Part shown: positions 1 to 64,000 of the stretch, piece by piece
Numbering within the stretch: position 1 is the first letter of the stretch
Layout: every line of letters begins with the position of its first letter
Source of the DNA: an uncultured Spirochaetota bacterium
GTDB taxonomy: Bacteria; Spirochaetota; Spirochaetia; SZUA-6; Fen-1364
DNA length: 64,000 nucleotides
Assembly (NCBI GenBank): GCA_963733835.1
Contig: CAVTER010000004.1
Span: forward strand, 43,102-107,101
Direction: 5' to 3'
Program-made: the position numbers and the translations under genes
The notes under the pieces: generated by a model
Seen by the model: only the letters and a program-made list of their open reading frames with translations
What the model was told of the DNA's origin: nothing
Databases searched by the model: none

Positions 1-106
1 GGGGGGAGCTGGTCGCCCACCTTGAGGGTGCCGTTCCTGATCAGGGTCTTGATCTGCAGGGCGACGGTCTCGTACAGCCGCGCGCGCTTGATCGGTTCGA
101 GCATGG
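1..106 (-). CDS. GntR/FadR-family transcriptional regulator, N-terminal HTH fragment; the gene continues beyond the window start
   Basis: Reverse-strand translation from an ATG near 106 gives [34 protein letters not shown], a typical GntR winged-HTH N-terminus. It is truncated by the window edge. Confidence 0.55.
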
Positions 107-144
107 GGGGAGTATATCAGCAGAATCGATCTTCGACACCGGGA

Positions 145-2763
145 TCACCCGTCGGCGAGCCGGCGCTGCTCCAGGAACGCGGCGAGGAACCGTGCCGTGT
201 GCGACCCGCGCCGTACGCGCGCGACCCGCGCCGGGCTGCCCTCGGCCACGACCCGTGCCGCCCGCCTCTCCGCCCTCGGGCCCCAGGTCGATCACCCAGT
301 CCGCCTCGGCGATGATGTCGAGGTTGTGCTCGACGATCACGACGGTGTTGCCCGCGTCCACCAGCCGGTGCAGGACACGGATGAGCTTCTCCACGTCGGC
401 CATGTGCAGGCCGATCGTCGGCTCGTCGAGCAGGTACAGCGTGCGCGGCCCCCCGGCCCTCGCCCGGGCCAGCTCGGTGACCAGCTTGATCCTCTGCGCC
501 TCCCCGCCGCTCAGCGACGGGCTCTGCTGGCCGAGGGTGATGTACCCCAGGCCGACCGCATCGAGCAGCTCCAGGGCGTGGCGCACGCCGGGGTGAAAAT
601 CGAAGAACCTGGCGGCCTCGTCCACGCTCATGGCCAGGACGTCCGCGACGCTCTTTCCCCGGAAGGTCACCGCCAGCGTCTCCTCGTTGAAGCGCCGTCC
701 CCCGCAGGAGTCGCACGGCACGGTCACGTCGGGCAGGAAGCTCATCTCGATGCGCTTCATGCCCTGGCCGTCGCATTCCTCGCACCGGCCCCCGGCCACG
801 TTGAACGAGAACCGGCTCGCCGTGTACCCGCGCATCCGCGCCTCGGGGGAGGCGGCGAACAGGCGGCGCACGTCGTCCCAGATGCCGACGTAGGTGGCGG
901 GGCACGAGCGCGGCGTCTTGCCGATCGGCGTCTGGTCGACCTCGAGCACCCTGCCCACGGCCTGCCAGCCCTCGATGGCACGGCAGCCGTGCAGACCGCC
1001 CGCGGGGGCCGCCCGGCGGCGCGAGCCGGCCACGAGACGGCGCATGTTCTCGTAGAGGACGTTGCGCACGAGGGTGCTCTTGCCGCTGCCGCTCACACCC
1101 GTCACGCAGACCAGCCTCCGCAGGGGCACCTCGACGTCGAGGTCCTTCAGGTTGTGCAGGGCGGCCCCGCGGATGAGAAGCGACGGCGCGGGAGCCTGCC
1201 CCGGCCCGGGAGGCGTCCGCCCCGCGAGGGGATGGCGCAGCGGCTCGCGGAGGAACTTCGCGGTGAGGGACGCGCGGCTTCGCATGACCTGGGCGATGGT
1301 TCCCTGGGCGACCAGCCGTCCGCCGTTCACCCCGCCGCCCGGGACCGAGGTCCACGATGTGCTCGGCCCTGCGGATGGTTTCCTCGTCGTGCTCCACCAC
1401 GACCACGGTGTTTCCCTTCTGCCGCAGGCTGCGCAGGGTGTCCAGGAGCACGAGGTTGTCGCGCGCGTGCAGGCCGATGGTCGGCTCGTCGAGGATGTAG
1501 CAGACCCCGCGGAGGTTGGATCCGAGCTGCGAGGCCAGGCGGATGCGCTGCGCCTCCCCGCCGCTCAGCGTGGGGGCGGAGCGGTCCAGCGACAGGTACG
1601 AGAGGCCCACCTGTTCGAGGAAGGCGGCCCGGCTGTCGATCTCGGCGACGATGTCCCGGGCGATCTCTTTCTCGCGGCCGTCGAGGGCCAGGCCGCGCAT
1701 CTCGGCCGCCATCCCGGACACCGGGAGCCGTGCGTACTCGGCGATGTTCTTCCCGCGGAATCGCACGGCGAGCGCCTCGGGCCGCAGGCGAAGGCCGCCG
1801 CAGGCGGGGCAGGTCTTCTCGGGCCCCTCCCACCAGTCGTTCCACCAGATCTCCTCGCCCGTCTGCTCCGCGTCGAATCCCGAGAGCTGCTGGCCCGTGC
1901 CGAAGCAGGACGGGCACCAGCCGTGCCGGGAGTTGTACGAGAACAGGCGCGGGTCCAGCTCCTCGAAGCTCCTGCCGCACCGCGGGCAGGCCCGCTTCGT
2001 GGAGAAGGTGATCGTGCCCGTGGCCGTGCGCGACGCGCACCACGCCCCTGCCGAACTCCAGGCCCCTTCCCAGCAGCGCGCGAAGGGCCCGTTCGTTCTC
2101 GGGCCGGGCCGTCACCTCGCCCACGGGCAGCTCGATCGTGTGCTCGCGGAACCGGTCCAGCCGGGGCCACGGCGCCGTGGGGACAGCCTCGCCGTCCACG
2201 CGCAGAGCGTCGAACCCCCTGGCCGCGGCCCAGGCGGCGAGGTCGGTGTAGTACCCCTTGCGCGCCGTGACCAGGGGCGCCAGCACGCCCACGCGCCTGC
2301 CCCGGTAGTCGTGCAGCACGCGGGCGAGGATGCTCTCCGCGGTCTGGGGCGGCGATGGGCACGCCGCAGTCGGGGCAGTGCTGCGTGCCCAGCTTGACGA
2401 ACAGCAGCCGCAGGAACGGGTAGATCTCGGTGAGCGTGGCGACGGTGCTCTTCCTGCCGCCCCGGCTGGTGCGCTGCTCGATGGCCACCGTCGGCGGCAC
2501 GCCGAAGACGCCGTCCACGTCGGGCCGTGCGCCGGCTGCACGAACTGCCGGGCGTAGGCGTTCAGGGACTCGAGGTAGCGACGCTGCCCCTCGGCGAAGA
2601 GGATGTCGAAGGCGAGGGTGCTCTTGCCGCTGCCGCTCACGCCCGGTGATCACGCTGAAGGCGTCGCGGGGGATGCGCAGGTCGATGCCCTTCAGGTTGT
2701 GCTCGCGCGCGCGGCGGATGACGATCTCGCCGCCCGCGCGGGCGGGCCGCCGGCTCGGGGCAC
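145..2763 (-). CDS. uvrA: UvrA-family ABC ATPase, downstream tandem paralog B (excinuclease subunit A-like), with at least 4 frame disruptions
   Basis: Minus-strand ORF fragments 41..1330, 117..1766, 1327..2640 and 1565..2653 together cover a full UvrA: [12 protein letters not shown], Walker A ([12 protein letters not shown]), a CPDCG zinc finger, [14 protein letters not shown] signatures, [12 protein letters not shown] and the C-terminus ...[14 protein letters not shown] with its stop near 145. The frame changes at a G homopolymer near 2655. Confidence 0.7.
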
Positions 2764-2829
2764 CCGCCGGCGCTGCTGCCGGCCCGGCCGCCGTGCGTTG
2801 TCGCGCGCGCGGCGATGCGCCGGAAGGCC

Positions 2830-5553
<2,724 letters not shown>

Positions 5554-5671
5554 CTTTCCCAGCGGGATGGAGAGGGAGAGGTTTTTCAGCTTGTTCTGCC
5601 GGGCCCCCTCGATGCGGATTGCGGCCGCCGGGGGCCGCCGGGCGCGGGGGCGCGGGGAGGAGGGGGTGGGC

Positions 5672-6187
5672 TTAGCGATGCGCGTCCATCCCCCGCGGCG
5701 CGCTCCCGCGTTCCCGCGGCCCCGACAGGAGCTTTTCCATGAACATCGCGCCGGGGAGGGGGTTGTACACGTAGGGCTCGGTGTCCTGGAACCCGAACGA
5801 CCGGTACAGCCGCACGGCCCCCTGCATCGAGGGCAGCGTGTCCAGCCGCATCGCCGTGTACCCCTTTGCGCGGGCCTCCTCCAGGATCCTGCCGATGAGC
5901 TGCCTGCCCACGCCCAGCCCGCGGCCGGACTCCCGCACGAAGAGCCTCTTCATCTCGCAGGTCTGGCCGTCGATCGGCCGCAGGGCAACGCACCCGCACG
6001 GCTCACCGTCCCGTTCCGCGAGGATGAGGGCGCCCCGGGGGGGAGCGTACTTGCCCGGCAGGCTGTCCAGCTCGGCCGCGAAGCCCTGGAAGGCGAGGTC
6101 GATCTCGAGGGAGGCGGCGTACTCTTCGAAAAGCCTCCTCACTGCCGGCAGGTCTGCCTCTCCCGCCGGCCGGTACACGGTCTGCAT
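5672..6187 (-). CDS. GNAT-family N-acetyltransferase
   Basis: An intact 171-aa ORF with the acetyl-CoA binding motif R/Q-x-x-G-x-G/A (RGLGVGRQL) and a GNAT-like layout. Confidence 0.75.
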
Positions 6188-6196
6188 CGGCTCTCC

Positions 6197-7306
6197 TCAG
6201 TACACGAAGCCGCTGCCCGAGAGCTTCCCGTGCGCGATCTTGAGCTTGCGGTCCACGTCGATCCCGTAGGGGCACAGCCGCGACAGGGCCCCGTAGTCCG
6301 CGGAGGGGTCGACCTTCCGCGCGAGGGCGGCGTATTCCACGCGCGCCGCCTGCCCCTGCGCGAACCAGCCCTTCAGCCTCTCGCGCAGCGCGTACAGGGC
6401 GGGGTCGGGAGGCCGCATGTCGTCCATCTGCCTGTCCAGCAGGCCCTCCAGCAGGAACACCTCCTGCGGGTCGAACCCGTCCTGCCGGCAGTTTCCGCAC
6501 AGCCGGCAGACGTAGTCGCCCAGCTCGGGGGCCGTCCTGTACAGCTTCTCGGTCTCCCGGGCGCTCATCGGCTTGAACGAACGCACCGCCCGGATGTCGG
6601 CATCGAGCATCTCCACGGTGTTGATGCCCATGACGACGGTCGAGACGGGGAGGCCAAGGGCGTAGCGAATGGCAGGACCGGGGGAGCGGAACAGGTAGCC
6701 GTCGGCAAGGGCCTTCATGGCGATGAGCCCGATGCCCGCCTCCTGGCAGCGGGGAAGAAGCTGCGACTCCACGGTCGGGAAATTGAACCTGTCGAAGTAG
6801 TTGAACCCCGTCATCACCACGTCGAAGGGGTGCAGGGGAAGGGCGGCCAGGAGGCCGTCGGGCCTGCCGTGCCCCGTGATGCCGATGAAACGGGCCTTGC
6901 CCGCCCTGTGCGCAGCGGCGACCGCCTCCATGGCTCCGCCGGGGCCGAAGATGGCCCGGATATCCTCCTGGCCCTGCACGCAGTGGAGGTAGAGGATATC
7001 CACGTGGTCGGTGTGCAGGAGGCGCAGGCTCCTGTCGATCTCGGCGGCCGACGCCTCCTTCGTGCGCGCGAGGGTCTTGGTGGCCAGGACGAACTCGCCC
7101 CGCCTGCGCGCCACGGCCCTCCCGATCTTCTCCTCGGAGATGCCGTTCCCGTACTCGGCGGCCGTCTCGATGTAGGTGCCGCCCCTGTCGAGGTAGCTGT
7201 TGAGCAGGCGCGATGCCTCGGCAGAGGGGATTTCCACGAGGTGGAACCCGCCGAAGCCGAGGACGGAGAGGGAGAGGCCTGTCTTTCCCAGCGGCCGCTT
7301 TTCCAT
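6197..7306 (-). CDS. Aldo/keto reductase-family oxidoreductase with a C-terminal Cys-rich (putative Fe-S) extension
   Basis: The lower part of ORF 6197..8977 starts at MEKRPLGKTGLSLSVLGFGG and carries AKR signatures (GTYIETAAEYGNG, ILYLH). The tail contains CRLCGNC...C and CPYG Cys motifs. Confidence 0.75.
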   Translation of the reverse strand: MEKRPLGKTGLSLSVLGFGGFHLVEIPSAEASRLLNSYLDRGGTYIETAAEYGNGISEEKIGRAVARRRGEFVLATKTLARTKEASAAEIDRSLRLLHTDHVDILYLHCVQGQEDIRAIFGPGGAMEAVAAAHRAGKARFIGITGHGRPDGLLAALPLHPFDVVMTGFNYFDRFNFPTVESQLLPRCQEAGIGLIAMKALADGYLFRSPGPAIRYALGLPVSTVVMGINTVEMLDADIRAVRSFKPMSARETEKLYRTAPELGDYVCRLCGNCRQDGFDPQEVFLLEGLLDRQMDDMRPPDPALYALRERLKGWFAQGQAARVEYAALARKVDPSADYGALSRLCPYGIDVDRKLKIAHGKLSGSGFVY

Positions 7307-7462
7307 GATGATCCTCCGACCTGTCCAAAGGATAGCGAGGCGCCGGGCGGGTGGCAAGCGAGCCGCCGGGGACCCGGGGAGCGGCACGCGAGCCTCCGGG
7401 GCGGCTGGGCGAAATGCCTTGATTTCGGCCGTCCTGTCACCTATGCTACTAGAGGGAAGGTC

Positions 7463-7825
7463 ATGGCGAGAATCCTTGTGGTCGACGACGAGGCAACAGC
7501 CCGGGAAATGGCGCGCCAGGCGCTCCAGAGCAGGGGCCACGAGGTCGTCGAGGCAGCGGACGGAAATGCGGGGATGGAGCTCCTGCGCTCGGGGGGCTTC
7601 GCAGCGGTCGTCATGGACATCATGATGCCCGGCAAGGGCGGCGTGGAGACGCTCATCGACATTCACCGCGACTTCAAGAGCCTGAAGGTCATCATCATGT
7701 CCGGCAAGATCGACGTGGACTCCGATGCCTTCCGCGGCCTGGCCGAACACTTCGGCGCTTCGTGCATCCTGCGCAAACCCTTCGCCGCGGCCGACCTGCT
7801 CGCGGCAGTCGACTCGCTGCTGTAG
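7463..7825 (+). CDS. Stand-alone CheY-like response-regulator receiver domain protein
   Basis: Only the C-terminal 120 aa of the long + ORF 5498..7825 look real: MARILVVDDEATAREMARQALQSRGHEVVEAADGNAGMELL...DIMMPGKGGVETL...SGK, with a conserved Asp pocket. A G-rich RBS-like stretch sits upstream. Confidence 0.7.
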   Translation: MARILVVDDEATAREMARQALQSRGHEVVEAADGNAGMELLRSGGFAAVVMDIMMPGKGGVETLIDIHRDFKSLKVIIMSGKIDVDSDAFRGLAEHFGASCILRKPFAAADLLAAVDSLL

Positions 7826-7827
7826 CG

Positions 7828-8868
7828 TCAACCCGTCGAGACGAGACTCCTGATCACCTCGATGGCCTCGCGCACGTCGTCGGCCGTGACGCGGCTGGAG
7901 GTGACGAAGCGAAGGCTCTTCGCGTCGGCGGCAAAGGCGAGCACGCCCCGGGCCTTCATCGCGGCCGCCAGGGTCCTCGCGTCCATGGACGGGTGCGCGA
8001 AGCCCGCGAGGACGAAGTTCGTCGGTGTGCCCGCGCGGTCCACGGTGAACCCGGGCAGGAGGGACAGGCCGTCGGCAAGCAGGCGCGCGTTGGCGTGGTC
8101 GTCGGCAAGCCGGCAGATGTTCGCCTCCTCCAGGGCCGCGAGGCCGCAGGCGGCAAGCCAGCCCGTCTGGCGCATCCCGCCGCCCAGCATCTTGCGATAG
8201 CGCCGCCCCCTTTTCATGAAGGCCGCGCTCCCGCACAGCAGGGATCCCACCGGCGCGCCCAGCCCTTTGGACAGGGACACCATGACCGAGTCCACGTGGC
8301 GGGTGAAGGCGCGCGCCTCCACGCCGAGGGCGACTGCCGCGTTGAAGATCCGCGCCCCGTCCAGGTGCACCGGGATGCCCAGCCGGTCGGCCAGCTTCTT
8401 CACAGCGGCGAATCTCTCGGGGCCCGCGGCTATGCCGCCGTAGCGGTAGTGCGTGTTCTCGAGGCAGATGAGAGAGGTGCGCGGGTAGTGGATGTCGTCC
8501 GCGCGGACGGCCCGCTCGATGGCGAGGGGGTCGGGCACCCCCGCGGGCCCCGGCACGCCGCGCAGCAGGAGCCCTCCCACGCACGCCGCGCCGCCGGTCT
8601 CGGAGCTGCGGATGTGCGCGTTCTCCTCCAGGATCACCTCGTCGCCGCGGGACGTCCACGAGAGAAGCGCCACCAGGTTGCCCATGGTGCCGCTGGGGAC
8701 GAAGATCGCCTCCTCCGTTCCCAGAAGCCGGGCAGCGGTCCGTTCCAGCTCCTCCTGCCCCGGGTCCTCCCCGTAGACAGAGTCTCCCAGGGGGGCGCGG
8801 AACGCCTCGTCCCGCATCCGCTCGGTGGGCAGCGTGATCGTGTCGCGCCTCAGGTCGATCGTCCGCAC
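7828..8868 (-). CDS. ltaE: Low-specificity L-threonine aldolase (PLP-dependent)
   Basis: A GTG start (VRTIDLRRDTITLPT) after a GGGAGG RBS. The sequence has SGTMGNL, HLDGARIFNA and the SLSKGLGAPVGS PLP-lysine region typical of LtaE/threonine aldolases. Confidence 0.75.
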   Translation of the reverse strand: MRTIDLRRDTITLPTERMRDEAFRAPLGDSVYGEDPGQEELERTAARLLGTEEAIFVPSGTMGNLVALLSWTSRGDEVILEENAHIRSSETGGAACVGGLLLRGVPGPAGVPDPLAIERAVRADDIHYPRTSLICLENTHYRYGGIAAGPERFAAVKKLADRLGIPVHLDGARIFNAAVALGVEARAFTRHVDSVMVSLSKGLGAPVGSLLCGSAAFMKRGRRYRKMLGGGMRQTGWLAACGLAALEEANICRLADDHANARLLADGLSLLPGFTVDRAGTPTNFVLAGFAHPSMDARTLAAAMKARGVLAFAADAKSLRFVTSSRVTADDVREAIEVIRSLVSTG

Positions 8869-8888
8869 AGCGTCCTCCCTTTCCTGCT

Positions 8889-10635
8889 TCAGTCCCGCTC
8901 CAGCCCCTGCTGCCTCCACAGCGTGTAGTACAGCCCCTTCTTCCGCAGCAGGTCGAGGTGGGAGCCCATCTCGACAACCCGGCCCTTCTTGAGGACCACG
9001 ATCCTGTCCGCGCGGGCGACGGTGGACAGCCTGTGGGCGATGAGCACGGTCACGAAGCTGGGCCGCGTGCGGATGATCTGGTCGATCGTGCGCGTGATCT
9101 CCTTCTCCGTCTCCGTGTCCAGGGAGCTGGTGGCCTCGTCGAAGATGAGCAGGTCGGGCCTGCGCAGGAGCGCGCGCGCGATGGCCAGGCGCTGCCTTTC
9201 CCCGCCGGAGAGCTTCAGTCCCCCCTCGCCGATCCGCGTGTCCAGGCCCTCCCTGCTGCGCTCGAGCAGCCCGGCCAGCTGCGCCGCGCGCAGGCTGGCC
9301 AGGCACTCCTCGTCGTCGGCGTCGGCCCGGGCGAAGCGCAGGTTGTCGCGGATGGTCCCCGCGAACAGCTCGATGGCCTGGGGCACGAAGCCCACGCGCC
9401 GGCGAAGCAGGTCGTAGTTCACCGCGGAGGAGTCTATTCCAGTTGAAGAGAATGCGCCCCGCGTCGGGCGTGTACAGGCCAAGGAGCAGCTTCACCAGGG
9501 TGCTCTTCCCCGCCCCCGAGGGCCCCACGAAGGCGATGCTTTCCCCCGACCGGGCCGCGAAGGACACCTCCTGGAGGGCGGGCTCGCGCGCGCCGGGGTG
9601 CCGGTAGCTCACGCCCGAGAACTCCAGGCTCTCGATCCCGTCGGGCACCGCGCCGGAAGGATTGGCGGGAGCCGTCTCCTGCGCGAGGATGCGCTCGACG
9701 TTCTCGAGGCTCGCGCGCGTCTCCTGGTACTTCGTGATGATGCTGCCGATCTCGCCCAGCGGCGAGAAGATCGCGAAGGAGTAGAACATCATGCTGAGGA
9801 ACTCGCCCAGCGTGATGAGCCGCAGGTACACCAGCACGAGCATCAGCAGGAGCAGCAGCGCCCGGAAGAAGTTGATGGCCGTGCCCTGGAAGAACATGAG
9901 CAGGCGCACCGTCTTCACCTTGGACAGCTCCAGGTCGAGGATGCGGGTGTTCGTCGCGTTGAGCCTGTCGATTTCCTGCGTCTCCAGCCCCAGGCTCTTT
10001 ATCAGCTCGATGTTGCGAAGGCTTTCCGTGGTGGAGCCGGCCAGGGCGTTGGTCTCGCCGAAGATCCGGGCCTGCACCTTCTTGATCCTGCGGCCGAGGG
10101 ACGAGACCAGGACGCCGAGGACCGGGGAGAGCACGAGCAGGGCGGCGCCGATGGACCAGTGCACGAAGAAGGAGTAGCCCAGGACGAGCACGAAGGCGAG
10201 CGAGGAGATGAAGATGGAGTTGATGGCCTGGCCGATCATGTCCCGGGAGTCGCTCCTCGCCTTCTGCAGCTGCTGCAGCACCGCGCCGCTCTGCTGGTCC
10301 TCGAATGCCCGGTAGGGCAGGCGCAGGGAGTGGGCGATGCCGTCGGCGTACATCCTGGCGCCGACGGACTGGGAGGCGACGTTCACGAAGTAGTCCTGGA
10401 AGTTCTTCGCGACGCGGCTCACCATGGCAACGCCGACGAAGGCGAGGATGAGAAGCCCGACCCCGCGGATGAACTCGGCGCGGGGCATCGAGGCAAAGTT
10501 CGTGGCGTAGCGGTCGACGATGATGCGGAAGATCTGCGGGTCCAGGAGGGAGAAGACCTGGTTGACGACCGCCAGGCCGATCGCGAGGGCGATCATTCCC
10601 CGGTAGGGACGCAGGTAGGCGAGCAGGAGCTTCAT
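8889..10635 (-). CDS. ABC exporter with fused permease and ATPase (MsbA/lipid-A exporter-like); one frameshift near 9440
   Basis: The N-terminal six-TM domain (MKLLLAYLRPYRGMIALAIGL...) is followed by an NBD: Walker A GPSGAGKST in one frame, then the rest (LSGGERQRLAIARAL, LIFDEATSSLD, AHRLST) in the 8889..9482 frame. Confidence 0.75.
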
Positions 10636-10646
10636 GGGTGAAGATA

Positions 10647-11591
10647 CTACACGTGGTTGCGCAGGGCGAGCTCCACGGGGTGGGGGTGCAGCCACACCTG
10701 GCGCGACAGGTAGGGCTCGGCGAACCTGCGCACGTGGTGGCGCAGCAGCACGAGCGGCACGACCAGGGGCACATGGCCCGCGTGGTAGTCGCCAATCACC
10801 TCGAGCAGCTCCGCCTTCTCGTCGGCGGCGAGCTGCTTCTTGAAGTAGCCCATGGCGTGCTGCAGGACGTTCACGTTCTTCTTCGGCGTGGCCTCGAGGC
10901 TGAGCGCGCGCATGAGACCGGCCAGGTACTCGCCGAGGACCGCCGTCCGCGGCCTGCCCTTCGCCGAGGCGACGAGCGCGCCCAGCGCAGAGACGGCCCG
11001 CGGGTCGTGCGACATGACGAGGAGCTTATGGTCGGTGTGAAAGCCGACAAGCCCCCGGATGCTGCCATCCGCCTGCTCGAAGTCCCTCCAGCGCCGGTAG
11101 ACGAACACCCTCTCGATGAAGTTCTCGCGCAGGCCCGGGTCGTTCAGCCGGCCGTCGTCCTCCACGGGCAGGAGGGGGAAGCGTCCCGTGAAGGCCCGGG
11201 CAAACAGGCCCACGCCCCTCCGCGACGGGCTTCCCTTCTCATCGTAGACCTTCACGGCCCTGAGGCCCGAGCTGGGCGAGGCGCTCTTGAAGACGAAGCC
11301 GCACAGGTCCTCGGCGGCCAGCGCGGCCAGGCGGCTCTCGCTCCAGCGGCGCATGCGCTGCGTGTGGTCGATCCCCGTCTTCGCGGTCACCAGCCGGGGC
11401 TCGGCGGGGTCGCCCACCAGGCGCATGGACTCCCGGGGCACGCCCAGCCCGCACTCGACCTCGGGACAGACGGGCACCCACTCGACGAACCTTCCCAGCG
11501 TGTCGTGCAGGTACCTGTCCAGCTTGTGCCCGCCGTTGTAGCGGACGTTCTGCCCGAGAAGACACGAGCTGATTCCCAGCCTGATTGCCAT
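10647..11591 (-). CDS. DUF523 (TudS-like) plus DUF1722 two-domain protein
   Basis: An intact 314-aa ORF. The N-terminus is MAIRLGISSCLLGQNVRYNGGHK with a CPEVECGLGVPRE Cys cluster, which fits DUF523. The C-terminal half resembles DUF1722 (YbgA-like). Confidence 0.6.
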   Translation of the reverse strand: MAIRLGISSCLLGQNVRYNGGHKLDRYLHDTLGRFVEWVPVCPEVECGLGVPRESMRLVGDPAEPRLVTAKTGIDHTQRMRRWSESRLAALAAEDLCGFVFKSASPSSGLRAVKVYDEKGSPSRRGVGLFARAFTGRFPLLPVEDDGRLNDPGLRENFIERVFVYRRWRDFEQADGSIRGLVGFHTDHKLLVMSHDPRAVSALGALVASAKGRPRTAVLGEYLAGLMRALSLEATPKKNVNVLQHAMGYFKKQLAADEKAELLEVIGDYHAGHVPLVVPLVLLRHHVRRFAEPYLSRQVWLHPHPVELALRNHV

Positions 11592-11645
11592 TGCCAGCCT
11601 CCCCCTGCGGTGATTCTACCGCAGGCCGCATCCGTGGTATAAGCG

Positions 11646-12524
11646 GTGCACCCGGAGGTCCCCGTGCACGATGAGTTCACCGAGGTGAAGATCCTCGACA
11701 ATTTCTACCAGACGTCCAGCTTCTTCCCCATGCCCGTGGTGCTCGTCTCGAGCGTCTCGGAGTCGGGGAGGACCAATCTCGGCCCCTATTCCCTGTGCTT
11801 TCCCCACATCGTGGCCGGCCGCCACTCCATGATGCTCATCGCGCGCGACACGAGCAACACGGCGCGGAACATCGCCGCGCGCAGGCACTGCGCCCTGAAC
11901 TTCATCCCGCACCGACGGCGGTACCTGAAGAACTGCGTGACCCTCGGCTTTCCCGGCGAGACGACGGAGGAGAAGATGAAGAACAGCATCTTCACCCTCG
12001 AGCCGTCGCGGCGCACGGACGATGGCGGTGCGCGGTTTCCCGAGATCGTGCGCGAGGCCGTCCAGGTGTTCGAGTGCACGTGGGACGATGCCTTCCCGCT
12101 CACGTACTTCGAGGGAGACCAGGAGCGGCGGTTCGTGCTGCGCATCGAGAAGATCCACCTGAAACCCCGGCTGCGGACGGCCCTGCTGCAGGGGACCTGC
12201 GCGCCGGACCTGCCCATCGACTACGGCTTTCGCGACAACGCGCGCTTCTGGCTGGCCCGGCACGGCAGGCCGTACTCCGAGCTGATCCCGCGCTCCAAGG
12301 GCGTGTCCGTCGACGCGGTGAAGTACGCCGTGCAGCGTGTGGACCCCGGGGTGACGTGGCAGGAGGAGGCCTGCGCGAAGCTCGTGCGGGTGCCCCGGCC
12401 GTTCATGACGGCCGCGATCCGCGCCTGCGTGGAGGCGGCGGCGAAGGAGGGGGTCACGGAGATCACCCCCGCGTTCGTGGACAGGGTCAGGGACAAGCGC
12501 AGGGGAGAGAAGCCGAGCAGATAA
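11646..12524 (+). CDS. Flavin reductase-like (FMN-binding split-barrel) domain protein with a C-terminal extension; the start may be the GTG at 11664
   Basis: A 292-aa ORF. PMPVVLVSSVSESGRTNLGPYSLCFP resembles the flavin-reductase-like domain. GGAGG lies 5 nt before the GTG at 11664. Confidence 0.5.
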   Translation: MHPEVPVHDEFTEVKILDNFYQTSSFFPMPVVLVSSVSESGRTNLGPYSLCFPHIVAGRHSMMLIARDTSNTARNIAARRHCALNFIPHRRRYLKNCVTLGFPGETTEEKMKNSIFTLEPSRRTDDGGARFPEIVREAVQVFECTWDDAFPLTYFEGDQERRFVLRIEKIHLKPRLRTALLQGTCAPDLPIDYGFRDNARFWLARHGRPYSELIPRSKGVSVDAVKYAVQRVDPGVTWQEEACAKLVRVPRPFMTAAIRACVEAAAKEGVTEITPAFVDRVRDKRRGEKPSR

Positions 12525-12610
12525 TCCGGGGCGCGTCGGCTTGCTTGACGCGCCCCCGGGCGGCGTGATGAACTGCACGCATCATGCCATCCCACCAGCG
12601 CCACGGGCGC

Positions 12611-13264
12611 ATGTCCTCCATCACTTCCGTCATCTTCGACTTCGGCGGCGTGCTGGGCCTGCACCAGGACCCCGCCCAGGCACGGGTCCTGGCAGACCTG
12701 TGCGGCCTTCCCATGGACCGCTTCCGCACCCTGTACGCGAAGGACAGGCTGATGTGGGACAGGTCGACCGTGGACGCGGCAGGGTACTGGGGCAGCATCC
12801 TTGCCGCGGCGGGCCGCCCCGTTTCAGCCGACCTTGTCGGCCGGCTGGTTCGCGCCGACATCGCCGCGTGGACACGGGTCAACGCGCGCGTGGTCGCCTG
12901 GGCCGCGGCCCTGCGCAGGAAGGGCTTCCGCACGGCCATCCTTTCGAACATGCCGCAGGAGATCCTGGACGACATGTGGAAGGACCCGCGCCTCCAGTGG
13001 ATGGCCGAGTTCCCCGTGCGGGTCTTCTCCTGCGAGGTCCGCCTGGTGAAGCCCGAGCCGGAGATCTACCGCCTGTGCCTGGACTCCCTCGGCGTGCAGG
13101 CGTCCGAGGCGATCTTCGTCGACGACACGATCCATAACGTCGAGGGCGCGCAGGCGGTGGGGATACAGGCCCTGCTCTTCCTGACCGCCCCGGAGGCTGC
13201 CGTGGAGATCGAGAGGCGCTGGGGACTGCCCGTGGACGAGCTGGAGGGCGACGGGAATGGGTGA
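12611..13264 (+). CDS. HAD-family hydrolase (haloacid dehalogenase-like phosphatase)
   Basis: MSSITSVIFDFGGVL carries the DxG motif I. The sequence also has the SN motif and the FVDD motif IV. Confidence 0.75.
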   Translation: MSSITSVIFDFGGVLGLHQDPAQARVLADLCGLPMDRFRTLYAKDRLMWDRSTVDAAGYWGSILAAAGRPVSADLVGRLVRADIAAWTRVNARVVAWAAALRRKGFRTAILSNMPQEILDDMWKDPRLQWMAEFPVRVFSCEVRLVKPEPEIYRLCLDSLGVQASEAIFVDDTIHNVEGAQAVGIQALLFLTAPEAAVEIERRWGLPVDELEGDGNG

Positions 13265-15053
13265 GGCCCCGCGAGCAGCCGCACCCGGGGTCACCTTCAG
13301 CATGCGCCTGAAGATCACCCTCACGTTCCTGGTCATCGGGTCCCTCGCGAGTCTCCTGCTCGCCGCCGGCACATTCACGATCCTGCAGCGCAGCATGTTC
13401 GGCGAGCTGCAGAACAGGGTGGGCGGTCTTGCCCGGGTCGCCGCGCAGCTCGTCGATCCAGAGGCATGCCGGCGCCTGGTCGCCCGTCTGCGGCCCGGCA
13501 TGTCCGACGACGGGGTCCGTGAGGCGGAAGACTCGGCGGACTTCCTGTCCGTCTCCGAGGCGCTGAACGCCGTCCGGGCCACCGAGGAGCGCCTCGTCCA
13601 CTACATCTACCTTTTCGCGCCAACCCCCGACGCGGAGACGGCGCTCTTCGTCGTCGACGCGGACCTGCTCGCCGACCGCGCGCGCGCCGAGGCCGGCGAG
13701 CTGTCCGCCGATGAGCTGACGCGCTTCGGGTCGGCCTTCGATCTCTCGGACTTTCCCGTCGCGAGGAGGGCCATCGCCGAGAAGGTCCCGCTGGTGGAGC
13801 AGGGCTACACCTGGGACGAGGCCTACGGGGTGAACTCCCTCACCGGATACGCCCCTGTCTTCGGCAGGGACGGCACGACCCTTCTCGGGGTTCTCGGGAT
13901 CGACATGGTGGACAGCGACGTGCGCGCCGTGCTGCGCCGCGCGAGGATCGTCACGGGGGCGGTGGTGGGCGGCGCTCTGCTGCTCACGATCCTGGCATCC
14001 ATCGTCATGGGGTCGCTGTTCACCCGGGGCATCGTGTCGCTGGACACCGTCGTGCGCAGGTTCGGCCAGGAGAACCTCGAGGTGCGGGCCGTGGTCCGTT
14101 CGCGCGACGAGGTCGGCCGTCTGGGCCTGAGCTTCAATGCCATGGCCGAGACCATCCAGGGCTACAGCAGGCGGCTGGAGGACCTGCTGGGAGCGTACGG
14201 CAGGTTCGTGCCGCACGAGCTGCTGCGCCTGCTGTCCAAGGAGAGCATCGTCGATCTGCAGCTGGGGGACCATGTCCAGCGGGACATGACGGTGATGTTC
14301 TCGGACATCCGCTCCTTCACCGCGCTCTCCGAGTCGATGACGCCGTTCGAGACCTTCAACTTCCTCAACTCCTATCTCAAGCGCATGGGGCCCGAGATCC
14401 GCAGGAACAACGGGTTCATCGACAAGTACATCGGCGATGCGATCATGGCGCTGTTCCCCCGCTGCGCCGACGACGGCCTCGCGGCAGCCGTCGCGATGCA
14501 GCAGAGGCTTGCCGAGTACAACGGGCACAGGAAGTCCAGCGGGTACCGGCCCATCTCCATCGGCATCGGCGTGCACTCGGGCACCCTCATGCTGGGAACC
14601 GTGGGCGAGCACGAGCGGATGGACGGCTCGGTGATCGCCGACGCGGTCAACCTGGCCTCGCGGCTGGAGGCGCTCACGCGTCTGTACGGCGCCGCCATCC
14701 TCACGACCGGTCGGACTCTCAAGTCGCTGAGGGCAACCGGCAGGTTCGCCTGCCGCTTCATCGACAGGGTGCAGGTGAAGGGCAGGGAAGGGACTGTCCT
14801 GCTCTTCGAGGTCCTCGACGGCTGCCCCCCCGCGGAGAGGGAGATGAAGCTTTCCAGTCGCGAGGAGCTCGCCCGCGGGCTGCGTTCCTACTACGGCCGC
14901 AGGTTCGCGGAGGCCCTCGCGATCTTCGAAACGCTGCGCGCCCGCAATCCCTCCGACGAGGTTGTGCGCATCTTCCAGAACCGAACCAAGGTGCTCGCCG
15001 GGGTTGGCGCCCCGCCGGACTGGCGAGGAGTGGAGCTGATCGAGGCAAAGTAG
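13257..15053 (+). CDS. Membrane-anchored class III adenylate/guanylate cyclase with a periplasmic sensor domain and HAMP
   Basis: An intact 598-aa ORF: one TM helix, a periplasmic region of about 200 aa, a second TM, a HAMP-like region, then the cyclase catalytic domain (MFSDIRSFTAL, YIGDAIMALF, GIGVHSG). Confidence 0.8.
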   Translation: MGEAPRAAAPGVTFSMRLKITLTFLVIGSLASLLLAAGTFTILQRSMFGELQNRVGGLARVAAQLVDPEACRRLVARLRPGMSDDGVREAEDSADFLSVSEALNAVRATEERLVHYIYLFAPTPDAETALFVVDADLLADRARAEAGELSADELTRFGSAFDLSDFPVARRAIAEKVPLVEQGYTWDEAYGVNSLTGYAPVFGRDGTTLLGVLGIDMVDSDVRAVLRRARIVTGAVVGGALLLTILASIVMGSLFTRGIVSLDTVVRRFGQENLEVRAVVRSRDEVGRLGLSFNAMAETIQGYSRRLEDLLGAYGRFVPHELLRLLSKESIVDLQLGDHVQRDMTVMFSDIRSFTALSESMTPFETFNFLNSYLKRMGPEIRRNNGFIDKYIGDAIMALFPRCADDGLAAAVAMQQRLAEYNGHRKSSGYRPISIGIGVHSGTLMLGTVGEHERMDGSVIADAVNLASRLEALTRLYGAAILTTGRTLKSLRATGRFACRFIDRVQVKGREGTVLLFEVLDGCPPAEREMKLSSREELARGLRSYYGRRFAEALAIFETLRARNPSDEVVRIFQNRTKVLAGVGAPPDWRGVELIEAK

Positions 15054-15087
15054 CGCGGGCTTCGCACATGCTAGCGCAGTTGATGTA

Positions 15088-15146
15088 TTGACACTTTTGT
15101 CACGAAATGGTAGCTTTTGAATCGTGAATTATATCACCATTCACTT
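15088..15146 (+). promoter_or_regulatory. AT-rich promoter/operator island upstream of the hydrogenase operon
   Basis: A -35 TTGACA (15088-15093), 17-nt spacer, and an extended -10 TGgTAGCTT (15108-15116). The palindrome TGACA-N4-TGTCA overlaps the -35, and the inverted repeat GTGAA-N11-TTCAC lies at 15124-15145. Confidence 0.5.
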
Positions 15147-15161
15147 CTTGGGGGAGACAGC

Positions 15162-15676
15162 ATGAGCACAGCACTTCAGAAGCGTCCAATCGACGAGGTG
15201 ATTGCGAGCCACCCGCCCAACCGGGACCACCTGATCTCCATCCTGCAGGAGGTCCAGGGCGAGTATGGCTACCTCTCCCGCGACAGCATCAACAGGATCT
15301 CCGACTACCTGAAGCTGCCCTCGTCGAAGGTCTTCGGCGTGGCCACCTTCTACAACCAGTTCAAGCTGACCGCGCCGGGGAAGATCCAGATCCAGATCTG
15401 CCGGGGAACGGCCTGCCACGTGAAGGGATCGCTCAACCTGCTGGACGCCCTGATCACCGCGCTGGGCATCGAGGTCGGCCAGACGACCAGGGACGGGCTG
15501 TTCTCGCTCGAGACGGTCGCGTGCCTCGGGTGCTGCTCCATCGCTCCCGCGATGATGGTGAACGGGAGGTTCTTCGGCCGGCTCGACAAGAAGCAGGTCG
15601 AGGAGCTGGTCGACAAGTTCCGCGCCGCGGGCGGGGTCGACGGCGCTTCCGGGCCGAGGCCGGGGGGTGGAGGCAT
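15162..15676 (+). CDS. hydC: NuoE-like [2Fe-2S] subunit of an NADH-dependent [FeFe]-hydrogenase (HydC/HndA-like); no stop seen before the downstream HydB-like sequence
   Basis: MSTALQKRPIDEV...QICRGTACHVKGS...CLGCCSIAPAMMVNGRFFG is the NuoE/24-kDa 2Fe-2S motif. Upstream are a GGGGAGA RBS and an AT-rich promoter. A Gly-rich linker (GGVDGASGPRPGGGG) runs directly into the next domain in the same frame. Confidence 0.7.
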
Positions 15677-17512
15677 GAACAAGGTCTTCATCGGCATGGG
15701 CACCTGCGGCCTGGCCACCGGCGCGGGCGAGGTGAAGACGGCGGTCGAGAAGTGGGCGGCCGCGCGGCAACGTGGCGCGTGCAGATCACCCCGACGGGCT
15801 GCATCGGCTACTGCAAGGCCGAGCCGATCATGGACGTGGTGACCGACACGGGCCACCGGGTCTCCTACGGCAACGTCACTCCCGAGGTGGCCAGCTTCAT
15901 CCTGGACGAGGTGTTCGTGCGCAGGAACACTGAAGCTCGACGGCCTGCTGGGCCAGTTCAGGAACGGCAAGGCGCCGCTCGCCGGGCATCCCCCTGATCG
16001 ACGAGCACCCCTACTTCCGCAAGCAGGTGAAGTACGTGCTGCGCAACTGCGGGGTCATCAACCCCGAGTCCATCGCCGACTACCGCGCGCACGGCGGGTT
16101 CAAGGGCCTGGAGCGTGCGCTGCACCATGACCAGCGCCGAGGTGATCGCCGAGATCACGAAGTCGGGCCTGCGCGGCCGCGGCGGCGGCGGGTTCTCCGC
16201 CGGCAAGAAGTGGGAGTTCGCCCTGGCCTCGAAGAGCGAGAAGAAGTACGTGATCTGCAACGCCGACGAGGGCGACCCCGGGGCCTTCATGGACCGCTCC
16301 ATCCTCGAGGGCGACCCCTTCTCCGTGCTCGAGGGCATGATCATCGCCGGCTACGCCATCGGCGCCAACGAGGGCATCATCTACTGCCGCGCCGAGTATC
16401 CCCTCGCCATCGAGCGGCTCAGGAAGGCCATCGGCGTCGCTGAAGGCGGAGGGGCTTCTCGAGAAGCCGCGTCGGTCCGAGCGGGCTTCCAGTTCACCCT
16501 GCGGGTGAAGAAGGGCGCCGGCGCGTTCGTCTGCGGCGAGGAGACCGCGCTGATGGCCTCGGTCGAGGGCCGGCGCGGCATGCCCCGGCCCCGGCCGCCG
16601 TTCCCCGCCGTGTCGGGCCTGTTCCAGAAGCCCACGATCATCAACAACGTGGAGACCTTCGCCAACGTGCTCGCACATCCTGCGCGAGGGGGCCGCGCGC
16701 CTTCGCGGCCATGGGCACCGCAGAGCCGCAAGGGCACGAAGGTCTTCGCCCTCACCGGCAAGGTGATGAACACCGGCCTGGTCGAGGTGCCCATGGGCAT
16801 CACCCTGCGCGAGATCGTCTTCGACATCGGCGGCGGCATCCCCGACGGCAAGGCCTTCAAGGCCGTGCAGATCGGCGGTCCCTCGGGCGGCTGCATCCCG
16901 GCCGAGCACCTGGACACGAAGATCGACTACGAGTCGCTGAAGTCCGTCGGCGCCATGATGGGCTCGGGCGGCCTCGTGGTGATGGACGAGGACACCTGCA
17001 TGGTGGACGTGGCCCGCTACTTCCTGCGGCTTCATCACCACCGAGATCCTGCGGCAAGTGCATCCCCTGCCGCGAGGGCACGCAGCGGCTGTACGAGATC
17101 CTCGACTCCATCGTCTCGCCCTACTCGCAAGATGAAGAGCGAGGAGGACAACCTCCTGCGCTTCAACCGGGTGCTGAACATGGAGAGCCTGGCGCAGGTG
17201 ATCAAGGACACCTCGCTGTGCGGCCTGGGCCAGACGGCGCCCAACCCCGTGCTGTCCACCCTGCGGTACTTCCGCGAGGAGTACGAGGCGCACATCTACG
17301 ACCGGAAGTGCCCGGCCCACCAGTGCAAGGGCCTGCTGACCTACGAGATCGACACCGACGCCTGCACGGGGTGCACGCTGTGCGCGAAGAAGTGCCCCAC
17401 GCAGGCCATCGTGGGCGAGAAGAAGAAGGCCCACTACATCGTGGACGAGAAGTGCATCCGCTGCGGCATCTGCCGCGACGTGTGCCGCTTCAACGCGGTG
17501 ACGGTGAGCTGA
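15677..17512 (+). CDS. hydB: NuoF-like flavoprotein subunit of an [FeFe]-hydrogenase (HydB/HndC-like) with an N-terminal thioredoxin-like [2Fe-2S] domain; at least 4 frame disruptions
   Basis: The pieces are MNKVFIGMGTCGL...ITPTGCIGYCKAEP (Trx-like ferredoxin), then RNCGVINPESIADYRAHGGFKGLERAL, then ORF 16115..17512 with GRGGGGFSAGKKWE, the FMN/NADH motifs CNADEGDPGAF and GAGAFVCGEETALMAS, ESCGKCIPCREG (after a shift), and C-terminal 2x[4Fe-4S] CxxCxxCxxxCP. Confidence 0.75.
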
Positions 17513-17525
17513 GGAGGCGACATCG

Positions 17526-19256
17526 ATGGTGAACCTGACGATCAACGACCGGAAGACCCTGCAGGCCGCCCCCGGGACGACGATCCTGGACGCGGCGACC
17601 GCCGCGGGCGAGCGAGATCCCCACCCTGTGCCACATCAAGGAGCTGTTCCCGAGCGGCGCCTGCCGCATGTGCGTGGTGGAGTGCAAGGGGCAGCCCGGC
17701 CTCATCCCCTCCTGCGCCTTCCCGGTCGAGGAGGGCATGGAGGTCGCAGACGCGCAGCCCGCGGGTCGTCGAACGCCCGCCGCACGATCATCCAGCTCCT
17801 GCTCGCGAGCCACCCCTTCGACTGCCTCACCTGCGCCGAAGAACGGCTACTGCGAGCTGCAGTCCCTGGCCTCGGAGTACGGCATCGACAGGGTGCCCTT
17901 CGAGGGCAAGACCCGCCACCACTACACCGACTTCTCCTCCCCCTCCATCATCCGCGAGCCGGACAAGTGCATCCTCTGCGGCCGCTGCGTGCGCATCTGC
18001 GAGGAGATCCAGGGCGTGGCGGCCATCGACTTCACCCGGCGCGGCTTCGACACCATGGTGCTGCCGCCCTTCGAGATGGACCTGAGCGAGACCACCTGCG
18101 TCAACTGCGGCCAGTGCACGCTCGCCTGCCCGACCGGCGCGCTGCACGAGGTGCGCGCCGTCGAGAAGGTGATCCAGGTGCTGCAGGAGGGCAAGAAGTA
18201 CGTCGTGGCCCAGGCCGCCCCCGCGATCCGCGTGTCGCTGGGCGACTTCTTCGGGCTGGCCCCCGGCGCCAACGTGACAGGCAAGGTCGCCGCGGCGCCT
18301 GCGGCGCATGGGCTTCCGCCAGGTCTTCGACACCGACTTCGCCGCCGACCTCACGATCATGGAGGAGGGCACGGAGCTGGTGCGCAGGATCACGGAGGGC
18401 GAAGAAGCTTCCGCTGTTCACCTCCTGCTGCCCTGCCTGGATCAAGTTCGCCGAGCACTACTACCCCGAGCTGCTCGCGAACATCTCCACCTGCAAGAGC
18501 CCGCAGGAGATGATGGGCGCCACCATCAAGAGTTACCTCGCGAAGAAGATGTCGATCGACCCGCGCGACATCTACGTGGTGTCGGTGATGCCCTGCACGG
18601 CCAAGAAGTACGAGGCGCTGCGGCCCGAGCTGTCGAAGGACGGCGTCACGGACGTGGACGCGGTGCTCACCACCCGCCAGTTCAACAGGATGATGCAGAT
18701 CTTCGGCATCACCTTCGAGAGCCTCCCCGAGGAGGAGTTCGACAAGCCCTTCGGCGCGCCCACGGGGTCGGGCGACATCTTCGCCGCCTCCGGCGGGGTC
18801 ATGGAGTCGGCCCTGCGCTCGGCCTACTACCTGCTCACGGGCAAGGACCTGGAGAAGCTGGACTTCGAGGCCGTGCGCGGCATGGCCGGGGTGAAGGAGG
18901 CCAGCGTGAAGGTGGGCGACCGCACCATCCGCGTTGCCATCGCCAACCGCCTGTCCAACGCACGGCAGATCGCCGACAGGGTGCGCGCGGGGGACTCGCC
19001 CTGGGAGTTCATCGAGGTCATGGCCTGCCCCGGCGGCTGCGCCGGCGGCGGCGGCCAGATGTACGGCTACGACCCGCAGAGGACCGAGCAGAGGATCAAG
19101 GCGATCTACGCCCTGGAGAAGAGCAGGTCGGTGCGCCAGTCGTACAAGAACCCGGCAGTCGCCTCCGTGTACAAGGAGTACTTCGGCGAGCCGGGCTCGC
19201 ACACGGCGCACGAGCTCCTGCACACGAGCTACGAGTCACGGCCCCAGAAGGGCTGA
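17526..19256 (+). CDS. hydA: [FeFe]-hydrogenase catalytic subunit (HydA/HndD), about 3 frame disruptions
   Basis: An N-terminal 2Fe-2S/4Fe-4S ferredoxin region is followed by H-cluster motifs L1 (TSCCPAW), L2 (MPCTAKKYE) and L3 (EVMACPGGCAGGGGQ) in the 17526..19256 frame. Parts of the N-terminus sit in frames 17668..18513 and 18308..19369. Confidence 0.8.
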   Translation: MVNLTINDRKTLQAAPGTTILDAATAAGERDPHPVPHQGAVPERRLPHVRGGVQGAARPHPLLRLPGRGGHGGRRRAARGSSNARRTIIQLLLASHPFDCLTCAEERLLRAAVPGLGVRHRQGALRGQDPPPLHRLLLPLHHPRAGQVHPLRPLRAHLRGDPGRGGHRLHPARLRHHGAAALRDGPERDHLRQLRPVHARLPDRRAARGARRREGDPGAAGGQEVRRGPGRPRDPRVAGRLLRAGPRRQRDRQGRRGACGAWASARSSTPTSPPTSRSWRRARSWCAGSRRAKKLPLFTSCCPAWIKFAEHYYPELLANISTCKSPQEMMGATIKSYLAKKMSIDPRDIYVVSVMPCTAKKYEALRPELSKDGVTDVDAVLTTRQFNRMMQIFGITFESLPEEEFDKPFGAPTGSGDIFAASGGVMESALRSAYYLLTGKDLEKLDFEAVRGMAGVKEASVKVGDRTIRVAIANRLSNARQIADRVRAGDSPWEFIEVMACPGGCAGGGGQMYGYDPQRTEQRIKAIYALEKSRSVRQSYKNPAVASVYKEYFGEPGSHTAHELLHTSYESRPQKG

Positions 19257-19284
19257 GGGAGGGGAGGACCCCGGGGGACGGGCC

Positions 19285-21352
19285 ATGGTGTCGGTCTACA
19301 CGGTCAGCGACACGTGCAAGAAGTGCTACTCGTGCGTGCGGTCCTGCCCGACAAAGGCCATCCAGGTGAAGGGCGGGCAGGCCGAGATCATCGAGGAGTT
19401 CTGCATCTCCTGCGGGTGGTGCGTGACCGCCTGCTCGCAGGGGGCCAAGCGCGTGCGCTCCTCCCTCGACCAGGTGCGCGCGCTGCTGGCGGGGGCCGGC
19501 AGCACCTACGCGCTGCTCGCACCCTCGTTCCCCGCGGCGTTCCTCGACACCCCGCCGCGCCAGCTTGTGGGCGCGCTGCGCGCTGTGGGCTTCGCCGGCG
19601 TGTTCGAGGTGGCATTCGGGGCCGACCTCGTCTCGTACGAGTACTACCGGCGGTTCCGCGCCATCGTGGAACGCTCCCCCGACGACTTCCTCATCTCCTC
19701 GCCCTGCCCCTCCGTGGTGCAGTACGTGGAGAAGATGGTGCCCGAGCTGGCCGGCCATCTCGCCCCCGTGGTCTCGCCCATGGAGGCCACGGCCCGGATG
19801 GTGAGGAGCAGGGTCGACCCGCGGGCGCAGCTCGTGTTCATCGGCCCCTGCGTGGCGAAAAAAGTCGAGGGGGACGGCGCTTCCGGCGCCTCGGGCGCTT
19901 CCGGCGCCGGTGTGGATGCCGTGCTGACCTTCGAGGAGCTGGTGGAGCTGTTCGCCGCGGCGGGGGTGGCACCCCCCCAGGCGGCGCCTGCCGACTTCAA
20001 CCCCCCGCACGCGAACCTCGGCAGGATCTACCCGGTCACCGGCGGGCTGCTCAAGGCAGCCTCGATCGACGCGGACATCCTCGAGAGCCCCGTCTACGTC
20101 GTGGAAGGGCCCGAGAGGGTGATGGACATGCTGCACGTGCTGTCCAACCGGGTGCGCACAGGCCAGAGGGTGAGCTACAGGCTGTTCGACCTCCTGTTCT
20201 GCGAGGGGTGCATCGGCGGCCCCTCGATGGTGAACGACCTCACCTTCTACGAGCGCAAGAAGTACGTGGTGCAGTACATGCATCACCAGCCCATGGCCCG
20301 CGACATCGAGGAGTGGGCCGAGGAACACGCCGAGTACCTCGACATCGACCTGTCCACGCGCTTCCACCCCGTGACGCGCGAGGAGGTGGCCGCCCCCGAG
20401 GAGGAGATCCGCAGGATCCTCTCCCAGACGGGAAAGCTCACCCCCGAGGACGAGCTGAACTGCGGTGCCTGCGGCTACCCCTCCTGCAGGGACAAGGCCC
20501 TCGCCGTGTACAGGGGCAAGGCCGAGGTGGAGATGTGCCTGCCCGTACCTCATCGCCCGGGTGGAGTCGGCGATGAAGGACCTCACGGCGAACCAGACCC
20601 GGCTCATCCAGGCGGAGAAGCTCGCCTCGATGGGCCAGATGGCGGCGGGGATCGCCCACGAGATCAACAACCCCCTCGGCGTCGTGCTCATGTACTCTCA
20701 CCTGCTGAAGGACGAGCTTCCCGAGGGCGCCCCGGGCAGGGCCGACGCGGACAGGATCATCGCGGAGGCCGAGCGCACGCAGAAGATCGTGCGCGGGATC
20801 CTGAACTTCGCGCGCGAGGAAAAGGTCGAGCGCAGGCCCACCGACATCAATGCGCTTCTCCGTGACAGCGTGACCGGGATCGCGGGAACTTCACAGAACG
20901 GGAAAATCCGTGTAGAGTGGGCTCTCGACGAACGCCTCGCCCCGCAGAACGTGGATGCGGGGCAGCTGCGCCAGGTCTTCGACAACATCGTGAAGAACGC
21001 GCGGGAGGCCATGCCCGACGGCGGGACGCTCCGCGTGTCGACGGAGGACGGGGAGGGGGAGTTCACGGTCCGCGTCGCGGACTCGGGTCCCGGCATCCCG
21101 GAGGAGAACCTGCCCAAGATGTTCTCTCCCTTCTTCACGACGAAGAAGGTGGGCAAGGGCACGGGCCTGGGCCTGTCCGTGTGCTACGGCATCGTGAAGA
21201 TGCACGGCGGGACCATCCAGGCCTCGAACAACCCCGAGGGCGGCGCGTGCTTCACCGTGCGCATCCGCCGCGTCGTTTCCGCGGCCAACGGGAAGGCGGC
21301 GCAGGCGGCAGTTTCGAAGGAGGACGGACGTGGCTCGAGTACTGATCGTTGA
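19285..21352 (+). CDS. Sensor histidine kinase whose input is a sensory [FeFe]-hydrogenase-like (HydS-type) domain: 2x[4Fe-4S] ferredoxin, degenerate H-domain, Cys4 cluster, HisKA and HATPase; one frameshift near 20540
   Basis: [22 protein letters not shown]...[11 protein letters not shown] is a 2x4Fe-4S region. Degenerate H-cluster motifs follow: ISSPCPSVV (versus TSCCPxW), [21 protein letters not shown]. There is a [12 protein letters not shown] linker and CGACGYPSC. After the frameshift come HisKA ([12 protein letters not shown]) and HATPase_c ([20 protein letters not shown]) in ORF 20465..21352. Confidence 0.75.
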
Positions 21353-21734
21353 CGACGACGCGGACCTCATCGCGGGGCAGCGGGCGTTCCTGGAATCAAG
21401 CGGCTACACCGTCGAGTCTGCCAACTCGATCGACGAGGGCCTCGCCCGGGCGAGCGAGTTCGCCCCCGACCTCATCCTGGCGGACCTCATGATGGAGCAC
21501 TACGACTCGGGATTCGTGTTCTGCAAGAAGGTGCGCGACCTCCCCGGGCTGGCGACGGTTCCCATCATCATGCAGACAGCCGCCCCCCGCAAGATCGGCT
21601 TCACCTTCGAGGGAAGCGCGGCACCGGGGCGGGAGTGGATGAAGGTGGACGAGGTGCTCACCAAGCCCGTTCCCCTCGAGCACCTGGTGGGCAAGATCGA
21701 GCAGCACCTGTCGGGCAAGGCCCGCCGTGCGTAG
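21330..21734 (+). CDS. Single-domain CheY-like response regulator
   Basis: [13 protein letters not shown]...DLILADLMME...TKP. Its start overlaps the end of the upstream kinase. Confidence 0.8.
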   Translation: MARVLIVDDDADLIAGQRAFLESSGYTVESANSIDEGLARASEFAPDLILADLMMEHYDSGFVFCKKVRDLPGLATVPIIMQTAAPRKIGFTFEGSAAPGREWMKVDEVLTKPVPLEHLVGKIEQHLSGKARRA

Positions 21735-21757
21735 GACGCGGTGCCGCGGGTGAGCTG

Positions 21758-23261
21758 ATGGACGGCGAGCGGCCCCCCCAGCCCAGCGCGGACGCCTCCG
21801 CGGAGCCGGTCCCGAGGGACCGCGAGCAGGTCCGGATTCTCGTCATCGACGACGAGGAGGGCATGCGCGAGGGCATGCGGCGGGTGCTGGAGCGGCGGGG
21901 TTTCGCCGTGCAGACCGCCCGCGACGGGGAGACCGCCATCCGCATGCTCGGCGAGGCCCCCTACGACCTGGCCCTCGTCGACCTGAAGATGCCCGGCATC
22001 GACGGGTTCAAGGTCACCGAGCACATCCGCCAGCGCTTCGGCGGCACGCATGGTGGTGGTCATCGTCTCGGCCCTCGCCACGGTGGAGGCGGCCGTGGAG
22101 GTGACCCAGCGCGGCGCCTTCGACTTCCTGGTCAAGCCGTTCACCCCCGACGACCTGCTGCAGGTCGTGAACAGGGCCGTGCAGCAGTGGCGCCTGATCC
22201 GCGAGCGCGAGAAGTACCTCTCCGAGCTGGCCACGGAGCGCAGCCTCTCCCACCAGATGATCTCCTCGATGCACGAGGGGGTGGTGGTGCTGAACGTGCG
22301 CCGCGAGCCGGTGCTGATGAACCCGCGGGCCGAGCACTTCCTGGGAAAGCGCTTCCGGGAGGGCCTGACCCTCGCGGAGCTGTTCACCGACCTGGACGCC
22401 AGCGCGGCGATCGAGGGGGTCCTCGACGCCGGGCCGCAGGCACCCGACAGGTCCGTGCAGGTGAGGGCGGGAGAGGCGATGCTCCAGGTGAGCGTGACGC
22501 CGCTCACCCGCGACGGGGCGGCCGGCGGGGCGATCGTGATCCTCACCGACGTCACGGCGAGCTGGAAGGCCGAGCAGGACAAGAACAGGTTCGTCTCCAT
22601 GGTGGCCCACGAGCTGAAGAGCCCGCTCTCGGCGATCATCAACTACATCAACGTCATCCTGACGGGGATGTTCGACAGGGACCCGGGGAAGATCCACGAG
22701 ATGCTCGACCGCTGCAAGGTGCGCGGCGAGGCGCTGCTGGACCTCGTGCGCGACCTGCTGTACATCAACGCGCGCGAGGTGGGAAAGGTCCAGCGCACGC
22801 TGGAAGACCTGGACCTGAAGGAGATCCTCGCGGCGCAGCTGGAGTTCTTCAAGGTCCAGGCGGACAAGAAGAAGCTGGTCACGGCCCTCGAGGCGCCGCC
22901 CGCCGCCTGCCCCGTGCACGCGGACAGGGGCGACATGGACAGGATCTTCATGAACCTCATCTCGAACGGCATCAAGTACAACCGGGACAAGGGCAGCCTC
23001 ACGGTCGCCGTGGCCGACGGCGGGGAGAGCTGGATCGTGTCCGTGTCGGACACCGGCATCGGGATGAGCGAGGCCGAGCGCGCAAACCTGTTCCAGGAGT
23101 TCTACAGGGTCAAGAGCGCGAAGACATCGGGAATCGCGGGCACGGGCCTGGGCCTTGCCACGGTGCACCGGGTGCTGGGCGAGTACAACGGCGCGATCGC
23201 CGTCGAGTCCAGGCCCGACGCGGGCTCCACCTTCCGCGTCACCTTCCCCAAGCGCGCATAG
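21758..23261 (+). CDS. Hybrid receiver-PAS-histidine kinase (REC, PAS, HisKA, HATPase_c); one frameshift near 22040
   Basis: The N-terminal receiver (RILVIDDEEGMREGMRR...DLALVDLKMPGIDG) continues after a shift in ORF 22050..23261 with FDFLVKPF, a PAS-like region, the H-box MVAHELKSPL, the N-box NLISNGIKY and G-boxes DTGIGM, GTGLGL. Confidence 0.75.
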
Positions 23262-23290
23262 GCCGCGCCCCGGCGCCTGGCCCCCGCCGG

Positions 23291-23704
23291 CTACCGGTCC
23301 GCGGGGCACACCATGCGGACGGTCGGGAAATTCCTCCTGATTCTCGCGGGGTCCCGTGTCAGCAGCACGAGTTTCGACACCGCCGCGTGCGCGCCGATGA
23401 AGAGGTCGGGCAGGGGGCTCGTGCGGGCCCCGCCCGCCCTGCGGTAGCCGCGGAAGACCTTTCCCGCGAGGAACAGGGCCTCCCGGGGCATGTCGCTCCA
23501 GGCCAGGCCGCTGCCGCGGAGCGCCGACTCCAGCTCCTCGATGCGGGAGAAGCGGATCGAGACTTCCGAGTACACGATGGGATCGAGGAACACCGTGCCG
23601 TCGGCGGCCGCCCTCTCGAGGGTGTCGAGCGACCACTGCATCCACCGGACATCGTTCGTGAAGACGTCGAGCAGCACGGATGAATCGACGAGGTATTCCG
23701 CCAC
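23291..23704 (-). CDS. vapC: PIN-domain toxin VapC
   Basis: A 137-aa ORF starting MAEYLVDSSVLLDVF with conserved acidic PIN residues. It is immediately downstream of, and overlapping, the antitoxin gene. Confidence 0.75.
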   Translation of the reverse strand: MAEYLVDSSVLLDVFTNDVRWMQWSLDTLERAAADGTVFLDPIVYSEVSIRFSRIEELESALRGSGLAWSDMPREALFLAGKVFRGYRRAGGARTSPLPDLFIGAHAAVSKLVLLTRDPARIRRNFPTVRMVCPADR

Positions 23705-23919
23705 TACCCGCCCCGCGTCAGCCGCAGGATCTGCTCGGTCGACATCGTCACGTCTCCCCGGCCGACCAGCCCGCGCAGGGGAGTGTCGGACCTGCGCAGC
23801 GCCCGCAGCACGATCCTCCCGTCCTCCTCGATGAACTCGACTTCGGCGTGCGCATCGATGCGGTACTTGCGCCGCAGGGCCTGGGGGATCGTGACCTGTC
23901 CCTTGATGGTGACTCGCAT
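23704..23919 (-). CDS. vapB: AbrB/SpoVT-type antitoxin VapB
   Basis: A 71-aa ORF (MRVTIKGQVTIPQALRRKYRID) with a swapped-hairpin AbrB/MazE-like N-terminus. Confidence 0.7.
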   Translation of the reverse strand: MRVTIKGQVTIPQALRRKYRIDAHAEVEFIEEDGRIVLRALRRSDTPLRGLVGRGDVTMSTEQILRLTRGG

Positions 23920-24065
23920 GGTAATACCCTTACAGTAATACTGCCCCCACTGCCCCGCCGGTCAACCTCCCGCCTCCAATGAACGGGGCGAATCGGCGCC
24001 GGCATTGCCGTTGCGCGCGGGGAGCCTTCGGCCTACACTGCCGCCCGGGGGGGAGGAAAGCCCGC

Positions 24066-24707
24066 ATGCCGTACACCTACCAGATCGCCACCAGCGCGTC
24101 GCAGGACCGCCTGGAGAAGCTGATCGCCGAACGCCTGGCGCCCGGCGCGGACAGGGAGAGGATCGACGCCCGGATCTGGGACCTCTTCGGCGAGACGTGG
24201 GCCGTCATGTTCACGGACCTTTCGGGCTTCTCGCGCGGGGTCGCCGAGTTCGGCATCATCCACTTCCTGCAGGTCATCTTCGAGAGCCAGCGCATCCTGG
24301 TTCCCTGCATCGACAGGCACGACGGGATACTGTTGAAGAGCGAGGGCGACAGCCTCCTGGTGATCTTCCGCTCGGTGCGAAAGGCGCTGGAGTGCAGCCT
24401 CGCCATGCAGCGCGCGGCGCGGGACTACAACAGGGGCAGGACAGAGGCGGAGCAGATCCTGCTGTGCATCGGGCTGGGCTTCGGCCAGGTGCTGCGCATC
24501 GGCGACCACGACGTGTTCGGTGCCGAGGTGAATGCCGCGGCAAAGCTGGGCGAGGACACGGCAAAGGCATGGGAGATCCTCGTCACGGGCGCGGTGGCCG
24601 AGGGGGGACGGGGAGTCTCGGGGGTGTCGTTCAGTCCGATCCAGACCGTGCCGCCCGGGGCCGAGCGCGCGTTCCGCGCGGTGTACTCGCTGGAACGCAT
24701 GCCCTGA
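24066..24707 (+). CDS. Minimal stand-alone class III nucleotidyl cyclase domain protein (about 213 aa, no sensor or membrane domain)
   Basis: MPYTYQ...AVMFTDLSGFS...SEGDSLLVIF...GIGLGFGQVL...FGAEVNAAAKL are cyclase catalytic-core motifs. An RBS (GGGAGGAAAG) lies upstream. Confidence 0.65.
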   Translation: MPYTYQIATSASQDRLEKLIAERLAPGADRERIDARIWDLFGETWAVMFTDLSGFSRGVAEFGIIHFLQVIFESQRILVPCIDRHDGILLKSEGDSLLVIFRSVRKALECSLAMQRAARDYNRGRTEAEQILLCIGLGFGQVLRIGDHDVFGAEVNAAAKLGEDTAKAWEILVTGAVAEGGRGVSGVSFSPIQTVPPGAERAFRAVYSLERMP

Positions 24708-25056
24708 GCCGGAAGGCGACGATCCGCCGCACCAGGGCCAGGGGGATGGGCTTCTCGTACGGGAACTGCACGGTTCCCTTCGACGTGACGAAGCGGGAGA
24801 GCTGGTCCTTGAACGCGACGACCGCTTCCACGCCCGGGTAGAGGCCCACGTGCTTCGCGTGTCCCGCGAAGTAGACGAGAATCCTGTTCTGCCAGTAGCC
24901 CGGCATGCCGTAGCTGATCTTCTCCACGGCGTCGGGCGCGGCGGCCCGGATGGCGGCCCGCAGCTGTTTCAGGATCCGCCGCACCTCGGGCGGGAAACCC
25001 GCGATGTACTGGTCGACCGTCTTCGCGGTCCTGCCGCCCATCCCGCTCTCGCTCAT
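24631..25056 (-). CDS. DUF1801 (YdhG-like) domain protein
   Basis: MSESGMGGRTAKTVDQYIAGFPPEVRRILKQLRAAI...GYWQNRILVYFAGHAKHVGLYPG. Its 3' end overlaps the cyclase gene. Confidence 0.6.
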   Translation of the reverse strand: MSESGMGGRTAKTVDQYIAGFPPEVRRILKQLRAAIRAAAPDAVEKISYGMPGYWQNRILVYFAGHAKHVGLYPGVEAVVAFKDQLSRFVTSKGTVQFPYEKPIPLALVRRIVAFRLRACVPASTPRGTRARPRAARSGSD

Positions 25057-25952
25057 AACGCCTCCACCCGACCTTCCCAGCCCGCCGCGCCCGACGCCGC
25101 CTGCTCGAGAAGGATGCCGGCCCCGGGCATTGCCCCGGTCGCCGTGAGCACCCACGCCGTGGCCAGGCACCTGGTGTCCGCGAGGATCGCCTCGGCCGCC
25201 TCGGGCGGCACCACCTTCCCGCACACGCTCTCGACCCGGGGGTCGTACGGGTCCTGGAAGTGGCCGTGCAGGGCACTGCTCACGCGCAGCGCCCGCACAG
25301 TCTCGCGCGCGGGGATGGCAGGGAGCATGCTGTTCTTCGCGTTGCAGGGGCCCGGCTCGCCGAGGAGGAACAGGGCAGGCACGCGAAAGCCGTCCCTGGC
25401 TGCGACGGCGAGGCCGCCGGTATCCACCGCGTCGAGGCCGAGGTACGCGATTGCGTGGGGATCGCGGACACAGGCGAGGTAGGCGGCAAGGCCGCCTGCC
25501 GAAAAGCCCGCGTACAGCACGGGGCCGTCGTGCAGCGCGCGTGAGAGGGCGACCATGTCCTCGGCGTTCCTGTCGTGCCTGCCGTTGAATGGAGTGGAGT
25601 TGCAGAAGCTGAGGACAGCCGTCGGCACGCCGAACGAGGCCCACCGCTCGGCCCACCCCCGCATCCACGACAGGTTGCTCGCGAAGCCATGCCCGAGGAC
25701 AACGAGGGTGTCGGTCCGCGGCTCCGCCGGCCTGTAGACTTCGAAGGCGACCGTGCACCCGAAGGCGCCCGTCCTGCTGCCCTTTTCCACGGTGACGGGG
25801 ACCGCACCCCTGCCCGCGAGGAGCACCTCCATGTCCGTGCGCGCGGGCGCCGGGTCGGGGAGGGTCACGCGGGTCGTGGATGCGCAGGAGGCGAGAAGCA
25901 GTGCTGCAACAGCAAGGGCAGGAGGCAGGGCGCGACGCGGAAGAGTTCCCAT
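25053..25952 (-). CDS. Alpha/beta-hydrolase lipoprotein (dienelactone-hydrolase/esterase-like)
   Basis: It has a signal peptide and lipobox (LLASCAS) and a GFSAGG nucleophile elbow. The 299-aa ORF is intact. Confidence 0.7.
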   Translation of the reverse strand: MGTLPRRALPPALAVAALLLASCASTTRVTLPDPAPARTDMEVLLAGRGAVPVTVEKGSRTGAFGCTVAFEVYRPAEPRTDTLVVLGHGFASNLSWMRGWAERWASFGVPTAVLSFCNSTPFNGRHDRNAEDMVALSRALHDGPVLYAGFSAGGLAAYLACVRDPHAIAYLGLDAVDTGGLAVAARDGFRVPALFLLGEPGPCNAKNSMLPAIPARETVRALRVSSALHGHFQDPYDPRVESVCGKVVPPEAAEAILADTRCLATAWVLTATGAMPGAGILLEQAASGAAGWEGRVEAL

Positions 25953-26022
25953 GCCGCAAATCTACTGGCAGTGGACTGCCCGGGTCCACTGCCAGCAGAG
26001 TCGTGCCGGAGAGGAACCGCTG

Positions 26023-26178
26023 CTACTTCTTTTTCTCGGACTTGCTCTTGCGCTTGAGGTCCGCGCCGTGGGCGCGCTTGTAGGTCTGGATGTCCTTGAA
26101 CCGGCCCTTGCTGTCGCGCACCGCGTAGAGCTTCGTTCCCGAGGAGCTTCTGTGCGTGGTCCGTTTCGCTTTCGCCAT
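26023..26178 (-). CDS. Small (51 aa) lysine/arginine-rich hypothetical protein
   Basis: ATG start after a strong RBS (GGGAGGAGAGGGGA): MAKAKRTTHRSSSGTKLYAVRDSKGRFKDIQTYKRAHGADLKRKSKSEKKK. It falls below the 60-aa ORF track cutoff. A leader hairpin lies upstream. Confidence 0.45.
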   Translation of the reverse strand: MAKAKRTTHRSSSGTKLYAVRDSKGRFKDIQTYKRAHGADLKRKSKSEKKK

Positions 26179-26309
26179 TCCCCTCTCCTCCCACCCTCAA
26201 GGTTTCGTGCACGCGCGTGCGTGCATCCCGCGTCGGGACAGCAACAGTATATGCCGAGGCCCGCGCGCTGTCCATCAGAGCGGGAGAGTCGAGCCGGTCG
26301 AGCGCCCTC

Positions 26310-27446
26310 TCAGTACACGAACGCCGCGCCGGCGAGGAAGGAGAGCCCGCCGCGGCGGTTCGACGCCCAGCTGTCGGTGTCGTCGCCGAGTGCGACGCTG
26401 GCCATCGCAACAAGGGAGAGCCCGGTGTGCAGGCTCACGCTCACGCCGGGCACGATCACCGCGCTGCCGTCCACCGGCGAGACCAGCGCGCGGGCGCTCA
26501 CCGTGACGCGGGAGTCGACGGCAAGGGAGGCCTCCGGGTACAGCAGCAGGCCGTAGACAGGTGCCGGAGGAAATGGGGCATCCGATTCCTGCCACTCGCC
26601 CGCGGGGGCACAGAGGGCCTCCATGCGAAGCGACAGTGTCGCGCGCGGGCCGAGGCGCTGGAGGTGAAACACACCGGCGCTCAGGCGAAGGGTGTCCTGC
26701 AGGTCCTCCAGGCGCGGGGAGGTGGAGGGGACGGCCGTGCCTGCCGACAGGTGCCAGTCGACGAACAGGTTTCCCTGGAGCGAGACCGCGGCCTGGTGCA
26801 TCCCCGTCTCCCCCCGGTAGAGGTAGTCCGCCTCCACCTTGGTGCCCGCCAGCCTGCCGACAAGCCGCCCGCCCGCGGCGGCCGAGGTCACGTCGGGAAG
26901 AGGGGAAGAGGGGTTGGCGATGAACGCCGCCACGTCGATGCCCGGCGGCAGCGCCACCGCCTCGGCAAAGCTGAACCTGCCCAGGGGCACGTACAGCGCG
27001 GCAAGCCACGAGGAGTCATCGCGCAGCACGTCTCCTGTCAGGTCGAGGCCTGCCGCGGAGGAGCTGCCGTACAGGAGGTCAGCGGCGTTGAACGCCACGC
27101 CCTCTCCCCAGGAGAGCCGGGCCTTCCCGAGGGTGAGCCGCACGCCGGACGGCGCATCGCCGCCGGGGAATCGCACGGCGACGAGGGCCCGGGCGATCGA
27201 CGCGGAGACGCCTTCGCCCAGGAGACCGTCCAGGGCGAGCTCGGCCTTCACGTTCTCCGACTGGGAGGACAGGCTGACACGGGCGGTCCCGAGGGAGAAG
27301 AAGGCCCAGTCCGACGATGCCTCTCGCGTGAGAGTCTCGAGCACGCGGAGCCGCACGCCGAGGTCGACGTCGGCTGCCGCGGAGACGGCCGCTGCCAGGC
27401 CGGCGCAGGCCGCGAGGAGCGCACGGGCCGCGCGGCGGCCTACCAC
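26310..27446 (-). CDS. Outer-membrane beta-barrel protein (hypothetical) with signal peptide
   Basis: A 378-aa ORF with an Ala-rich signal peptide, alternating amphipathic beta-strand pattern and a C-terminal F-V-Y outer-membrane insertion motif. It is the last gene of the minus-strand operon. Confidence 0.6.
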   Translation of the reverse strand: MVGRRAARALLAACAGLAAAVSAAADVDLGVRLRVLETLTREASSDWAFFSLGTARVSLSSQSENVKAELALDGLLGEGVSASIARALVAVRFPGGDAPSGVRLTLGKARLSWGEGVAFNAADLLYGSSSAAGLDLTGDVLRDDSSWLAALYVPLGRFSFAEAVALPPGIDVAAFIANPSSPLPDVTSAAAGGRLVGRLAGTKVEADYLYRGETGMHQAAVSLQGNLFVDWHLSAGTAVPSTSPRLEDLQDTLRLSAGVFHLQRLGPRATLSLRMEALCAPAGEWQESDAPFPPAPVYGLLLYPEASLAVDSRVTVSARALVSPVDGSAVIVPGVSVSLHTGLSLVAMASVALGDDTDSWASNRRGGLSFLAGAAFVY

Positions 27447-28243
27447 GTCAACCTCTCCAGGGAGAAGAGCGCGGGGTCGAGGGCGAGGCCGATCGCGATG
27501 TCCTCGACGACGAACTCGGTCACTGAGCCCTTCTTCAGCTTGTCTTCAAGAACGACGCGCATCGGGATCGTGCGCCCGCTCACCTGGCGGAAGCCGGACA
27601 TGCGCGACTCCTTGAGCAGCCGACCCGAGAGCGAGAACTGCTGCATCCTGCGGGGGCTCCACGCCTGCGGGTCGATCCAGGCCAGTTGCCGGGGGTAGGC
27701 CACGTTCCTGCCCCTTGCTTTCATGGCGATGCGCCAGCAGTCGACCCCGTCCACCGCCTCGCTGCCCTCCAGGGTCACCTCGTACAGCTCGAGGATGTTC
27801 CGTCCCCCGGTCAGGTCTTCGTAGGACATGTCGGAGCCGAGGACAGCGTCGCGGAAGGCGGCGCCCTGCAGCCGGATCAGCTCCTCGGCCCCGGGGTAGA
27901 AGAGGTAGATCTCGTCGCGGGTGCGCAGGATCTTCTGGCCCTTCTCCTCGGCGCTGGTGAACTCGATGAGCGCATCGCCGGCTCCGCGGCTGTACGAGAG
28001 GAAGGTGGTGACCCGGGTGCCGAACCTGTCGGTCACCGTCATCCTGCCCCGCGTGCGCGAGGTGTCGTACACCTGGTTGGCCTGCATCCTGCGCACGATA
28101 TCCTCGGCGCTCCTGGCGCCCTCGGCGCTCCTGGCGCCCTCGGCGCTCCTGGCGTCCTGGGCGCAGGCGGCAGCCGCTGCCAGGGCCAGGAGCGCGGCCG
28201 CAAAGGCGGGGCGTGTCCATAGACGCATGGGAACCTCCCTCAT
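27440..28243 (-). CDS. LolA-like / outer-membrane lipoprotein-sorting-protein-family periplasmic protein, with a 3x tandem AEGARS repeat after the signal peptide
   Basis: MRLWTRPAFAAALLALAAAAACAQDARSAEGARSAEGARSAEDIV... and a LolA-like beta-barrel region (GRMTVTD...IEFTSAEEKGQKILRTRDEIYLFYPG). Its start overlaps the stop of the upstream permease (ATGA). Confidence 0.6.
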   Translation of the reverse strand: MREVPMRLWTRPAFAAALLALAAAAACAQDARSAEGARSAEGARSAEDIVRRMQANQVYDTSRTRGRMTVTDRFGTRVTTFLSYSRGAGDALIEFTSAEEKGQKILRTRDEIYLFYPGAEELIRLQGAAFRDAVLGSDMSYEDLTGGRNILELYEVTLEGSEAVDGVDCWRIAMKARGRNVAYPRQLAWIDPQAWSPRRMQQFSLSGRLLKESRMSGFRQVSGRTIPMRVVLEDKLKKGSVTEFVVEDIAIGLALDPALFSLERLTW

Positions 28244-29472
28244 ATCGCGCGCAGCGCCTCGACGGGCTGGATGCGCGCGGCCCGCCGGGCAGGCAGGAGC
28301 GCGGCCAGGCACGAGACGGCGATCGCGTAGATGAAGATCAGCACGGTGGTGAGCAGTCGGGGCCGCGCGAAGATGACCCCCGAGACCTCGATGCTCGTGC
28401 CCTGCGTGGCAGAGCTCATGTCGATGCCGAGGACCTGCATCGGGATGGAGAGGAGGAGCCCCAGGACGACCCCGGCCGCGGCCCCGAGGACCGCGAGGGC
28501 GAGGGCCTCGAGGAAGAACATCCGCACGATCTCCCTGCCCGTCATGCCCAGCGCGCCGACGGTGCCGATCTCGCGGGTGCGCTCGAAGACGACCATCATC
28601 GTGGTGTTCACCAGGACCGTGCTGGCAAGGATGAAGAAGATCAGCCCGATGACGAAGTACAGGCCCTCTGCCATCTGGAAGAAGGCCAGGAACATGCTCG
28701 CCTCGGTCCACGTCCGCGCGCGCAGGTCGGCCCAGCCCCCTTCGGCGAGGATGCGCTCGACGGACACGCGCACTGTCGGGATCTCCCTTTCGCTCCGCGC
28801 CGTGACGAGCACCTCGGTGACGCCGCCGTCGGTGCGCGCCAGGGCAACGGCCCTGTCCAGAGGGATGAAGAGGGACGACCCGTCCATCGAGGCGACGGGC
28901 ATCTCCACCAGGCCGACAACCTGGAAGGTCATGGCATTCGAGGAGCGGCGCATGGTCGTGGAAAGCAGGGTGAGGCGATCGCCCCTCTTCGCGCCAAGCG
29001 AGGCGGCGAGCCCCGTTCCCAGCACGGCCTCGTCTGCCCCCGGGGCGGGCAGCCTGCCCTCGCGCAGCAGCCGCTCCAGGTGCATGAAAGCGCGCTCCCG
29101 CTCGACATCGATCCCGACCGCCCTCGCGCCGGAGGTTTCCTGTCCCCGGAAGATCGCCACGGGGAGCGCAAGCCGCGCCGTTGCCGCTGCCACGCCCGGC
29201 TCGGCTTCCAGTCGGGCGATGAGCTCGCCGGGCCGCTCGACGCGGAGGTGCAGCGGGTTCAGCCTCTCGTGGCGTTCCCACTGCCCGTGGCGCACCTGCA
29301 CGTGTCCCGTGACAAAGTCCCTCACGTTGGCCTGCATGTCCAGGCGCATGCCGTTGATGTACCCGGCCAACGCCACCATGCTCATGGTGGCGACGGCGGT
29401 TGCCACGGCGGAGAGGATGCTCCGCCGCCTGTTCCTCCCGATGTTGCGGATTGCGATGCGCGCAAGCTTCAC
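28240..29472 (-). CDS. ABC transporter permease, FtsX/MacB/LolCE family (four TM plus large periplasmic domain)
   Basis: MKLARIAIRNIGRNRRRSILS is a typical MacB/LolC N-terminus. A periplasmic domain of about 230 aa is followed by a C-terminal FtsX three-TM bundle (ERTREIGTVGALGMT). Confidence 0.8.
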   Translation of the reverse strand: MKLARIAIRNIGRNRRRSILSAVATAVATMSMVALAGYINGMRLDMQANVRDFVTGHVQVRHGQWERHERLNPLHLRVERPGELIARLEAEPGVAAATARLALPVAIFRGQETSGARAVGIDVERERAFMHLERLLREGRLPAPGADEAVLGTGLAASLGAKRGDRLTLLSTTMRRSSNAMTFQVVGLVEMPVASMDGSSLFIPLDRAVALARTDGGVTEVLVTARSEREIPTVRVSVERILAEGGWADLRARTWTEASMFLAFFQMAEGLYFVIGLIFFILASTVLVNTTMMVVFERTREIGTVGALGMTGREIVRMFFLEALALAVLGAAAGVVLGLLLSIPMQVLGIDMSSATQGTSIEVSGVIFARPRLLTTVLIFIYAIAVSCLAALLPARRAARIQPVEALRAI

Positions 29473-29493
29473 TGCAGATTCCCTCCCGGTCGC

Positions 29494-30741
29494 TCAGCCG
29501 CGGCGCAGGCAGTCCGTGATGGACATGCGAAGCGCGCGGCGCACGGGGAACACCGCCACGGCTACGCAGGCGAGGATGCCCACGGCCAGGCCGGCCACGA
29601 ACACCTGAGGATTCCACGCGGAGCGCATGACCCCCGAGACCCTGTAGCCGATGTCCATCGTGCGCATGTCGAGCAGCCTCGAGAAGTCGATGCCCCATCG
29701 GACCATGGCCGCGTTCACGGCGGCGCCGACCGCCACGCCGGCCGCCGACCCCACAGCCCCGATGCCCGCCGCCTCCAGCAGGAAGACCCGGCGGATTTCG
29801 CGGTCGCGCATGCCCATGGCACGCATCATTCCCAGCTCCCGCACGCGCTCAGAGATGGTCATGAGCATCGTGTTCGAGACCCCGACGGCCGCGATGACGA
29901 ACACGAGGAGCAGGATGATGGTCGAGCCGCCCTTCTTGGCGGAGGAGATGCCCAGGTAGTCGGCGGACAGGTCCTTCCAGCTGGCGACGTGCAGCCCGGC
30001 AAACCCGGCGAGCGCCGGCAGCACGGTGCCCGCGGTGACCGCCTCGGCCCGGCGGTAGTCCCGGTAGCGCAGGTCGATCTCGGTCACGCTGCCGTCCATC
30101 TCCATGAGCGCGTCGGCGGTGTCCAGCGGCATGAACACGGTGCCCTTGTTGACCGCGGGGTTGGGGCAGTCGATGATGCCGACCACGTCGAGGTCGAGCA
30201 CCTGGCGGAAACCCGTGCGCGTCCTGGCCGCGATCGTGAGCAGGTCTCCCACCGACAGTCCCAGGTCCTCGGCGAGCCACCGGCCCAGCAGGGCCCCCTC
30301 TTCCCCGCCCGCGAGCGGGCGGCCCTCGGTCACCGTGGATCGAAGGGCGAACACGTCGTCGTCGCGCGCCGGGTCGATCGCGATCACCCGCACGGGCATG
30401 GACCCTTCCTCGACGACCGCTTCCCCGGCGAAGACGGTGCGCGCGGCAGCGGCGATGCCTGCCCCGCGCAGCGCGGCAAGCACGGGCTCGGGGCGCTCGA
30501 TCGCGCCGGAGAGGGGCAGGCGCTGCCGCTCCTGCCAGTACTCCCGGGTGACCACGCGCGAGGAGCCGGTCTCGTACAGGACGAGGTTGCGTTCGCTCTC
30601 GGTCTCGGCTCCCTTCAGCCACCCGTCCATGAAGATGTACACGGCGAGGCCGAAGGCGATCGCCGAGGCCGTGATGATCGTGCGCTTCCTGTAGCGCGAG
30701 AGGTTCTTCCAGGCGAGGCCCGCGAGGAACACGGCTGTCAC
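29494..30741 (-). CDS. ABC transporter permease, FtsX/MacB/LolCE family (second paralog)
   Basis: A GTG start (VTAVFLAGLAWKNLSRYRKRT) after a GAGGAGG RBS. The C-terminal FtsX domain has ERVRELGMMRAMGM. Its start overlaps the ATPase stop (GTGA). Confidence 0.8.
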   Translation of the reverse strand: MTAVFLAGLAWKNLSRYRKRTIITASAIAFGLAVYIFMDGWLKGAETESERNLVLYETGSSRVVTREYWQERQRLPLSGAIERPEPVLAALRGAGIAAAARTVFAGEAVVEEGSMPVRVIAIDPARDDDVFALRSTVTEGRPLAGGEEGALLGRWLAEDLGLSVGDLLTIAARTRTGFRQVLDLDVVGIIDCPNPAVNKGTVFMPLDTADALMEMDGSVTEIDLRYRDYRRAEAVTAGTVLPALAGFAGLHVASWKDLSADYLGISSAKKGGSTIILLLVFVIAAVGVSNTMLMTISERVRELGMMRAMGMRDREIRRVFLLEAAGIGAVGSAAGVAVGAAVNAAMVRWGIDFSRLLDMRTMDIGYRVSGVMRSAWNPQVFVAGLAVGILACVAVAVFPVRRALRMSITDCLRRG

Positions 30742-31442
30742 CTCCTCTCGTCGGAGGCCACGGCCCCGTCGTGCAGGCGCACGAGCCTGCGCGCGAAGCC
30801 CATCACCATCGGGTCGTGGGTGGAGAAGACGAATGTTGTGCGGTGCCTCGCGTTCATCGAGGCCATGAGCTCCAGGATGGCCCTGCCCGTGTCGGAGTCG
30901 AGGTTCGCCGTGGGCTCGTCGGCCAGCACGATGGACGGCTCCTTCACCAGGGCGCGCGCCACGGCCACGCGCTGCTGCTGGCCGCCGGACAGGCGCGCGG
31001 GCAGCCGGTCCTCCATGCCCCCGAGACCCACCTCGGCGAGGATGGCGGTTGTGCGCTCGCGCATGTCCCGCTCGCCCACGCCGAGAAGCGACAGGGCGAA
31101 GGAGACGTTCTCGAACGCGCTCAGCACGGGGATGAGGTTGAAGGTCTGGAAGACGAAGCCGAGGTGCCTGCGTCGGAACATCGCCAGCTCGTCGCGGCCC
31201 ATGGCGGAGACGTCCTGGCCGTCGATCTCGATGCGGCCCGTGTCGGCCCTGTCGATGCACCCGATGAGGTTCAGCAGCGTCGTCTTCCCCGAGCCGGACG
31301 GCCCGGCGATGCTCATGAACTCGCCCTTCTCGACAAGGAGCGAGACCCCCCGAAGCGCGCGCACGCCGGCCTCGCCGCCGCTGTAGGTCCTGCTCACGTC
31401 CTGCACGCTGATCAGCGCGCGCGACTTCCCGGTGTCGCTCAC
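30738..31442 (-). CDS. ABC transporter ATP-binding protein (LolD/MacB-NBD-like)
   Basis: A GTG start (VSDTGKSRALISVQDV), Walker A GPSGSGKTT, the signature LSGGQQQRVAVARAL, Walker B LADEPTANLD and the H-loop STHD. Confidence 0.85.
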   Translation of the reverse strand: MSDTGKSRALISVQDVSRTYSGGEAGVRALRGVSLLVEKGEFMSIAGPSGSGKTTLLNLIGCIDRADTGRIEIDGQDVSAMGRDELAMFRRRHLGFVFQTFNLIPVLSAFENVSFALSLLGVGERDMRERTTAILAEVGLGGMEDRLPARLSGGQQQRVAVARALVKEPSIVLADEPTANLDSDTGRAILELMASMNARHRTTFVFSTHDPMVMGFARRLVRLHDGAVASDERR

Positions 31443-32575
31443 TGCCGTGCCCCTCCATCCGCGGCCCCGCCGCCCGCCCCCTGTGTGCCCTGCTCCCCGC
31501 CTCCCGGGACTGTCGTGCGCTCCAGGGCGGCTCCCGCCATGACCGTGCCGAGGTTCATGCCGTCCAGGGCGCTGGAGGGAACGAGGATCATGGCGCCTTT
31601 CTGGCGCAGGCCCTCGTAGACCATGTTCATGGCGCGGAGGTTGAGGGCGGTGGGGTTGCCCTGGTAGCGTGCCGAGGCCTGCTCGAACTTCTCGGCGATC
31701 TCGACCTCGGCGGCCCCGAGGATCACGCGCGCCTGCTTCTCGCGTTCCGCCTGGGCCACCCGGCTCATCGCGTCCTCGAGGCCCTGCGGGAGGATGATGT
31801 CGGTGAACTCGACCGACAGGATGCTGATGCCCCACGGGTTTGTCTTGGCATCGAGGATGCCCTGGATCTCGCGGCACAGCGTGTCGCGCTGCGCCAGGAG
31901 CGTCGTGAGATCGTAGCGGCCGATCGAGTCGCGCAGGGCGGCCTGGGCCGAGAGCGTCACGGCCTCCGTGAAGTTCTCCACCTCGACAACGGACTTCTCC
32001 GCGTCCCAGATCATCCAGAAGGCGTGGGCGTCCACGTCGACGGGGACCGTGTCGCGCGTGAGCGTCTTCTCGGCAGTGAAATCGGTCGCCCGGATGCGCG
32101 TGTCGACGAAGCGCGCCACCCTGTCGGCCACGGGTACGAGGAAGAACAGGCCCGGCCCGCGAACCCTGTGGAACCGTCCCAGCCGCAGCACGACGGCCTT
32201 GTCCCACTGCGACACCATCTGCACGGACGGGGAGGCGAGCAGTCCCGCGGCGACGAGCGCCGCCAGGGGCAGGGAGCCCACCTGCGGGATGGCTGCCCAG
32301 GCCGCCCACAGCACGAGCTCGAGGGCGATCACGGTCGCCCATGTCGGCAGCGCCGCAAGCACGGCGGCCGCCGCCAGCAGCCCGGCGAATGTGTACAGCA
32401 GGTCCGGGGCCGGCAGGGCCCCCCGCAGCAGCTCGACGATCATCCCCGCTGACCCCAGGAGGAGCAGCACGATGAACGACAGCACGCCGAAGAGGAAGTC
32501 CCGCGGCACGGTCTTCTTCGCGATGCTGCGGATCCTCTGGCGTTTCTTCTCGATGATGCCCATGAGTCCTCCCAT
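31439..32575 (-). CDS. SPFH/band-7 (stomatin/prohibitin-like) membrane protein
   Basis: An N-terminal multi-TM region is followed by the band-7 core (VVLRLGRFHRVRGPGLFFLVPVADR...TRD...AEKFEQAS). Its stop overlaps the ATPase start. Confidence 0.75.
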   Translation of the reverse strand: MGGLMGIIEKKRQRIRSIAKKTVPRDFLFGVLSFIVLLLLGSAGMIVELLRGALPAPDLLYTFAGLLAAAAVLAALPTWATVIALELVLWAAWAAIPQVGSLPLAALVAAGLLASPSVQMVSQWDKAVVLRLGRFHRVRGPGLFFLVPVADRVARFVDTRIRATDFTAEKTLTRDTVPVDVDAHAFWMIWDAEKSVVEVENFTEAVTLSAQAALRDSIGRYDLTTLLAQRDTLCREIQGILDAKTNPWGISILSVEFTDIILPQGLEDAMSRVAQAEREKQARVILGAAEVEIAEKFEQASARYQGNPTALNLRAMNMVYEGLRQKGAMILVPSSALDGMNLGTVMAGAALERTTVPGGGEQGTQGAGGGAADGGARQ

Positions 32576-32579
32576 TCCC

Positions 32580-32972
32580 CTACCGCTCCAGCTCCCGCAG
32601 GGACCGGACCAGCTCGGGGATTCCCACGCCGTACGCGCCGGCCTGTGCGACGAAGCTCCGCGTCAGCTCGGCGAGCACCTGCTCGCGCTGCACCTCCGAC
32701 ATTTCCACTTTCCTGTCGCTCACGAAGGTGCCGCTGCCCTGCTGCGTCGTGACGATGCCGCGGATCTCGAGCTGGCTGTACGCCTTGGCGACGGTGTTCG
32801 GGTTGATGCTCAGCTCGACGGCGAGGCTGCGCACCGTGGGCAGCCGGTCGCCCTGCGAGAGCCTGCCGTCGGCGATGGCCATTTCCACCTGCAGGATGAT
32901 CTGCTTGTACAGCGGCACGCCGTTGCGTGCATCGAGTGAGAACTTGAACTCCCTCCGGTCCAGCGCCGCCAT
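32580..32972 (-). CDS. GntR-family transcriptional regulator, short YtrA-like subtype
   Basis: MAALDRREFKFSLDARNGVPLYKQIILQVEMAIADGRLSQGDRLPTVRSLAVELSINPNTVAKAYSQL is a GntR HTH. The effector domain is short (about 60 aa), typical of YtrA-type regulators of ABC operons. It is the first gene of the operon. Confidence 0.75.
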   Translation of the reverse strand: MAALDRREFKFSLDARNGVPLYKQIILQVEMAIADGRLSQGDRLPTVRSLAVELSINPNTVAKAYSQLEIRGIVTTQQGSGTFVSDRKVEMSEVQREQVLAELTRSFVAQAGAYGVGIPELVRSLRELER

Positions 32973-33105
32973 GCAGGCTCCCTTCGGCTGACTATTGTAC
33001 CAATGTAATAATACAACAGGAGAATAGTACACTCGCCCGTGTGTGTCAAGCGGTATGACCGGATCCGCGATCGAAGTCGATCCCCGGATGGGCTATACTG
33101 TGGGA

Positions 33106-34068
33106 ATGAATCACAGGCTCCTCCCTGCCCTCGTCCTGGTGCTGGCCGCCGCCGGCCTCGCCGCCCAGCAGCAGGTGCGCGTCTCGACCGAGCGCCAGCT
33201 TCCTGCCGCGCTGCGCTCCAATACCACGGTGACACTGGCGGCCGGAAAGTACCTGACCAGCGAGGTGAGCCAGAGCTCGAACCCCGCCGTGAGCTGGGAG
33301 GAGAGCTTCGACGGCCGACAGCTCGTTGTCACGGGGGTGAGCGGGCTCACACTGAAGGCCGCGCAGGGGGCGGCACGGGGTGCCACGCTGCTCGCCGAGC
33401 CGCGCTACTCCTACACCATCGTGTTCCGCCGGTGCAGGGACCTGCGCCTGGAGGGGCTGACCCTCGGGCACACCGAGGCGGGTGAGTGCGAGGGAGGCGT
33501 GCTGCGGTTCGAGGGCTGCGCGAACGTGCAGATCCAGGACTGCGACATGTTCGGAAGCGGCGTGGTCGGACTGGACCTTGAGAAGTGCGCGGGTGTCACG
33601 GTGCTCGGCTCGACAATCCGCGACTGCAGCGCGGGGGCACTGTGGGCGGTGGGTGTGCAGGACCTGCGTCTCGAGAACGTGCGCATCGCCGGCAACGAGG
33701 GGTGGCCCCTGGTCTGGGTGGAAGAGTCGCGAAACCTCGTCTTCGATTCCTGCCTCATCGAGGAGAGCACGGGCGAGGGCCTCTTCTGGATCGACGGGAA
33801 ATCCCAGGGGGTTTCGCTTCCCCGCACGACGATCCGGAACAACCAGACGGAGAGTCTCCTGTCCGACGACAGCGCCGAGCCCGACTTTTCGAACACGGCC
33901 TTCCTCGAGAACGACTTCGAGCAGGAGGAGGCAGACGAGCTGGACTGCGACTGCGAGGACGGCTCCGACCAGGCCTACGAGGAGGGCTACGACGAGGGCT
34001 ACCAGGAGGGCTACGAGCTGGGGTACGAGGAAGGCTACACCGACGCCCTTTCCGAGGGAGGCGACTGA
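33106..34068 (+). CDS. Secreted right-handed parallel beta-helix repeat protein with an acidic C-terminal (E/D-G-Y) repeat tail
   Basis: A signal peptide (MNHRLLPALVLVLAAAGLAAQ) is followed by beta-helix-like repeats (LRFEGCANVQIQDC, VGLDLEKCAGVTVLGSTIRDC, LRLENVRIAGN). The tail reads DELDCDCEDGSDQAYEEGYDEGYQEGYELGYEEGYTDALSEGGD. Confidence 0.6.
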   Translation: MNHRLLPALVLVLAAAGLAAQQQVRVSTERQLPAALRSNTTVTLAAGKYLTSEVSQSSNPAVSWEESFDGRQLVVTGVSGLTLKAAQGAARGATLLAEPRYSYTIVFRRCRDLRLEGLTLGHTEAGECEGGVLRFEGCANVQIQDCDMFGSGVVGLDLEKCAGVTVLGSTIRDCSAGALWAVGVQDLRLENVRIAGNEGWPLVWVEESRNLVFDSCLIEESTGEGLFWIDGKSQGVSLPRTTIRNNQTESLLSDDSAEPDFSNTAFLENDFEQEEADELDCDCEDGSDQAYEEGYDEGYQEGYELGYEEGYTDALSEGGD

Positions 34069-34072
34069 GCGC

Positions 34073-35278
34073 TCAGGCCTTCTTCAGCATCTCCTCCAGC
34101 AGGAGGTGGCAGTACAGGAGCTGGCGCGGAATGTGGAACGGGCCCTTCCACATGTTGCCCTTCAGGTCGTGCGACACGGTGCCGTCCCTGTGCAGGTAGC
34201 CGAACCACTCGCCGTACTGCCTGGTCGGGGAACCTGTCCATCGACCACGACAGTATCTTCTCGAACCAGCGCTCCCACTTCGGGTCTCCGGTGAGGTCGT
34301 AGGCGAGCAGCGCCGCATAGATGGCCTCGTTGTGCGGCCAGAACAGCTTCATGTCCCACTCGTACTGCACGGGCTGCCTGCCCTCGATGTCGACGAAGTA
34401 GAGGATGCCGCCGTACTTCGGGTCCCACCCCAGGTCGAGCGACCACTCGAGGATGGGCAGCGCCTTGTCGACAAGGGCCCTGTCGTTCCTCTGCTTCCCC
34501 TCTGCCATGATGAACCACGCCGTCTCGATCGCGTGGCCCGGGTTCACGCACCGGCCCTCGGGAGAGTCGCCCAGGTACTCGCCGTTCGGCCCCACGGTTT
34601 CCAGGAGAGCCTTCTTCTCGGGCTTCACGAAGAGGCGGAAGACCTCGTCGATCTGCGTGTCGATCATCGCGTCGTAGGGGAGGGGCGAGGCGGTGGTGTC
34701 GGCCCGGCGCATCACCTGCAGCGTGTTGATCTGGATCATCGACATGGAGTGCCCGCGCATGGGCCTCGTCTCCTGGAAGACCTTCGGCTCGAGAGACCCG
34801 GGGCCGGCCATTTCTTCGCGGCGGTCTCCTGGACGAAGCGCATGAGCGACCTGGCCTTCTCGAGGGACCGTGCGTCGCCGGCAGCCCTGCCGTACTCGGC
34901 GAAGGCCATGATCGCGAAGATCTCGGCGAAGAGGTAGCGGCGCTTGCGCAGCGGCCTGCCGTCGCGCGTGACCGAGTAGAAGACCCTGCCGTCCGTGTCG
35001 AAGCCGTGCGCCAGGATGAAGTCGATCGCGTGCTTCGACAGGGCCAGCCACTCCTCGCGCTTTTCCAGGTCGTTGTACAGGCGCGCGAGGGTCCACCCGA
35101 TCCTTCCCTCGACCCACATCGGCTTGTCGGAGCAGAGGATCTCGCCCTTCCTGTCCAGGAACGTCGTGAATCCTCCGTGCTGCCGGTCGGTGGCATGGCT
35201 GATCCAGAACGGGATGACGTTGTCCACCAGCTCGCTGCGGAACATGTCGCTCAGCTGCTTCATGCGGCGCTTTGTCAT
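34073..35278 (-). CDS. N-acylglucosamine 2-epimerase (AGE) / cellobiose-2-epimerase-family protein, 2 frameshifts
   Basis: The fragments 34736..35299 (MTKRRMKQLSDMFRSELVDNVIPFWISHATDRQHGGF), a middle frame (...AIETAWFIMAEGKQRNDRALVDKA...ILYFVDIEGRQPVQYEWDMKLFWPHNEAIYA) and 34073..34318 (FGYLHRDGTVSHDLKGNMWKGPFHIPR) join into an AGE-family (alpha/alpha)6 barrel protein. Confidence 0.7.
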
Positions 35279-35410
35279 GGGACCCTCCCGAACAGGCATC
35301 GATCGTGGAACCAGGGACGTACGATCGTCGAATCGTACCGTACCCGATGCATCCTGTCAACGAAGCACGCGGAAAATGGGCCCATTCGGAGAAATCTTCA
35401 CAAAAGCCTT

Positions 35411-35439
35411 GACGCCGGTACCGGGCCATAGTAGAATCG
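35411..35439 (+). promoter_or_regulatory. Sigma70-like promoter of the sugar ABC operon
   Basis: TTGACG-17 nt-TAGAAT, with a 10-bp palindrome CCGGTACCGG inside the spacer. It lies 150 nt upstream of the SBP start. Confidence 0.45.
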
Positions 35440-35587
35440 GCCAAAAGTCAGCGCTCACCGCGCCATGGGAAGACAGCCGAGAGCGGAAGGAGGTGGTTTC
35501 GTGTTCGTCCGCCAGCCCCCTTGAAGTTCCCGCCCCTGCACCGTTTTCCTCCATATCCACGAAAAGAACATGAGAAGGAGTGAGTCA

Positions 35588-36853
35588 ATGAAGATGCGGA
35601 AGGTTCTGTGTGTTGCCCTGGTCCTCCTGCTTGCCGTGGCGAGCCTTGCGATGGCGCAGAAGTTCGCCGGCAAGAGCATCAGGGTGCTGTACTTCTCCGC
35701 GACCTACGCGGATGCGGCGAAGGAGTACGCGAAGGAGTTCCAGCAGAAGACCGGCGCAAAGGTCGAGGTCGTCGACTTCCCCTACGTGACGCTGTACGAG
35801 AAGATGGGCCTCGCCCTGTCGACGGGAGACGACTCCTACGACGTGGTCACCCCGGCCTGCCAGTGGGACGGGGAGTTCGAGCCGTTCATGGAGGACCTGG
35901 CGCCCCTCATCAAGAGGGACAAGTTCGACTCGGCGGACATCATCCCGAACCTGTGGGAGCAGTCGGGCAAGTGGAACGACAGGATCATGGGCATCCCGTT
36001 CTCCAACACGCCCCAGACCCTCGCCTACAGGACCGACCTGATAAAGAAGTTCCCCACCAACTGGGACGAGTTCTTCACCGTGTGCGCGAAGCTCAACAAC
36101 CCGGCCAAGGGCTTCTATGCCATCGCCATCCCCGGCGTGAAGGAGCAGCTGTCGGGCCTGTGGATGATGGTCCAGTGGTCGCTGGGCGGCAGGTGGGCAG
36201 ACGAGGACTGGAACCTGGCCATCGACTCGCTGGAGACGCGCAGGTCCCTCGAGGTCACCAAGAAGTGGTTCAGCTACGCCGACCCCGCGTCTCCCGCCTG
36301 GGGTCTCGGTGAATCCGACGCGGCGTTCCTCGCCGGCAACGCGGCCATCGCGTTCTCCTGGCCCACCCTGGGAATCGCCCCCAACGGCGACAACCCCGAG
36401 AAGTCGAAGGTCGTGGGCAAGTGGGCCATCGCGCCCATCCCCTATGCCAAGAACGGCGTGACGGTGCTCTCCTCGTGGGACATCGGCATCCCCAAGGCGG
36501 CGAAGAACAAGGACGTGGCCTGGGAGTGGATCAAGTTCTACACCAGCAAGGAGAAGCAGCTGTCGAACTTCACAAAGTACTCGATCCTGCCCTCGCGCAT
36601 CTCGGTGTGGCAGCTTCCCCAGGTGAAGAACAGCAAGCTGTACCCGCACTGGCAGGCCTCGCAGCAGGGCGCGGTGATCTGGTGGAGGATCCCCGCCGGC
36701 ACCATGGCCGAGACCTACGTGCGCGACGCTGTGTCCAACTACGTCACCGACCAGTGGGGCCTGAGCAAGGCAGTGTCGTTCATGGAGGACGGCCTGCAGA
36801 AGCTGCTCGAGGAGTACCCGCCCGCCCCGGGGGTCAAGAACACCGGCCGCTGA
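35588..36853 (+). CDS. ABC transporter extracellular solute-binding protein (family 1, sugar/oligosaccharide type) lipoprotein
   Basis: A signal peptide (MKMRKVLCVALVLLLAVASLAMAQ) and a family-1 SBP fold. A sigma70-like promoter (TTGACG-17-TAGAAT) and a GAAGGAG RBS lie upstream. Confidence 0.8.
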   Translation: MKMRKVLCVALVLLLAVASLAMAQKFAGKSIRVLYFSATYADAAKEYAKEFQQKTGAKVEVVDFPYVTLYEKMGLALSTGDDSYDVVTPACQWDGEFEPFMEDLAPLIKRDKFDSADIIPNLWEQSGKWNDRIMGIPFSNTPQTLAYRTDLIKKFPTNWDEFFTVCAKLNNPAKGFYAIAIPGVKEQLSGLWMMVQWSLGGRWADEDWNLAIDSLETRRSLEVTKKWFSYADPASPAWGLGESDAAFLAGNAAIAFSWPTLGIAPNGDNPEKSKVVGKWAIAPIPYAKNGVTVLSSWDIGIPKAAKNKDVAWEWIKFYTSKEKQLSNFTKYSILPSRISVWQLPQVKNSKLYPHWQASQQGAVIWWRIPAGTMAETYVRDAVSNYVTDQWGLSKAVSFMEDGLQKLLEEYPPAPGVKNTGR

Positions 36854-36926
36854 CCTGAGTGTCGTTCCGGAGGGCCCCCCGCGAACTTCCGTGGGGGCCC
36901 TCCTTCTTCCCGGGAGGATCCACGGC

Positions 36927-37829
36927 ATGCTCGTGACGAGAACACTCTACCAGAGCACCACCGACAGGCTGCTCTCCTGGCTTTTCGTGCTGCCCGTCAT
37001 CCTCATCCTGCTCGTGGCGGCGTTCATCCCGCTGGGGTGGGGCCTGTACTTGAGCTTCTTCCGCTACAAGCTCAACATGCCGTCTGTCACCGCCTTCATC
37101 GGGCTGAAGAACTACCTGAACATCTTCACCGACGAGCTGCTGATCCGCAGCCTGCGCAACAACGCCATCTTCGCGACGGTGTCCGTCCTCCTCGAGCTCG
37201 TCGTGGGGGTGGTCATCGCGATGATGCTCTCGAGCGACAGCCGCCTGTCGCGCGGAATGGTGAGCATCCTCATGGTGCCCATGATCATCGCCCCCGTGGC
37301 GGCAGGCACGCTGTGGCGCATGATGCTGGACCGCACCTACGGGGTGGTCAACTACCTGCTCTCGTTCGTGGGGATCAAGCCCCTCTCCTGGATCGGCGAT
37401 CCCAAGCTCGCCCTGTACACCGTGTCGCTGGTCGACGCGTGGCTGTACATCCCCTTCGTGGCGGTGCTCATGCTCTCCTCGATCAAGGCCATGCCGACCA
37501 GCTTCCTGGACGCGGCGCGCGTGGACGGCGCCTCGCCCTGGAAGGTGTTCTGGAAGATCATCCTGCCCATCACCTCGCCTGTCATCATCATCGTGGCCAT
37601 GCTGCGGTTCATCGACGCGTTCAAGGTGTTCGACACGATCTTCGTCATGACGCAGGGCGGCCCCGGCAACGCCACGGAGATGCTGCCCACCTACATCTAC
37701 CGCCAGGGCATCAAGTTCCTGAACATCGGCTACTCGTCGGCCACCGCCATCGTGTTCGTGGCGGCCATGTCGATCATCGCCTGGGTGTTCCAGAAGCTGC
37801 GCGACAGCCAGCTCGCGAGGCTGGGGTAG
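36927..37829 (+). CDS. Sugar ABC transporter permease (MalF/UgpA-like)
   Basis: Six TM helices and the EAA loop (AARVDGASPWKVFWKIILP). Confidence 0.8.
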   Translation: MLVTRTLYQSTTDRLLSWLFVLPVILILLVAAFIPLGWGLYLSFFRYKLNMPSVTAFIGLKNYLNIFTDELLIRSLRNNAIFATVSVLLELVVGVVIAMMLSSDSRLSRGMVSILMVPMIIAPVAAGTLWRMMLDRTYGVVNYLLSFVGIKPLSWIGDPKLALYTVSLVDAWLYIPFVAVLMLSSIKAMPTSFLDAARVDGASPWKVFWKIILPITSPVIIIVAMLRFIDAFKVFDTIFVMTQGGPGNATEMLPTYIYRQGIKFLNIGYSSATAIVFVAAMSIIAWVFQKLRDSQLARLG

Positions 37830-37833
37830 CGCC

Positions 37834-38712
37834 ATGCAGGAACGACGCGCGCGCTCGACACGCAGGACCCGCGACCAGCAGCTTGCGAACTTCCTGAGCC
37901 TTCCGGTGCGGATCGTGGTCCTGGTGGCGGTCATGGCCGCGATCCTCTTCCCGCTGTACTGGCTGGTCAGCAACTCGCTGAAGCAGGAGCAGGAGTACTA
38001 CCACAGCCCGCCCATCATGTTCCCCACGAAGGTCACGGGGGAGAATTACGTCGAGATCGTCGCGAAGCGGGGGCTGTTCGCGGGGCTGAAGAACTCGCTT
38101 CTCATCGCGGCCTTCACGACCCTCGCCACGGTGCTCTTCGGCAGCCTCGCCTCCTACTCGCTGGTGAACGGGATGCTGCCCCGCAGGGTGAAGAACGGTT
38201 TCGCATGGTGGTTCCTCATCCAGAAGATGTACCCCGCCATCGTCGTGGCGGTGCCCGTGTTCTACATAGTGCGAAGCCTCCGCCTGATGGACAGCGTGGC
38301 CTCGCTCGTGCTCATGAACACGAGCTTCAACCTGCCGCTGGTGATCCTGCTGATGGTGGGGTTCTTCCAGGAGGCTCCCTTCGAGGTGGAAGAGCAGAGC
38401 ATGCTGGACGGGGCAAACCTCGCGCAGCGCTTCTTCCACATCACCGCTCCCATGGTCAAGAGCGGCATGATCGCCACCGGTATGCTCACCTTCGTGGCGA
38501 GCTGGAACGAGTTCCTCTACGCCGTCATCCTCACCATCGTGAAGGCCAAGCCGCTGACGGTGCTCATCGCGGGGTTCATCACCGACAAGGCGCTGATCTG
38601 GGGTCCCATGGCCGCCATGGGCTGCGTGGTCATCGCGCCCGTCCTGGTGATCATGTGGCTGATGCAGCGCGATTTCATCAGCGGCGTGTCTGCCGGTGCG
38701 CTGAAGGGCTGA
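37834..38712 (+). CDS. Sugar ABC transporter permease (MalG/UgpE-like)
   Basis: Six TM helices and the EAA-like loop (EQSMLDGANLAQRFFHITAPM). Confidence 0.8.
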   Translation: MQERRARSTRRTRDQQLANFLSLPVRIVVLVAVMAAILFPLYWLVSNSLKQEQEYYHSPPIMFPTKVTGENYVEIVAKRGLFAGLKNSLLIAAFTTLATVLFGSLASYSLVNGMLPRRVKNGFAWWFLIQKMYPAIVVAVPVFYIVRSLRLMDSVASLVLMNTSFNLPLVILLMVGFFQEAPFEVEEQSMLDGANLAQRFFHITAPMVKSGMIATGMLTFVASWNEFLYAVILTIVKAKPLTVLIAGFITDKALIWGPMAAMGCVVIAPVLVIMWLMQRDFISGVSAGALKG

Positions 38713-38722
38713 GGACGGCGGC

Positions 38723-39922
38723 ATGGTCGACACGCGGCCCGGCATCCAGCGGGAGCGGATGAACGGGATCCTGCGCGCTCTCCTGGACGGCGGCAGGCTC
38801 ACGCGCGCGGGCCTCGCCGCGACGCTGCGGCTCAGCCCCTCCTCCATCGTGAAGTACGCGAAGGTGCTCATCGACAAGGGCCTCGTGCGCGAGGCGGACA
38901 GGGAGCTGTCCACGGGAGGCCGCAGGTCGACGCTCCTGGAGCTGAACGCCGAGGCGGGCCTGAGCGTCGCCGTCGTCTTCGAGGCGAGCGCCGTGCGGGG
39001 GGCCGTCGTGGACGCGGCCGGGCGCACCGTGTCGGAGGCGGCGGTGCCGGCAGGGCAGGGCATCGCGCGCGGGGAGCTGCTCGCGGCCATGGACAGCCTG
39101 CTGGAGGGGCTGCTCGCCGCCGCGCGCAAGGCGGTGCCCCGGGTGCTGGGCATCGGCATCGGCATCGGCGGGTACATGGACCCGGTCGATGGAGTCTCGC
39201 ACGAGTACCTGTACGCGAGTGACTGGTACGACGTGCCGCTGCGCAGGCTGGTGGAGGACCGCTGGGGCCTTCCCTGCTACCTCGTGAACGACGCCAACGC
39301 CTGCGCGCTGGGCGAGAAGCACCGCGGCATGGGCGTGGGGGTGCGCGACTTCCTGTGCGCCTGGATCGGCGAGGGCGTGGGCATGGGCATCGTTGCCAAC
39401 GGCGAGCTGTACACGGGCAGGAGCTGGTACGCCGGCGAGTTCGGGCACATGCACGCCGTGGACGGCGGACAGCTGTGCTACTGCGGCCACTCGGGGTGCC
39501 TGGAGACGGTCTGCTCGCAGGAGGCGATCCTGGCGGCGTGCCGCGAGGGCCTGCGCCAGGGGGTGGCGAGCGACATCCGCAAGCAGATCGCGGGGGACCC
39601 CGACTCGGTGGCCATCGCGCAGGTGGTCGACGCGGCGAACAACGGCGACAGGTTCGCGAGGAACGTCATGGTCCGGGCGGGCGACGCGCTGGGGGCGAGG
39701 CTGGCCGACGCGGCCAACCTCTTCAACCCCGAGATGATCATCCTGCGCGGCCCCGTGATCGACGCCAACGCGTTCCTCTTCGAGCGCATCAGCGGCGTGG
39801 TCACCCACGAGACGCTGCGTCCCACGGCACGGGCGCTGCGCCTGGCATACTCTCCCGAGCGCAGGGACATCCGGTTCGCGGGGGTCGCGAGCGCGATCCT
39901 CATGGACTACTTCGCGAGGTAG
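38723..39922 (+). CDS. ROK-family transcriptional regulator (NagC/XylR-like: N-terminal HTH plus sugar-kinase-like domain)
   Basis: An HTH (RAGLAATLRLSPSSIVKYAKVLIDKGLV), the ROK glycine motif GIGIGIGG and the zinc motif CYCGHSGCLE. Confidence 0.8.
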   Translation: MVDTRPGIQRERMNGILRALLDGGRLTRAGLAATLRLSPSSIVKYAKVLIDKGLVREADRELSTGGRRSTLLELNAEAGLSVAVVFEASAVRGAVVDAAGRTVSEAAVPAGQGIARGELLAAMDSLLEGLLAAARKAVPRVLGIGIGIGGYMDPVDGVSHEYLYASDWYDVPLRRLVEDRWGLPCYLVNDANACALGEKHRGMGVGVRDFLCAWIGEGVGMGIVANGELYTGRSWYAGEFGHMHAVDGGQLCYCGHSGCLETVCSQEAILAACREGLRQGVASDIRKQIAGDPDSVAIAQVVDAANNGDRFARNVMVRAGDALGARLADAANLFNPEMIILRGPVIDANAFLFERISGVVTHETLRPTARALRLAYSPERRDIRFAGVASAILMDYFAR

Positions 39923-39928
39923 GACGAG

Positions 39929-41029
39929 GTGACATCGAGAGAGAGAGTGGCGGCCGCCTTCGCGCACCGCGACCCCGACAGGACGCCCCTGTTCGAGTAC
40001 GTGCTCCTGCCGCCCGTGGCCGGGCAGGTGCTGGGACGACCGTTCATCGAGTACCTGGGCGGCATGGAGCCGTGGCTGGCGGCTGCCGCCGAGCAGGGCT
40101 TCGAGCGGCTCCTCGGCTCCTACGCGCGCGACAGGGTGGAGATCGCCCGGCGGCTGGGCCACGACATGATCTGCCTGAGCCCCAACCCCGTGCCCGGGGC
40201 CGCCTACTCCTACGACCCCCTGTCCGAGATCGGGGCGCAGTTCACCGTCGCGGCCGAGGGTGACCCCGTGCAGCGGCTGGTGGAGCGCAACCGCAGGGTG
40301 GCCGAGACCATGCTGGGCGAGCTGCCCCGGGACAGCTACCTCGTGTACGACCTCGTGCGCGAGGAGATGAGGCGGCACGGCATGGACCTGCCCATCCTCG
40401 CACCCGCGTACTACCACGGCATCTGGACCGACGCCGACCTGATGCAGGTCATGGTCCTGGAGCCCGAGGTGGCGCGCGAGCACTTCCGCCTGGCCACGCG
40501 CAGGGCCCTTGCCGCGATCGACGACTACACCCGCCTGGGAATCGACTGCATCGGGATCGGCGGCGACTTTGCCGGGGTGCGCCTGCTCATCTCCCCCGAG
40601 TCCTACCGCCGGTTCATCGTCCCGGAGGTGGCAGCGTGCGCCCGTCGGGTGCGCGCCGGAGGGGCCCGGTCGGTGAACGCCTCGGACGGGAACCTGTGGC
40701 CGGTGCTGGACGATTTCCTGGATGGGTGCGAGGTGGACGCGTACCTCGAGATCGACATGAGCGCGGGCATGGACCTGGCCCGGCTGAAGGCGGCCTGGGG
40801 CGGGCGCATCACCTTCTTCGGCAACATGGACTGCGGGAAGATCCTGAGCTTCTCGACCCCCGAGGAGATCCGCGCCGTGACACTGTCCATCCTCGATGCG
40901 GGGTGGGGCGGGGGCGGGCACATCTTCACGGCGAGCAACGCCATCACGGCGAGCGTGCCGCTGGCCAACTACCTCGCCATGGTGAACGCATACAGGGAAA
41001 GGTTCGCCCTCGGGCCGCTGAGCCTCTGA
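39929..41029 (+). CDS. Uroporphyrinogen-decarboxylase (URO-D)-family protein (methyltransferase MtaA/CmuA-like)
   Basis: A 366-aa intact ORF with a URO-D-like TIM barrel (RTPLFEYVL...DCIGIGGDFAG...FFGNMDC). Confidence 0.6.
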   Translation: MTSRERVAAAFAHRDPDRTPLFEYVLLPPVAGQVLGRPFIEYLGGMEPWLAAAAEQGFERLLGSYARDRVEIARRLGHDMICLSPNPVPGAAYSYDPLSEIGAQFTVAAEGDPVQRLVERNRRVAETMLGELPRDSYLVYDLVREEMRRHGMDLPILAPAYYHGIWTDADLMQVMVLEPEVAREHFRLATRRALAAIDDYTRLGIDCIGIGGDFAGVRLLISPESYRRFIVPEVAACARRVRAGGARSVNASDGNLWPVLDDFLDGCEVDAYLEIDMSAGMDLARLKAAWGGRITFFGNMDCGKILSFSTPEEIRAVTLSILDAGWGGGGHIFTASNAITASVPLANYLAMVNAYRERFALGPLSL

Positions 41030-41044
41030 GCCTTCCGAGCCGCA

Positions 41045-41072
41045 TGGTGGGCGTTTCCGCGGAAACGCCCAC
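41045..41072. terminator. Perfect 13-bp stem / 2-nt loop GC-rich hairpin between convergent genes (bidirectional terminator candidate)
   Basis: GGTGGGCGTTTCC-GC-GGAAACGCCCACC sits in the 60-bp gap between the two convergent URO-D-family genes. No U-tract follows. Confidence 0.5.
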
Positions 41073-41089
41073 CACGGCGACCCGGTCGA

Positions 41090-42145
41090 TCAACGGCTGC
41101 CGTGCGGCTGGCTGCCCGCCGCGGCATGTTCCTCGCAGGCCCTCACCATTGCCCGCAGGTTCTCCAGGGGCGTCATGCGCGGCACGCCGCAGCCCGGCGA
41201 GAGAATCACGCCCCGCTCCATGCCCGGCTCCTCGAGGATGCGCCGGCAGGCTGCCGTGACCTGGTCCGGGCGCGCCTGCAGCAGGAACGTGGTGTCGAGG
41301 TTGCCCTTGAGCGCGATCCTCCCGCCCAGCAGCTGCCGTGCCAGCGCCATGGGCACCTTCGAGTCCACCTCGAAGCCCTGGAAGGGCACGCCGGCCAGGA
41401 AGTGCAGGAGGTGGTCGGTCCTGCCGCAGATGTGGATCCACAGGTCGCAGTCCCTGCCCGCGAGCGCGTCGATCGCCTTCTCCTGCCAGGGAAGGACGAA
41501 CTTCCGGTAGTCCGCGGGCGAGACGAGGCTGGCTGTCGCGTCGCCGAACTGGATGGCGTGTACGCCCGTGGCGATCATCGCTTTTCCATACGCGACGACG
41601 ACCTCGGTGCAGAAGGAGAGAAGCTCGCGCAGGTCCGCCTCGTTCTCCGTCGAGAGGTCCATGAAGAAGTCCTGCGCTCCCCGCAGCACGGCGGCGAGGC
41701 TGAAGGGGCCCGTGTCGATGTTGGCCTGGATGTAGTACCTGTCCCCGGCGGCCGCCACGACCCTGCGGGCTGCATCGAGGAGGGTTGTCATGCCGGGGGC
41801 GCTCGCGGGGTCGGGCACGCGGAGCTTGCGGAAGTCCCTCACCGAGTCAAGCAGCACCGTCCTGCTGAACGACTCGTCGTCGTCGGGGAAGGTGAGCTCC
41901 CCGCCCAGCGCCTGGTGGTAGACCCAGTTGTCGCGCGAGACGTAGATGCCGTCGAAGCCGCACATCTGGCGGGCTTTCAGCAGCGTGTCGGCCATGACCG
42001 CGGAGTCGGTCATGTACCTCCCCTGCGGCACCCCCGTGAGCTGGCAGGCAGGAGCCAGCAGGATCGGGAAGGTGGGGACCCTGTCGACAGGCTCGCCGCG
42101 CACCGCCGCGCGCGTCCGCTGCAGCCCCGTCATCTCACTGGACAT
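41090..42145 (-). CDS. Uroporphyrinogen-decarboxylase (URO-D)-family protein, second paralog
   Basis: MSSEMTGLQRTRAAVRGEPVDRVPTFPILL...ICGRTDHLL...ILSPGCGVP is a URO-D/MtaA-like fold. Confidence 0.6.
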   Translation of the reverse strand: MSSEMTGLQRTRAAVRGEPVDRVPTFPILLAPACQLTGVPQGRYMTDSAVMADTLLKARQMCGFDGIYVSRDNWVYHQALGGELTFPDDDESFSRTVLLDSVRDFRKLRVPDPASAPGMTTLLDAARRVVAAAGDRYYIQANIDTGPFSLAAVLRGAQDFFMDLSTENEADLRELLSFCTEVVVAYGKAMIATGVHAIQFGDATASLVSPADYRKFVLPWQEKAIDALAGRDCDLWIHICGRTDHLLHFLAGVPFQGFEVDSKVPMALARQLLGGRIALKGNLDTTFLLQARPDQVTAACRRILEEPGMERGVILSPGCGVPRMTPLENLRAMVRACEEHAAAGSQPHGSR

Positions 42146-42554
42146 CGAACCCCTCCTTCCGCGCGGCCTCCGCCAGCCGCTCATCGGAGGTGAGCAACGC
42201 AAGCGTCGCCGGGTTCTCCGACGAGGCTGCGAGAGCAGCAGCGAGCTGCAAGGCGTCCGCGGCCCTCAGCGGGTGCACCCGCAGCAGCCGCATCGCCCTC
42301 GCCCTGAGCTGGCTGGTCGGCAGCACCTCGTGCCAGCTCTCCGCGAGCGACTCGAGCGCGGAGAGAGCGTGAGAAAGCTGCTGGTCATCCAGGCCGCCCT
42401 CCCGGCGAAGACGATTGAGGGCCGACGCGCATTCCAGCCGGCACGCCCACCAGACCGTCATCTGCGGGTCGGAGAGCAGCAGTGACTTCCGGCCCTCGGT
42501 CTGCTGCTCGGGGACGAGCAGGGGGATGACCGCCGAGGAGTCCCAGAACCTCAT
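42135..42554 (-). CDS. vapC: PIN-domain toxin (VapC-like)
   Basis: MRFWDSSAVIPLLVPEQ... has PIN acidic residues. It overlaps the upstream antitoxin gene. Confidence 0.7.
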   Translation of the reverse strand: MRFWDSSAVIPLLVPEQQTEGRKSLLLSDPQMTVWWACRLECASALNRLRREGGLDDQQLSHALSALESLAESWHEVLPTSQLRARAMRLLRVHPLRAADALQLAAALAASSENPATLALLTSDERLAEAARKEGFDVQ

Positions 42555-42850
42555 CGGCCGGCCTCGCGTTCCTCGAGAAGGGCCCGCAGGGCGCTTGCCC
42601 CTTCCGGGAGCTTCGGCATGCGCCGGTTCACGAAGGCCCGGGCATCGAGAGGCTTGCGCGGCGGGGCGAGCACACCGCGCCTGACCAGGTCAGCCACCAG
42701 CTCACTGCCCATGCCGGGATCGCTGTTGACCGGTTCCAGCCTCGCGACGGGCGTGTCCCTGTCGAGGATCAGCACGGTCTCGCCCCGCTTGACCTCTTCT
42801 ATCAATCGACTGAGCGTGTTCTTCGCAACAGATATTGTAGCTTTCTTCAT
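42551..42850 (-). CDS. Phd/YefM-type antitoxin
   Basis: MKKATISVAKNTLSRLIEEVKRGETVLILDRDTPVARLEP is the Phd/YefM fold. A TATAGCTATA palindrome lies in its promoter region. Confidence 0.7.
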   Translation of the reverse strand: MKKATISVAKNTLSRLIEEVKRGETVLILDRDTPVARLEPVNSDPGMGSELVADLVRRGVLAPPRKPLDARAFVNRRMPKLPEGASALRALLEEREAGR

Positions 42851-42922
42851 ATGGCTATTATAGCTATATCTGGGAGCGTCGTCAATTCCGTGGCTGTCGG
42901 GCGGGAGTCTTCTCCGGCCCTC

Positions 42923-44160
42923 TCATCCCAGCCACCTCTGCATCCACTCGAAGGCCTCCGCCTGCATGGGCAGGTCGAACTTGTGCGGGCCCGGGTAAAG
43001 GGAGATGCGGAACGCGTCGGGTGCGCCCGCCTTTGCGTAGGTCTCGGCCAGGATCTCGTCCTGCCCGCTCGATCTCCCCGCGGGTGTACAGCGGGTCTTC
43101 CGTGGTGGACAGCACCAGGCTGGGAAGCGGGGCGCGCACGGCCAGCATCTCGGGGAAGTCCATCTGCCCCGGGATGCCGGGCGGGTAGATCATCCACGTG
43201 TGCGTGTAGCTCACGTTCCTGCAGAAGTCACGCCACGTGGTCATGAAGCCGACCACCACGGTGCAGCGCACCCTGTCGTCTGCCCCGGCCAGGAAGACGC
43301 TCCTCATGCCGCCCCCGGAAAGGCCGCCGCAGCCCAGCCGGCGAGCCGTCCACGTCGGGACGGGAGGCGAGGTACGAGAGAGCCGCGGAGTCTTCTGCGA
43401 GCGTGACACCCGGCCACGTCGTGCCCGCGCAGAGCAGCGACTTGGCAACGATGGTCTCGTGCTGGCCGGCAAAGGCGTTGTACCTCGCGATGGCAGCCTC
43501 CGGCTCGTCTGTGGGGACCTCGTAGCGCAGGACGGGATCAGTCGAGGCGAGGTCCGCGGGCAGCATCTCGCGCTGGGCTTCGGGGGCTGCCATGAGCTTC
43601 TCCACCGCGAAGGGAGGGAGGCCCGAGGCGAGCACCTTCCTGCTCTCGAAGGGGAACACGTCGTGGACGAGCACCGCGAACCCGCGCCGGGCGATCTCGT
43701 TGGCCCACGCCCTTCCGCCGTAGTACTCGGCCTGGTGGCGGCTCATCATGGCGTGCTGCGGGGAGGCAGTGCGGGAGATCTTCCGCTTGCCGAAGAACTT
43801 GTTCGCTGCGTGGTCGTGCAGCGCGAGCACGCCGGGGAGCTTTCCCGTCGCCCCCGCGGGCTTCAGGAACACGGCCTGGGTGCGCGGTCCCCAGGGCAGC
43901 TGCCACGAGAGCTCCTCGACCGCGAGTCCTTCGTGCAGGTACGCCGCGTGCACCTGCACCTCGGCGGCACCGACCGGGCTCCCGTCCGGCTGGACGGGAC
44001 AGCGGAAGCAGCGGGCAAGCTCCTCCCGCGCTGCCTTCTTCCACGCCCCGAGGTCCGTCCAGCGCGGGTTTCGGAACGACAGGCTGCCCGGCCCCTCGGC
44101 AGCCCGGGCCGCTGCCCACTCCCCGTAGGCGCCCAGCATGGTGAGCGGTGACTGTGCCAT
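42923..44160 (-). CDS. Alpha/beta hydrolase (acetyl-xylan-esterase / dienelactone-hydrolase-like), 2 frameshifts
   Basis: The N-terminal part is in ORF 43228..44160 (LALHDHAANKFFGKRKI...), the middle part in 42882..43472 (SGGGMRSVFLAGADDRVRCTVVVGF, a nucleophile region), and the C-terminus (QDEILAETYAKAGAPDAFRISLYPGPHKFDLPMQAEAFEWMQRWLG) in a third frame. Confidence 0.6.
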
Positions 44161-44230
44161 GCACCGATCCTACGGTGGAGACGGGACGCTGTCAAACCTG
44201 TATACTCTGCGCCCGGAAAGGCAGGCTTCA

Positions 44231-45190
44231 ATGAAGGTCGTCGTGATCGGTGCAACGGGCCATATCGGGACATACCTGGTCCCGCGCCTGGTCGAGCAGG
44301 GCCACGAGGTCGTGGCGGTGACCAGGGGCGAGCGCGAGCCGTACAGCGGGTCGGGCCTGTGGCGCGCGGTCACGCGCGTGCAGCTGGACAGGGAGAAGGA
44401 GGAGAAGGCCGGGAACTTCGGCAGGGCCATCGCGGGCCTGCAGGCCGACGTCGTGATCGACCTCATCTGCTTCACGCTTTCCAGCGCGGCGCACATCGTC
44501 GAGGCGCTGCGGGGGAAGGTGCAGCAGTACCTGTCCTGCTGCACGATCTGGGTGCACGGCCACTCCACCGTGGTGCCGACCACCGAGGAGGAGCCGCGCC
44601 GCCCCTTTGGCGAGTACGGCATCCAGAAGGCCGCGATCGAGAGCTTCCTCCTCGGGGAGGCACGGATGCGCGGCTTCCCCGCCACGGTTGTGCACCCCGG
44701 GCACATCGTCGGGCCGGGCTGGATCGCGCTGAACCCCGCGGGCAACTTCAACCCCGAGGTGTTCCAGGCGCTGGCCGAGGGGAAGGAGCTGGCGCTTCCC
44801 AACCTCGGGCAGGAGACGGTGCACCACGTGCACGCGGACGACGTTGCGCAGGTCTTCTGCCGGGCCATGGCCCGGCGCAGTGCCGCGCTGGGCGAGAGCT
44901 TCCACGCCGTCTCCCCGGGCGCGCTGAGCCTGCGTGGCTACGCGGAGCGGATGTCGGCGTGGTTCGGCAGGGAAACGCGCCTCTCGTTCATCCCGTGGGA
45001 GCAATGGAAGAAAACGGTGAGTCCCGAGGACGCGGATGCGACCTGGGACCACGTCGCGCACAGCCCCTGCTGCAGCATCGAGAAGGCGCGCCGCATGCTC
45101 GGCTACGAGCCGCGCTACACCTCCCTGGAAGCCGTGTACGAATCCGTGAGTGACCTCATTGTGAAAGGAAGGCTTCGCGGTTCACCTTGA
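44231..45190 (+). CDS. NAD(P)-binding NmrA-like / atypical SDR epimerase-reductase family protein
   Basis: MKVVVIGATGHIGTYLVPRLVEQGHEVVAVTR is a Rossmann GxxGxxG. The protein is about 320 aa. Confidence 0.7.
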   Translation: MKVVVIGATGHIGTYLVPRLVEQGHEVVAVTRGEREPYSGSGLWRAVTRVQLDREKEEKAGNFGRAIAGLQADVVIDLICFTLSSAAHIVEALRGKVQQYLSCCTIWVHGHSTVVPTTEEEPRRPFGEYGIQKAAIESFLLGEARMRGFPATVVHPGHIVGPGWIALNPAGNFNPEVFQALAEGKELALPNLGQETVHHVHADDVAQVFCRAMARRSAALGESFHAVSPGALSLRGYAERMSAWFGRETRLSFIPWEQWKKTVSPEDADATWDHVAHSPCCSIEKARRMLGYEPRYTSLEAVYESVSDLIVKGRLRGSP

Positions 45191-46466
45191 GCGGGTCGAG
45201 CCACGAGAGCTCGACGTCCGCGGCGGCGATCCAGCCCTCGGCGCCCGCCTTCGTGACTGCCCTGTACCAGCGCGGCGTGCCGTCGCTCCTGTCGAAGACG
45301 TACAGCAGCGCCCCGCGGGCCAGGTCCGCGACCGCGCCGCTCTCGATGCTCACGTCGGCGAAGAGCGTGGCGCTCTCGGGCACGACAGTCGCCTGCCGAG
45401 GGAGCTCCTCGGCTGCCTGCTTCTGGTAGCGGGTGCCGTCCCACGTGTAGAAGCTCACCACCGTGTTCCTGAACTCCCGCTCCTCGCTCAGCTCTTCCAT
45501 GGAGGTGGTCACCTTCACCGTCTCGAGAATGCCGTCGCCGTCGGAGTCCAGGAGTCGGCGCACCGCCGAGTAGGCGGAGCCCTCGTCCGTGGCAAAGCTT
45601 TCGTTGTACTGGAAGATGGGGGTCCATGCCCCCCCGCGCTGCGCCAGCCAGCACTCCCACGTGAGGGGCGTGGCGCCGAGGTAGTTGAGCGACACGATGG
45701 TCTCGATCGAGGCGGCGACTTCCAGCGAGCCGTCGGCGTTCAGGTCCGACACGGTGACCCCGCGCACCCCCGAGGGGTGGAAGGTGTCGGGGAAGACCCA
45801 GGCGCTCGTGTCCACAAGGGTGACCGTTCCGCCGGAGGCCACGGCGAGGACATTGTACTGGGCGTCGCCGCCGCCCACGTCGACCTTGCGCTCGAGGAAC
45901 CCCGCAGACACGCCCCCTGACTCGGCGAGCACAAGGACGCAGGCCGAGGAGTCCACGGCACCGGCGAGCGGGGACTCGCCGCCCACGGCCTTCACCGTGT
46001 ACATGCGACGGTAGGCGCCGCCGTCCTTCTCCCACTCCGTCGCGGACAGCACCGCCACGAGGGAAAGCGGCGAGAGCACCTCCTCGGGCTGAGACGGGCC
46101 TTGCGTCGATTCGTCGTGCAGCGGCTCCGGGGCGAGGAGCAGGCCGTGCAGGACCTGGCCGCGCGCCGACTCGAAGGTGGCACCGACGGGCATCCACGAC
46201 ATGAGCAGCTCTCCCGCCTCGCCGCGGGGGAACACGCGGGCCCTGCTGGGGACGTAGCGCACAAGCTCTGCCGGCGGGACCGCGACGGATCCGGGCTCCG
46301 CGACCGGCGTCTCGACCGCGGGCGCCTGCGGGGAAGAGGGCCCGGGCAGCGGCTCGGCCTTCCTCGCTCGCGAGCAGCTGGCAAGGGCAAGGCCGCAGGC
46401 GAAGGCACAGGCGAGGGCGCGGACAAGCGAACGGGCAAGGGCGGGAACACGCGGCAGTTTCTTCAC
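45156..46466 (-). CDS. Hypothetical lipoprotein (about 436 aa)
   Basis: A GTG start after a GGAGG RBS and a lipobox (LALASCS). I recognise no domain. Its start overlaps the stop of the upstream histidine kinase (GTGA). Confidence 0.5.
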   Translation of the reverse strand: MKKLPRVPALARSLVRALACAFACGLALASCSRARKAEPLPGPSSPQAPAVETPVAEPGSVAVPPAELVRYVPSRARVFPRGEAGELLMSWMPVGATFESARGQVLHGLLLAPEPLHDESTQGPSQPEEVLSPLSLVAVLSATEWEKDGGAYRRMYTVKAVGGESPLAGAVDSSACVLVLAESGGVSAGFLERKVDVGGGDAQYNVLAVASGGTVTLVDTSAWVFPDTFHPSGVRGVTVSDLNADGSLEVAASIETIVSLNYLGATPLTWECWLAQRGGAWTPIFQYNESFATDEGSAYSAVRRLLDSDGDGILETVKVTTSMEELSEEREFRNTVVSFYTWDGTRYQKQAAEELPRQATVVPESATLFADVSIESGAVADLARGALLYVFDRSDGTPRWYRAVTKAGAEGWIAAADVELSWLDPLKVNREAFLSQ

Positions 46467-48259
46467 GGGGAGCCTCCTGGCGCCCTGGGCAGCCAGATGT
46501 AGAAGGAGGTGCCGGTGTCGGTGGCCCCCGCCTCGTCGCCGTCCGCGGTCGACGGCCCCGATTCGCACCATGCCCTGCCGCCGTGGCGGTCGACGATCTT
46601 CGACACGAGGTACAGCCCCAGGCCTGCCCCGTCGCTGGACTGCACCAGGCGGGAGAACTTGTGGAAGAGCAGGGGGACCTTCTCCGGGGGAATGGGGGTG
46701 CCGCCGTTGGACACGCCGATCCTGGTGCCGCCGTCCTCCTCCCGCGAGGAAAGGCGGATCCAGCCCGCGCCGTACTTGAGGGCATTGCCGAGGAGGTTCG
46801 ACACGGCGATCTCCAGCAGTTCCCGGTCGGCGAGCACGGGCGCCTCGTCCCTCCAGTCCCAGCGCAGCTGGAAGCCGGCGCGCTCGATCTCGCGGCCCAG
46901 GCGCTTCACGAGCGGCTCGACCACGTCGGTGCGCGGGCTCACCTGGCGGGGGGAGAAGCGCAGGGTGCCCCGCTCGAGGCGCGACAGGTTGAGGTAGTTG
47001 CGCACCATGTCGCGGAACCTCTCCAGGTCGCGCACCATGAGCGCGCTCACCTCGGCCTGGTCCTTCGACAGGGGCCCCAGGGAGCCGTCGGCGAGCTGCA
47101 TGCAGTTGAGAAGGAGCGAGCCAACGGAGTTGGAAAGCTCGTGTGTCACGAAGCCCAGCAGCTCCTGGTAGTCCCGGTTTGCCTGCTCGAGGGCAGCGTT
47201 CTGGCCCCGCAGGGCGTCCTCCCGCTTGTGCACCTCGTCGGCCATCTCGTTGAAGGCGTGCGCGAGCCCCCGGATCTCGGCGTCGCCCTTCTCGGCGGCA
47301 ACGGGTGAGTGCGGGTCGCCGACCGACAGCCTCTCGGAGGCGTGCGACAGGGCGGCGATGGGCCTCACGATGCGTCGGGCCAGGAAGTAGGCGGCGGCCA
47401 GGAGACCCGCCAGCGACGGCAGGCTGACCGCTGACAGGATCGCCACCGCCCTGTTCCTGATGTCCACGTACCTGCGCTCGAGAACGCCCACGTACAGGAT
47501 GCCCACCGCGGTGCCGGCGGGATCGCGCAGGGGCTCGTAGGCGGAGATGTACCAGTCGTCCACCACCCAGGCCCGGCGCAGCCACCGCTCGCCCTGCTCG
47601 AGGACCCGCTGCCGCACCTGGGCTGAGGCGCGGGTGCCCAGCGCCGGGGCGCCGGACGGGCCGATCACCGTGGTTGCCACCCGCGTGTCGCCGAGAAAGA
47701 CGGTGACCGTGCCGAAGGGCTTGCGCCGGTAGAGCGTTTCGCTGAAGAGGATGGCCTGCATGCGGCGGACCAGCGGTTCGTTGCCGTTCAGCACGACCGC
47801 GGCGAACGCGGTTCCCCCCGGCCCGGGGCAGGCGGCGAACAGGCACAGGGCCTGGCTGCCGGGGTAGACCTCTGGCGGTTGCACGGCAGAGCCTGGCCTG
47901 CGGGCGGTCACGAACGACCGGGGCAGCGCCACCACGCCGCCCGCGGCAGACCCGCGCGGAACGCCGGCCGCGGCAAGGGCATCCTCCTCCGCCGGTGTCG
48001 CGATGAAGGCAAGGTCGGGCGGGTCCATGGCCTGGCAGTCGATGGTAAGGCCGCGCGAGGCGAGCTCCGCGGAGATGGCGAGCAGCCGCACCCTGTCGTC
48101 GAGGAAGGTCCGGGCCGCGCGGAGGTCGCTCTCGACCCGCGATGCCGCCTCGGAGCTCACGGCCCGGGAGATGAGGACGGCTCCAGCCGCCGTGGTTGCC
48201 AGGGCGGAGAAGACGATGATCCCGAGATGGCTTGCGAAGATCCGGTTGGCAAGCCTCAT
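46463..48259 (-). CDS. Sensor histidine kinase with a periplasmic Cache-like sensor, HAMP, HisKA and HATPase_c
   Basis: An intact 598-aa ORF: TM, a periplasmic domain of about 250 aa, TM, HAMP (AALSHASERL), the H-box FVTHELSNSV, the N-box NLLGNALKY, and G-boxes. Confidence 0.8.
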   Translation of the reverse strand: MRLANRIFASHLGIIVFSALATTAAGAVLISRAVSSEAASRVESDLRAARTFLDDRVRLLAISAELASRGLTIDCQAMDPPDLAFIATPAEEDALAAAGVPRGSAAGGVVALPRSFVTARRPGSAVQPPEVYPGSQALCLFAACPGPGGTAFAAVVLNGNEPLVRRMQAILFSETLYRRKPFGTVTVFLGDTRVATTVIGPSGAPALGTRASAQVRQRVLEQGERWLRRAWVVDDWYISAYEPLRDPAGTAVGILYVGVLERRYVDIRNRAVAILSAVSLPSLAGLLAAAYFLARRIVRPIAALSHASERLSVGDPHSPVAAEKGDAEIRGLAHAFNEMADEVHKREDALRGQNAALEQANRDYQELLGFVTHELSNSVGSLLLNCMQLADGSLGPLSKDQAEVSALMVRDLERFRDMVRNYLNLSRLERGTLRFSPRQVSPRTDVVEPLVKRLGREIERAGFQLRWDWRDEAPVLADRELLEIAVSNLLGNALKYGAGWIRLSSREEDGGTRIGVSNGGTPIPPEKVPLLFHKFSRLVQSSDGAGLGLYLVSKIVDRHGGRAWCESGPSTADGDEAGATDTGTSFYIWLPRAPGGSP

Positions 48260-48363
48260 GGCAGGAGCATGCGGCGCCGGGGAGCGGGAGTCAAGGAGAG
48301 CGCCGGTGGACGGGGACCGCGTCTTTACCCCGCCCGCCGATTTCGGTACTTTGTCCGGGTCAC

Positions 48364-48810
48364 ATGGGTAGCCTGCACGGCATCGCGGAGTGGATCGGGC
48401 TCGGCCTCGGGGCGCTGGTAGCGGCCGGCCTCGTCTCGTTTCTCATCCTGCGGCGCAGGCTGATCTCCCGGGTCGAGGCGGAGCTGGGAAGGGAGTGCGC
48501 CCTCCTGGTGACCGGGGCCCGCATCGGCTTCCTGCAGAAGCAGCTCGAGCCGGGCCTGCTCATGCTCCTGGCCACCGGCCTGTACTTCCACTCCTGGTTC
48601 GCCGACCGCGAGCTGTTCATCCCCGGGCCGTCGATCACCTACATCGGTGTCTCCGACCCCGCGCAGGGGCAGGTGCGCCGCGAGCGGCGCGCGGTCGTGC
48701 TGCGCTTCCTGAACACGGCGGGCAAGGAGGACGGCCTCTACATCCGCCTGCTGTACCCCGAGCAGTGGGTGGAGGCGATCAAGACGCACCTCATCACCCG
48801 CGCGACCTGA
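48364..48810 (+). CDS. Hypothetical membrane protein
   Basis: MGSLHGIAEWIGLGLGALVAAGLVSFLIL is a TM helix. The protein is 148 aa with no recognised domain. Confidence 0.4.
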   Translation: MGSLHGIAEWIGLGLGALVAAGLVSFLILRRRLISRVEAELGRECALLVTGARIGFLQKQLEPGLLMLLATGLYFHSWFADRELFIPGPSITYIGVSDPAQGQVRRERRAVVLRFLNTAGKEDGLYIRLLYPEQWVEAIKTHLITRAT

Positions 48811-48823
48811 AAGGGAGGGCCGG

Positions 48824-49897
48824 ATGCCCGGCAGCGTGTTCGGCAGGATCCTCACAGTCGCGACCTTCGGCGAGAGCCACGGTCCCGCGGTGGGCGCGGT
48901 GCTCGACGGCGTGCCCCCGGGGCTGCCCCTGGCTGTCGCGGACATCCAGCGCGAGCTGGACAGGAGGCGGCCGGGGCAGAGCAGCGTGACCACCGAGCGC
49001 GCCGAGAGCGACACGGTCGAAGTACTCTCCGGCGTGTTCGAGGGCAGGACCACGGGCACACCCATCGCGCTCCTGGTCAGGAACTCCTCTGCCCGGAGCA
49101 GCGACTACGAGTCGATAAAGGACGTGTTCCGGCCCGGGCACGCGGACTACACCTACGCCGCCAAGTACGGCATCCGCGACTGGCGCGGCGGCGGGCGCTC
49201 GTCGGGCCGCGAGACGGCAGCCCGCGTGGCTGCCGGCGCGGTCGCCAGGGTCTTCCTGTCCCGGCGCGGAATCGCCGTGCGCGGCCACGCGGTGGAGATC
49301 GCGGGCGTGCGGGCGCGGAGCTTCGACCCGGCCGAGATCGAGCGAAACCCCGTGCGCTCGGCCGATCCTGCCGCGGCTGCCCTCATGATGGAGAGGATCG
49401 AGGAGGCGAAGAAGGCAGGAGACTCGGTGGGCGGCATCGCCGAGGTCGTGGTGAGCGGCTGCCCTGCCGGCCTGGGGGACCCCGTGTTCGACAAGCTGGA
49501 GGCCCTGCTCGCACACGCTGTCATGTCGATCGGCGGGGCCCGCGCGGTCGAGGTGGGCGCGGGTGTCGAGGCTGCCCGGATGCGCGGTTCCCAGTACAAT
49601 GACAGCCTCTTCATGGACGCCGGCAGGGTCGCGGCCCGGACCAACAACGCGGGCGGCATTGCCGGGGGAATTTCGACCGGCGGCGAAATCGTTGTCCGGG
49701 CAGCGTTCCGGCCCCCTGCCTCGATCAGCCTCGCGCAGCAATCGGTAAACACGACGGGCGAGCAGGTGACCGTCGAGGTGCGGGGCAGGCACGACCCCTG
49801 CATCGTGCCCAGGGCGATCCCCGTGCTGGAGGCGATGGCGGCGCTTGTGATCGCCGACTGCCTGCTCGTCCAGGATTCACTCGGCCCCGCCCGTTGA
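48824..49897 (+). CDS. aroC: Chorismate synthase
   Basis: FGRILTVATFGESHGPAVGAVLDGVPPGL, GRSSGRETAARVAAG and RHDPCIVPRA are chorismate synthase signatures. Confidence 0.9.
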   Translation: MPGSVFGRILTVATFGESHGPAVGAVLDGVPPGLPLAVADIQRELDRRRPGQSSVTTERAESDTVEVLSGVFEGRTTGTPIALLVRNSSARSSDYESIKDVFRPGHADYTYAAKYGIRDWRGGGRSSGRETAARVAAGAVARVFLSRRGIAVRGHAVEIAGVRARSFDPAEIERNPVRSADPAAAALMMERIEEAKKAGDSVGGIAEVVVSGCPAGLGDPVFDKLEALLAHAVMSIGGARAVEVGAGVEAARMRGSQYNDSLFMDAGRVAARTNNAGGIAGGISTGGEIVVRAAFRPPASISLAQQSVNTTGEQVTVEVRGRHDPCIVPRAIPVLEAMAALVIADCLLVQDSLGPAR

Positions 49898-49957
49898 CTT
49901 CACGGCCGTTGACAGCCCCTCCCCGCCGGTATTAACTCAGCGTGGAACGGGAGACCT

Positions 49958-50419
49958 ATGAAGCTCACCCAGTACATCAAGCCGGAGTGTTTCGTGCCCC
50001 TCCTCGCCGAGAAGACCCGGGAGGAGGCGCTTCGCCGCATGGTCCGCGTGCTCGCGGAAAAGGGGATCGTAAAGAACGAGGATGACATCTTCGCGCACCT
50101 TCTGGAGCGCGAGAGCATCCAGAGCACGGCCGTGGGAAACGGCATTGCCATCCCCCACTGCTTCAGCGACCAGGTGGCCGACCTCGTCATCACCGTGGCC
50201 CGGGCCCCGCAGGGCATCGGGTTCGACTCCTTCGACGGCGCCCCCACGCGGGTCATCTTTCTCCTGCTGGGGAACCGCGACGGCCACGGCCTGCACCTGA
50301 AGGCGCTGGCGCGCATCGCGCGCCTTATCAAGAGCACCGCGTTCATCGAGAAGATCATCGCCGCCGACACGGTCGAAGCCATGGTGCGCGCCTTCGAGGA
50401 AGAGGAGATGAAGATCTGA
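49958..50419 (+). CDS. PTS EIIA type-2 domain protein (PtsN / EIIA-Ntr-like regulatory protein)
   Basis: AIPHC (active-site His) and RVIFLLLGN are typical of EIIA(Fru/Ntr). No EIIB or EIIC is nearby. Confidence 0.7.
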   Translation: MKLTQYIKPECFVPLLAEKTREEALRRMVRVLAEKGIVKNEDDIFAHLLERESIQSTAVGNGIAIPHCFSDQVADLVITVARAPQGIGFDSFDGAPTRVIFLLLGNRDGHGLHLKALARIARLIKSTAFIEKIIAADTVEAMVRAFEEEEMKI

Positions 50420-50757
50420 TGAAGCTCCTGTTCATCGTGCTCAACTCCAACGACAAGCTCGAAGAGGTGCTCGAGGGCCTGATCGAGGTCGGGGTGACCG
50501 GCGCCACCGTCGTGGACTCGGTGGGGATGGGCCGGATCATCGAAAACGTGCCGCTGTTCGCCGGGATGCGAAACGTTTTCCGCTCGGCAAAGCCGCGCAA
50601 CAACATCATCTTCTCGGCCATCCGCACCAGCCAGGCCGCCGAGACCATGGCCGTGCTCGACAAGATCCTCGGCTGCTCGGTGCCGGGCAAGGGCGCCGGC
50701 ATCGCCTTCCTCGTTCCCATCGACACGGTGATCGGGGTCTGCAAGGATCCCGACTGA
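50419..50757 (+). CDS. PII-like (GlnB-fold) small regulatory protein
   Basis: A 112-aa ORF: MKLLFIVLNSNDKLEEVLEGLIEVGVTGATVVDSVGMGR. A ferredoxin-like beta-alpha-beta fold with a Gly-rich T-loop-like segment. Confidence 0.5.
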   Translation: MKLLFIVLNSNDKLEEVLEGLIEVGVTGATVVDSVGMGRIIENVPLFAGMRNVFRSAKPRNNIIFSAIRTSQAAETMAVLDKILGCSVPGKGAGIAFLVPIDTVIGVCKDPD

Positions 50758-50762
50758 GCCGG

Positions 50763-52245
50763 GTGTTCGACGTCGCTGTCATCGGCGCCGGGGTGAGCGG
50801 CGCGGCGATCGCGCGGCTGCTTGCCGCGCACGCCGTGACCGTGGCCCTGGTGGAGAGGGCAGCCGACGTCTCCTTCGGCGTCTCCAAGGCCAACTCCGGC
50901 ATCATCCACGCCGCCTTCCACCACAAGGGCACGACCCTCAAGGCGCGCCTGGAGGCCGCGGGAAACCCGATGTTCGACCGCCTGCAGGCGGAGCTGGGAT
51001 TCCCGTTTCGCAGGGTGGGCATCGTCGTGGCAGCCTTCTCCGAGGAGGAGATGAAGACCGTCGAGGTCCTGCACGAGCGGGGAGTGGAGAACGGCTCGCC
51101 GGGCATCGAGATCGTGGGCCGCGACAGGCTGCTCGCCCTCGAGCCGAAGCTCAGCCCTGACGTGCGCGGGGGGCTTTTCGCGCCCAGCGGCGGGATCATC
51201 GAGCCGTACAGGTTCGTCTTCAGCCTGGTGGAGAACGCCGTGGCCAACGGCGTGCAGCTGTTCAGGAACTGGAAGGCCTCCTCGGCGCACCAGGTGGACG
51301 GGGGCTGGCAGATCGAGTCCGACCGGGACGAGAGGATCCTCGCCCGCTGGGTGGTGAACGCCGCGGGCCTGCGCGCGGACGAGGTCTCGGCCGCCTTCGG
51401 CGCCGAGCGCTACACGATCACCCCGAGGAAGGGCGAGGAGTACATCCTCGAGAGGGGCAGCGCGGGGTTCCCCTCGCGCGTGATCTTCCCCGTCCCCACG
51501 AAGAACTCCAAGGGAATGCTCGTGATCCCCACGGTGGAAGGCACGATGATGCTCGGCCCCACCGCCGAGGAGATCGAGGACAAGTCCGACGTGGCCACCA
51601 CGCCCGACAATCTCGAGCGCGTGTTCGACCTTGCCGCCCGCATGGTGCCGGCAGTGTCGCGGCGCGACATCATCACCTCCTTCGCCGGCCTTCGGCCCAC
51701 GCTGCCGGGCGACGACTTCTATGTCGAACGCTCCCGCGAGGCGCCGCGCTTCGTGCAGGTGGCAGGCATCCAGTCGCCCGGGCCTCACGGCCTCGCCCGC
51801 CATCGCCGAGCGCGTGCTGGACCTGCTGCGGGAAGATGGCCTCGCGCTTCGGCCGCGGGCGGACTTCGACCCCTTCGTGCGACACCCCGCGCGCATCCGC
51901 GAGGTGCCGCCGGGGGACCGGGAGGCACTCGCCCGCCTGGTGGCCGAGGACCCTTCGCGCGGTCACGTGGTCTGCAGGTGCGAGACGGTGAGCGAGGCCG
52001 AGGTGGTCGAGGCGATCAGGAAGGGCCACACGACGCTGGACGGGATCAAGTTCTACACGCGCGCGGGCCAGGGCAGGTGCCAGGGCGGGTTCTGCACCTA
52101 CCGGATCATGCAGATCCTGGCGCGCGAGACGGGCATGCCCCTGGAGGCAATCACCAAGAGGGGCGGGGAGAGCGTGCTCGTGGTGGGGCGCATCGGCGCC
52201 GGCCGGCCGCCGACCCGTCTGCCGGTCCCGGGAGGCCCGCGTGAG
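50763..52245 (+). CDS. GlpA-like FAD-dependent oxidoreductase with a C-terminal BFD-like [2Fe-2S] domain; one or more frameshifts near 51790
   Basis: MFDVAVIGAGVSGAAIARLLA (GxGxxG), DAO-family motifs, then after a shift CRCETVSEAEVVEAIRKGHTTLDGIKFYTRAGQGRCQGGFC, a BFD-like 2Fe-2S domain. Confidence 0.7.
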
Positions 52246-53516
52246 CCTCGAGCGCAGCTACGACGCCGTGGTGATCGGCGGCGGGAGCGCGGGCATGGCC
52301 GCGGCCCTTGCCGTGCGCGAGGCAGGGCTCACCGCCGCCATCGTGGAGCGCGAGCCGTTCCTCGGCGGCATCCTCCTGCAGTGCATCCACAGCGGGTTCG
52401 GCATCCACGAGTTCGGCGAGGACCTCACGGGCCCCGAGTACGCCGAGCGGTTCATCGCCAGGGTGGTCGGGGCGGGCATCGACTGCTTCCTGGACACCAC
52501 GGTCATGGAGGTCCTCCCCCGGGACGGCAGGCGCGAAATTGTTGCCTGCTCCAGCCGCCACGGGGTGGTGCGCCTGTCGGCCCGGGCGGTGATCCTCGCC
52601 ATGGGCTGCCGGGAGAGAAACAGGGGCAACGTGGCCATCGCGGGCACAAGGCCCGCCGGGATCTTCACGGCAGGCCTGGCCCAGCGCCTTGTGAACATCG
52701 AGGGCTGCATCCCCGGCAGGCGCGTGGTGATCGTGGGCTCGGGCGACATCGGCCTGATCATGGCGCGCAGGCTCACCCTGGTGGGCTGCACGGTCCTCGG
52801 CGGTCGTCGAGATCCAGCCGTACCCCTCGGGCCTCGTGCGCAACCTCGTGCAGTGCCTGAACGACTTCTCCATCCCTCTGTACCTCGGCCACGTGGTCTC
52901 GAGGATCTCGGGGAAGGACAGGGTGGAGTCGGTGGAGATCGCGCCCCTGGTGGAGGGGCGACCCGACACGGGGCGGGCCTTCCGCATCGACTGCGACACG
53001 GTGCTCCTGTCGGTGGGGCTCATCCCCGAGAACGAGCTGTCGCGCGCGGCGGGAGTGCCCATCAACGGCGACACGAATGGTCCCGTTGTCGACGCCGACC
53101 TGATGACGGGCGTGGAGGGCATCTTCGCCTGCGGCAACGTGCTGCACGTGCACGACCTGGTGGACTTCGCCTCGGAGGAGTCGCGCCGCTGCGGCCAGCA
53201 CGCCGCGGCCTGGCTGCGTTTCCGCGGAAACGCAGCACGCCCAGCCGGACCCGGGCCGAAGGTCTCGGCCGGCGCCAATGTCCGCTACGTGGTACCGGGC
53301 GCGTCGGCGCCGGGCAGGGAGAACGTGCTGTACCTGCGGCCCATGGTGGTGAAGAACAACGCGGTGCTCGAGGTGACCGTGGACGGCGAGGGCATCAGGA
53401 AGCGGAAGCTCGCCCACGTGCAGCCCTCTGAGATGATCCGCATCGCGTTGAAGGCCGGCGACATCCCCGCCGCCGACCCCGCGAAGCCCAACCTGATGGA
53501 GGTGTCCATCCGGTGA
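52241..53516 (+). CDS. FAD/NAD(P)-binding pyridine nucleotide-disulfide oxidoreductase-family protein; one frameshift near 52800
   Basis: A GTG start after GGAGG: VSLERSYDAVVIGGGSAGMAAAL. A second Rossmann (RVVIVGSGDIGLIMARRL) follows, and the sequence continues in another frame (ACGNVLHVHDLVDFASEE). Confidence 0.7.
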
Positions 53517-53938
53517 GCGCGACCCCCGACGCCGCAGCAACGGCCGGCGCACCCGGCTGCGAAATGGTCTGCATAGCCTGCCCGCTGGGCTGCAGGCTCA
53601 CTGTCGGCAGGTCCGCTTCCGGCGAGCTCACGGTGACAGGAAACCGCTGCCCCAAGGGCGTGACCTATGCCCAGGAGGAGACCCTCTCCCCGAAGCGCAT
53701 CGTGACCGCGGTGGTCCGCACTGACTCCGAGGCTTTCCCCTATGCTCCCGTGCGCACCGACGTGCCGCTTCCCCGGGCGCTGGCCGCCGGCCTGCTGCAG
53801 GACCTGTACGCGCGAACCGTCGCGCTGCCCGTCCGCATGGGTGCAGTGCTGATCGACGACGTGGCCGGCACCGGGGTGAAGGTCGTCTTCACGCGGAACC
53901 TTCCACCCGCGGAAGTCCCGTCCGCCGGTCGGCGCTAG
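53513..53938 (+). CDS. DUF1667 domain protein
   Basis: CIACPLGCRLTV...GNRCPKG are the Cys motifs characteristic of DUF1667. Its start overlaps the upstream stop. Confidence 0.65.
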   Translation: MSATPDAAATAGAPGCEMVCIACPLGCRLTVGRSASGELTVTGNRCPKGVTYAQEETLSPKRIVTAVVRTDSEAFPYAPVRTDVPLPRALAAGLLQDLYARTVALPVRMGAVLIDDVAGTGVKVVFTRNLPPAEVPSAGRR

Positions 53939-54336
53939 CGCTTCTTCCGGCTGGACGCGTTCAGCGCCACGGCCTGCCGTACCAGGGCGCTCAGCGCGGC
54001 CGTGTCTACCTTCTCTCCCTCGTGGATGTCGATTGCGCGCCTGGTGCTGCCCTCGAGGCTCGCGTTGAAGAGGCGCTTGGGGTCCTTCAGCGCGGCACCC
54101 CGGGCGAAGGTGAGCTTCACCGCCTGCTTGTAGGTCTCGCCCGTGCACACAATGCCGTCGTGGCACCAGGCAGGGGTCCCCCTCCACATCCATTCCTCGA
54201 CGATCCCGGGGTCTGCCTTGTGGACGAGCGCCCGGACCTGGGCAAGCACCTTGCCCCGCCAGTCGCCCAGCTCGTCGATCCTCATGTCGATCAGGTCGGA
54301 CGCCGGCTTCCCCGCCACCCTCTCCTGATTCTGCAT
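53935..54336 (-). CDS. DUF1801 (YdhG-like) domain protein, second copy
   Basis: MQNQERVAGKPASDLIDMRIDELGDWRGKVLAQVRALVHKADPGIVEEWMWRGTPAWCHDGIVCTGETYKQAVKLTFARGA. Confidence 0.6.
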   Translation of the reverse strand: MQNQERVAGKPASDLIDMRIDELGDWRGKVLAQVRALVHKADPGIVEEWMWRGTPAWCHDGIVCTGETYKQAVKLTFARGAALKDPKRLFNASLEGSTRRAIDIHEGEKVDTAALSALVRQAVALNASSRKKR

Positions 54337-54570
54337 CTGTTTCCTCCGTGCGCACCGGCCCGCGACCCCGCTCTCGAGGCCCGCCAGGGATCGCCGTCCC
54401 GGCTCGGCACCACCGAAAACGTAGCGACACTCGGCGCAGGGGGCAAGTGCAGGCCGGAGGCAATCTCCTTTGCGCACCTCCAGGCGGCCTTCGCTGCCCT
54501 CTTCCTCCGTGGCGGAGACGCCGGCTTCCTGCCGCACGTTCGTCGCTCCTTCCCTCATGGGACCCTGCCC

Positions 54571-55907
54571 TCAGTTCTTCCCCGGCAGGTCCAACTCCAC
54601 GTGCACCGGGCAGTCGCACTCGCCGGCCTTCCTGCTCGCGCAGCCTTCCCCGTGCCAGACGAGCAGCCCGCAGTGGCCCCCTGGCAGGTGCTGCCTGTGG
54701 GCGAGCTGGGGCAGGAGCTTCCACGCGGCAGCCCGCACCCGCGCATCCAGCTCCCTGCGCGCCCGGTACTGGCGCTGCTCGCTCTCGGACAGGTCGAATC
54801 CCCGGGCATACCAGATCACGGCCGCGCCCCCTGCCTTGCCTTCGCTCCCAGGGCGGAGAGGAGCAGCGTGGTGCGGAGGTACGACTCCTCGAAGGAAGGC
54901 TCCGCGTGGTGCCAGGCCGCGCCCGGCGACAGCAGGCGGTCGAGGTTGCGGCGGAAGACTCTCCGCGTCTGCACCGGCATGGCGGCCTGGCCCCTGGCCA
55001 GGGCCTCCTCGCCCTCTTTGCGGGAGCCCGAGAGCACGAGCGCGGCTCCCATGAGCCCCACGGCGTAGGGATCGCCCGGCTTGACCGAGAGGAACCTCTC
55101 CAGGTGCGCCACCGCATGGTTCGGGTCGCCCCCGCGGATGCGGAAGTGCGCGGCGCGCAGGTGCAGGTGCCTGTTGTACGGGTCGTGAACCAGCGCGCGC
55201 TGCAGTGTGCGAAGGGCCTGGCCGGGCCTGCGCAGGTCTCCCGTGGTGTAGGGGGAGTGCCGGCGCAGCCGCGAGAGCGCGGCGAACGCGCAGGCGGTCA
55301 TGGCCACCGCGAACAGCGACTGGGCGCCGAACCCGATCGTGGCAAGGAAGTTGGAAAAGCCGTGCACCAGGGAGGCGGGAAGCACGGCGAGGAGCACCAT
55401 GGCAAGACCCCGGGGCGTGAGCCGGGCAGTGCCGAAGCGTTGCGTCGACCAGGCCAGGCCCCAGATCGACGCGTAGATCATGTGCCGCAGCGGGGTGATC
55501 GCGGCCCGCAGGAGCGCCGTCCCGGGCCCGTACCATGCGCCGTAGAGGACGTTCTCGACGAGGGCGAAGCCCAGGCCCACGGCCGCTGCCTGGTAGATCC
55601 CGTCGGCAGGCTCGCGCAGCGAGCGCAGCCGGGCAACGAGGATGGAGAAGACGAGCAGCTTGGAAAGCTCCTCGACAGGGGCATAGACGAACACGAAGAG
55701 GAGCAGCGAGAGTCCCGGCCGCGTCGCGGCCGGGTCGGCGGGCAGGATGTTGCTGAGCACGTACGCCGGCGCCGCGCTGAGCATGCCCAGCACGAACAGG
55801 ATCGCCATGCTCCTGTCCAGGCGCTTCCTGGCCCTGTGCGGGTCCAGCCGCAGGAGCGCCACCAGCCACGCCACTGCCGAGATGCCCGTGATCACGATCG
55901 CTGCCAT
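54571..55907 (-). CDS. PrsW-family intramembrane protease-like protein with TPR-like and Cys-rich C-terminal regions; one frameshift near 54830
   Basis: A multi-TM region (MAAIVITGISAVAWLVALL...) with PrsW-like motifs (EELSK, FALVEN, HGFSN). The C-terminal tail in the 54571.. frame contains CGLLVWHGEGC...CDC. Confidence 0.5.
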
Positions 55908-56344
55908 GCCTACATCCTTTCCCCGTAGATGCTCTCGGGTCTCCAGAGTGCTCGCAGGTCCCACCCGCCTCGACCGCGTTGGGGAGCTGCTCCCACGGGC
56001 GCGCTCGTAGTCGGCACGGGCACCGTACCGACCCCGCCTTGACGGGGAACCCGCCCAGCGTGCCGTTCTGGGCGATGGACCACCACGCGAGGCGGGAGGG
56101 CTTGTCCGCGAGGCGGACCATGCACACGGCGTGTCCGTTCCCGCCTGCTTCGCGACCGAAGCTCCCGACCCACGGGTCCCAGCCCCAGTAGCGGAGCAGG
56201 CCGCAGGTGAACAGCGCCCAGTCCTCGCAGGACGCCCGCCTGCCCGCTGGCCAGGCAACTGCTGCGTCGGGCCAGCCGACCGCAATGGCCGTGGGCCCGC
56301 TGTCGGACTGAAGTCCACTCCAGCCGAAGACACCGGATCGCGGT

Positions 56345-57783
56345 CTACCGAAGAGCCCATCTGGAGGAGGCTGCTGGAAGGATCGCGCAGCTCAGGACCA
56401 CCCACGAGCGATCCCTCAGGCGGCCCGCTCCGGCCAGCGTCAGGGGAGATGCCGAAAACCTCGAAATGAGCTTGTCCTTCAGGGACGGGAAGATCGTGCG
56501 CGAGAACACCTCGATGATCCTGTCTCGATCCGGGTCTTGGCTTCCTCGTACCAGCCCGCCTCCTCGATCCTCACGAACAGCTCGTAGTCCATGAGCAGCT
56601 GATGATGATGCCCGATCGCCCCGGGGGCGCCGGGCGGGATCGCGCAGGACGGGAATGGAGACTTCAAATGTGTTCAGATCGCAGAACTCATCCAGCCACC
56701 CGAAAACCTGTTCCTTCGTGATGGTGCCCCAGTGTCGAGGATGTTCTTCAGTTGGACTTGAAGGTTTCGCCCAGTCCCTGCCTCGAGGGGGTATAGAACA
56801 GGTGCGCCGAGGTGATCCCGGAATACCTCTCCCACGGCTCATCGACGGCGAGGAATACGCGTGAACACCGACTCGGCCCCTTTGGAGGACAGGATCTTCT
56901 CCTTCTCCCTTTGATCCTCGCCCGGGTCTTTGCAGGAAGGTCACGGTGTCGGCGATGGAGTAGAGTCTTTCAGGTCCGCGGCCCATATCAGCTTCCCGTA
57001 GCCGTACTGGCTCCCCGGCTGTCTTCCACGACCCGCGGGCCCGGGAACACTTCACGATCTCGGTGCCCGTCATGACTTCGCCACCAAGCTCGCCGATCTT
57101 CTCGCGGATCCTGCCCGTGAATGCGCCGACGCCGCCGACGGGATACAGGTAGTCGTTGTAGAGCGCGAAATAGCTGAGGGTGAAGAATGCCGGCGTCCCC
57201 TTGAAGAAGTGCTGGCTGAAGACGTCCCGCAGGGGCCCGTGCGTGATGATCTTCTGCAGGAACGCCTCCATCGGGACGTTCAGCTTGCCGATCCTGGACA
57301 GCGTGTGAACGAACTTGAAAAGCCACGCGAACACCGAGGGGATCATCCGCAGGCTCTTCGGCGATTTCGAAAACAGCGGGTTGTCCGCACCGTACAGCAC
57401 CTTGAGGTCGTTGATGACCTTGCGGATCTCGTCGGCAAGGGCATCGACCTCGGGAACGCTGCCGGGATACAGCTCCTTCAGCAGCGCGGAGTATTCCAGT
57501 AGGCTGTCCTCTCCCGTCACCGTGAAGACGTGGTCCTCGATTCCCAGCGACACCGGGATAGGCAAGAATTGCACACGATGCCCAGCATCGGGGCATGGCG
57601 GCACGAGCGGAGTTACAAGGGCCCGTGCGCCGCCTCGAAATGGAAACCGTCCGTGGAGAACGAGTTCATAGGCCGACCGCAGGTGTCGTTCTTCCCGATC
57701 AACAGCGTGTCCTTCTTCGACGTGCACAGGTAGACGGCTGCCGTAGTTCCGTGCTCCCGTCCCGCGACCACGTACTCGCTCAT
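56345..57783 (-). pseudogene. Phytoene-desaturase (CrtI)-family FAD oxidoreductase, multiply frameshifted
   Basis: The N-terminus (MSEYVVAG...IGKNDTCGRPMNSFSTDGFHFEAAHGPL) is in ORF 57613..57966, the middle (YPVGGVGAFTGRIREKIGELGGEVMTGTEIVK) in 56345..57727, and the C-terminal motif (FGWLDEFCDLNTFEVSIPVLRDP) in another frame. Confidence 0.5.
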
Positions 57784-57844
57784 CTTCACGTACACAACTC
57801 CGCTGGAACAGGTTGTTCTGCGAGACTGTGTCTCTTCCCGCCTG

Positions 57845-58819
57845 TCAACCGAGGAGGCTGCCCGTCGCAGCGCGTCGCCGTTCCCGCGTCCAGGCCAGCG
57901 TCTCACTGATGCGCACCTCCATCGGGGTGGGGCGCATCCCGAACGTCTTCTCCATGGCGCTCCCATCGAGGATGAAGGGCCCGGTGAACTCGTAGAGCAT
58001 TTCCACCACCTCGCGGGCGCCCGGGTCGAAGAGGCCGGCGACGCCGAGCACCGACCGACCGGCGACCCGCGCCTTCACTTCTCGTCCCAGCTCCTTCGAG
58101 AGGAGGTCGAGCAGCTCCTGCTGGGTCACCGGAGGACCAGAGGGCACGTGCCACGCACGCCCGAGCGCCCGGTCGTCGGTGCCGGCAGTGGCGAGGGCCC
58201 GGCCGAAGTCCTTCACGTAGGTGAAGCTGTGCTCCTGGTCGAGGCTTCCCAGCGCGCTCACGGGCCTGCCTTCCAGTGCGGCGCGGAAGATCATGCGCCC
58301 GTTCACGGGTTCCCAGGGACCGAAGAAGTCGCTGCCCCGGACGGCCGCGGCGCGGATGCGCCCTGCCGCGTGGGCGTCGACCAGCGCCCGGGCCATGGCC
58401 GCCCTCACCGCGCCCTTGCGCGAGCAGGGGCGGAACGGCATCGTCTCGACCATCGGCTGCCCCCCGGTGTTCCCGTACGGGTAGAGGTTCTCCGCGGCAA
58501 CGAGCTTCGCCCCCGCGCCGGAGGCTGCCTCGAGGATCGCATCCTGCAGGGGAGGGAACTCCGCGGCCCACCGGTGGTACGGAGGCTGGGCGCACTGGTA
58601 GACCGTCTCCGCGCCGGCGACCAGGTCGCGGGTCTGCGCCGGGACACGGGCGTCCGCGGCCACGACCTCTGCGCCGGCCGGCGGTGGTTCCATCCCGCCG
58701 CTGCGGTTGACCAGCCGCACCCGGTGACCCATCTCCAGGAGCGCCTCGGCCGTGAACCGACCCAGGGGCCCGGTCCCGAAGACCACGTGCAGGGCCTTCC
58801 CGTTCCGTGTCGTGCGCAC
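57845..58819 (-). CDS. NAD-dependent epimerase/dehydratase (extended SDR) family protein
   Basis: A GTG start after AGGAGA. LHVVFGTGPLG is a Rossmann motif. The protein is about 325 aa. Confidence 0.65.
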   Translation of the reverse strand: MRTTRNGKALHVVFGTGPLGRFTAEALLEMGHRVRLVNRSGGMEPPPAGAEVVAADARVPAQTRDLVAGAETVYQCAQPPYHRWAAEFPPLQDAILEAASGAGAKLVAAENLYPYGNTGGQPMVETMPFRPCSRKGAVRAAMARALVDAHAAGRIRAAAVRGSDFFGPWEPVNGRMIFRAALEGRPVSALGSLDQEHSFTYVKDFGRALATAGTDDRALGRAWHVPSGPPVTQQELLDLLSKELGREVKARVAGRSVLGVAGLFDPGAREVVEMLYEFTGPFILDGSAMEKTFGMRPTPMEVRISETLAWTRERRRAATGSLLG

Positions 58820-58836
58820 GTCGTTCTCCTCTCGTC

Positions 58837-59955
58837 TCACGGTCTCACCAGGCCGTCGGTCGGGATGCGGAACCCCTCTGCGAATCCGTCTGACGCCATC
58901 CCGACGGCAGCGATCATCTGGATCGTCTCGCCGGCTCCCGCGAAGCCGTCGTGCACCGAGCGGTACAGGTCCGCCATGGCCGGGTACTCCTGCAGCGGCT
59001 GCGATGCGGGAAGAACCGCGAGGCCGTCGTGGATGGCCTGCAGCCACATCCGCTGGAACGCGACGCCGGCCAGGACCTGCGCCGCGCGGCTGTTGCCCCG
59101 GGTCCGCACGAGAAGGAAAGTACCTGCCCCGTCGATCTCCTTGTCGAAGCTGCCGGCGCCTGCCAGGCCCCACTTCGCAGGCTTCATGGGGAAGAGGGTC
59201 TCGAAGAGCTGGACCGCGCCGAGGGATTTCCTGGGAAAGCTGCTGCGGTACGATAGGCCCCAGGGGGTCCGCGCGATCTGCCGCGCGCTGCGGCGCATCA
59301 CGGTGTAGGACTCTTCCAGCGTCGGCAGGTGGGTCATCTCGAGCCGGAAGGCATCCTTCAGGATCGGTTTCAGCCGGGCAAGCGACGGTTCGTCGGTGAG
59401 GAACTCGACGGTAACGCCGGGGAGGTTTCCCGCGCGCTCCAGGTCGGCCTGCTGCCCGGCAGCAAGCGAAAGCCTCCCGAGACCGGCCTTGACCGTGGCC
59501 CCGGCGAGCGCATCGAGGTACCCCGGCTCCTGCGCGCCAGTCGCGGGCTCCAGGTGCACGACGGCCACGGGCGCGGCGAAGTCCCTGCCGAGGTCGTCCG
59601 GGGCAGGTTCGCCCCCGGGGAAAAGCTCGATCCGTGCCCGGTAGCCTGCTGCCGAGGCCGCGTCCTCGACAACCGCGAGGAATCCACCGATCGACATCAG
59701 TGTCTGCCGTGAGAACGGGTCGGCCTGCGGCAGCAGCCGTGCACCCGCAAGGTGGATGCGGAAGGTGTTCGCGCCGGCGGGGTCGAGCGTGACCTCCCAC
59801 GGCTGCATGTTGTGAGCGGACATGCTCCACCGCGCCTGCTCGACGATGGCCAGCCGGACATCCCGGCCGGCAGCTCCCGGGGAGGTGCCGCCGCGCGGGG
59901 CAGCCGCGCAGGCTCCGAGTGCGAACGACAGCGCGAGGATGGACAGGGGACGCAT
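58837..59955 (-). CDS. Acg-family nitroreductase-like lipoprotein
   Basis: A lipobox (ALSFALGACAA) followed by a tandem nitroreductase-like fold (PWEVTLDP...). The protein is about 370 aa. Confidence 0.55.
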   Translation of the reverse strand: MRPLSILALSFALGACAAAPRGGTSPGAAGRDVRLAIVEQARWSMSAHNMQPWEVTLDPAGANTFRIHLAGARLLPQADPFSRQTLMSIGGFLAVVEDAASAAGYRARIELFPGGEPAPDDLGRDFAAPVAVVHLEPATGAQEPGYLDALAGATVKAGLGRLSLAAGQQADLERAGNLPGVTVEFLTDEPSLARLKPILKDAFRLEMTHLPTLEESYTVMRRSARQIARTPWGLSYRSSFPRKSLGAVQLFETLFPMKPAKWGLAGAGSFDKEIDGAGTFLLVRTRGNSRAAQVLAGVAFQRMWLQAIHDGLAVLPASQPLQEYPAMADLYRSVHDGFAGAGETIQMIAAVGMASDGFAEGFRIPTDGLVRP

Positions 59956-59957
59956 GT

Positions 59958-60698
59958 TCACGATGAAGCTCCTTTTCGAACGGGGTTCGGCCCGCGGTCG
60001 GGGACTGCAAGCACGGCGCTCACCAGCGCATCGAGCTCCGCGCGGTACAGCCGCGCGGGATCGGCAAGGTAGGGGGGGAACTGGCGGCTCAGCTCGATGG
60101 AGACCAGCCCGTGCACGCGGGCCCACACGTGCACGGCCCTCGCCAGGACGGAGGGGTCTGCCGAGCCGTACAGACGGGCAGCATCAGCGGGGGAAAGGCC
60201 GGTGGTGGGACCGACAGCGCCCGCGGACGCCGACCGGGCCGACCGAAGCACCCGGGCCTTGCGCGCCGCCTCGAGGGTCCCGATCAGAACCGCCAGCGCC
60301 TGCCCCGCGACAGGGCCCACCTGGGCGGCAGGCAGCACGTACCCCGGGAACGGCGCAGAGAACATCAGCAGGTATCGCTCGGGGTTCGCGATTGCCCACT
60401 CCCGGTAGGCCATGCCCAAGGCCCGCAGCCTGCCGGCGTGGTCGTCGGCGCGAAGCCGGGAGACTGCCGCGGCCTGGTTCGCGCCGAAGGCGGTGTAGGC
60501 ATCGACGACCAGGGCGGTCACGAGGTCGTCCCGGCGGTGGAAGTAGTTGTAGATCGCCGGGGCGGTGATGCCCAGCTCGCGCGCGATCGCCCGCAGCGAA
60601 AGGGCGGCGGCCCCCTCCGAGGAGACCTGCCCCCACGCCGCGGTCTTGATTGCCTCCAGGAGGCTGGTTCCCTGCTGGCCCGGTTTTCTCGGCGACAT
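59958..60698 (-). CDS. TetR/AcrR-family transcriptional regulator
   Basis: TSLLEAIKTAAWGQVSSEGAAALSLRAIARELGITAPAIYNYFHRRDDL is a TetR HTH. Confidence 0.8.
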   Translation of the reverse strand: MSPRKPGQQGTSLLEAIKTAAWGQVSSEGAAALSLRAIARELGITAPAIYNYFHRRDDLVTALVVDAYTAFGANQAAAVSRLRADDHAGRLRALGMAYREWAIANPERYLLMFSAPFPGYVLPAAQVGPVAGQALAVLIGTLEAARKARVLRSARSASAGAVGPTTGLSPADAARLYGSADPSVLARAVHVWARVHGLVSIELSRQFPPYLADPARLYRAELDALVSAVLAVPDRGPNPVRKGASS

Positions 60699-60997
60699 CT
60701 GCTCTCTCCTCCCATCTAACACCGTATATATACACTGTTAACACCCGATCGTCAAGCCCCCTGGCGGAAGCGCCACCGGCTGCTGCCCTGCGGGGGCGGC
60801 CGCCCCGGCGCGCTCGTCCCCGGGGGCTGCGCGCGGCCTCCCGCACGGGCAGCGGAGCACTTGCCTCGGAAGCGCGTTCGTGAGAACGTGTCGGATCGGC
60901 AGGCCGCGGGTGCGGGGTGCCCCTGCGAACGGGGAACCCGGCGGGCACCCGGTGAAAGCCAGTGACGGCGGGGCCGCCGAACCGGAGGTGCTGGAGA

Positions 60998-62095
60998 ATG
61001 GACAGGCGCACGCCCCGTCGACGGGCGGCCGCCGGGCGGGCCGCGGCAGGGGGTCACGCGAAGGCGGCACAGCGATCTCGATCCCGGCCGCAGCGCGGCG
61101 CGGTGGACACGCAGAGCGAGGAGCGGTTCATCGGGACCGTCGAGCGCCTGATCGACCCGATGGCGGTCTCCAACCTGCTGTGCTTCCAGTCGCTCAAGAA
61201 GCTCCTGCCGGCGTTCGTGCTGAAGGCACTGCTGCGAAGGGCTTCACGGAAGACCCCGCACATCGGATTCGTCATCGAGCCCTACAGCCTGTTCCTGTTT
61301 TTCCAGCTGAAGGACCTGGAGCTTGCGGCCTCGATGCTGCCGGAACGCTACGAGCTGGCAAAGACCAGGCTGTTCGCCGACGACGAGCCGGACTACTACC
61401 TTGGCATCGGGAACCTGGCCACGCGCGCGAGCACGTTCTGGGGAAACCGCCAGGAGTCCTACCTCATCGCGAAGGACCGCAAGACCGGGCTCCTGTCGTG
61501 GATCTTCATCGGGATCCTGAGCGACACCGTGATCGCCCTGCCGACGAAGGGCATCGCCGACGCGAACAGCAGGAACGCGATCTTCACGACCACGTCGAAG
61601 GGCGAGGTCATCATCGACTTCAGGGAAGACAGGACGGGAAGGCGGCTCTGCGCAAGGGGAAGCCTGCGCGGCGGGACGATGCGCGAATTGGACCAGCCCA
61701 TCTGGGTGATGGGCAACACCTCGATCGGCCACAGCAGGGACCTTGCAGCCGGGGACGACGCGCCCTTCGCGGTGATCTTCGACCCGGCCGAGGTCGAGCA
61801 GGGCCTGGACATCCCCCCGGGCGACATCAGGATCGAGGAGAACACGCTCTTCCCGGGCCTTGCGGAGCCCGAGCTCAGCAAGGTGGTCTGCTTTCCCTTT
61901 GCCCAGCACTACATGGCAGACAGCCCGGGCCTGCGCACCTTCGTGAAGGATCGCGCCGACCTGGTCGGGCACTACAAGAGGCTGGCGGATGCGGGTATCA
62001 CGCGGACGTTCTCCGCAAGGACGATCGTCGCGCAGATCGCCATCGGCATCGCGGTGTCGGCAGTCGTCGCCGCAGCGCTGGTGCTGATCTTCTGA
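60998..62095 (+). CDS. Hypothetical protein with a C-terminal TM anchor; divergent from the TetR regulator
   Basis: A 365-aa ORF with no recognised domain, ending in a hydrophobic helix (IVAQIAIGIAVSAVVAAALVLIF). The start is uncertain (alternative Met near 61160). Confidence 0.4.
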   Translation: MDRRTPRRRAAAGRAAAGGHAKAAQRSRSRPQRGAVDTQSEERFIGTVERLIDPMAVSNLLCFQSLKKLLPAFVLKALLRRASRKTPHIGFVIEPYSLFLFFQLKDLELAASMLPERYELAKTRLFADDEPDYYLGIGNLATRASTFWGNRQESYLIAKDRKTGLLSWIFIGILSDTVIALPTKGIADANSRNAIFTTTSKGEVIIDFREDRTGRRLCARGSLRGGTMRELDQPIWVMGNTSIGHSRDLAAGDDAPFAVIFDPAEVEQGLDIPPGDIRIEENTLFPGLAEPELSKVVCFPFAQHYMADSPGLRTFVKDRADLVGHYKRLADAGITRTFSARTIVAQIAIGIAVSAVVAAALVLIF

Positions 62096-62120
62096 GCCCC
62101 GGGGCCAGCGGGCCCCCGGC

Positions 62121-62988
62121 TCAGCGGAACTCGGGCGCGGGCGGGAAGAGCTGGTCCCGCCGTGCCACGAGATCGTCGCAGCTCTTCACGTCGTCGCCCA
62201 CGCGCACGAGGATCACGGGATTCAGCCCGGGGCCGCCGTACTGGACCGGGTGGGACTGCTGGGCCAGGATGCGGTGCGACGCCCCGATCACGAACTGCTC
62301 GGACTCGTCCTTCACGCTCCCGTACAGGTTCCCGTTCGAGTGCAGCGCGAGGGTGTCGCTGTAGATCTCGCGCCGGGTGATGTAGATCCTGCCGTCCAGG
62401 AGGTTCCCCATCTTGAGCCTGACGGTGACGCCCGGCTTGCCGTCGCCGTCGGCATCGACAAGGTTGGGATCCCGGGGATCGCGCGACAGCGGGAGCGACG
62501 GGTCGCCGGTGATGCCCAGCAGCGTGGGAGAGGTAGGGCGGAACACGATCCACTGCCCGTTCTCGAACCGGACCTGCACCTCCTGGACGCGGGGCGCGAT
62601 GGCGCGGGTGGCCTCGTCGGAAAAGAGCACCGTGACAGCTCTTCTGGTTCAGCTTCTGCTCCGCGCTGCAGAAGCTGTCGACCTGGTACAGACGCCCGTT
62701 CTCGAGCCTGAACTCCGTGAACCCGTACGACACCGTGAAGGTCCGCATGGGCGTGCGGGTGCTCGTGTCCTCGTAGGCCACCACGTCGTAGTGGGCGTAG
62801 CGCCCGGCGATGGCCTTCATCGCCTCCTGCACGTTCGCCGGACCCTTCCACGACGGGTCGCTCGCGGGGAACTCGTGCAGCGGGGACTTCGGCCACGGCA
62901 GTGGGGCGGAGCAGGCGCCCAGCGCAACCGCAAGTGCCGCGGCGCACGCGGCGAGCACCAGGTGCCTGAACGTCGTGCTATGTCTCAT
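62121..62988 (-). CDS. Hypothetical lipoprotein; one frameshift near 62645
   Basis: MRHSTTFRHLVLAACAAALAVALGACS is a lipobox. The sequence continues in the 62121..62630 frame (MLFSDEATRAIAPRVQEVQVRFENGQW...). Confidence 0.45.
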
Positions 62989-63119
62989 GGGGAAAGAAGA
63001 TACCACCACAGCGGTCGCGGAGGAAAGGTGCAAAGTGCCGCGCCCGGGGCAGGTCGGGTCACCCGGCGGCGCACCTCCCGCCGCCTTGCCCGGGGTCCTG
63101 CCCCGTGGTACAAGGGGCC

Positions 63120-63614
63120 ATGGCCACCCACGAGCTGCCCGACTACACGTACCGCGGCGCCCGCGCGCTGGTGCTGCTCCACGAGCGCTACATGCGCGAG
63201 TTCCTCCTCGCCTGGAAACGGGCGCGCGCGGCCCAGGTGCGGCTTCCGGCAACGGACGACCCCGACTACGCCTCCCACGAGGCGCTCCTCCACCACGGCC
63301 TGCGCGCCGCGCGCGGCTACTTGACCTGGCTGTGCGAGAAGCTGGGCCTTCCCGACCCCGGCATCGAGCCTGCCCCGGGCGTGGACACGGTGGAGAAGGA
63401 CGCCGACCGCTACCTCGAGCACCTGCTCGCGCGCTGGCGCCTGCCGCTGGCAGGGGTCGCGCAGGAGAGGTTCAGCGTGACGTACAAGGCGCGCTGGGGC
63501 GACGACATGACCTGCGAGAGCATGCTCGAGCACGCGGTCGTGCATCCCCTGCGGCACACCTTCCAGCTCGAGGAGCTGATGCAAGCCCAGTCCACGGGGA
63601 AGGGGCCGTCGTAG
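63120..63614 (+). CDS. DinB/YfiT-like (DinB_2 four-helix bundle) hypothetical protein
   Basis: A 165-aa ORF with a spaced His pattern (HE...H...H) resembling the DinB_2 metal-binding family. Confidence 0.4.
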   Translation: MATHELPDYTYRGARALVLLHERYMREFLLAWKRARAAQVRLPATDDPDYASHEALLHHGLRAARGYLTWLCEKLGLPDPGIEPAPGVDTVEKDADRYLEHLLARWRLPLAGVAQERFSVTYKARWGDDMTCESMLEHAVVHPLRHTFQLEELMQAQSTGKGPS

Positions 63615-63763
63615 CCGCAGCATCGGAGCACGAGGGCCCACGACGGGCGAGAACCCGGCCTGCGCAGGCAGCGTGGGCCGGGCGCTCCTGCCGGTGGCGA
63701 GCGGCTCGCAGGGGCGGAGGATCGTCCGCAGACGTGGCGATGGCTATCGTCACGAATACCTGG

Positions 63764-63794
63764 TTGACATACTTTTGATACTATAGTACTATAG
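63764..63794 (+). promoter_or_regulatory. Promoter plus palindromic operator upstream of the RHH gene
   Basis: TTGACA-17-TACTAT. The palindrome CTATAGTACTATAG overlaps the -10. Confidence 0.45.
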
Positions 63795-63828
63795 CGATGT
63801 GAATCATCAACCGTCGGGCAGGTTTGTG

Positions 63829-64000
63829 ATGAGAGTTCCCCCGAAGCTCCACGCATCCCTCAGGAAGCGTGCACGCGATACGGGGGTCTCGTTGAACAGC
63901 CTGTGCCTCGCCGCGCTCAATCGGCAACTCGGGGAGGGCAGTGCCTGCGACGAGGTACGGGCCATCCCGGTGCAGCAGATCAAGGAACTTGTCGGCGAGA
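63829..64000 (+). CDS. Ribbon-helix-helix (Arc/CopG/HicB-like) DNA-binding protein, probably a TA antitoxin; truncated by the window end
   Basis: MRVPPKLHASLRKRARDTGVSLNSLCLAALNRQLGEG is a beta-alpha-alpha RHH. A TTGACA-17-TACTAT promoter with a 14-bp palindrome lies upstream. Confidence 0.55.
   Translation, partial: MRVPPKLHASLRKRARDTGVSLNSLCLAALNRQLGEGSACDEVRAIPVQQIKELVGE

Follow-up and report, generated by a model that had tools for sequence, protein, structure and literature searches.

The genes of the 64-kb window (the whole stretch of DNA that was analysed) are interrupted by numerous frame-breaking indels, which are likely to be artefacts of the consensus step in a long-read metagenome assembly where two closely related haplotypes (strains) were merged, while the genes themselves are most probably intact in the organism. 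To call the frame-breaking events we used frameshift-aware protein-to-DNA alignment against intact orthologues, and a codon-usage HMM served as a second detector of frame switches across the window; these two methods replaced a GC3 frame plot and simple ORF segmentation, which missed closely spaced or compensating insertions. The data showed ~56–58 frame-breaking indels distributed across ~12 or 13 genes, with no in-frame stop codon in any window gene aligned to a reference. Control alignments of intact genes against intact genes gave no events inside coding sequence. Hence, the pervasive frame disruption described in the original prediction is real in the deposited sequence and is even stronger than had been noted. 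That prediction had listed at least 15 affected genes, which is more than the number found here, and 1–6 frame changes per gene, while up to 14 were found in hydB and ~25 in uvrA.

The indels were dominated by insertions. There were ~43 single-base insertions and ~4 double insertions versus ~6 deletions, which corresponds to an insertion-to-deletion ratio of ~8:1, and in a simulation the aligner turned an insertion into a deletion in only three of ~480 cases. When the 43 single-base insertions were classified against intact orthologues, two different bases stood next to each other in 36 of them, and the best protein match was the same whichever of the two was removed. Random insertion is expected to give such ambiguity in 42% of cases according to a local simulation, and in 44% according to a simulation of the full pipeline (P ~2e-8 for 36/43). 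The ambiguous sites were located at wobble positions or at the first position (A/C) of arginine codons. In two-fold codons the doubled bases formed the synonymous pair (GAG[A], GAA[G], AAC[T]; the extra base is in brackets), and both bases are visible side by side in contexts such as GTCG at 16439, GAGA at 17046, and GGCACGC at 22046. Four cases concerned the synonymous first position of Arg codons, namely the insertions [A]CGG (256), [A]CGC (22046), and [C]AGG (34223) and the loss of a base at 2526, where (A/C)GG became GG. Synonymous doubling does not account for about seven of the 43 insertions, such as TGC[G]CCG at 17835, and some of these need a nonsynonymous variant or ordinary error.

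This pattern could be explained by the collapse of two near-identical haplotypes into one contig. At a substitution between the haplotypes the consensus would keep both alleles side by side, which would result in a +1 insertion, while more rarely it would keep neither allele, leaving a −1 deletion. The differences between the haplotypes would be mostly synonymous, located at codon third positions and at the A/C first position of Arg codons. We infer that the source of the sequence was long-read and strain-collapsed, and that the doubled bases are the two alleles. A similar effect was previously observed in an early FALCON assembly of the hummingbird genome, where indels occurred at haplotype-variable nucleotides and were cured by FALCON-Unzip phasing (PMC5632298). 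As in that assembly, computed indels would appear where the merged haplotypes differ, and gene models break. The hummingbird indels were absent from phased and short-read assemblies, and the short-read relatives of the window are likewise free of events. On the other hand, the FALCON case concerned a diploid vertebrate sequenced with PacBio, while the present one would concern bacterial strains in a metagenome, probably sequenced with Nanopore, assembled with Flye and polished with Medaka. It has been shown that Flye/metaFlye merges strains into consensus contigs, including two pairs that were 97.6% and 98.65% identical (PMC8302730). The present case would be alike in that highly similar strains were merged and the consensus is a mixture of them; that study reported the collapse as well as marker genes lost to indels, while the two-allele doubling signature seen here was not described there.

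It had been proposed earlier that the breaks come from uncorrected long-read error in GC-rich homopolymers. The assembly artefact in this proposal is favoured by our data, while its homopolymer mechanism is refuted. A clear homopolymer extension was found in one of the 43 insertions, as compared to 29% under random insertion (P ~7e-6), and the share of either-base ambiguity (36/43 versus 42%–44%) also disagrees with it. If the haplotypes were collapsed, this near-absence of run extensions would be expected, because the two doubled bases would be different alleles. Homopolymer runs of at least 4 nt cover 5.2% of the window, and no reliable event and no enrichment was detected in them; the only run-of-4 candidate, at 10678, disappeared once the annotated ABC-exporter protein served as the reference. 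No common sequence or methylation motif was seen at the insertion sites. Homopolymer-length indel errors are known for consensus sequences from Nanopore R9, 454, and Ion Torrent (PMC9262707). They resemble the events in the window in being single-base frameshifts in conserved genes that are commoner in long-read-only assemblies, but they are located within homopolymers and frequently are deletions, whereas here codon-phased insertions dominate.

A broader form of this explanation, in which the events are ordinary residual long-read error independent of strain variation, that is, random indels at low coverage or after poor polishing, including homopolymer miscalls, appears rather unlikely. The patchiness of the events could reflect local dips in coverage, Nanopore-only MAGs require high coverage for a near-finished consensus (PMC9262707), and a few frameshifts are present in the uvrA of long-read relatives as well. 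Additionally, a small number of events can be read as run extension (Gx3 at 4960) or lack a synonymous alternative (17835, 15929). However, residual error predicts ~44% synonymous-ambiguous insertions and ~29% clear run extensions, while 84% and 2% were observed, and runs of at least 4 nt contained no reliable event, their sole candidate being spurious. A codon-blind process also gives no basis for the ~8:1 excess of insertions or for the codon-phase bias.

The distribution of the events along the window was strongly uneven, because 44 of them fall in two ~3-kb blocks, each with ~7.5 events per kb, while elsewhere there are 0.4 per kb. The edges of the blocks are located within uvrA, hydB, and hydA and are unrelated to gene borders. 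If two haplotypes were merged, the blocks would be the stretches of their greatest divergence, and near-identity elsewhere would give the low background. Sequence conservation was considered as a cause of the dense blocks and was rejected, as its correlation with event density was modest (Spearman 0.32–0.39) and the ABC exporter is almost free of events despite being conserved; position within a block matters more than conservation.

The first dense block (2019–5208, minus strand; ~24 indels in 3.2 kb, 7.5 per kb) covers the 5′ 60% of uvrA. The original prediction had counted two tandem uvrA copies here, which are in fact one fused, double-length gene (145–5634, minus strand) with two UvrA units and ~1,830 aa once corrected. 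The fragments fit the UvrA model twice, in order, and eight relatives contain a single stop-to-stop ORF of 1,839 to 1,950 codons for this gene. Alignment with eight references identified 24 to 27 frame-breaking events in the region and traversed both halves without an in-frame stop. The stop codon is the TGA at 147–145 on the minus strand. No canonical in-frame start codon was found between 5949 and 5547, and the coordinate of the 5′ end is therefore approximate. The sites in the 5′ part of the block, on the minus strand, are 5208, 5164, 5100 (deletion), ~4950, 4878 (deletion), 4765, ~4720, and 4247; those in its middle are ~3955, ~3930, ~3914, ~3880, 3812, ~3795, ~3345, ~3100–3130, and ~3037; and those in its 3′ part are 2969, 2875 (deletion), ~2800, ~2727, 2644, ~2527 (deletion), 2353, and ~2019. 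A break that had been placed at 2655 and read as an extra G in a CCGGG run is located at 2644, where it can be read either as an extra G in GGG or as a wobble doubling of ACC/ACG. Two isolated +1 insertions follow in the 3′ part of the gene, also on the minus strand. The insertion at 1343 (GGT[C]CCG) was found in the same position with all eight references and creates the annotated 429-aa fragment, as the ORF 41–1330 corresponds to protein P0121 at 100% identity; in NCBI/ENA this truncated fragment belongs to a contig of 134 kb. The insertion at 256 (GGC[A]CGG) is near the 3′ end, and a relative has AGG there; both the A and the C of the Arg first position are present in the window.

The second block (15768–18404, plus strand; 20 insertions in 2.6 kb, 7.6 per kb) begins 90 nt after the start of hydB and extends halfway through hydA. 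The gene hydB, which encodes a NuoF-like hydrogenase subunit (15675–17512, plus strand), contained 14 single-base insertions and no deletions in the orthologue alignment, at 15768, 15778, 15929, 15981, 16123, 16439, 16470, 16483, 16667, 16698, 16720, 17027, 17046, and 17128. The corrected HydB has 607 aa and is 90% identical over 100% coverage to homologues of 607 aa. The gene hydA, which encodes the large subunit of [FeFe]-hydrogenase (17526–19256, plus strand), contained six single-base insertions, all in its 5′ half and in the same positions with four references (17616, 17746, 17771, 17835, 18298, and 18404). Further downstream on the plus strand, single insertions were found at 20542 (CTG[C]CCG) in the HydS-like sensory hydrogenase/histidine kinase gene (aligned residues at 19285–21286) and at 22046 (GGC[A]CGC) in the hybrid response-regulator/histidine kinase gene (21758–23258), where a relative has AGG, consistent with an A/C difference at the first position of an Arg codon.

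Outside of these regions the events were sparse. The MsbA-like ABC exporter gene (8892–10635, minus strand) has a +1 insertion at 9441 (AAC[T]GGA), in which two synonymous Asn alleles would be adjacent. In the AGE-family epimerase gene (34085–35278, minus strand), aligned to P0361, P0363, and P0366, two events were detected, of which one is the +1 insertion GAC[C]AGG at 34223 (C/A at the first position of an Arg codon) and the other is near 34813, and the Pfam coordinates are split between frames. On the plus strand, the GlpA-like FAD oxidoreductase gene (50763 to ~52212; DAO and BFD domains) has a +1 insertion at 51777 (TCG[C]CCG) and its Pyr_redox_2 partner (52241–53516) one at 52799 (CTC[G]GCG). 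The alignment to orthologues confirmed the previously proposed breaks in uvrA, hydB, hydA, the hybrid kinase, the ABC exporter, the AGE epimerase, and the GlpA-like gene with its partner, while hydC (15162–15641) and the Cache/HAMP sensor kinase gene (46466–48295), which had also been regarded as broken, were intact by alignment.

The HMM predicted additional switches at 43066, 43342, 62635, and possibly 54839, all on the minus strand and called by this method only. The first two (~43066 and ~43342) are in a gene for an unknown protein (42929–44142) that gave no Pfam match, and the old frame stays open for 183 and 113 nt past the switch, respectively. In another unknown gene (62127–62973), also without a Pfam match, the old frame is open for 662 nt past the switch at 62635. 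The possible switch at 54839, at the 3′ end of the PrsW/TPR gene (54574–55907), could instead be a gene border, as an old-frame stop is 22 nt away. Several other calls were discarded. The HMM switch at 46488 marks the end of the sensor kinase gene, where both flanking genes align in one frame, those at 58844 and 59979 are gene borders, and the flips at 56.4–57.0 kb are noise within one open ORF of low GC content. The aligner events at 7395, 10678, 50759, and 52236 lie upstream of true starts and are an artefact of using stop-to-stop references. The stretches that had been described as clean (27.4–33.0 kb and 35.5–42.2 kb) are so, with no intragenic switch and with Pfam matches of near full length. 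The first (27443–33092, minus strand) contains genes for GntR, SPFH, an ABC ATPase, two FtsX permeases, and a LolA-like protein, and the second (35570–42265) contains a sugar ABC transporter, a ROK regulator, and two URO-D-like genes. Scans of the window for Rfam families and tRNAs gave no match.

The comparison with relatives is also consistent with an artefact of assembly. A short-read contig (L006/L086) is syntenic with the window from 5.7 to 23.3 kb, and every gene in it is intact; altogether, the short-read relatives L006/L086, L087, L009, and L013 have no events inside genes. Many of the relatives are Nanopore-only MAGs obtained with Flye and one round of Medaka, and among the long-read relatives with "contig_N" names the fused uvrA contains from zero to eight events (one to eight in L005, L012, L015, and L016). 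In L005, which is a fragmented long-read relative, the events were in poorly aligned regions and the doubling signature was not clear. The identity to L086 was 0.90 for the corrected HydB and 0.93 for the N-terminal half of HydA, as compared to 0.81–0.85 for the unbroken neighbours. Hence, the corrected hot segments are the best-conserved ones of the cluster, and the divergence of HydB and of the HydA N-terminal half from L086 is similar to the distances between relatives. A search of the databases for an assembly more than 91% identical to the window found none, the best values, at the protein level, being 91% for the hybrid kinase and 90% for the corrected HydB.

These data make it very unlikely that the affected genes are genuine pseudogenes with real frameshifts, in a lineage undergoing gene decay, as had been suggested. 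The indels are present in the deposited sequence, the source annotation contains truncated proteins (P0121), and several genes were hit many times, as happens in old pseudogenes. In bacterial pseudogenes, however, substitutions exceed indels several-fold, so that ~50 neutral indels would imply hundreds of substitutions and several stops; no stop was found in the heavily hit genes over ~3,000 codons after correction, even though 2.7% of random substitutions would make one. Bacterial pseudogenes also show a deletion bias, which is the reverse of the insertion excess in the window. The amino-acid divergence is not raised, as seen in the 607-aa HydB that is 90% identical to its homologues. Moreover, the indels favour synonymous sites, which is impossible for neutral mutation, and the blocks begin and end inside genes, crossing gene borders and leaving adjacent genes of the same operon untouched. 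Relatives retain these genes intact, with no events in the short-read ones. Pseudogene-rich genomes are found in host-restricted Mycobacterium leprae, Sodalis, and Rickettsia, and the window resembles them in having many interrupted genes, some with several frameshifts. Pseudogenes of these bacteria, in contrast, are marked by nonsense mutations, deletions, and raised divergence that affect whole genes, and none of these features was found in the window.

The perfect conservation of the protein between the indels, with no stops, could alternatively suggest that the insertions are real and that full-length UvrA, HydB, and HydA are made by recoding, either through translational frameshifting or through removal of bases from the transcript, at dozens of sites. 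This explanation is extremely improbable. Among the shift sites no shared slippery or stimulatory sequence was found, and their contexts differ (GTC[G]CTG, GAG[A]TCC, AAC[T]GGA, GGC[A]CGC). Close relatives encode the same proteins without the indels, and fourteen corrections in one 1.8-kb gene are, to our knowledge, without precedent in bacteria. An assembly artefact accounts for the same facts more simply.

The merging of two strains into one consensus, which remains our preferred explanation, has consequences for the use of such sequences. Frameshifts in long-read metagenome bins need not be located in homopolymers, and homopolymer-aware polishing or filters would miss errors of this kind, which call for strain-aware assembly, for phased polishing, or for frame correction guided by proteins. 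The broken frames are almost certainly not a real biological feature, and their value is as a lesson in quality control. As regards the organism, the claim of two uvrA paralogues, and gene counts based on it, are wrong, as there is one double-length gene. Annotation as pseudogenes should be avoided for the fused uvrA, for the hydCBA operon with the HydS-like sensor and the two-component genes, and for the ABC exporter, the AGE epimerase, and the GlpA-like pair, and the functional systems assigned from these genes hold once their frames are repaired.

Frame-breaking indels in the window were located with a purpose-written protein-to-DNA aligner, which allowed shifts of 1 or 2 nt, while a codon-usage HMM was used as a second, reference-free detector of frame switches. 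When an intact relative's protein was aligned to the DNA of another intact relative as a control, no events were found within any coding sequence. The related loci were taken around the hybrid kinase (L001–L004), uvrA (L006–L085, drawn from species-representative genomes), hydB (L086 and L087) and the GlpA-like gene (L088–L167), and three AGE-family proteins served as references for the AGE epimerase. The window has a G+C content of 69%, the matches to its proteins come from metagenome-assembled genomes with the label Spirochaetia or Spirochaetota, and the Rfam and tRNA scans gave no matches in it.

The data showed that the frame disruptions described in the original prediction are present in the sequence file, with about 56–58 events in about 12–13 genes. 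By alignment, the uvrA region contained 24–27 events per reference, at positions consistent among eight references, while hydB contained 14 and hydA 6, all of them single-base insertions. Two events were found in the AGE epimerase, and one each in the HydS-like sensor, the hybrid kinase, the ABC exporter, the GlpA-like gene and its Pyr_redox_2 partner. The HMM recovered the reference-based events, and four or five of the total were called by it only, among them frame switches predicted without references at 43066, 43342, 62635 and possibly 54839. The GC3 frame plot and ORF segmentation also showed that the frame often changes along one strand where no gene border could fit, and the NCBIfam coordinates placed the fragments one after another along the UvrA and MsbA-like models. 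The truncated ORF 41..1330 is 100% identical to P0121, an NCBI/ENA protein on a 134,363-bp contig, which indicates that the breaks are truly in the source assembly and that the fragments were annotated there. The genes for GNAT, aldo-keto reductase, response regulators, threonine-aldolase-like protein, HAD, HAMP-cyclase, second cyclase, DUF1801, aroC, EIIA and PII-like protein were intact, as were hydC and the Cache sensor kinase, both previously listed as broken. The stretches 27.4–33.0 kb and 35.5–42.2 kb were indeed clean, and the break placed at 2655 is located at 2644.

The events were not evenly distributed, as 44 of them fall inside two blocks, at 2019–5208 (−) with 24 events (7.5 per kb) and at 15768–18404 (+) with 20 events (7.6 per kb), while 9 events were found in 22.4 kb of reference-checked coding sequence outside the blocks (0.4 per kb). 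The first block is limited to the 5′ 60% of uvrA. The second runs from 90 nt inside hydB to the middle of hydA; hydC, immediately upstream, is clean, and so is the 3′ half of hydA. Conservation correlated only modestly with event density.

To characterize the insertions, we determined for each single-base insertion which base or run of bases, once removed, best restored the match to the orthologue. The set of 43 included three events added from the GlpA-like/partner and AGE epimerase alignments. Thirty-six insertions were ambiguous between two adjacent, different bases with an equally good match, and only one clearly extended a run. Random insertions would give 42% ambiguous cases and 29% run extensions in a local simulation, and 44% and 29% when the whole pipeline was applied to intact relatives' genes (P ~2e-8 for the ambiguous excess, P ~7e-6 for the shortage of run extensions). 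The proposal of homopolymer error is refuted by this shortage, and by the absence of reliable events from runs of 4 or more. The doubled bases occur at codon third positions, as in GTC[G]CTG versus GTG CTG in relatives, and within two-fold codons they correspond exactly to the two synonymous alternatives (GAG[A], GAA[G], AAC[T]). The A/C first position of arginine codons, the only first position at which a change is synonymous, was affected four times, by insertions at 256 ([A]CGG), 22046 ([A]CGC) and 34223 ([C]AGG) and by a deletion at 2526 that left GG. About 7 of the 43 insertions are not synonymous doublings. Insertions outnumbered deletions about 8 to 1, and simulation showed that the aligner does not convert insertions into deletions.

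The other proposed origin, gene decay, was not supported. In pseudogenes substitutions are more numerous than indels, and hence about 50 neutral indels should be accompanied by several stops, given that 2.7% of random substitutions in the corrected codons create one, and by visible protein divergence. Neither was present, as no in-frame stop was found in any corrected gene. The corrected HydB has 607 aa and aligns over 100% of its length with 607-aa proteins at 89–90% identity. Its identity to L086 (0.90) and that of the N-terminal half of HydA (0.93) are higher than those of the unbroken neighbours (0.81–0.85), and match the range of distances among the relatives themselves. Moreover, bacterial pseudogenes have a deletion bias, while the excess of insertions in the window is in the opposite direction.

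Comparison with relatives shows that the problem is not unique to this contig. The short-read contig of GCA_964353885.1, from which L006 and L086 were taken, is syntenic with window 5.7–23.3 kb and has every gene intact. The fused uvrA has no events inside the gene in short-read relatives, and 0 to 8 in long-read "contig_N" relatives (8 in L005 5400–12100, ERZ25039512 contig_15302; 1–2 in L012, L015 and L016). Many of these relatives are Microflora Danica metagenome-assembled genomes, for which Flye and one round of Medaka were applied to Nanopore R10.4.1 reads, and Flye is known to merge strains into consensus contigs (PMC8302730). The databases searched yielded no second, independent assembly of the same population. 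Neither codon-blind sequencing error nor neutral mutation can prefer synonymous sites, while differences between co-occurring strains do. If two haplotypes were merged in the assembly, and the consensus retained both alleles at differing sites, two different bases would stand side by side; adjacent different bases at synonymous sites, grouped in blocks whose limits do not follow gene borders, are expected from such merging. Hence, the frameshifts are almost certainly an assembly artefact of some kind, and merged haplotypes with both alleles kept in the consensus are the probable mechanism. The disruptions are real in the file and are not a biological feature.

Several neighbouring features were also observed. 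Near its expected end at ~52212, the GlpA-like gene lacks an in-frame stop (window 52203–52244, +), and the TGA at 52242, which overlaps the partner's GTG start (GTGA), is in a different frame; the sequence suggests that the last 40 nt contain one further indel that escaped detection. Window 15162–23258 (+) encodes hydC-hydB-hydA, a HydS-like protein in which HisKA/HATPase is fused to a hydrogenase-like domain, a single-domain response regulator and a hybrid regulator-kinase. This order, identical in L001, L004, L086 and L087, makes the cluster a candidate hydrogen-sensing regulatory unit. A GntG-family/low-specificity threonine-aldolase-like gene (7840–8892, −) lies between a response regulator and the ABC exporter, and is missing from the corresponding place in L086, the syntenic short-read relative. 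An open ORF of 460 codons (56345–57727, −) has a G+C of 0.63 versus 0.69 and atypical codon usage, and its central 182-aa part, the sole part scanned, had no Pfam match; the region may be foreign DNA, and HMM frame flips within it were dismissed as noise. Two PIN-domain genes (23297–23929, −, and 42138–42793, −), each with a short ORF upstream, likely form VapBC-type toxin–antitoxin pairs.

The supposed two uvrA copies are one gene, because in eight relatives, from short-read and long-read assemblies, both UvrA halves lie in one open reading frame (stop to stop) of 1,839–1,950 codons, and the UvrA model has two matches in the 1,850-aa L006 protein. This clade of Spirochaetota has a double-length fused UvrA of ~1,850 aa with two complete UvrA units per ORF (window 145–5634, −; also L006 6305–11854, L007, L008, L009, L011, L013, L017 and L079). 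The fused protein scores 2,053 bits, in three stretches, against the standard UvrA model, and only 1,143 against NF001885, the double-UvrA model of 1,809 positions. This is under the cut-off of 3,054, and judging from these scores it looks like a fusion separate from that family. Upstream of the conserved N-terminus no in-frame ATG, GTG or TTG was found until 5547, which is too late (window 5547–5949, −), while the relatives start 25–48 codons upstream of the conserved N-terminal motif. The two explanations are that another error removed the start codon, or that the N-terminal region extends into the end of the GNAT gene. The value of these data is in the quality-control lesson, and in the fused uvrA found in passing; the affected genes of this organism are to be repaired and treated as intact.

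Follow-up and report, generated by a model that had tools for sequence, protein, structure and literature searches.

A probable Rex-controlled promoter for an NADH-dependent [FeFe] hydrogenase operon in an uncultured Spirochaetota bacterium

The repressor Rex recognizes an 18-20 bp palindrome with the consensus TTGTGAANNNNTTCACAA, and its binding to DNA is disrupted by NADH (PMC6391272). The same consensus also appears in PMC2883068. The Rex regulon includes genes for FeFe and NiFe hydrogenases (PMC6391272), and for the bifurcating Hnd hydrogenase of Solidesulfovibrio, the hnd promoter has been predicted to contain a Rex site (PMC10084766). The Rex operators (ROP sites) of Firmicutes, Thermotogae, and Desulfovibrionales, including those of hyd and ech in Caldicellulosiruptor and the predicted site of hnd in Solidesulfovibrio fructosivorans, are 18-bp repeats of the TTGTGAA-N4-TTCACAA type. 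They overlap the core promoter of NADH-linked [FeFe] hydrogenase operons, and rex is often found beside the operon. In addition, HydS-type regulation has been proposed in Ruminococcus albus and Solidesulfovibrio, where a sensory-type [FeFe] hydrogenase and signalling genes lie beside the structural hydrogenase genes together with a Rex site. No published Rex regulon for Spirochaetota was found in the literature.

Here, we analysed an intergenic region in front of a hydrogenase operon in a 64-kb stretch of DNA (the window) from an uncultured Spirochaetota bacterium. The region carries the same type of 18-bp repeat as the known ROP sites, and here too the operon is one for an NADH-linked [FeFe] hydrogenase, with the repeat lying across its core promoter and rex often neighbouring the related operons. 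Unlike the known ROP sites, it belongs to an uncultured high-GC Spirochaetota lineage; TCGTGAA/TTCACGA is a frequent form of the half-sites, the spacer between the -35 and -10 elements holds a second half-site that is invariant, and the boxes are phased at 33-35 bp. The locus also resembles HydS-type loci in that a sensory-type [FeFe] hydrogenase and signalling genes accompany the structural genes and a Rex-type site. It differs from them in that a histidine kinase, receivers, and a cyclase come after the sensor or are fused to it, with no DNA-binding output seen and no operator assignable to the sensor. A Rex-controlled hydrogenase promoter is the expected pattern, and the lineage is unstudied; what is mildly new is limited to the TCACGA hexamer, invariant within the spacer, and to the placement of the sites at a phase of 34 bp.

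The AT-rich island and its core promoter

The interval 15054-15161 is intergenic, with a HAMP/nucleotide-cyclase gene (13257-15053) on its 5' side and a NuoE-like gene on its 3' side; the promoter elements, the operators, and the operon described below are on the forward strand. The GC content of the exact interval was 46%, and that of the 64-kb window averaged 68.8% with a standard deviation of 6.4%. A 70-bp core at 15080-15149, which contains the promoter and the operators, had a GC content of 33% and held the lowest-GC 60-bp stretch of the window. The region is thus AT-rich, as the earlier note had claimed, but the figure of roughly 40% GC given there for 15054-15161 does not describe the interval. 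The core is followed by the ribosome-binding site GGGGGAG (15150-15156) and the ATG at 15162 of the first operon gene, which together span 15150-15164 and were assigned from the sequence and Pfam.

Three other AT-rich islands with 35-45% GC were observed in the window, at 32980-33045, 42790-42870, and 63745-63810. The first of these separates a divergent gene for a GntR-family regulator from the gene for a beta-helix protein and has GT/AC-rich repeats, and the third contains TTGACA plus a tandem ACTATAGTACTATAG. These islands are probably further promoter-operator regions.

For comparison, orthologous loci were collected by a scan with the NuoE-like protein, using one genome per species. This gave 80 loci, and those nearest to the window were from uncultured, fairly high-GC Spirochaetota of peat, fen, and soil. 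The upstream regions of 20 Spirochaetota orthologues aligned to the window almost gap-free. In these 20 aligned promoters, TATTGAC, TC.CGA, the TA of the -10 element, and G.G..T....TCAC.A were invariant, whereas the DNA 5' of the -35 element and 3' of the inverted repeat was unconserved. The layout common to the aligned regions consisted of TATTGACA, TTTTnnTCACGA, nATGnTA, ~8 nt, and ATTGTGAAnnnnTTCACAAT. In ~25 uncultured Spirochaetota loci, TATTGACA, the TCACGA of the spacer, TGnTA, and, after six more bases, the 18-bp inverted repeat followed one another gap-free. Four closer relatives were then added, namely a JGI contig (L127; 82-91% nucleotide identity to the window over aligned segments), an ENA contig (L128; 85-88% identity), and L103 and L001 (both ~84% identical). 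Among the five closest sequences, the segment from the -35 element to the inverted repeat was conserved, whereas the remaining intergenic DNA was not alignable. This conserved layout supports the earlier note's interpretation of the region as a promoter with operators for the hydrogenase operon.

A pattern scan with the window's own variant of the box returned 44 loci, among which L103 was the one true orthologue; the other matches proved to be unrelated soil-bacterial repeats and were discarded. A 23-mer of the promoter had no exact match among metagenomes, and no record was found with exactly the protein of the upstream cyclase gene. Separately, ~20 unrelated soil metagenome contigs (54-55% GC; including L084, L085, L090, L093, L094, L097, L104, L106, L112, L113, L117, and L122) had the conserved palindromic block GAGATCGTGAATCGATTCACGATTCACGAT in common, each time within the same sequence context. 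This block may represent another operator family built from GTGAA/TTCAC half-sites.

We examined the core promoter against these alignments. The element TATTGACA at 15086-15093 includes the -35 hexamer TTGACA (15088-15093), and its TATTGAC was found in 20/20 aligned orthologous promoters and also in the five closest sequences. An extended -10 element, TGgTAGCTT, is located at 15108-15116, with the TG at 15108-15109 and the hexamer TAGCTT at 15111-15116, leaving a spacer of 17 nt from the -35 hexamer. The TA of the -10 hexamer was invariant in the relatives, and its ATG(G/C)TA context was common to most of them. Both the TTGACA and the extended TGnTAGCTT had been pointed out in the earlier note, and both were found where it had placed them. 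TTGACA, the 17-nt spacer, and TGgTAGCTT together correspond to a sigma-70-type promoter, for which a spacer of 16-18 nt and either TATAAT or an extended -10 TGnTAnnnT are expected. On the other hand, TAGCTT agrees with the -10 consensus at only 3/6 positions, which weighs against this assignment and explains why a consensus promoter scan did not list the site. From the geometry of the promoter, transcription is predicted to start near 15123, within 15122-15124, 6-8 nt past the -10 element.

The Rex-type box at the predicted transcription start

The 18-bp repeat TCGTGAA-TTAT-ATCACCA at 15122-15139 (O2) was identified as a Rex-type operator by its match to the consensus, its score on a clade-specific matrix, and its register in the alignment. 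It agreed with the Rex consensus TTGTGAANNNNTTCACAA at 11 of the 14 specified positions, with the GTGAA-N4-nTCAC core intact, and it was the sole match in the 64-kb window when up to three mismatches were allowed. On a matrix derived from the boxes of the relatives, O2 scored 19.8 bits; the next site in the window scored 0.9, and the maximum among shuffled sequences was 9.3. By contrast, with a median near 32 bits in the box family and three mismatches to the consensus, O2 is among the weaker members, and this counts against the assignment. The three departures are at positions 2, 12, and 17, which are also variable among the relatives.

The box was retained throughout the orthologous promoters. 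A perfect Rex consensus, ATTGTGAATTAGTTCACAAT, was present in many relatives, e.g., L003, L006, L008, and L013, and the related loci, each of ~8 kb, contained one such box each, always 32-71 nt 5' of the start codon of the NuoE-like gene. GTGA was found at +35/+36 in 23/26 promoters and TCAC at +45/+46 in 24/26. In the closest relatives, with 84-90% nucleotide identity, TCGTGAA....ATCACCA was kept, and L127 and L128 differed from the window only in the central N4. Variation confined to the central N4 is as expected for a dimer that contacts both arms. O2 begins 6 nt past the -10 hexamer and overlaps the predicted transcription start, extending from approximately +1 to +17. The site has several attributes of an ROP site: an 18-bp inverted repeat that matches TTGTGAA-N4-TTCACAA and whose half-sites are centred one helical turn from each other, retention at orthologous promoters with changes concentrated in the central N4, and overlap with the core promoter, as judged from the predicted transcription start, of an NAD(H)-linked target of the NuoE/NuoF/HydA type.

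These results make it likely that the island is the sigma-70-type promoter of an NADH-dependent [FeFe] hydrogenase operon that is repressed by Rex and released at high NADH. What the analysis shows is the sequence of the island, its conservation, its single occurrence in the window, and the presence of rex beside orthologous operons, whereas the transcription start, the binding of Rex at O2, the response to NADH, and the role of TCACGA are predicted. In the proposed mechanism, RNA polymerase would use TTGACA, the 17-nt spacer, and TGnTAGCTT and would initiate near 15123. At a low NADH/NAD+ ratio, a Rex dimer would occupy O2 at approximately +1 to +17 and block RNA polymerase. When NADH builds up, Rex would dissociate and the hydrogenase would be expressed, so that reducing equivalents could be disposed of as H2. 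Other genes expected in the Rex regulon of this organism are adhE, ldh, pfor, and those for hyd maturases.

The spacer half-site and competing explanations

A second conserved element was found inside the core promoter. The hexamer TCACGA (15100-15105) in the spacer is a Rex-like right half-site, and with the -35 hexamer in the left-arm slot it forms the composite TTGACAC-TTTT-GTCACGA at 15088-15105 (O1). TTGAC-N7-TCACGA occurred in exactly one copy per locus in 21 loci, always at the hydrogenase promoter, and TCAC at offset +12 was present in 26/26 promoters. The distance from O1 to the main box, O2, is 34 bp. In related Spirochaetales, TCACGA is the right half-site of clear Rex boxes (TTCACGA, ATCACGA), and four loci (L025, L026, L030, and L022) have two to four Rex-type boxes at a 33-35 bp phase, with the -35 slot in phase. 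An extra left half-site, T(T/C)GTGA, was detected 34 nt 5' of the -35 element in 6/26 relatives (L001, L003, L006, L008, L013, and L103) but was absent from the window. Another motif, AATTGTATAC, was observed ~100 nt upstream in L007, L011, L016, and L053 and was likewise absent from the window. The score of O1 on the full-palindrome matrix was -3.0 bits, which argues against its assignment to Rex. Judging from sequence and spacing, we infer that O1 is probably a weak second Rex site in which the -35 hexamer TTGACA, two positions away from TTGTGA, serves as the left arm.

As a tentative extension, the promoter may have a multi-site architecture, in which O0 at -34 (in some relatives), O1, and O2 stand in a fixed 33-35 bp phase and would be bound cooperatively or in a higher-order complex; alternatively, a second regulator might act at TCACGA, so that the NADH/NAD+ ratio would be read together with another signal, e.g., H2. 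Taken by itself, the proposal that the spacer TCACGA is the target of a regulator other than Rex, with the promoter integrating two signals, seems rather unlikely. The invariance of TCACGA, despite the poor full palindrome (-3.0 bits) that it forms with the -35 hexamer as its partner, is what this proposal would explain. However, the clear Rex boxes of related Spirochaetales use exactly this hexamer as their right half-site, and its position in the promoter agrees with their phase of 33-35 bp.

The core TGTGA-N6-TCACA is common to CRP and Rex sites, and O2 has the same GTGA-N6-TCAC core geometry as CRP/FNR-family sites. A protein of that family might therefore act at the box, with a cyclic nucleotide supplied by the cyclase encoded at 13257-15053 or at 23979-24707. 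In the window, the operon thus has a cyclase gene on either side, and the upstream one is syntenic in eight relatives (L001, L003, L006, L008, L012, L013, L127, and L128). However, the box was kept in relatives that lack the upstream cyclase (L002, L004, L007, L009-L011, and L014-L018), and the agreement with the Rex consensus extends to the flanks, which are conserved (ATTGTGAAT...TTCACAAT), and to the A/T bases on the inner side. The box also lies 3' of the -10 element and is centred near +8, which is the position of a repressor and not the -41.5 or -61.5 of a CRP/FNR-family activator site. Furthermore, 19 loci have rex next to the operon, whereas a low-sensitivity tblastn with E. coli queries detected no gene of the CRP or FNR type in the window or in ~130 loci. 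With the core present but the position wrong and no cognate regulator gene detected in that low-sensitivity search, we consider control by CRP or FNR improbable.

The earlier note had named two palindromes and had suggested, as their possible readers, a redox regulator or the H2-sensing phosphorelay encoded downstream. Both palindromes are present, TGACA-CTTT-TGTCA at 15089-15102 and GTGAA (15124-15128) followed after 11 nt by TTCAC (15140-15144). The region contained three perfect inverted repeats with 5-bp arms, compared with 1.25 +/- 1.34 in dinucleotide shuffles, 16% of which reached three, and the chance expectation for TGACA-N4-TGTCA with at most one mismatch was 0.78 per window. Since these counts are within chance, the named palindromes are not significant on their own; which bases matter is shown only by the comparison with relatives. 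When the related genomes were compared, neither palindrome was conserved in the form named. TGACA-N4-TGTCA was found in 0/25 orthologous promoters. In place of the window's TGTCA, the relatives read TATCA, CATCA, TCTCA, TTTCA, or AATCA, and the closest of them read TATCA, CATCA, or TCTCA. GTGAA-N11-TTCAC was present in 4/26 promoters, those of the window, L127, L001, and L103, and TCAC at the offset of its right arm was likewise found in 4/26. The close relative L128 reads TTCGA at this position. The conserved spacing is GTGAA-N4-nTCAC rather than GTGAA-N11-TTCAC, and the outer TTCAC at 15140-15144 is restricted to the subclade of the window and probably incidental.

These comparisons bear directly on the idea that the two palindromes are operators for an output regulator of the phosphorelay. 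A sensory-type hydrogenase, histidine kinases, and receiver proteins do follow the operon, both repeats exist, and GTGAA-N11-TTCAC is shared with L127, L001, and L103. However, among the 26 promoters TGACA-N4-TGTCA is confined to the window and the outer TTCAC is missing from 22, including that of L128, and the number of repeats is within chance. Moreover, the stand-alone response regulator (134 aa) consists of a receiver domain only and lacks a domain for binding DNA, and the other protein with a receiver is a histidine kinase of the hybrid type. Control by the phosphorelay through these palindromes is thus very improbable. Nothing was found to link the phosphorelay to the promoter, whereas the suggestion of a redox regulator agrees with the Rex-type box 3' of the -10 element.

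Finally, although the arms of the inverted repeat, which would be part of the 5' untranslated region as predicted, could pair, a role as an mRNA-leader hairpin controlling translation, stability, or attenuation, in place of a DNA operator, is very improbable, because there was no Rfam match, the fold energy was no better than that of shuffled sequences (z = +0.64), and the four predicted pairs were all invariant with zero covariation, while the flanks varied without compensation. With no Rfam match, no fold signal, and no covariation in the stem, the conservation is one of DNA sequence.

The hydrogenase operon and rex

The operon regulated by this promoter spans 15162-19256 and, on the basis of Pfam, synteny, and frame analysis, encodes a NuoE-like protein (HydC type), a thioredoxin-like plus NuoF-like protein (HydB type), and the [FeFe] hydrogenase HydA. 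These genes encode a HydABC-type NADH-dependent hydrogenase, which is a known class of Rex target; because NuoE-like, NuoF-like, and HydA proteins are encoded together, NADH is a substrate of the enzyme.

Compared with L001, L003, L010, L017, L103, and L127, the NuoF-like and HydA genes contained ~21 single-base insertions between 15768 and 18402. All of the differences were insertions, none was located in a homopolymer, and many formed frame-restoring triples (e.g., 16439/16468/16469 and 16669/16700/16718); as assembled, HydA is split over three frames. In the comparison with L001, the neighbouring HAD and cyclase genes were free of such insertions. Genes were similarly fragmented on L128, a related long contig, and the JGI contig L127 was intact. 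The simplest explanation is that the insertions are consensus artefacts of long-read assembly. However, the operon may be in real decay and non-functional, or the assembly may be unreliable at the single-base level, and this counts against our preferred interpretation of the locus. If the insertions are real, relaxed selection may account for the weakened Rex box. Because the promoter aligns to its relatives without indels, the conclusions on the promoter are independent of this question.

Other genes in the window also appeared frame-broken, at 7828-10695 and 34736-35299; in these, an ABC-transporter ATPase domain was split over two overlapping open reading frames, and a GlcNAc 2-epimerase domain was reduced to its first third. 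Such breaks agree with indels being a general problem of the assembly. In addition, a 31-nt insertion relative to L001 was observed at 15631-15661, where the NuoE-like gene meets the gene that follows it; the insertion places both in one frame. The NuoE-like protein was longer in the close relatives (179-185 aa) than in the others (161 aa).

The region downstream of the operon, 19260-24707, encodes a second, sensory-type [FeFe] hydrogenase with Fer4, H-cluster, and PF04060 FeS domains. A histidine kinase apparently forms part of this protein or is encoded next to it, and the genes further on are those for a receiver that stands alone, a hybrid of receiver and histidine kinase, and a nucleotide cyclase of small size. 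None of these relay genes was seen to encode an output protein that binds DNA.

With respect to the regulator itself, tblastn detected no rex gene in the 64-kb window, and this counts against the assignment to Rex. Across the 80 loci, however, rex adjoined the orthologous operon in 19, which belong to several phyla. It was divergent from the operon in the Spirochaetales loci L022, L025, and L026 and preceded it in the same orientation in loci of Lentisphaera, Acidobacteriota, and others; in Wallbacteria-type loci, rex abutted the NuoE-like gene (L021, L024, L027, L029, L031, L032, and L054). Of the matches to the Rex consensus within the Spirochaetales, Lentisphaera, and Acidobacteriota loci, all or nearly all were located upstream of rex-hyd. 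In one Wallbacteria locus (L023, 3338-4492), rex and the NuoE-like gene formed a single open reading frame of 384 aa, so that Rex and NuoE are apparently fused.

Close homologues of rex belong to the standard gene set of related spirochaetes, in whose genomes they occupy a conserved UPF0164-rex-dnaE locus, and one of these contigs has a GC content of 62.8%. Two of the rex contigs, ERZ25039477 and ERZ25039513, have accessions neighbouring that of the ENA contig L128 (ERZ25039462), although they are not demonstrably from the same bin. The gene order in L081, L082, L129, and L130 was a TP_0855-like gene, UPF0164, and then rex. The gene for the DNA polymerase III alpha subunit was two genes downstream of rex in L082 and L129, and in L081 a gene for a small thioredoxin-like [2Fe-2S] protein directly followed rex.

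The Rex-repressed promoter proposed here would extend the control of NADH-dependent HydABC-type hydrogenases by Rex to uncultured high-GC Spirochaetota of peat, fen, and soil. It would provide a promoter/operator model for a widespread H2-producing enzyme, consisting of a -35 element, a spacer half-site, an extended -10 element, and a Rex box at the transcription start. Such a model could be used for predicting Rex regulons in these genomes and for interpreting metatranscriptomes.

Follow-up and report, generated by a model that had tools for sequence, protein, structure and literature searches.

The apparent HydC-HydB fusion in a Spirochaetota-like [FeFe] hydrogenase operon is very probably a sequence artefact

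On its forward strand, at 15162-19256, the 64,000-nucleotide stretch of DNA analysed here (the window) carries a canonical hydC-hydB-hydA operon, which is predicted from its sequence to encode a bifurcating [FeFe] hydrogenase of the trimeric NuoE/NuoF type (Bfu/HydABC). The host genome is Spirochaetota-like, with 69% GC. In the deposited sequence the hydC frame runs into hydB, and a sequence-only reading had taken this for a possible fused HydC-HydB diaphorase module. Comparison with relatives indicates that the apparent fusion is very probably an artefact of sequence or consensus quality and not biology, and that hydC and hydB are separate genes. Most economically, one spurious base would have been inserted between 15654 and 15667, in the short Gly-rich tail of hydC, and the resulting +1 phase error would have put the hydC TGA out of frame and the hydB ATG in frame. 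This error would be the first of about 22 single-base insertions, spread over 15.65-18.40 kb, that also shred hydB and hydA. In such a reconstruction hydC and hydB would be coupled through an ATGA overlap, as they are in the near relatives that have this overlap.

The reading frame across the junction

The NuoE-like ORF starts at ATG 15162 and is stop-free into MNKVFIGMGTCG and the ATG at 15675. Its translation passes through ELVDKFRAAGGVDGASGPRPGGGGMNKVFIGMGTCG, also reads MSTALQKRPIDEV and, further on, ELVDKFRAAGGVDGASGPRPGGGGMNKVFIGMGTCGLATGAGEVKTAVEKWAAARQRGACRS, and meets its first stop only at 15842. The claim that the NuoE-like reading enters the downstream protein without a stop is thus borne out by the frame translation. 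The GC content is about 69% throughout the window, so that a stop-free stretch of this kind is unremarkable. The continuation of the second protein switches among all three frames between 15770 and 16115, and the last base of the HydB stop is at 17512.

hydC and hydB overlap by an ATGA in relatives

Translationally coupled subunits usually have a stop and a start codon that overlap in the form ATGA. In the window such an ATGA is found at 15675-15678 on the forward strand, the hydB ATG occupying 15675-15677 and the hydC TGA 15676-15678. The same ATGA stands in register on five independent contigs of relatives (L001, L002, L003, L005 and L085), in which the NuoE frame ends in this TGA and the called genes overlap by 4 nt. 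All seven close sequences, the window included, contain the context GGC/GA ATGA AC/GC AAGG, and an identical GGCATGAACAAGG is kept in the window and its relatives; only the phase upstream of it is off by +1. We found no loss of the signal between the genes at the window junction, where the ATGA is exactly as in the unfused relatives. The sequence-only reading had offered, as a second possibility, that the fusion was an artefact of a lost stop codon. The artefact is very probable, but the stop has not been lost: a TGA does stand between the NuoE-like and NuoF-like parts, as part of the ATGA overlap, and in the deposited sequence it is out of frame by +1.

The homologues are likewise unfused. 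When the query was the NuoE part extended by 32 residues into the following protein, the best 120 homologues listed were all stand-alone proteins of 158-185 aa matching the NuoE part only, several of them named as from Spirochaetia. A fusion common to close relatives, for which the sequence-only reading had suggested comparing homologues, was found in none of these 120, nor in L001, L002, L003, L004, L005 or L085, where the two genes are separate. L001 also shares the gene order of the window (flavin reductase, HAD hydrolase, HAMP-guanylate cyclase, NuoE-like, NuoF-like). The best match in a scan of one genome per species was an uncultured Spirochaetota MAG (L005, 77%) with the same 4-nt overlap. 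A NuoE-like gene lies directly upstream of hydB in about 74 of 84 loci, and is a separate ORF in all but one. Exact scans of metagenome_contigs, with the 44-nt start of hydB and with the degenerate pattern beginning GGGGTSGAGGCATGAACAAGG, returned 0 matches to a near-identical copy of the junction.

The phase discrepancy lies in the hydC tail

The hydC gene (15162-15678, forward strand), encoding the NuoE-like [2Fe-2S] subunit, would truly end at the TGA of 15676-15678 if one surplus base at about 15654-15667 is discounted. Its product contains a complete Pfam 2Fe-2S_thioredx (NuoE) domain (PF01257; residues 10-153, 168.5 bits, profile positions 1-144 of 145) and reaches 146 bits against NCBIfam NuoE NF005722, the cut-off being 141. 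It shows 84-88% global identity, and 89-94% by local BLASTP, to stand-alone proteins of 179-185 aa. The closest HydC homologues (84-88% identical) carry a short tail of Gly, Ala, Ser and Glu ending in GAQA or GAKA, and others end in GGVEA or GRVEE; the tail is hypervariable in length among relatives.

In the window the variable Gly/Ala/Ser-rich C-terminal tail extends from 15639 to 15674 (forward strand), and length comparison with relatives and the reading of both frames place the +1 phase discrepancy within it. Up to 15653, the end of GGVDGASG, the NuoE frame is certain; the four DNA differences from the corresponding GGVEGASG of L002 are all at third codon positions. The last codons, in turn, read G-V-E-A-TGA in the +1 frame, which matches L085, ending in GGVEA, and L004, ending in ARGVEA. 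Relative to L001 and L003 the tail is shorter by 41 nt, and relative to L002 by 23 nt, as expected if 42 and 24 nt had been lost in frame and a single base gained. We sought this base in alignments with L002 and L004. Because of its low complexity the tail can be aligned in more than one way, and one inserted base gives the same phase as two missing bases, so that only an interval could be assigned: the slip probably falls between about 15654 and 15667. A run of six G residues occupies 15662-15667, 8 nt upstream of the ATGA. One possible corrected HydC would have 171 aa and end in GASGPRPGVEA, the exact tail residues being uncertain.

Single-base insertions in hydB and hydA

Downstream of the tail the frame is broken repeatedly. 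Gap lists against L001, L002, L003 and L004 gave 20 uncompensated single-base insertions from 15768 to about 18403: 14 in hydB (15768, 15776, 15929, 15986, 16122, 16440, 16470, 16482, 16669, 16701, 16719, 17030, 17047 and 17128), one between the genes (17517) and five in hydA (17614, 17745, 17771, 17835 and 18296). From the frame, a sixth hydA insertion probably lies at about 18400-18407. The insertion-dense zone, 15654-18407 (about 2.75 kb), would thus contain about 22 such extra bases, with a mean spacing of 131 nt. The same gap lists contained no net deletion in this zone, and upstream of the junction (9996-15640) they contained compensated gap pairs only. Twenty insertions could be assigned to one exact base; 18 of these add a C or G, and 16 do not lengthen a homopolymer. 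For reconstruction of the protein at least five frame changes had been claimed, a valid lower bound: the count against relatives comes to 14 hydB insertions and one phase error at the junction.

Groups of three insertions restore the frame, and nine of the 14 hydB insertions are for this reason hidden inside the ORF at 16115-17512. Homology persists in the alternate frames between insertions, where the successive segments AIGV, KAEGLLEKP, VGP and GFQFTL correspond to AIGVMKAEGLLEKPVGPKGFQFTL in L001. We also considered that a triple insertion might be one divergent extra codon split by the aligner; this was rejected, since homology to L001 persists in the alternate frames and taking out all three bases restores an almost identical peptide.

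Upstream, this series of about 21 spurious 1-nt insertions is bordered by the junction; the first one downstream is found 92 nt after the hydB ATG. The phase error in the tail precedes the first demonstrable insertion by about 100 nt, a distance to be set beside the mean spacing of 131 nt, and so the simplest reading is that it belongs to the series as its first member. One observation counts against this artefactual origin: no insertion falls in the hydC body (15162-15653), and the dense zone must therefore begin right at the tail.

The damage is not limited to the hydrogenase genes. A codon-position HMM applied to the whole window picked out two zones in which the frame changes after very short segments: 2029-5085 (minus strand) and 15770-18397. 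The former breaks uvrA, of which 13 stitched frame segments match positions 2-924 of the 924 of the UvrA profile. This similar damage to uvrA means that the problem is not specific to the hydrogenase. Isolated surplus bases are also present at 9441, 15147, 20545 and 22046. Frameshift artefacts of the indel type occur in error-prone or long-read metagenome assemblies, where localised bursts of 1-nt errors break conserved genes; those of the window are insertions only, lie mostly off homopolymers and cluster in the two zones. For quality control, the window has at least two zones, 2.0-5.1 kb and 15.65-18.4 kb, with a single-base insertion about every 130 nt; until these have been polished, any apparent fusion, truncation, pseudogene or other ORF oddity within them calls for distrust.

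The corrected proteins are complete and under purifying selection

The hydB gene (15675-17512, forward strand) encodes a NuoF-like flavoprotein that begins with a Trx-like [2Fe-2S] domain and ends with a 2x[4Fe-4S] domain. Even as deposited, the ORF at 16115-17512 contains the Pfam domains Complex1_51K and NADH_4Fe-4S and two Fer4 domains. Deletion of the 14 surplus bases gives a HydB of 607 aa without a stop, which is 92.5% identical to L001 HydB over 521 aa and aligns with it free of gaps. The corrected protein scores 154.7 bits for PF01512, 99.8 bits for PF10589 and 37.5 bits for Fer4_21. For the SLBB domain (IPR019554) PF10531 gives 23.0 bits, below the 27-bit cut-off, and the region lies within the end-to-end alignments of corrected HydB to the solved B subunits 9bov_B, 8oh5_B, 9n5u_B, 7t2r_B and 7q4v_B (HydB, NfnB and NiFe-HydB chains). 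The dN/dS of corrected hydB is 0.16, compared with 0.20-0.32 in the intact flanking genes; together with a corrected gene free of gaps and stops, this value implies that selection has not been relaxed.

The hydA gene (17526-19256, forward strand), for the catalytic subunit of the [FeFe] hydrogenase, was traced by a tblastn frame path against the HydA of L006, L010, L011 and L017 and has six single-base insertions. With these six bases deleted, the product is a HydA of 574 aa containing TSCCPAW, MPCTAKK and EVMACPGGCAGGGGQ, with all H-cluster motifs intact; in the family membership test the H-cluster Cys motifs TSCCPAW, MPCTAKK and MACPGGCAGGGGQ are present. It scores 817.6 bits against NF040763 (cut-off 765), and its domains are Fer2_4, NADH-G_4Fe-4S_3, Fer4_7, Fe_hyd_lg_C (317.5 bits) and Fe_hyd_SSU. 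Profile searches and the alignment to solved chains therefore uphold the domains that had been claimed, namely a NuoE-like HydC followed by a Trx-like and NuoF-like HydB, of a trimeric bifurcating-type [FeFe] hydrogenase. Once the insertions are corrected, the window has a complete and selectively maintained hydrogenase of the HydABC type beside a hydrogenase-like sensor kinase, an ordinary finding for anaerobic spirochaetes.

Alternative explanations of the junction

The fusion could still be real if a genuine +1 frameshift had arisen in a dispensable hydC tail, giving a single HydC-linker-HydB polypeptide, and only the other frame breaks were sequencing errors. We consider this improbable. 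Several observations are compatible with it: the deposited sequence has one unbroken ORF across the junction, the Gly-rich linker is plausibly flexible, a tail so variable in length could host a genuine frameshift, Evtepia-like Clostridia repeatedly show a fused HydC-HydB ORF (L080, P0121-P0126 and P0138), and NuoE-NuoF fusions of the HoxF type are established (PMC3189943, PMC2216082). Against it stand the unfused state of all 120 nearest homologues and the separate genes with ATGA of five relatives. Furthermore, the window keeps its ATG and overlapping TGA unchanged, whereas the genuine fusion of L080 has neither stop nor Met at its junction, and the phase error falls only about 100 nt before the first of 20 demonstrable spurious insertions, whose mean spacing is 131 nt.

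A further argument for a real fusion comes from L004, which of the relatives is closest in DNA (87%; ENA ERZ25039462 contig_13353, a name of the long-read style). Its tail has the same length and phase as that of the window (58 nt from CGC to TGA), and here too the NuoE body shares the frame of the ATG, where an early TGA stops it. Either an extra base was acquired independently by both assemblies in a tail of about 45 nt, or the phase would be real in a sub-clade. We estimate that L004 would carry an extra base of its own in the tail, at its own error rate, by a coincidence of roughly 6-8%. L004 does have scattered 1-nt defects, all insertions and at sites other than those of the window, and one of them is in this same tail. 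We read it as an error of L004, an A interrupting a G run, because its removal gives a product ending in RAAGGEAPRSAEARGVEA with the stop at the ATGA. These insertions also disqualified L004 as a clean reference, and it was used only together with L001, L002, L003 and L085. In the last 17 nt the window and L004 differ at a single position, GTG versus GTC; this lone informative substitution changes an amino acid in the ATG frame but is silent in the TGA frame, which it slightly favours. A real +1 phase, perhaps common to the L004 lineage, in which the early TGA would rescue a separate HydC, and yielding a covalently fused HydC-HydB diaphorase module in the window, is marginally less probable again than a real fusion in general. 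If true, it would be a second independent origin beside the fusion of Evtepia-like Clostridia, caught just after arising with the ATGA still intact.

Even less probable is that the whole hydrogenase operon is a decaying pseudogene cluster, in which true mutations account for the frame breaks, that of the junction included. It would be in keeping with decay that one operon has about 22 changes disrupting its frames within 2.75 kb while the neighbours at 11646-15053 are intact. Decay of bacterial genes is, however, biased towards deletions, and all the changes here are +1 insertions; defects of this insertion-only type are found in L004 too, at sites of its own. Corrected hydB shows neither an in-frame stop nor a gap relative to L001, and all catalytic motifs of HydA are intact. 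The insertion-only spectrum, the intact corrected ORFs under purifying selection and the similar damage to a housekeeping repair gene, uvrA, in the second zone led us to reject pseudogenisation in favour of an artefact.

Recoding, in which ribosomes or RNA polymerase would slip on the six G residues of 15662-15667 and make separate or fused products from one sequence, has a negligible probability: G runs occur there in L004 and L085 too, but the site is without a conserved slippery heptamer, relatives with different tails that have no G run keep the ATGA, and the other 20 insertions, mostly outside homopolymers, explain the pattern without it.

Relation to known hydrogenases and to natural NuoE-NuoF fusions

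The electron-bifurcating hydrogenase HydABC of Thermotoga maritima (7p5h), Acetobacterium woodii (7q4v) and Thermoanaerobacter kivui (8a6t) belongs to the BfuABC family (PMC9304861, PMC9499530, PMC10021017), and the subunit content of the HydABC/Bfu type has been described (PMC6288185). By the family definition (PMC9304861), BfuC/HydC has a NuoE-like thioredoxin-like [2Fe-2S] domain (IPR002023 / PF01257); BfuB/HydB has a Nuo51 FMN domain, an SLBB domain (IPR019554), a NuoF 4Fe-4S region and C-terminal ferredoxin-type 4Fe-4S domains; and BfuA/HydA has 2Fe-2S and 4Fe-4S ferredoxin domains and an H-cluster domain with Cys motifs. The window has the same three subunits in the order hydC-hydB-hydA: a NuoE-like [2Fe-2S] HydC, a HydB with the N-terminal Trx-like domain, FMN domain, NuoF 4Fe-4S region and C-terminal 2x[4Fe-4S] domain, and a HydA that has the H-cluster motifs and passes NF040763. 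Beyond the sub-threshold SLBB score, the system of the window, which would couple H2 turnover to NADH and ferredoxin, shows no architectural difference once the insertions are removed. Its HydC differs in the short variable tail of Gly, Ala, Ser and Glu, which is typical of this spirochaete clade.

Natural fusions of NuoE and NuoF are found in HoxF of the NAD+-reducing [NiFe] hydrogenase of Ralstonia eutropha and in the hydrogenase polyprotein of Nyctotherus ovalis (PMC3189943, PMC2216082). As in the fused reading of the window, the NuoE-like module is N-terminal to the NuoF-like one in a single polypeptide. These fusions are, however, conserved across their own clades and have no internal stop/start signal, in contrast to the window, which keeps the two-gene ATGA and has unfused near relatives. 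As such fusions are already known, also in the HydCB of Evtepia-like bacteria, that of the window would be only a minor architectural variant if it were real.

Directly downstream of the operon, at 19285-21352 on the forward strand, is a hydrogenase-like sensor histidine kinase (Fer4, Fe_hyd_lg_C, FeS, HisKA and HATPase_c), which forms one ORF when the extra G at 20545 is removed. In L004 FeS and HisKA are found in a single product.

A HydC-HydB fusion recurs in Evtepia-like Oscillospiraceae, where L080 (DWYQ01000188.1) has one ORF of 746 aa. The protein clusters P0121-P0126 and P0138, from several independent assemblies, span the junction RKLRQRESGEGIRILVGQGSCG with no stop and no Met. In these proteins, as in the window, the NuoE-like domain is followed directly by the Trx-like N-terminus of HydB in an operon of the same type; they are 43% identical to the HydC of the window and come from a different phylum.

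Distribution of surplus bases and frame breaks in the window

Within positions 15768-18403 of the window, which cover most of hydB and the start of hydA, the surplus bases tend to cluster as triplets spanning no more than 100 nt, so that the reading frame is restored after each group. Such triplets lie at 16440/16470/16482, 16669/16701/16719, 17030/17047/17128 and 17745/17771/17835, with a looser one at 15768/15776/15929, and in most of the insertions of this region the inserted base is a C following a G. As a consequence of this grouping, 9 of the 14 errors in hydB are concealed within a single long ORF.

A second frameshift-dense zone of the same assembly is found at 2029-5085 on the minus strand, in two tandem UvrA-like genes (271-5680, minus strand) whose many frame segments result from the breaks. 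When 13 of these segments, from 5680 down to 2642, were stitched together, they matched the full UvrA profile (TIGR00630, profile positions 2-924 of 924, 930 bits). Outside both dense zones, lone surplus single bases relative to related sequences were observed at 9441, 15147 and 22046, and that at 15147 falls in the hydC 5' leader, adjoining the GGGGGAGA ribosome-binding site.

HydC-HydB junctions and HydC tails in other sequences

The closest related contig at the DNA level (L004; ENA ERZ25039462 contig_13353), 87% identical to the window across 10.7 kb, has scattered single-base insertions of its own, roughly one in every 700 nt. One of these also lies in the hydC tail (L004 10429-10520) and leaves the annotated NuoE protein (P0007) truncated at 158 aa, so that artefactual HydC and HydB fragments of this lineage are present in public protein sets. 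Across this spirochaete clade, HydC ranges from 161 to 185 aa owing to a hypervariable C-terminal tail, rich in Gly/Ala/Ser/Glu and 0-24 aa long, that is made of imperfect GGCGCTTCGGGCGCC-like repeats (window 15631-15674; related contigs L001 6480-6558, L002 1240-1304 and L003 1570-1649).

A HydC-HydB fusion does appear to be genuine in Evtepia-like Clostridia. A fusion ORF of 746 aa is present in a Ca. Evtepia excrementipullorum MAG (L080 6506-8746; DWYQ01000188.1), where the junction reads ...RKLRQRESGEGIRILVGQGSCG, without a stop and without a Met, and the fused junction was seen again in several independent assemblies (proteins P0121-P0126 and P0138). At another locus (L087 126-2366), one protein of 302 aa combines the NuoE and Trx-like parts, and a separate NuoF core of 394 aa comes after it.

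Genomic neighbourhood of the hydrogenase

Gene order is kept between window 11646-21734 and the related spirochaete contigs L001 and L004, and runs flavin reductase, HAD hydrolase, HAMP-guanylate cyclase, hydC, hydB, hydA, sensor kinase and response regulator. This conserved neighbourhood suggests that the hydrogenase is bordered by signalling genes on either side. Directly 3' of hydA is a hydrogenase-like sensor histidine kinase (19285-21352; Fer4, Fe_hyd_lg_C, FeS, HisKA and HATPase_c domains), presumably similar to the kinase-linked sensory group C [FeFe] hydrogenases, and the response-regulator gene comes next (21330-21734). The kinase forms a single 688-aa ORF only once an extra G at 20545 is taken out.

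Follow-up and report, generated by a model that had tools for sequence, protein, structure and literature searches.

Organization of the Locus

The window, a stretch of 64,000 nucleotides from an uncultured Spirochaetota bacterium, carries a gene module with the order hydC-hydB-hydA-hydS/HK-REC-REC/HK, and the region 19285–23261 is the signalling half of this conserved operon. The following genes and features were assigned:

15088–15116, plus strand: promoter-like element upstream of hydC (TTGACA, 17-nt spacer, TAGCTT), read from the sequence
15122–15139, plus strand: Rex-like inverted repeat TCGTGAATTATATCACCA, lying after the promoter-like element and before the hydC start
15162–15674, plus strand: hydC, NuoE-like 2Fe-2S subunit, located by tblastn with the HydC of the relative L001
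15675–17512, plus strand: hydB, NuoF-like flavoprotein subunit, with 14 uncompensated single-base insertions
17526–19256, plus strand: hydA, catalytic [FeFe] hydrogenase subunit of the NADH-dependent/bifurcating type, with 6 single-base insertions
19285–21352, plus strand: hydS-HK, sensory-type [FeFe] hydrogenase plus histidine kinase, 688 aa after removal of one base (Pfam, NCBIfam)
19297–19446, plus strand: N-terminal 2x[4Fe-4S] ferredoxin-like region of hydS-HK (C11, C14, C17, C21 and C40, C43, C46, C50)
19504–20223, plus strand: H-domain (PF02906; alignment to solved hydrogenases)
19875–19907, plus strand: 9-bp tandem repeat (3.7 copies; TRF) encoding a GAS repeat, aa 197–207
20455–20544, plus strand: C-terminal Cys4 motif (PF04060), C393-x2-C396-x4-C401-x16-C418
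20545, plus strand: extra base splitting the frame (CTG CCC G TAC), between P420 and Y421, where the helix towards the kinase begins
20630–21268, plus strand: transmitter, HisKA (H458 = 20657–20659) and HATPase_c with N, G1, F and G2 boxes
21330–21734, plus strand: stand-alone receiver, 134 aa, intact (Response_reg, 59.2 bits)
21758–23261, plus strand: hybrid REC-PAS-HisKA-HATPase_c kinase (Pfam on the repaired product)

The locus was compared with two intact relatives sharing the same gene order, L001 (83% at the amino acid level) and L087 (89% at the nucleotide level). HydC of L001, which has PF01257, matched the window with 82.5% identity over 15162–15641 (tblastn). Compared with L001, hydC has an insertion of 31 nt that obscures its 3′ end and puts the gene in frame with hydB. 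After removal of the insertions, hydB encodes a full-length product of 607 aa without stops, 89.6% identical to L001 HydB; the latter contains Complex1_51K and NADH_4Fe-4S domains and matches nuoF_fam. The repaired hydA product is also free of stops and is 88.3% identical to L001 HydA, for which the model NF040763 ("NADH-dependent [FeFe] hydrogenase, group A6") gives 811 bits against a cutoff of 765. The stop of hydA (19254–19256) is followed by a 28-nt gap with an RBS and then by the start of hydS-HK. The signalling genes are thus located directly downstream of hydCBA, where the earlier note had placed them.

The TTGACA hexamer and the spacing of the promoter-like element are kept in an alignment of five spirochaete loci. 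Since it was absent from the list of the consensus scanner, it is only a candidate promoter. The Rex-like repeat is the single match in the window to TTGTGAANNNNTTCACAA at three or fewer mismatches, with a chance expectation of 0.21; the consensus used for the scan was that printed in PMC6391272. At the equivalent position, the locus L007 has a perfect TTGTGAATTAGTTCACAA, and L002 has one mismatch. This suggests a putative Rex-like operator upstream of hydC, and transcription of the operon may be under the control of another system.

Domain Architecture of the Sensor Kinase

The profile searches proposed in the earlier note were run on the repaired 688-aa protein, and Fe_hyd_lg_C, HisKA and HATPase_c were all matched. 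The H-domain, for which a score below threshold had been considered, reached 153.9 bits against a cutoff of 22.1 (PF02906, aa 74–313) and covers profile positions 3–245 of 245. The other Pfam matches were two Fer4 domains, FeS (PF04060) at aa 391–420, HisKA at 449–512 and HATPase_c at 557–661. [quoted passage not shown] With 51.2 bits for HisKA and 98.5 bits for HATPase_c, the transmitter belongs to the class I (HisKA) kinases; the closest named kinases in NCBIfam are AtoS and ZraS.

No PAS match was found in hydS-HK at E <= 0.01, and the stretch between the Cys4 motif and HisKA is only about 28 residues long. In the AF2 model (pLDDT 77.6), a continuous helix is predicted for residues 419–477, from the Cys4 motif to the phospho-acceptor His458. 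The kinase dimer cannot be represented in a model of the monomer, and the pLDDT of this linker helix is accordingly low (46–57). The H-domain is connected to the kinase by the Cys4 motif and then directly by one predicted helix that links the last Cys of this motif (C418) to His458. The GAS repeat, described previously as a linker between these two domains, is in fact located inside the H-domain, just past the L2 motif. It is found neither in homologues nor in L001 or L087, and the pLDDT at aa 198–207 is below 50; the repeat is a strain-specific surface loop.

Active Site and Residue Conservation

The H-domain contains the motifs L1 (S-S-P140-C141-P), L2 (G187-P-C189-V-A-K192-K) and L3 (L304-F-C306-E-G-C309). 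SSPCP, GPCVAKK and FCEGCIGG align to TSCCP, MPCxxKK and CPxGCxxGG of the solved group A enzymes, and the reported replacement of TSCCP by SSPCP with retention of L2 and L3 was borne out by this alignment; the substitutions are conserved among homologues. The H-cluster ligands (C300, C355, C499 and C503 in CpI) are all retained as C141, C189, C306 and C309, and so is the CN-binding Lys (K192, corresponding to K358 in CpI). P140 takes the place of the proton-relay Cys (CpI C299), and the two flanking Met, M353 and M497, are replaced by G187 and L304, respectively. Loss of the proton-relay Cys together with replacement of M353 and M497 is the criterion for sensory hydrogenases (PMC10055695, PMC8163306), and changes at the proton-relay Cys and M353 positions strongly cut turnover in prototypical enzymes (PMC10055695).

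In 44 sequences, all 16 cluster Cys ligands, including the eight of the N-terminal region and the four of the Cys4 motif, are invariant, together with P140, G187 and K192. The same holds for the kinase residues H458, N567, N571, D599xGxG, F613, F616 and G625–L630. When the sensor core was compared with its 150 nearest clusters at 50% identity, a kinase was present in 46, and the C299 position is never Cys in these kinase-fused clusters. The M353 position is Gly in 144 of the 150, and the sensory-type substitutions hold across this set. Based on these motifs and on the description in PMC11406978, the core of hydS-HK appears to be a group-C-like sensory [FeFe] hydrogenase. Of the 70 nearest clusters, 12 have the sensor core joined to sigma-54 activator/HTH modules; fusions to PAS occur as well, and these arrangements support a probable regulatory role of the core.

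Receiver Proteins and Conservation of the Module

The start of the stand-alone receiver overlaps the kinase stop by 23 nt. As read from the sequence, the protein keeps D9/D10, D52, T83 and K112, that is, the acidic pocket and the Asp/Thr/Lys residues of an intact CheY-like REC, in agreement with the single-domain CheY noted earlier. Its orthologues, 114–158 aa long, have DLMMExxDxGF as a common signature. The receiver was matched by none of the specific NCBIfam models, and no che genes adjoin it. The hybrid kinase gene has one extra base at about 22046–22047, within the receiver domain. Of its proposed REC-PAS-HK composition, REC, HisKA and HATPase_c were recovered; the PAS match is below the cutoff in the window copy, and PAS_4 passes it in the L001 and L002 orthologues.

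Full-length copies of hydS-HK were found in the genomes of 75 species, which belong to at least 15 phyla. In 51 of 59 loci (at least 15 phyla), hydCBA lies directly upstream; a stand-alone REC is adjacent in 57 of 72 loci, and a REC-kinase hybrid follows downstream in 66 of 67. In two spirochaete loci, the same sensor-kinase adjoins an NAD-linked [NiFe] Hox operon instead. None of the loci examined had a DNA-binding or other output domain in the module. Because the module is conserved across phyla, the presence of two more signalling proteins behind the sensor-kinase is not an accident of one genome.

Origin of the Frame Break

As sequenced, hydS-HK is read in frame 1 for its sensor half, through 20544, and in frame 2 for its kinase half, from 20546. 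The extra base sits in ctgcccGtacctc; the same site reads CTGCCGTAC in L001 and CTGCCCTAC in L087. Compared with the intact relatives, the operon contains 22 uncompensated +1 insertions: the 14 in hydB, the 6 in hydA, that at 20545 in hydS-HK and that at about 22046 in the third gene. G or C was inserted in 20 of the 22, and 19 adjoin a third codon position. Similar frame breaks occur in unrelated genes outside the operon, at about 34800 and 52800.

Read literally, the sequence would encode a stand-alone HydS ending soon after the Cys4 motif and a sensor-less kinase, or the operon would be decaying to pseudogenes. The two halves do lie in different frames, an ATG at about 20570 could initiate a 260-aa kinase, and hydB, hydA and the third gene are broken too. 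Nevertheless, we regard a real break as very improbable. Pfam architecture is the same in the 120 best homologues, all of which are 660–715 aa long except for one truncated 549-aa sequence on a 1.7-kb contig. The break between P420 and Y421 interrupts a motif that is identical in all homologues read: in 43 homologues read residue by residue, as well as in L001 and L087, CLPYLI runs unbroken across the junction (...EMCLPYLI...). Natural gene decay is deletion-biased and produces substitutions and stop codons as well; here, every event is a +1 insertion, mostly of G or C and mostly beside a third codon position. With the insertions removed, full-length ORFs without stops and with 81–90% identity to the relatives are obtained (one stop in the repaired REC-HK was introduced by the crude repair), and HydB and HydA, which have the most insertions, are yet the best conserved after repair. 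At 20545 and 22046, the window has side by side two alleles that are found singly in L001 and L087, and these two sites therefore look like a consensus artefact. The comparable breaks in unrelated genes also speak against a real break. We conclude from the sequence comparisons that an artefact of the sequence or its assembly accounts for the frame break at 20545 and that the fusion is real, since the homologues are single polypeptides through this junction and the extra base is one of the 22 insertions. The proposal that the H-domain and the kinase form one polypeptide is therefore valid for the family, and for the window minus one base, but not for the window as sequenced.

Comparison with Known Systems

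The fused kinase had been presented as unusual, but it was already catalogued, and 46 of the 150 nearest clusters carry a kinase. HydDB lists group C1 [FeFe] hydrogenases as "histidine kinase-linked (putative)" (PMC5037454). A 2024 paper describes a group C hydrogenase, "BfuT", that bears a histidine-kinase domain and is encoded downstream of bfuA in bfuCBA clusters (sub-type V, bfuCBA-T), with WP_006928132.1 from Caldithrix abyssi as the HydDB reference (PMC11406978). Compared by description, and as far as described, these proteins have the same architecture and position as hydS-HK. As that paper reports, the Bacteroidales loci found here also have a divergent second HydS-like gene upstream of hydC. 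The fusion is thus a widespread module, and this copy is another member, which differs from the BfuT reference in belonging to a high-GC Spirochaetia lineage. The descriptions of BfuT do not include a co-conserved stand-alone receiver or REC-kinase hybrid, and "response regulator" occurs 0 times in PMC11406978.

TmHydS of Thermotoga maritima (M2f, group C) and the RaHydS/HfsB-type proteins share with hydS-HK the two N-terminal [4Fe-4S] clusters, the loss of the proton-relay Cys, the change of M353 to Gly, the C-terminal Cx2Cx4Cx16C motif and a gene position beside a bifurcating hydrogenase. The same Cys4 motif was described for M2e/M2f sensory hydrogenases (PMC8163306). However, these proteins end in PAS and need separate signalling partners, whereas in hydS-HK a helix of about 28 residues leads into HisKA. 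The C-terminal PAS, the feature first used to call group C/M2f "sensory", has no counterpart in hydS-HK. The C299 position is Pro in hydS-HK and Ala in the TmHydS/RaHydS type, and the M497 position is Leu and Ser, respectively.

TamHydS of Thermoanaerobacter mathranii (M2e, group D) also consists of 2x[4Fe-4S], the H-domain and Cys4 without PAS, and M497 is likewise replaced by Leu. Its gene adjoins a bifurcating hydrogenase and a gene for a histidine-kinase-like ATPase (PMC8163306). In contrast to hydS-HK, with its Gly at M353 and fused kinase, TamHydS has no fused output domain, and M353 is Ser, a hallmark of group D.

The [NiFe] regulatory hydrogenases HoxBC-HoxJ-HoxA (Cupriavidus) and HupUV-HupT-HupR (Rhodobacter), HydDB group 2b, are a functional analogue only. 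In these systems, a low-activity hydrogenase signals the H2 status to a kinase by which hydrogenase genes are controlled (PMC5037454, PMC5665086). Their metal site and fold are unrelated to the [FeFe] H-domain, and hydS-HK has no [NiFe] sensor subunits. Moreover, their sensor and kinase are separate and the output is a DNA-binding NtrC-type regulator, whereas in hydS-HK the two are fused and the partners have no DNA-binding domain.

Proposed Function

Architecture, residue conservation and synteny were determined directly, and from them we infer the stimulus, the direction of regulation, the phosphotransfer partners and the output. The best explanation, which we hold to be probable, is a phosphorelay that responds to H2 or redox state and is linked to the bifurcating HydABC hydrogenase. 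The [quoted passage not shown] suggested earlier is hypothetical: the operon encodes no output domain, and the stimulus could be either H2 or the redox state. In the literature searched, no experiment on kinase-fused members was found.

It is possible, although rather unlikely, that the protein senses redox state and not H2. It would read the ferredoxin/NAD(H) or HydABC reduction level via the N-terminal [4Fe-4S] clusters, the H-cluster site would be only a redox-active or structural cofactor, and the protein might be a fourth subunit ("BfuT") docked on HydABC. The two N-terminal ferredoxin-type clusters are typical electron-exchange modules, the related PF04060 motif is found in redox enzymes, and in PMC11406978 the protein is regarded as an additional subunit (T) of BfuABC. 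The gene is also nearly always co-operonic with NAD-linked hydrogenases (HydABC in 51 of 59 loci, Hox in 2), although the Hox association cannot separate H2 sensing from redox sensing because HydABC and Hox are both NAD-linked. On the other hand, the invariance of K192 and the four H-cluster Cys argues for a functional H-cluster, and TmHydS and TamHydS bind an H-cluster, react with H2 and have sensor-like properties (PMC8163306, PMC10055695). The two kinds of sensing come together in practice, as H2 would be detected through reduction of the clusters. A mainly catalytic, low-activity hydrogenase isoenzyme with a minor or vestigial kinase domain is extremely improbable. The Pfam score of the H-domain is high and the best NCBIfam model for it is TIGR04105, "monomeric [FeFe] hydrogenase", but its 222 bits are far under the cutoff of 450, none of the kinase-fused members has the proton-relay Cys, and Gly occupies the M353 position. 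In addition, the invariance of all kinase catalytic boxes and the co-occurrence of two cognate-looking receivers indicate selection on signalling.

An H2- or redox-sensing phosphorelay is thus the most reasonable reading and likely the correct one, and we suggest the following scheme. Slow H2 oxidation at the H-cluster, or electron exchange via the N-terminal clusters, would set the redox state along the chain of clusters. The helix would then convey the state of the C-terminal cluster to the DHp domain and so alter autokinase or phosphatase activity. Phosphoryl groups may be transferred to the co-conserved stand-alone receiver, to the REC domain of the second kinase, or to both; the PAS of this kinase could add a second input. 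In this way, the relay would make HydABC, the electron-bifurcating hydrogenase, respond to H2/redox status in its activity or expression.

Gene order and frame breaks

The operon has the order hydC-hydB-hydA-hydS/HK-REC-REC/HK and comprises the following features:

15162–19256, hydC, hydB and hydA
19285–21352 (+), hydS-HK, a sensory-type [FeFe] hydrogenase fused to a histidine kinase
21330–21734, REC, a stand-alone receiver
21758–23261, REC-HK, the third signalling gene

The G+C content of the window is about 69%. The hydS-HK gene starts in frame 1 at 19285 and is clean up to ...AEVEMCLP at 20544, while the kinase half (...HEINNPL...) is read in frame 2, beginning at 20546 and ending with the stop at 21350–21352. 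After one base was taken out (ctgcccGtacctc), the repaired HydS-HK comprised 688 aa. Frameshifts were located using a per-ORF GC3 map, Pfam searches on split fragments and alignment to intact relatives, the GC3 frame plot being too noisy.

Two close relatives carry intact genes in the same order as the window. L001 (GCA_964353885.1, 83% aa identity) encodes a HAMP-cyclase, HydC (161 aa), HydB (607 aa), HydA (573 aa), HydS-HK (665 aa), REC (134 aa) and REC-HK (505 aa). In L087 (GCA_964634495.1, 89% nt identity), HydS-HK, REC and REC-HK have 681, 134 and 500 aa, respectively. The nucleotide alignment of the window with L001 revealed 22 uncompensated single-base insertions within genes and essentially zero single-base deletions. 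The insertions were found in hydB (14), hydA (6), hydS-HK (one, 20542–20545) and the third gene (one, 22046–22047), and the L087 alignment agreed on those in hydS-HK and the third gene and on one in hydA. When the insertions were deleted, HydB was full-length, without stops and 89.6% identical to L001, HydA and HydS-HK showed 88.3% and 83.5% identity, and the other genes were restored too. One stop was left in the repaired REC-HK; it results from the crude treatment of a 2-nt insertion/deletion pair whose members compensate each other. The insertion density was uneven: hydB and hydA hold 20 of the 22 in a 2.7-kb stretch (15768–18403), and the 2.5 kb upstream of it are free of them.

The inserted base was G or C in 20 of the 22 cases and lay beside the third codon position in 19. 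Homopolymer error is rejected as the source, since only 5 of the 22 insertions lengthen a run of the same base. Site 20545 is CCCG in the window, against CCC in L087 and CCG in L001; site 22046 is AC in the window, against A in L001 and C in L087. Because these two sites carry the alleles of the relatives side by side, the insertions look like a consensus into which both alleles of strain-variable synonymous sites were written. Pseudogenization specific to the operon, or natural decay, is rejected as well: the insertion pattern does not resemble decay, and similar breaks occur within single Pfam domains well outside the operon, in GlcNAc 2-epimerase (~34800) and Pyr_redox_2 (~52800).

The best 120 database homologues all shared the same Pfam architecture (120/120) and had 660–715 aa, except one of 549 aa located on a 1.7-kb contig. 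In the 43 homologues compared in full, the same sequence was continuous across the H-domain–kinase junction. Metagenome contigs were scanned for exact patterns spanning 20545 in two forms, one including the additional base and one lacking it; neither gave a match, and no independent copy was found. We conclude that the H-domain and HisKA form one predicted polypeptide, as the earlier note had proposed, and that the break at 20545 is an artefact. The split frame of hydS-HK in the window should not be read as biology.

At the hydC/hydB junction (15632–15674), the window has a 31-nt insertion relative to L001, and both genes are in one frame with no stop between them. It may represent a genuine NuoE-NuoF-type fusion, of the kind present in the spirochaete locus L004, or a further artefact.

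Domain organization of HydS-HK

Pfam searches with the repaired protein recovered the hydrogenase domain far above the cutoff together with HisKA and HATPase_c, in agreement with the domain reading made from the sequence.

Table. Pfam domains of the repaired HydS-HK.
Fer4, two motifs; N-terminal
Fe_hyd_lg_C; aa 74–313; 153.9 bits (cutoff 22.1)
FeS, PF04060; aa 391–420; 42.6 bits
HisKA; aa 449–512; 51.2 bits
HATPase_c; aa 557–661; 98.5 bits

Among NCBIfam models, AtoS and ZraS were the nearest to the kinase, and 'monomeric [FeFe] hydrogenase' was the nearest to the H-domain, with a score far under the cutoff. A PDB sequence search with HydS-HK returned group A enzymes only and no solved sensory hydrogenase. 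In the alignment to the solved group A hydrogenases, ISSPCPS of HydS-HK corresponded to FTSCCPA, IGPCVAKK to xMPCxxKK, and the third H-cluster motif to VMxCPxGCxxGG; thus, the four H-cluster cysteine ligands and the lysine are present. The proton-relay cysteine (C299 in CpI numbering) is replaced by Pro, M353 by Gly and M497 by Leu. The assignment of a sensory-type H-domain, made earlier from SSPCP in place of TSCCP, is borne out by these retained ligands and by the Pro at C299.

Residue invariance was assessed in an alignment of 44 homologues of HydS-HK with 58–94% identity. The eight cysteines of the N-terminal cluster pair were invariant, as were P140-C141-P142, G187-P-C189 with K192, C306-E-G-C309 and the four cysteines of C393-x2-C396-x4-C401-x16-C418. 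In the kinase, H458, N567/N571, D599xGxG, F613/F616 and G625-L630 were invariant. The set of cofactor ligands is complete, the active-site substitutions are of the sensory type and the kinase is intact.

The AlphaFold2 model of HydS-HK had a mean pLDDT of 77.6, with values mostly >90 in the H-domain. It contained a single unbroken helix (aa 419–477), which starts at the first residue after the last cluster cysteine and bears the phospho-acceptor histidine; confidence in this linker helix was low, as expected for a monomer model of a dimeric kinase. [quoted passage not shown] It is encoded by a tandem repeat with a 9-bp unit (CGGCGCTTC; 3.7 copies, 19875–19907) and forms a low-confidence loop within the H-domain just after the L2 motif. 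The repeat is absent in relatives and occurs in this strain only.

Receiver and hybrid kinase partners

The single-domain receiver recognized previously at 21330–21734 is intact and has all receiver residues. The third gene (21758–23261) had been described as a hybrid REC-PAS-HK; REC, HisKA and HATPase_c were recovered, while the PAS domain was sub-threshold in the window copy and above the Pfam cutoff in two orthologues, and the frame is broken at ~22046 within the receiver domain. According to profile models, the kinase of HydS-HK is AtoS/ZraS-like, whereas the second kinase is PnpS/PhoR-like. This difference in subfamily suggests that the two kinases of the operon may have different partner specificities.

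Distribution and gene neighborhood

Searching a single genome for each species gave at least 590 confirmed matches. The best 80 loci were taken and included 75 non-duplicate full-length copies of hydS-HK. Among these best loci, the family covered at least 15 phyla: Spirochaetota, Planctomycetota (including Ca. Kuenenia), Bacteroidota, Chloroflexota, Actinomycetota, Myxococcota, Desulfobacterota, Hydrogenedentota, Verrucomicrobiota/Lentisphaerae, Acidobacteriota, Melainabacteria, Elusimicrobiota, Marinimicrobia and others.

Table. Neighbors of hydS-HK in the homologous loci.
hydC-hydB-hydA; directly upstream, same strand; 51/59 loci
Stand-alone receiver, 114–158 aa; adjoining; 57/72 loci
Second kinase; ≤2.6 kb downstream; 66/67 loci

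The stand-alone receivers shared the signature DLMMExxDxGF. All 12 second kinases analyzed with Pfam were REC-HisKA-HATPase_c hybrids; most phyla have a short form of 373–395 aa, and spirochaetes have a form of ~500 aa that contains PAS. The three signalling genes are one conserved unit with hydCBA, and the linkage of hydS-HK to NAD-linked hydrogenases and two receiver-containing partners is tight and ancient. No DNA-binding output was found beside the module in any locus examined (~70 genomes).

In one locus (L019, 13718–16291), the second kinase is followed by two radical-SAM genes of HydE/HydG size and domain content according to Pfam, and five others (L065, L067, L026, L031 and L043) have similar ORF sizes after the REC-kinase hybrid. 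The HydE-like ORFs have ~350–380 aa, and the HydG-like ORFs ~470–490 aa with BATS (Pfam, L019 only). If these genes are H-cluster maturases, the operons of several phyla would include maturation. Two spirochaete loci, L004 (10001–19127) and L025 (10001–21499), lack hydCBA; there, the genes for the sensor-kinase and the hybrid kinase immediately precede a bidirectional [NiFe] hydrogenase operon of the Hox type (HoxEF, HoxU, HoxY, HoxH, a receiver and HypF/C/D). Here, a sensor with an [FeFe] cofactor is apparently paired with a [NiFe] enzyme.

In five Bacteroidales loci (L015, L024, L046, L066 and L077), a second, shorter HydS-like gene lies in divergent orientation upstream of hydC (~3.8–5.2 kb, minus strand), and the kinase-fused copy is present downstream of hydA as well.

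In a representative library of 1.84 billion proteins, the sensor core matched 810 clusters at E ≤ 1e-30. A kinase was present in 46 of the best 150 of these, and the best 70 included HATPase_c in 36 and PAS in ~9. Another 12 of these 70 nearest 50%-identity clusters (proteins P0121–P0190) showed a fusion to a sigma-54 activator AAA+ domain and a Fis-type HTH (Sigma54_activat/HTH_8); such proteins would be one-component H-domain transcription activators.

Other genes flank the operon in the window:

13257–15053, HAMP-Guanylate_cyc, class III nucleotidyl cyclase, 598 aa
23291–23919 (−), PIN-domain toxin (VapC-like, 137 aa) and MazE/AbrB-type antitoxin (71 aa), convergent, right after the operon
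23979–24707, Guanylate_cyc, class III nucleotidyl cyclase, 242 aa

The upstream cyclase is present in L001 and missing from two other spirochaete loci, L002 and L006, and for this reason it is probably outside the module. The toxin/antitoxin pair was not at the corresponding position in L001 or in the P0001 contig.

Possible transcription control of the operon

A Rex-type operator (consensus TTGTGAANNNNTTCACAA) was found at 15122–15139, between a conserved TTGACA promoter-like element and hydC. The site is perfect in L007 (~3590), and the window copy, the sole such match in 64 kb, departs from the consensus at three positions. It is kept upstream of hydC in five spirochaete loci (the window, L007, L002, L001 and L006). 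Based on this operator, transcription of the hydrogenase-sensor operon may respond to the NADH/NAD+ redox state through Rex, which makes a post-translational role of the relay a possibility. Matches to the sigma-54 promoter (TGGCAC-N5-TTGCW) were fewer in the window than expected by chance, and hydC had none upstream; control of the operon by an NtrC-type regulator is thus unsupported, despite the AtoS/ZraS-like kinase. Since a scan for intrinsic terminators within the operon found none on the plus strand, a single transcript is faintly suggested.

Comparison with known systems

HydS-HK has its 2x[4Fe-4S], H-domain and Cx2Cx4Cx16C core in common with the characterized sensory hydrogenases TmHydS (M2f, group C) and TamHydS (M2e, group D), and C299 is lost in all three (PMC8163306, PMC10055695). 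The M353 position is occupied by Gly in HydS-HK and TmHydS, but typically by Ser or Thr in group D. The PAS domain of M2f proteins is absent from HydS-HK. The [NiFe] systems HoxBC-HoxJ and HupUV-HupT are functional analogues only.

The earlier note set the fusion of an H-domain to a kinase apart from known sensory hydrogenases that sit beside separate kinases, but such a fusion is not novel and has already been catalogued. HydDB lists C1 as 'Histidine kinase-linked (putative)' (PMC5037454), and HATPase_c or histidine-kinase domains have been described in group C proteins encoded next to A3 hydrogenases (PMC11406978). In the latter work, the kinase-bearing gene is named bfuT, lies downstream of bfuA in clusters of 'sub-type V' and has a HydDB reference from Caldithrix abyssi; the second bfuT reported there for Bacteroidota corresponds to the second HydS-like gene of the five Bacteroidales loci. 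Biochemical work on a kinase-fused HydS was not found in the literature search. Ballor, Paulsen and Leadbetter (2012; title cited in PMC4070709) reportedly described hydrogen 'sensors' in termite-gut treponemes. The hydS-HK of the window adds a Spirochaetia representative to a known, widespread family. Neither the stand-alone receiver nor the REC-kinase hybrid is mentioned in the published descriptions consulted for kinase-bearing HydS. It is these conserved partners, together with the absent DNA-binding output, that seem to be the under-described part.

Proposed mechanism and significance

We suggest the following pathway, in which an H2/redox phosphorelay is a reasonable but unproven function of the module. 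Slow H2 oxidation at the H-cluster, or electron exchange via the N-terminal clusters, would set the redox state of the cluster chain. The last ligand of the C-terminal cluster starts the His458 helix; the state of this cluster would be passed to the DHp domain and would modulate kinase or phosphatase activity. The stand-alone receiver, the receiver of the second kinase, or both would then accept the phosphoryl groups, and the second kinase would add a second input. A more specific version is a non-transcriptional H2-responsive circuit, in which the phosphorylated stand-alone receiver would bind HydABC (or Hox in some spirochaetes) and switch its activity or direction, with Rex handling transcription separately. 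It is prompted by the lack of a transcription-factor output in ~70 genomes and by partners that are a receiver and a receiver-kinase hybrid, and we consider it rather unlikely.

The two characterized sensory [FeFe] hydrogenases, TmHydS and TamHydS, have no assayable output. The absence of a DNA-binding output in the module merits specialist attention. Kinase-fused HydS offers a direct biochemical read-out (autophosphorylation under N2, H2 or CO), and the conserved neighboring receivers are its defined candidate partners. This opportunity is a property of the whole family, spread over at least 15 phyla, and not of the window copy alone.
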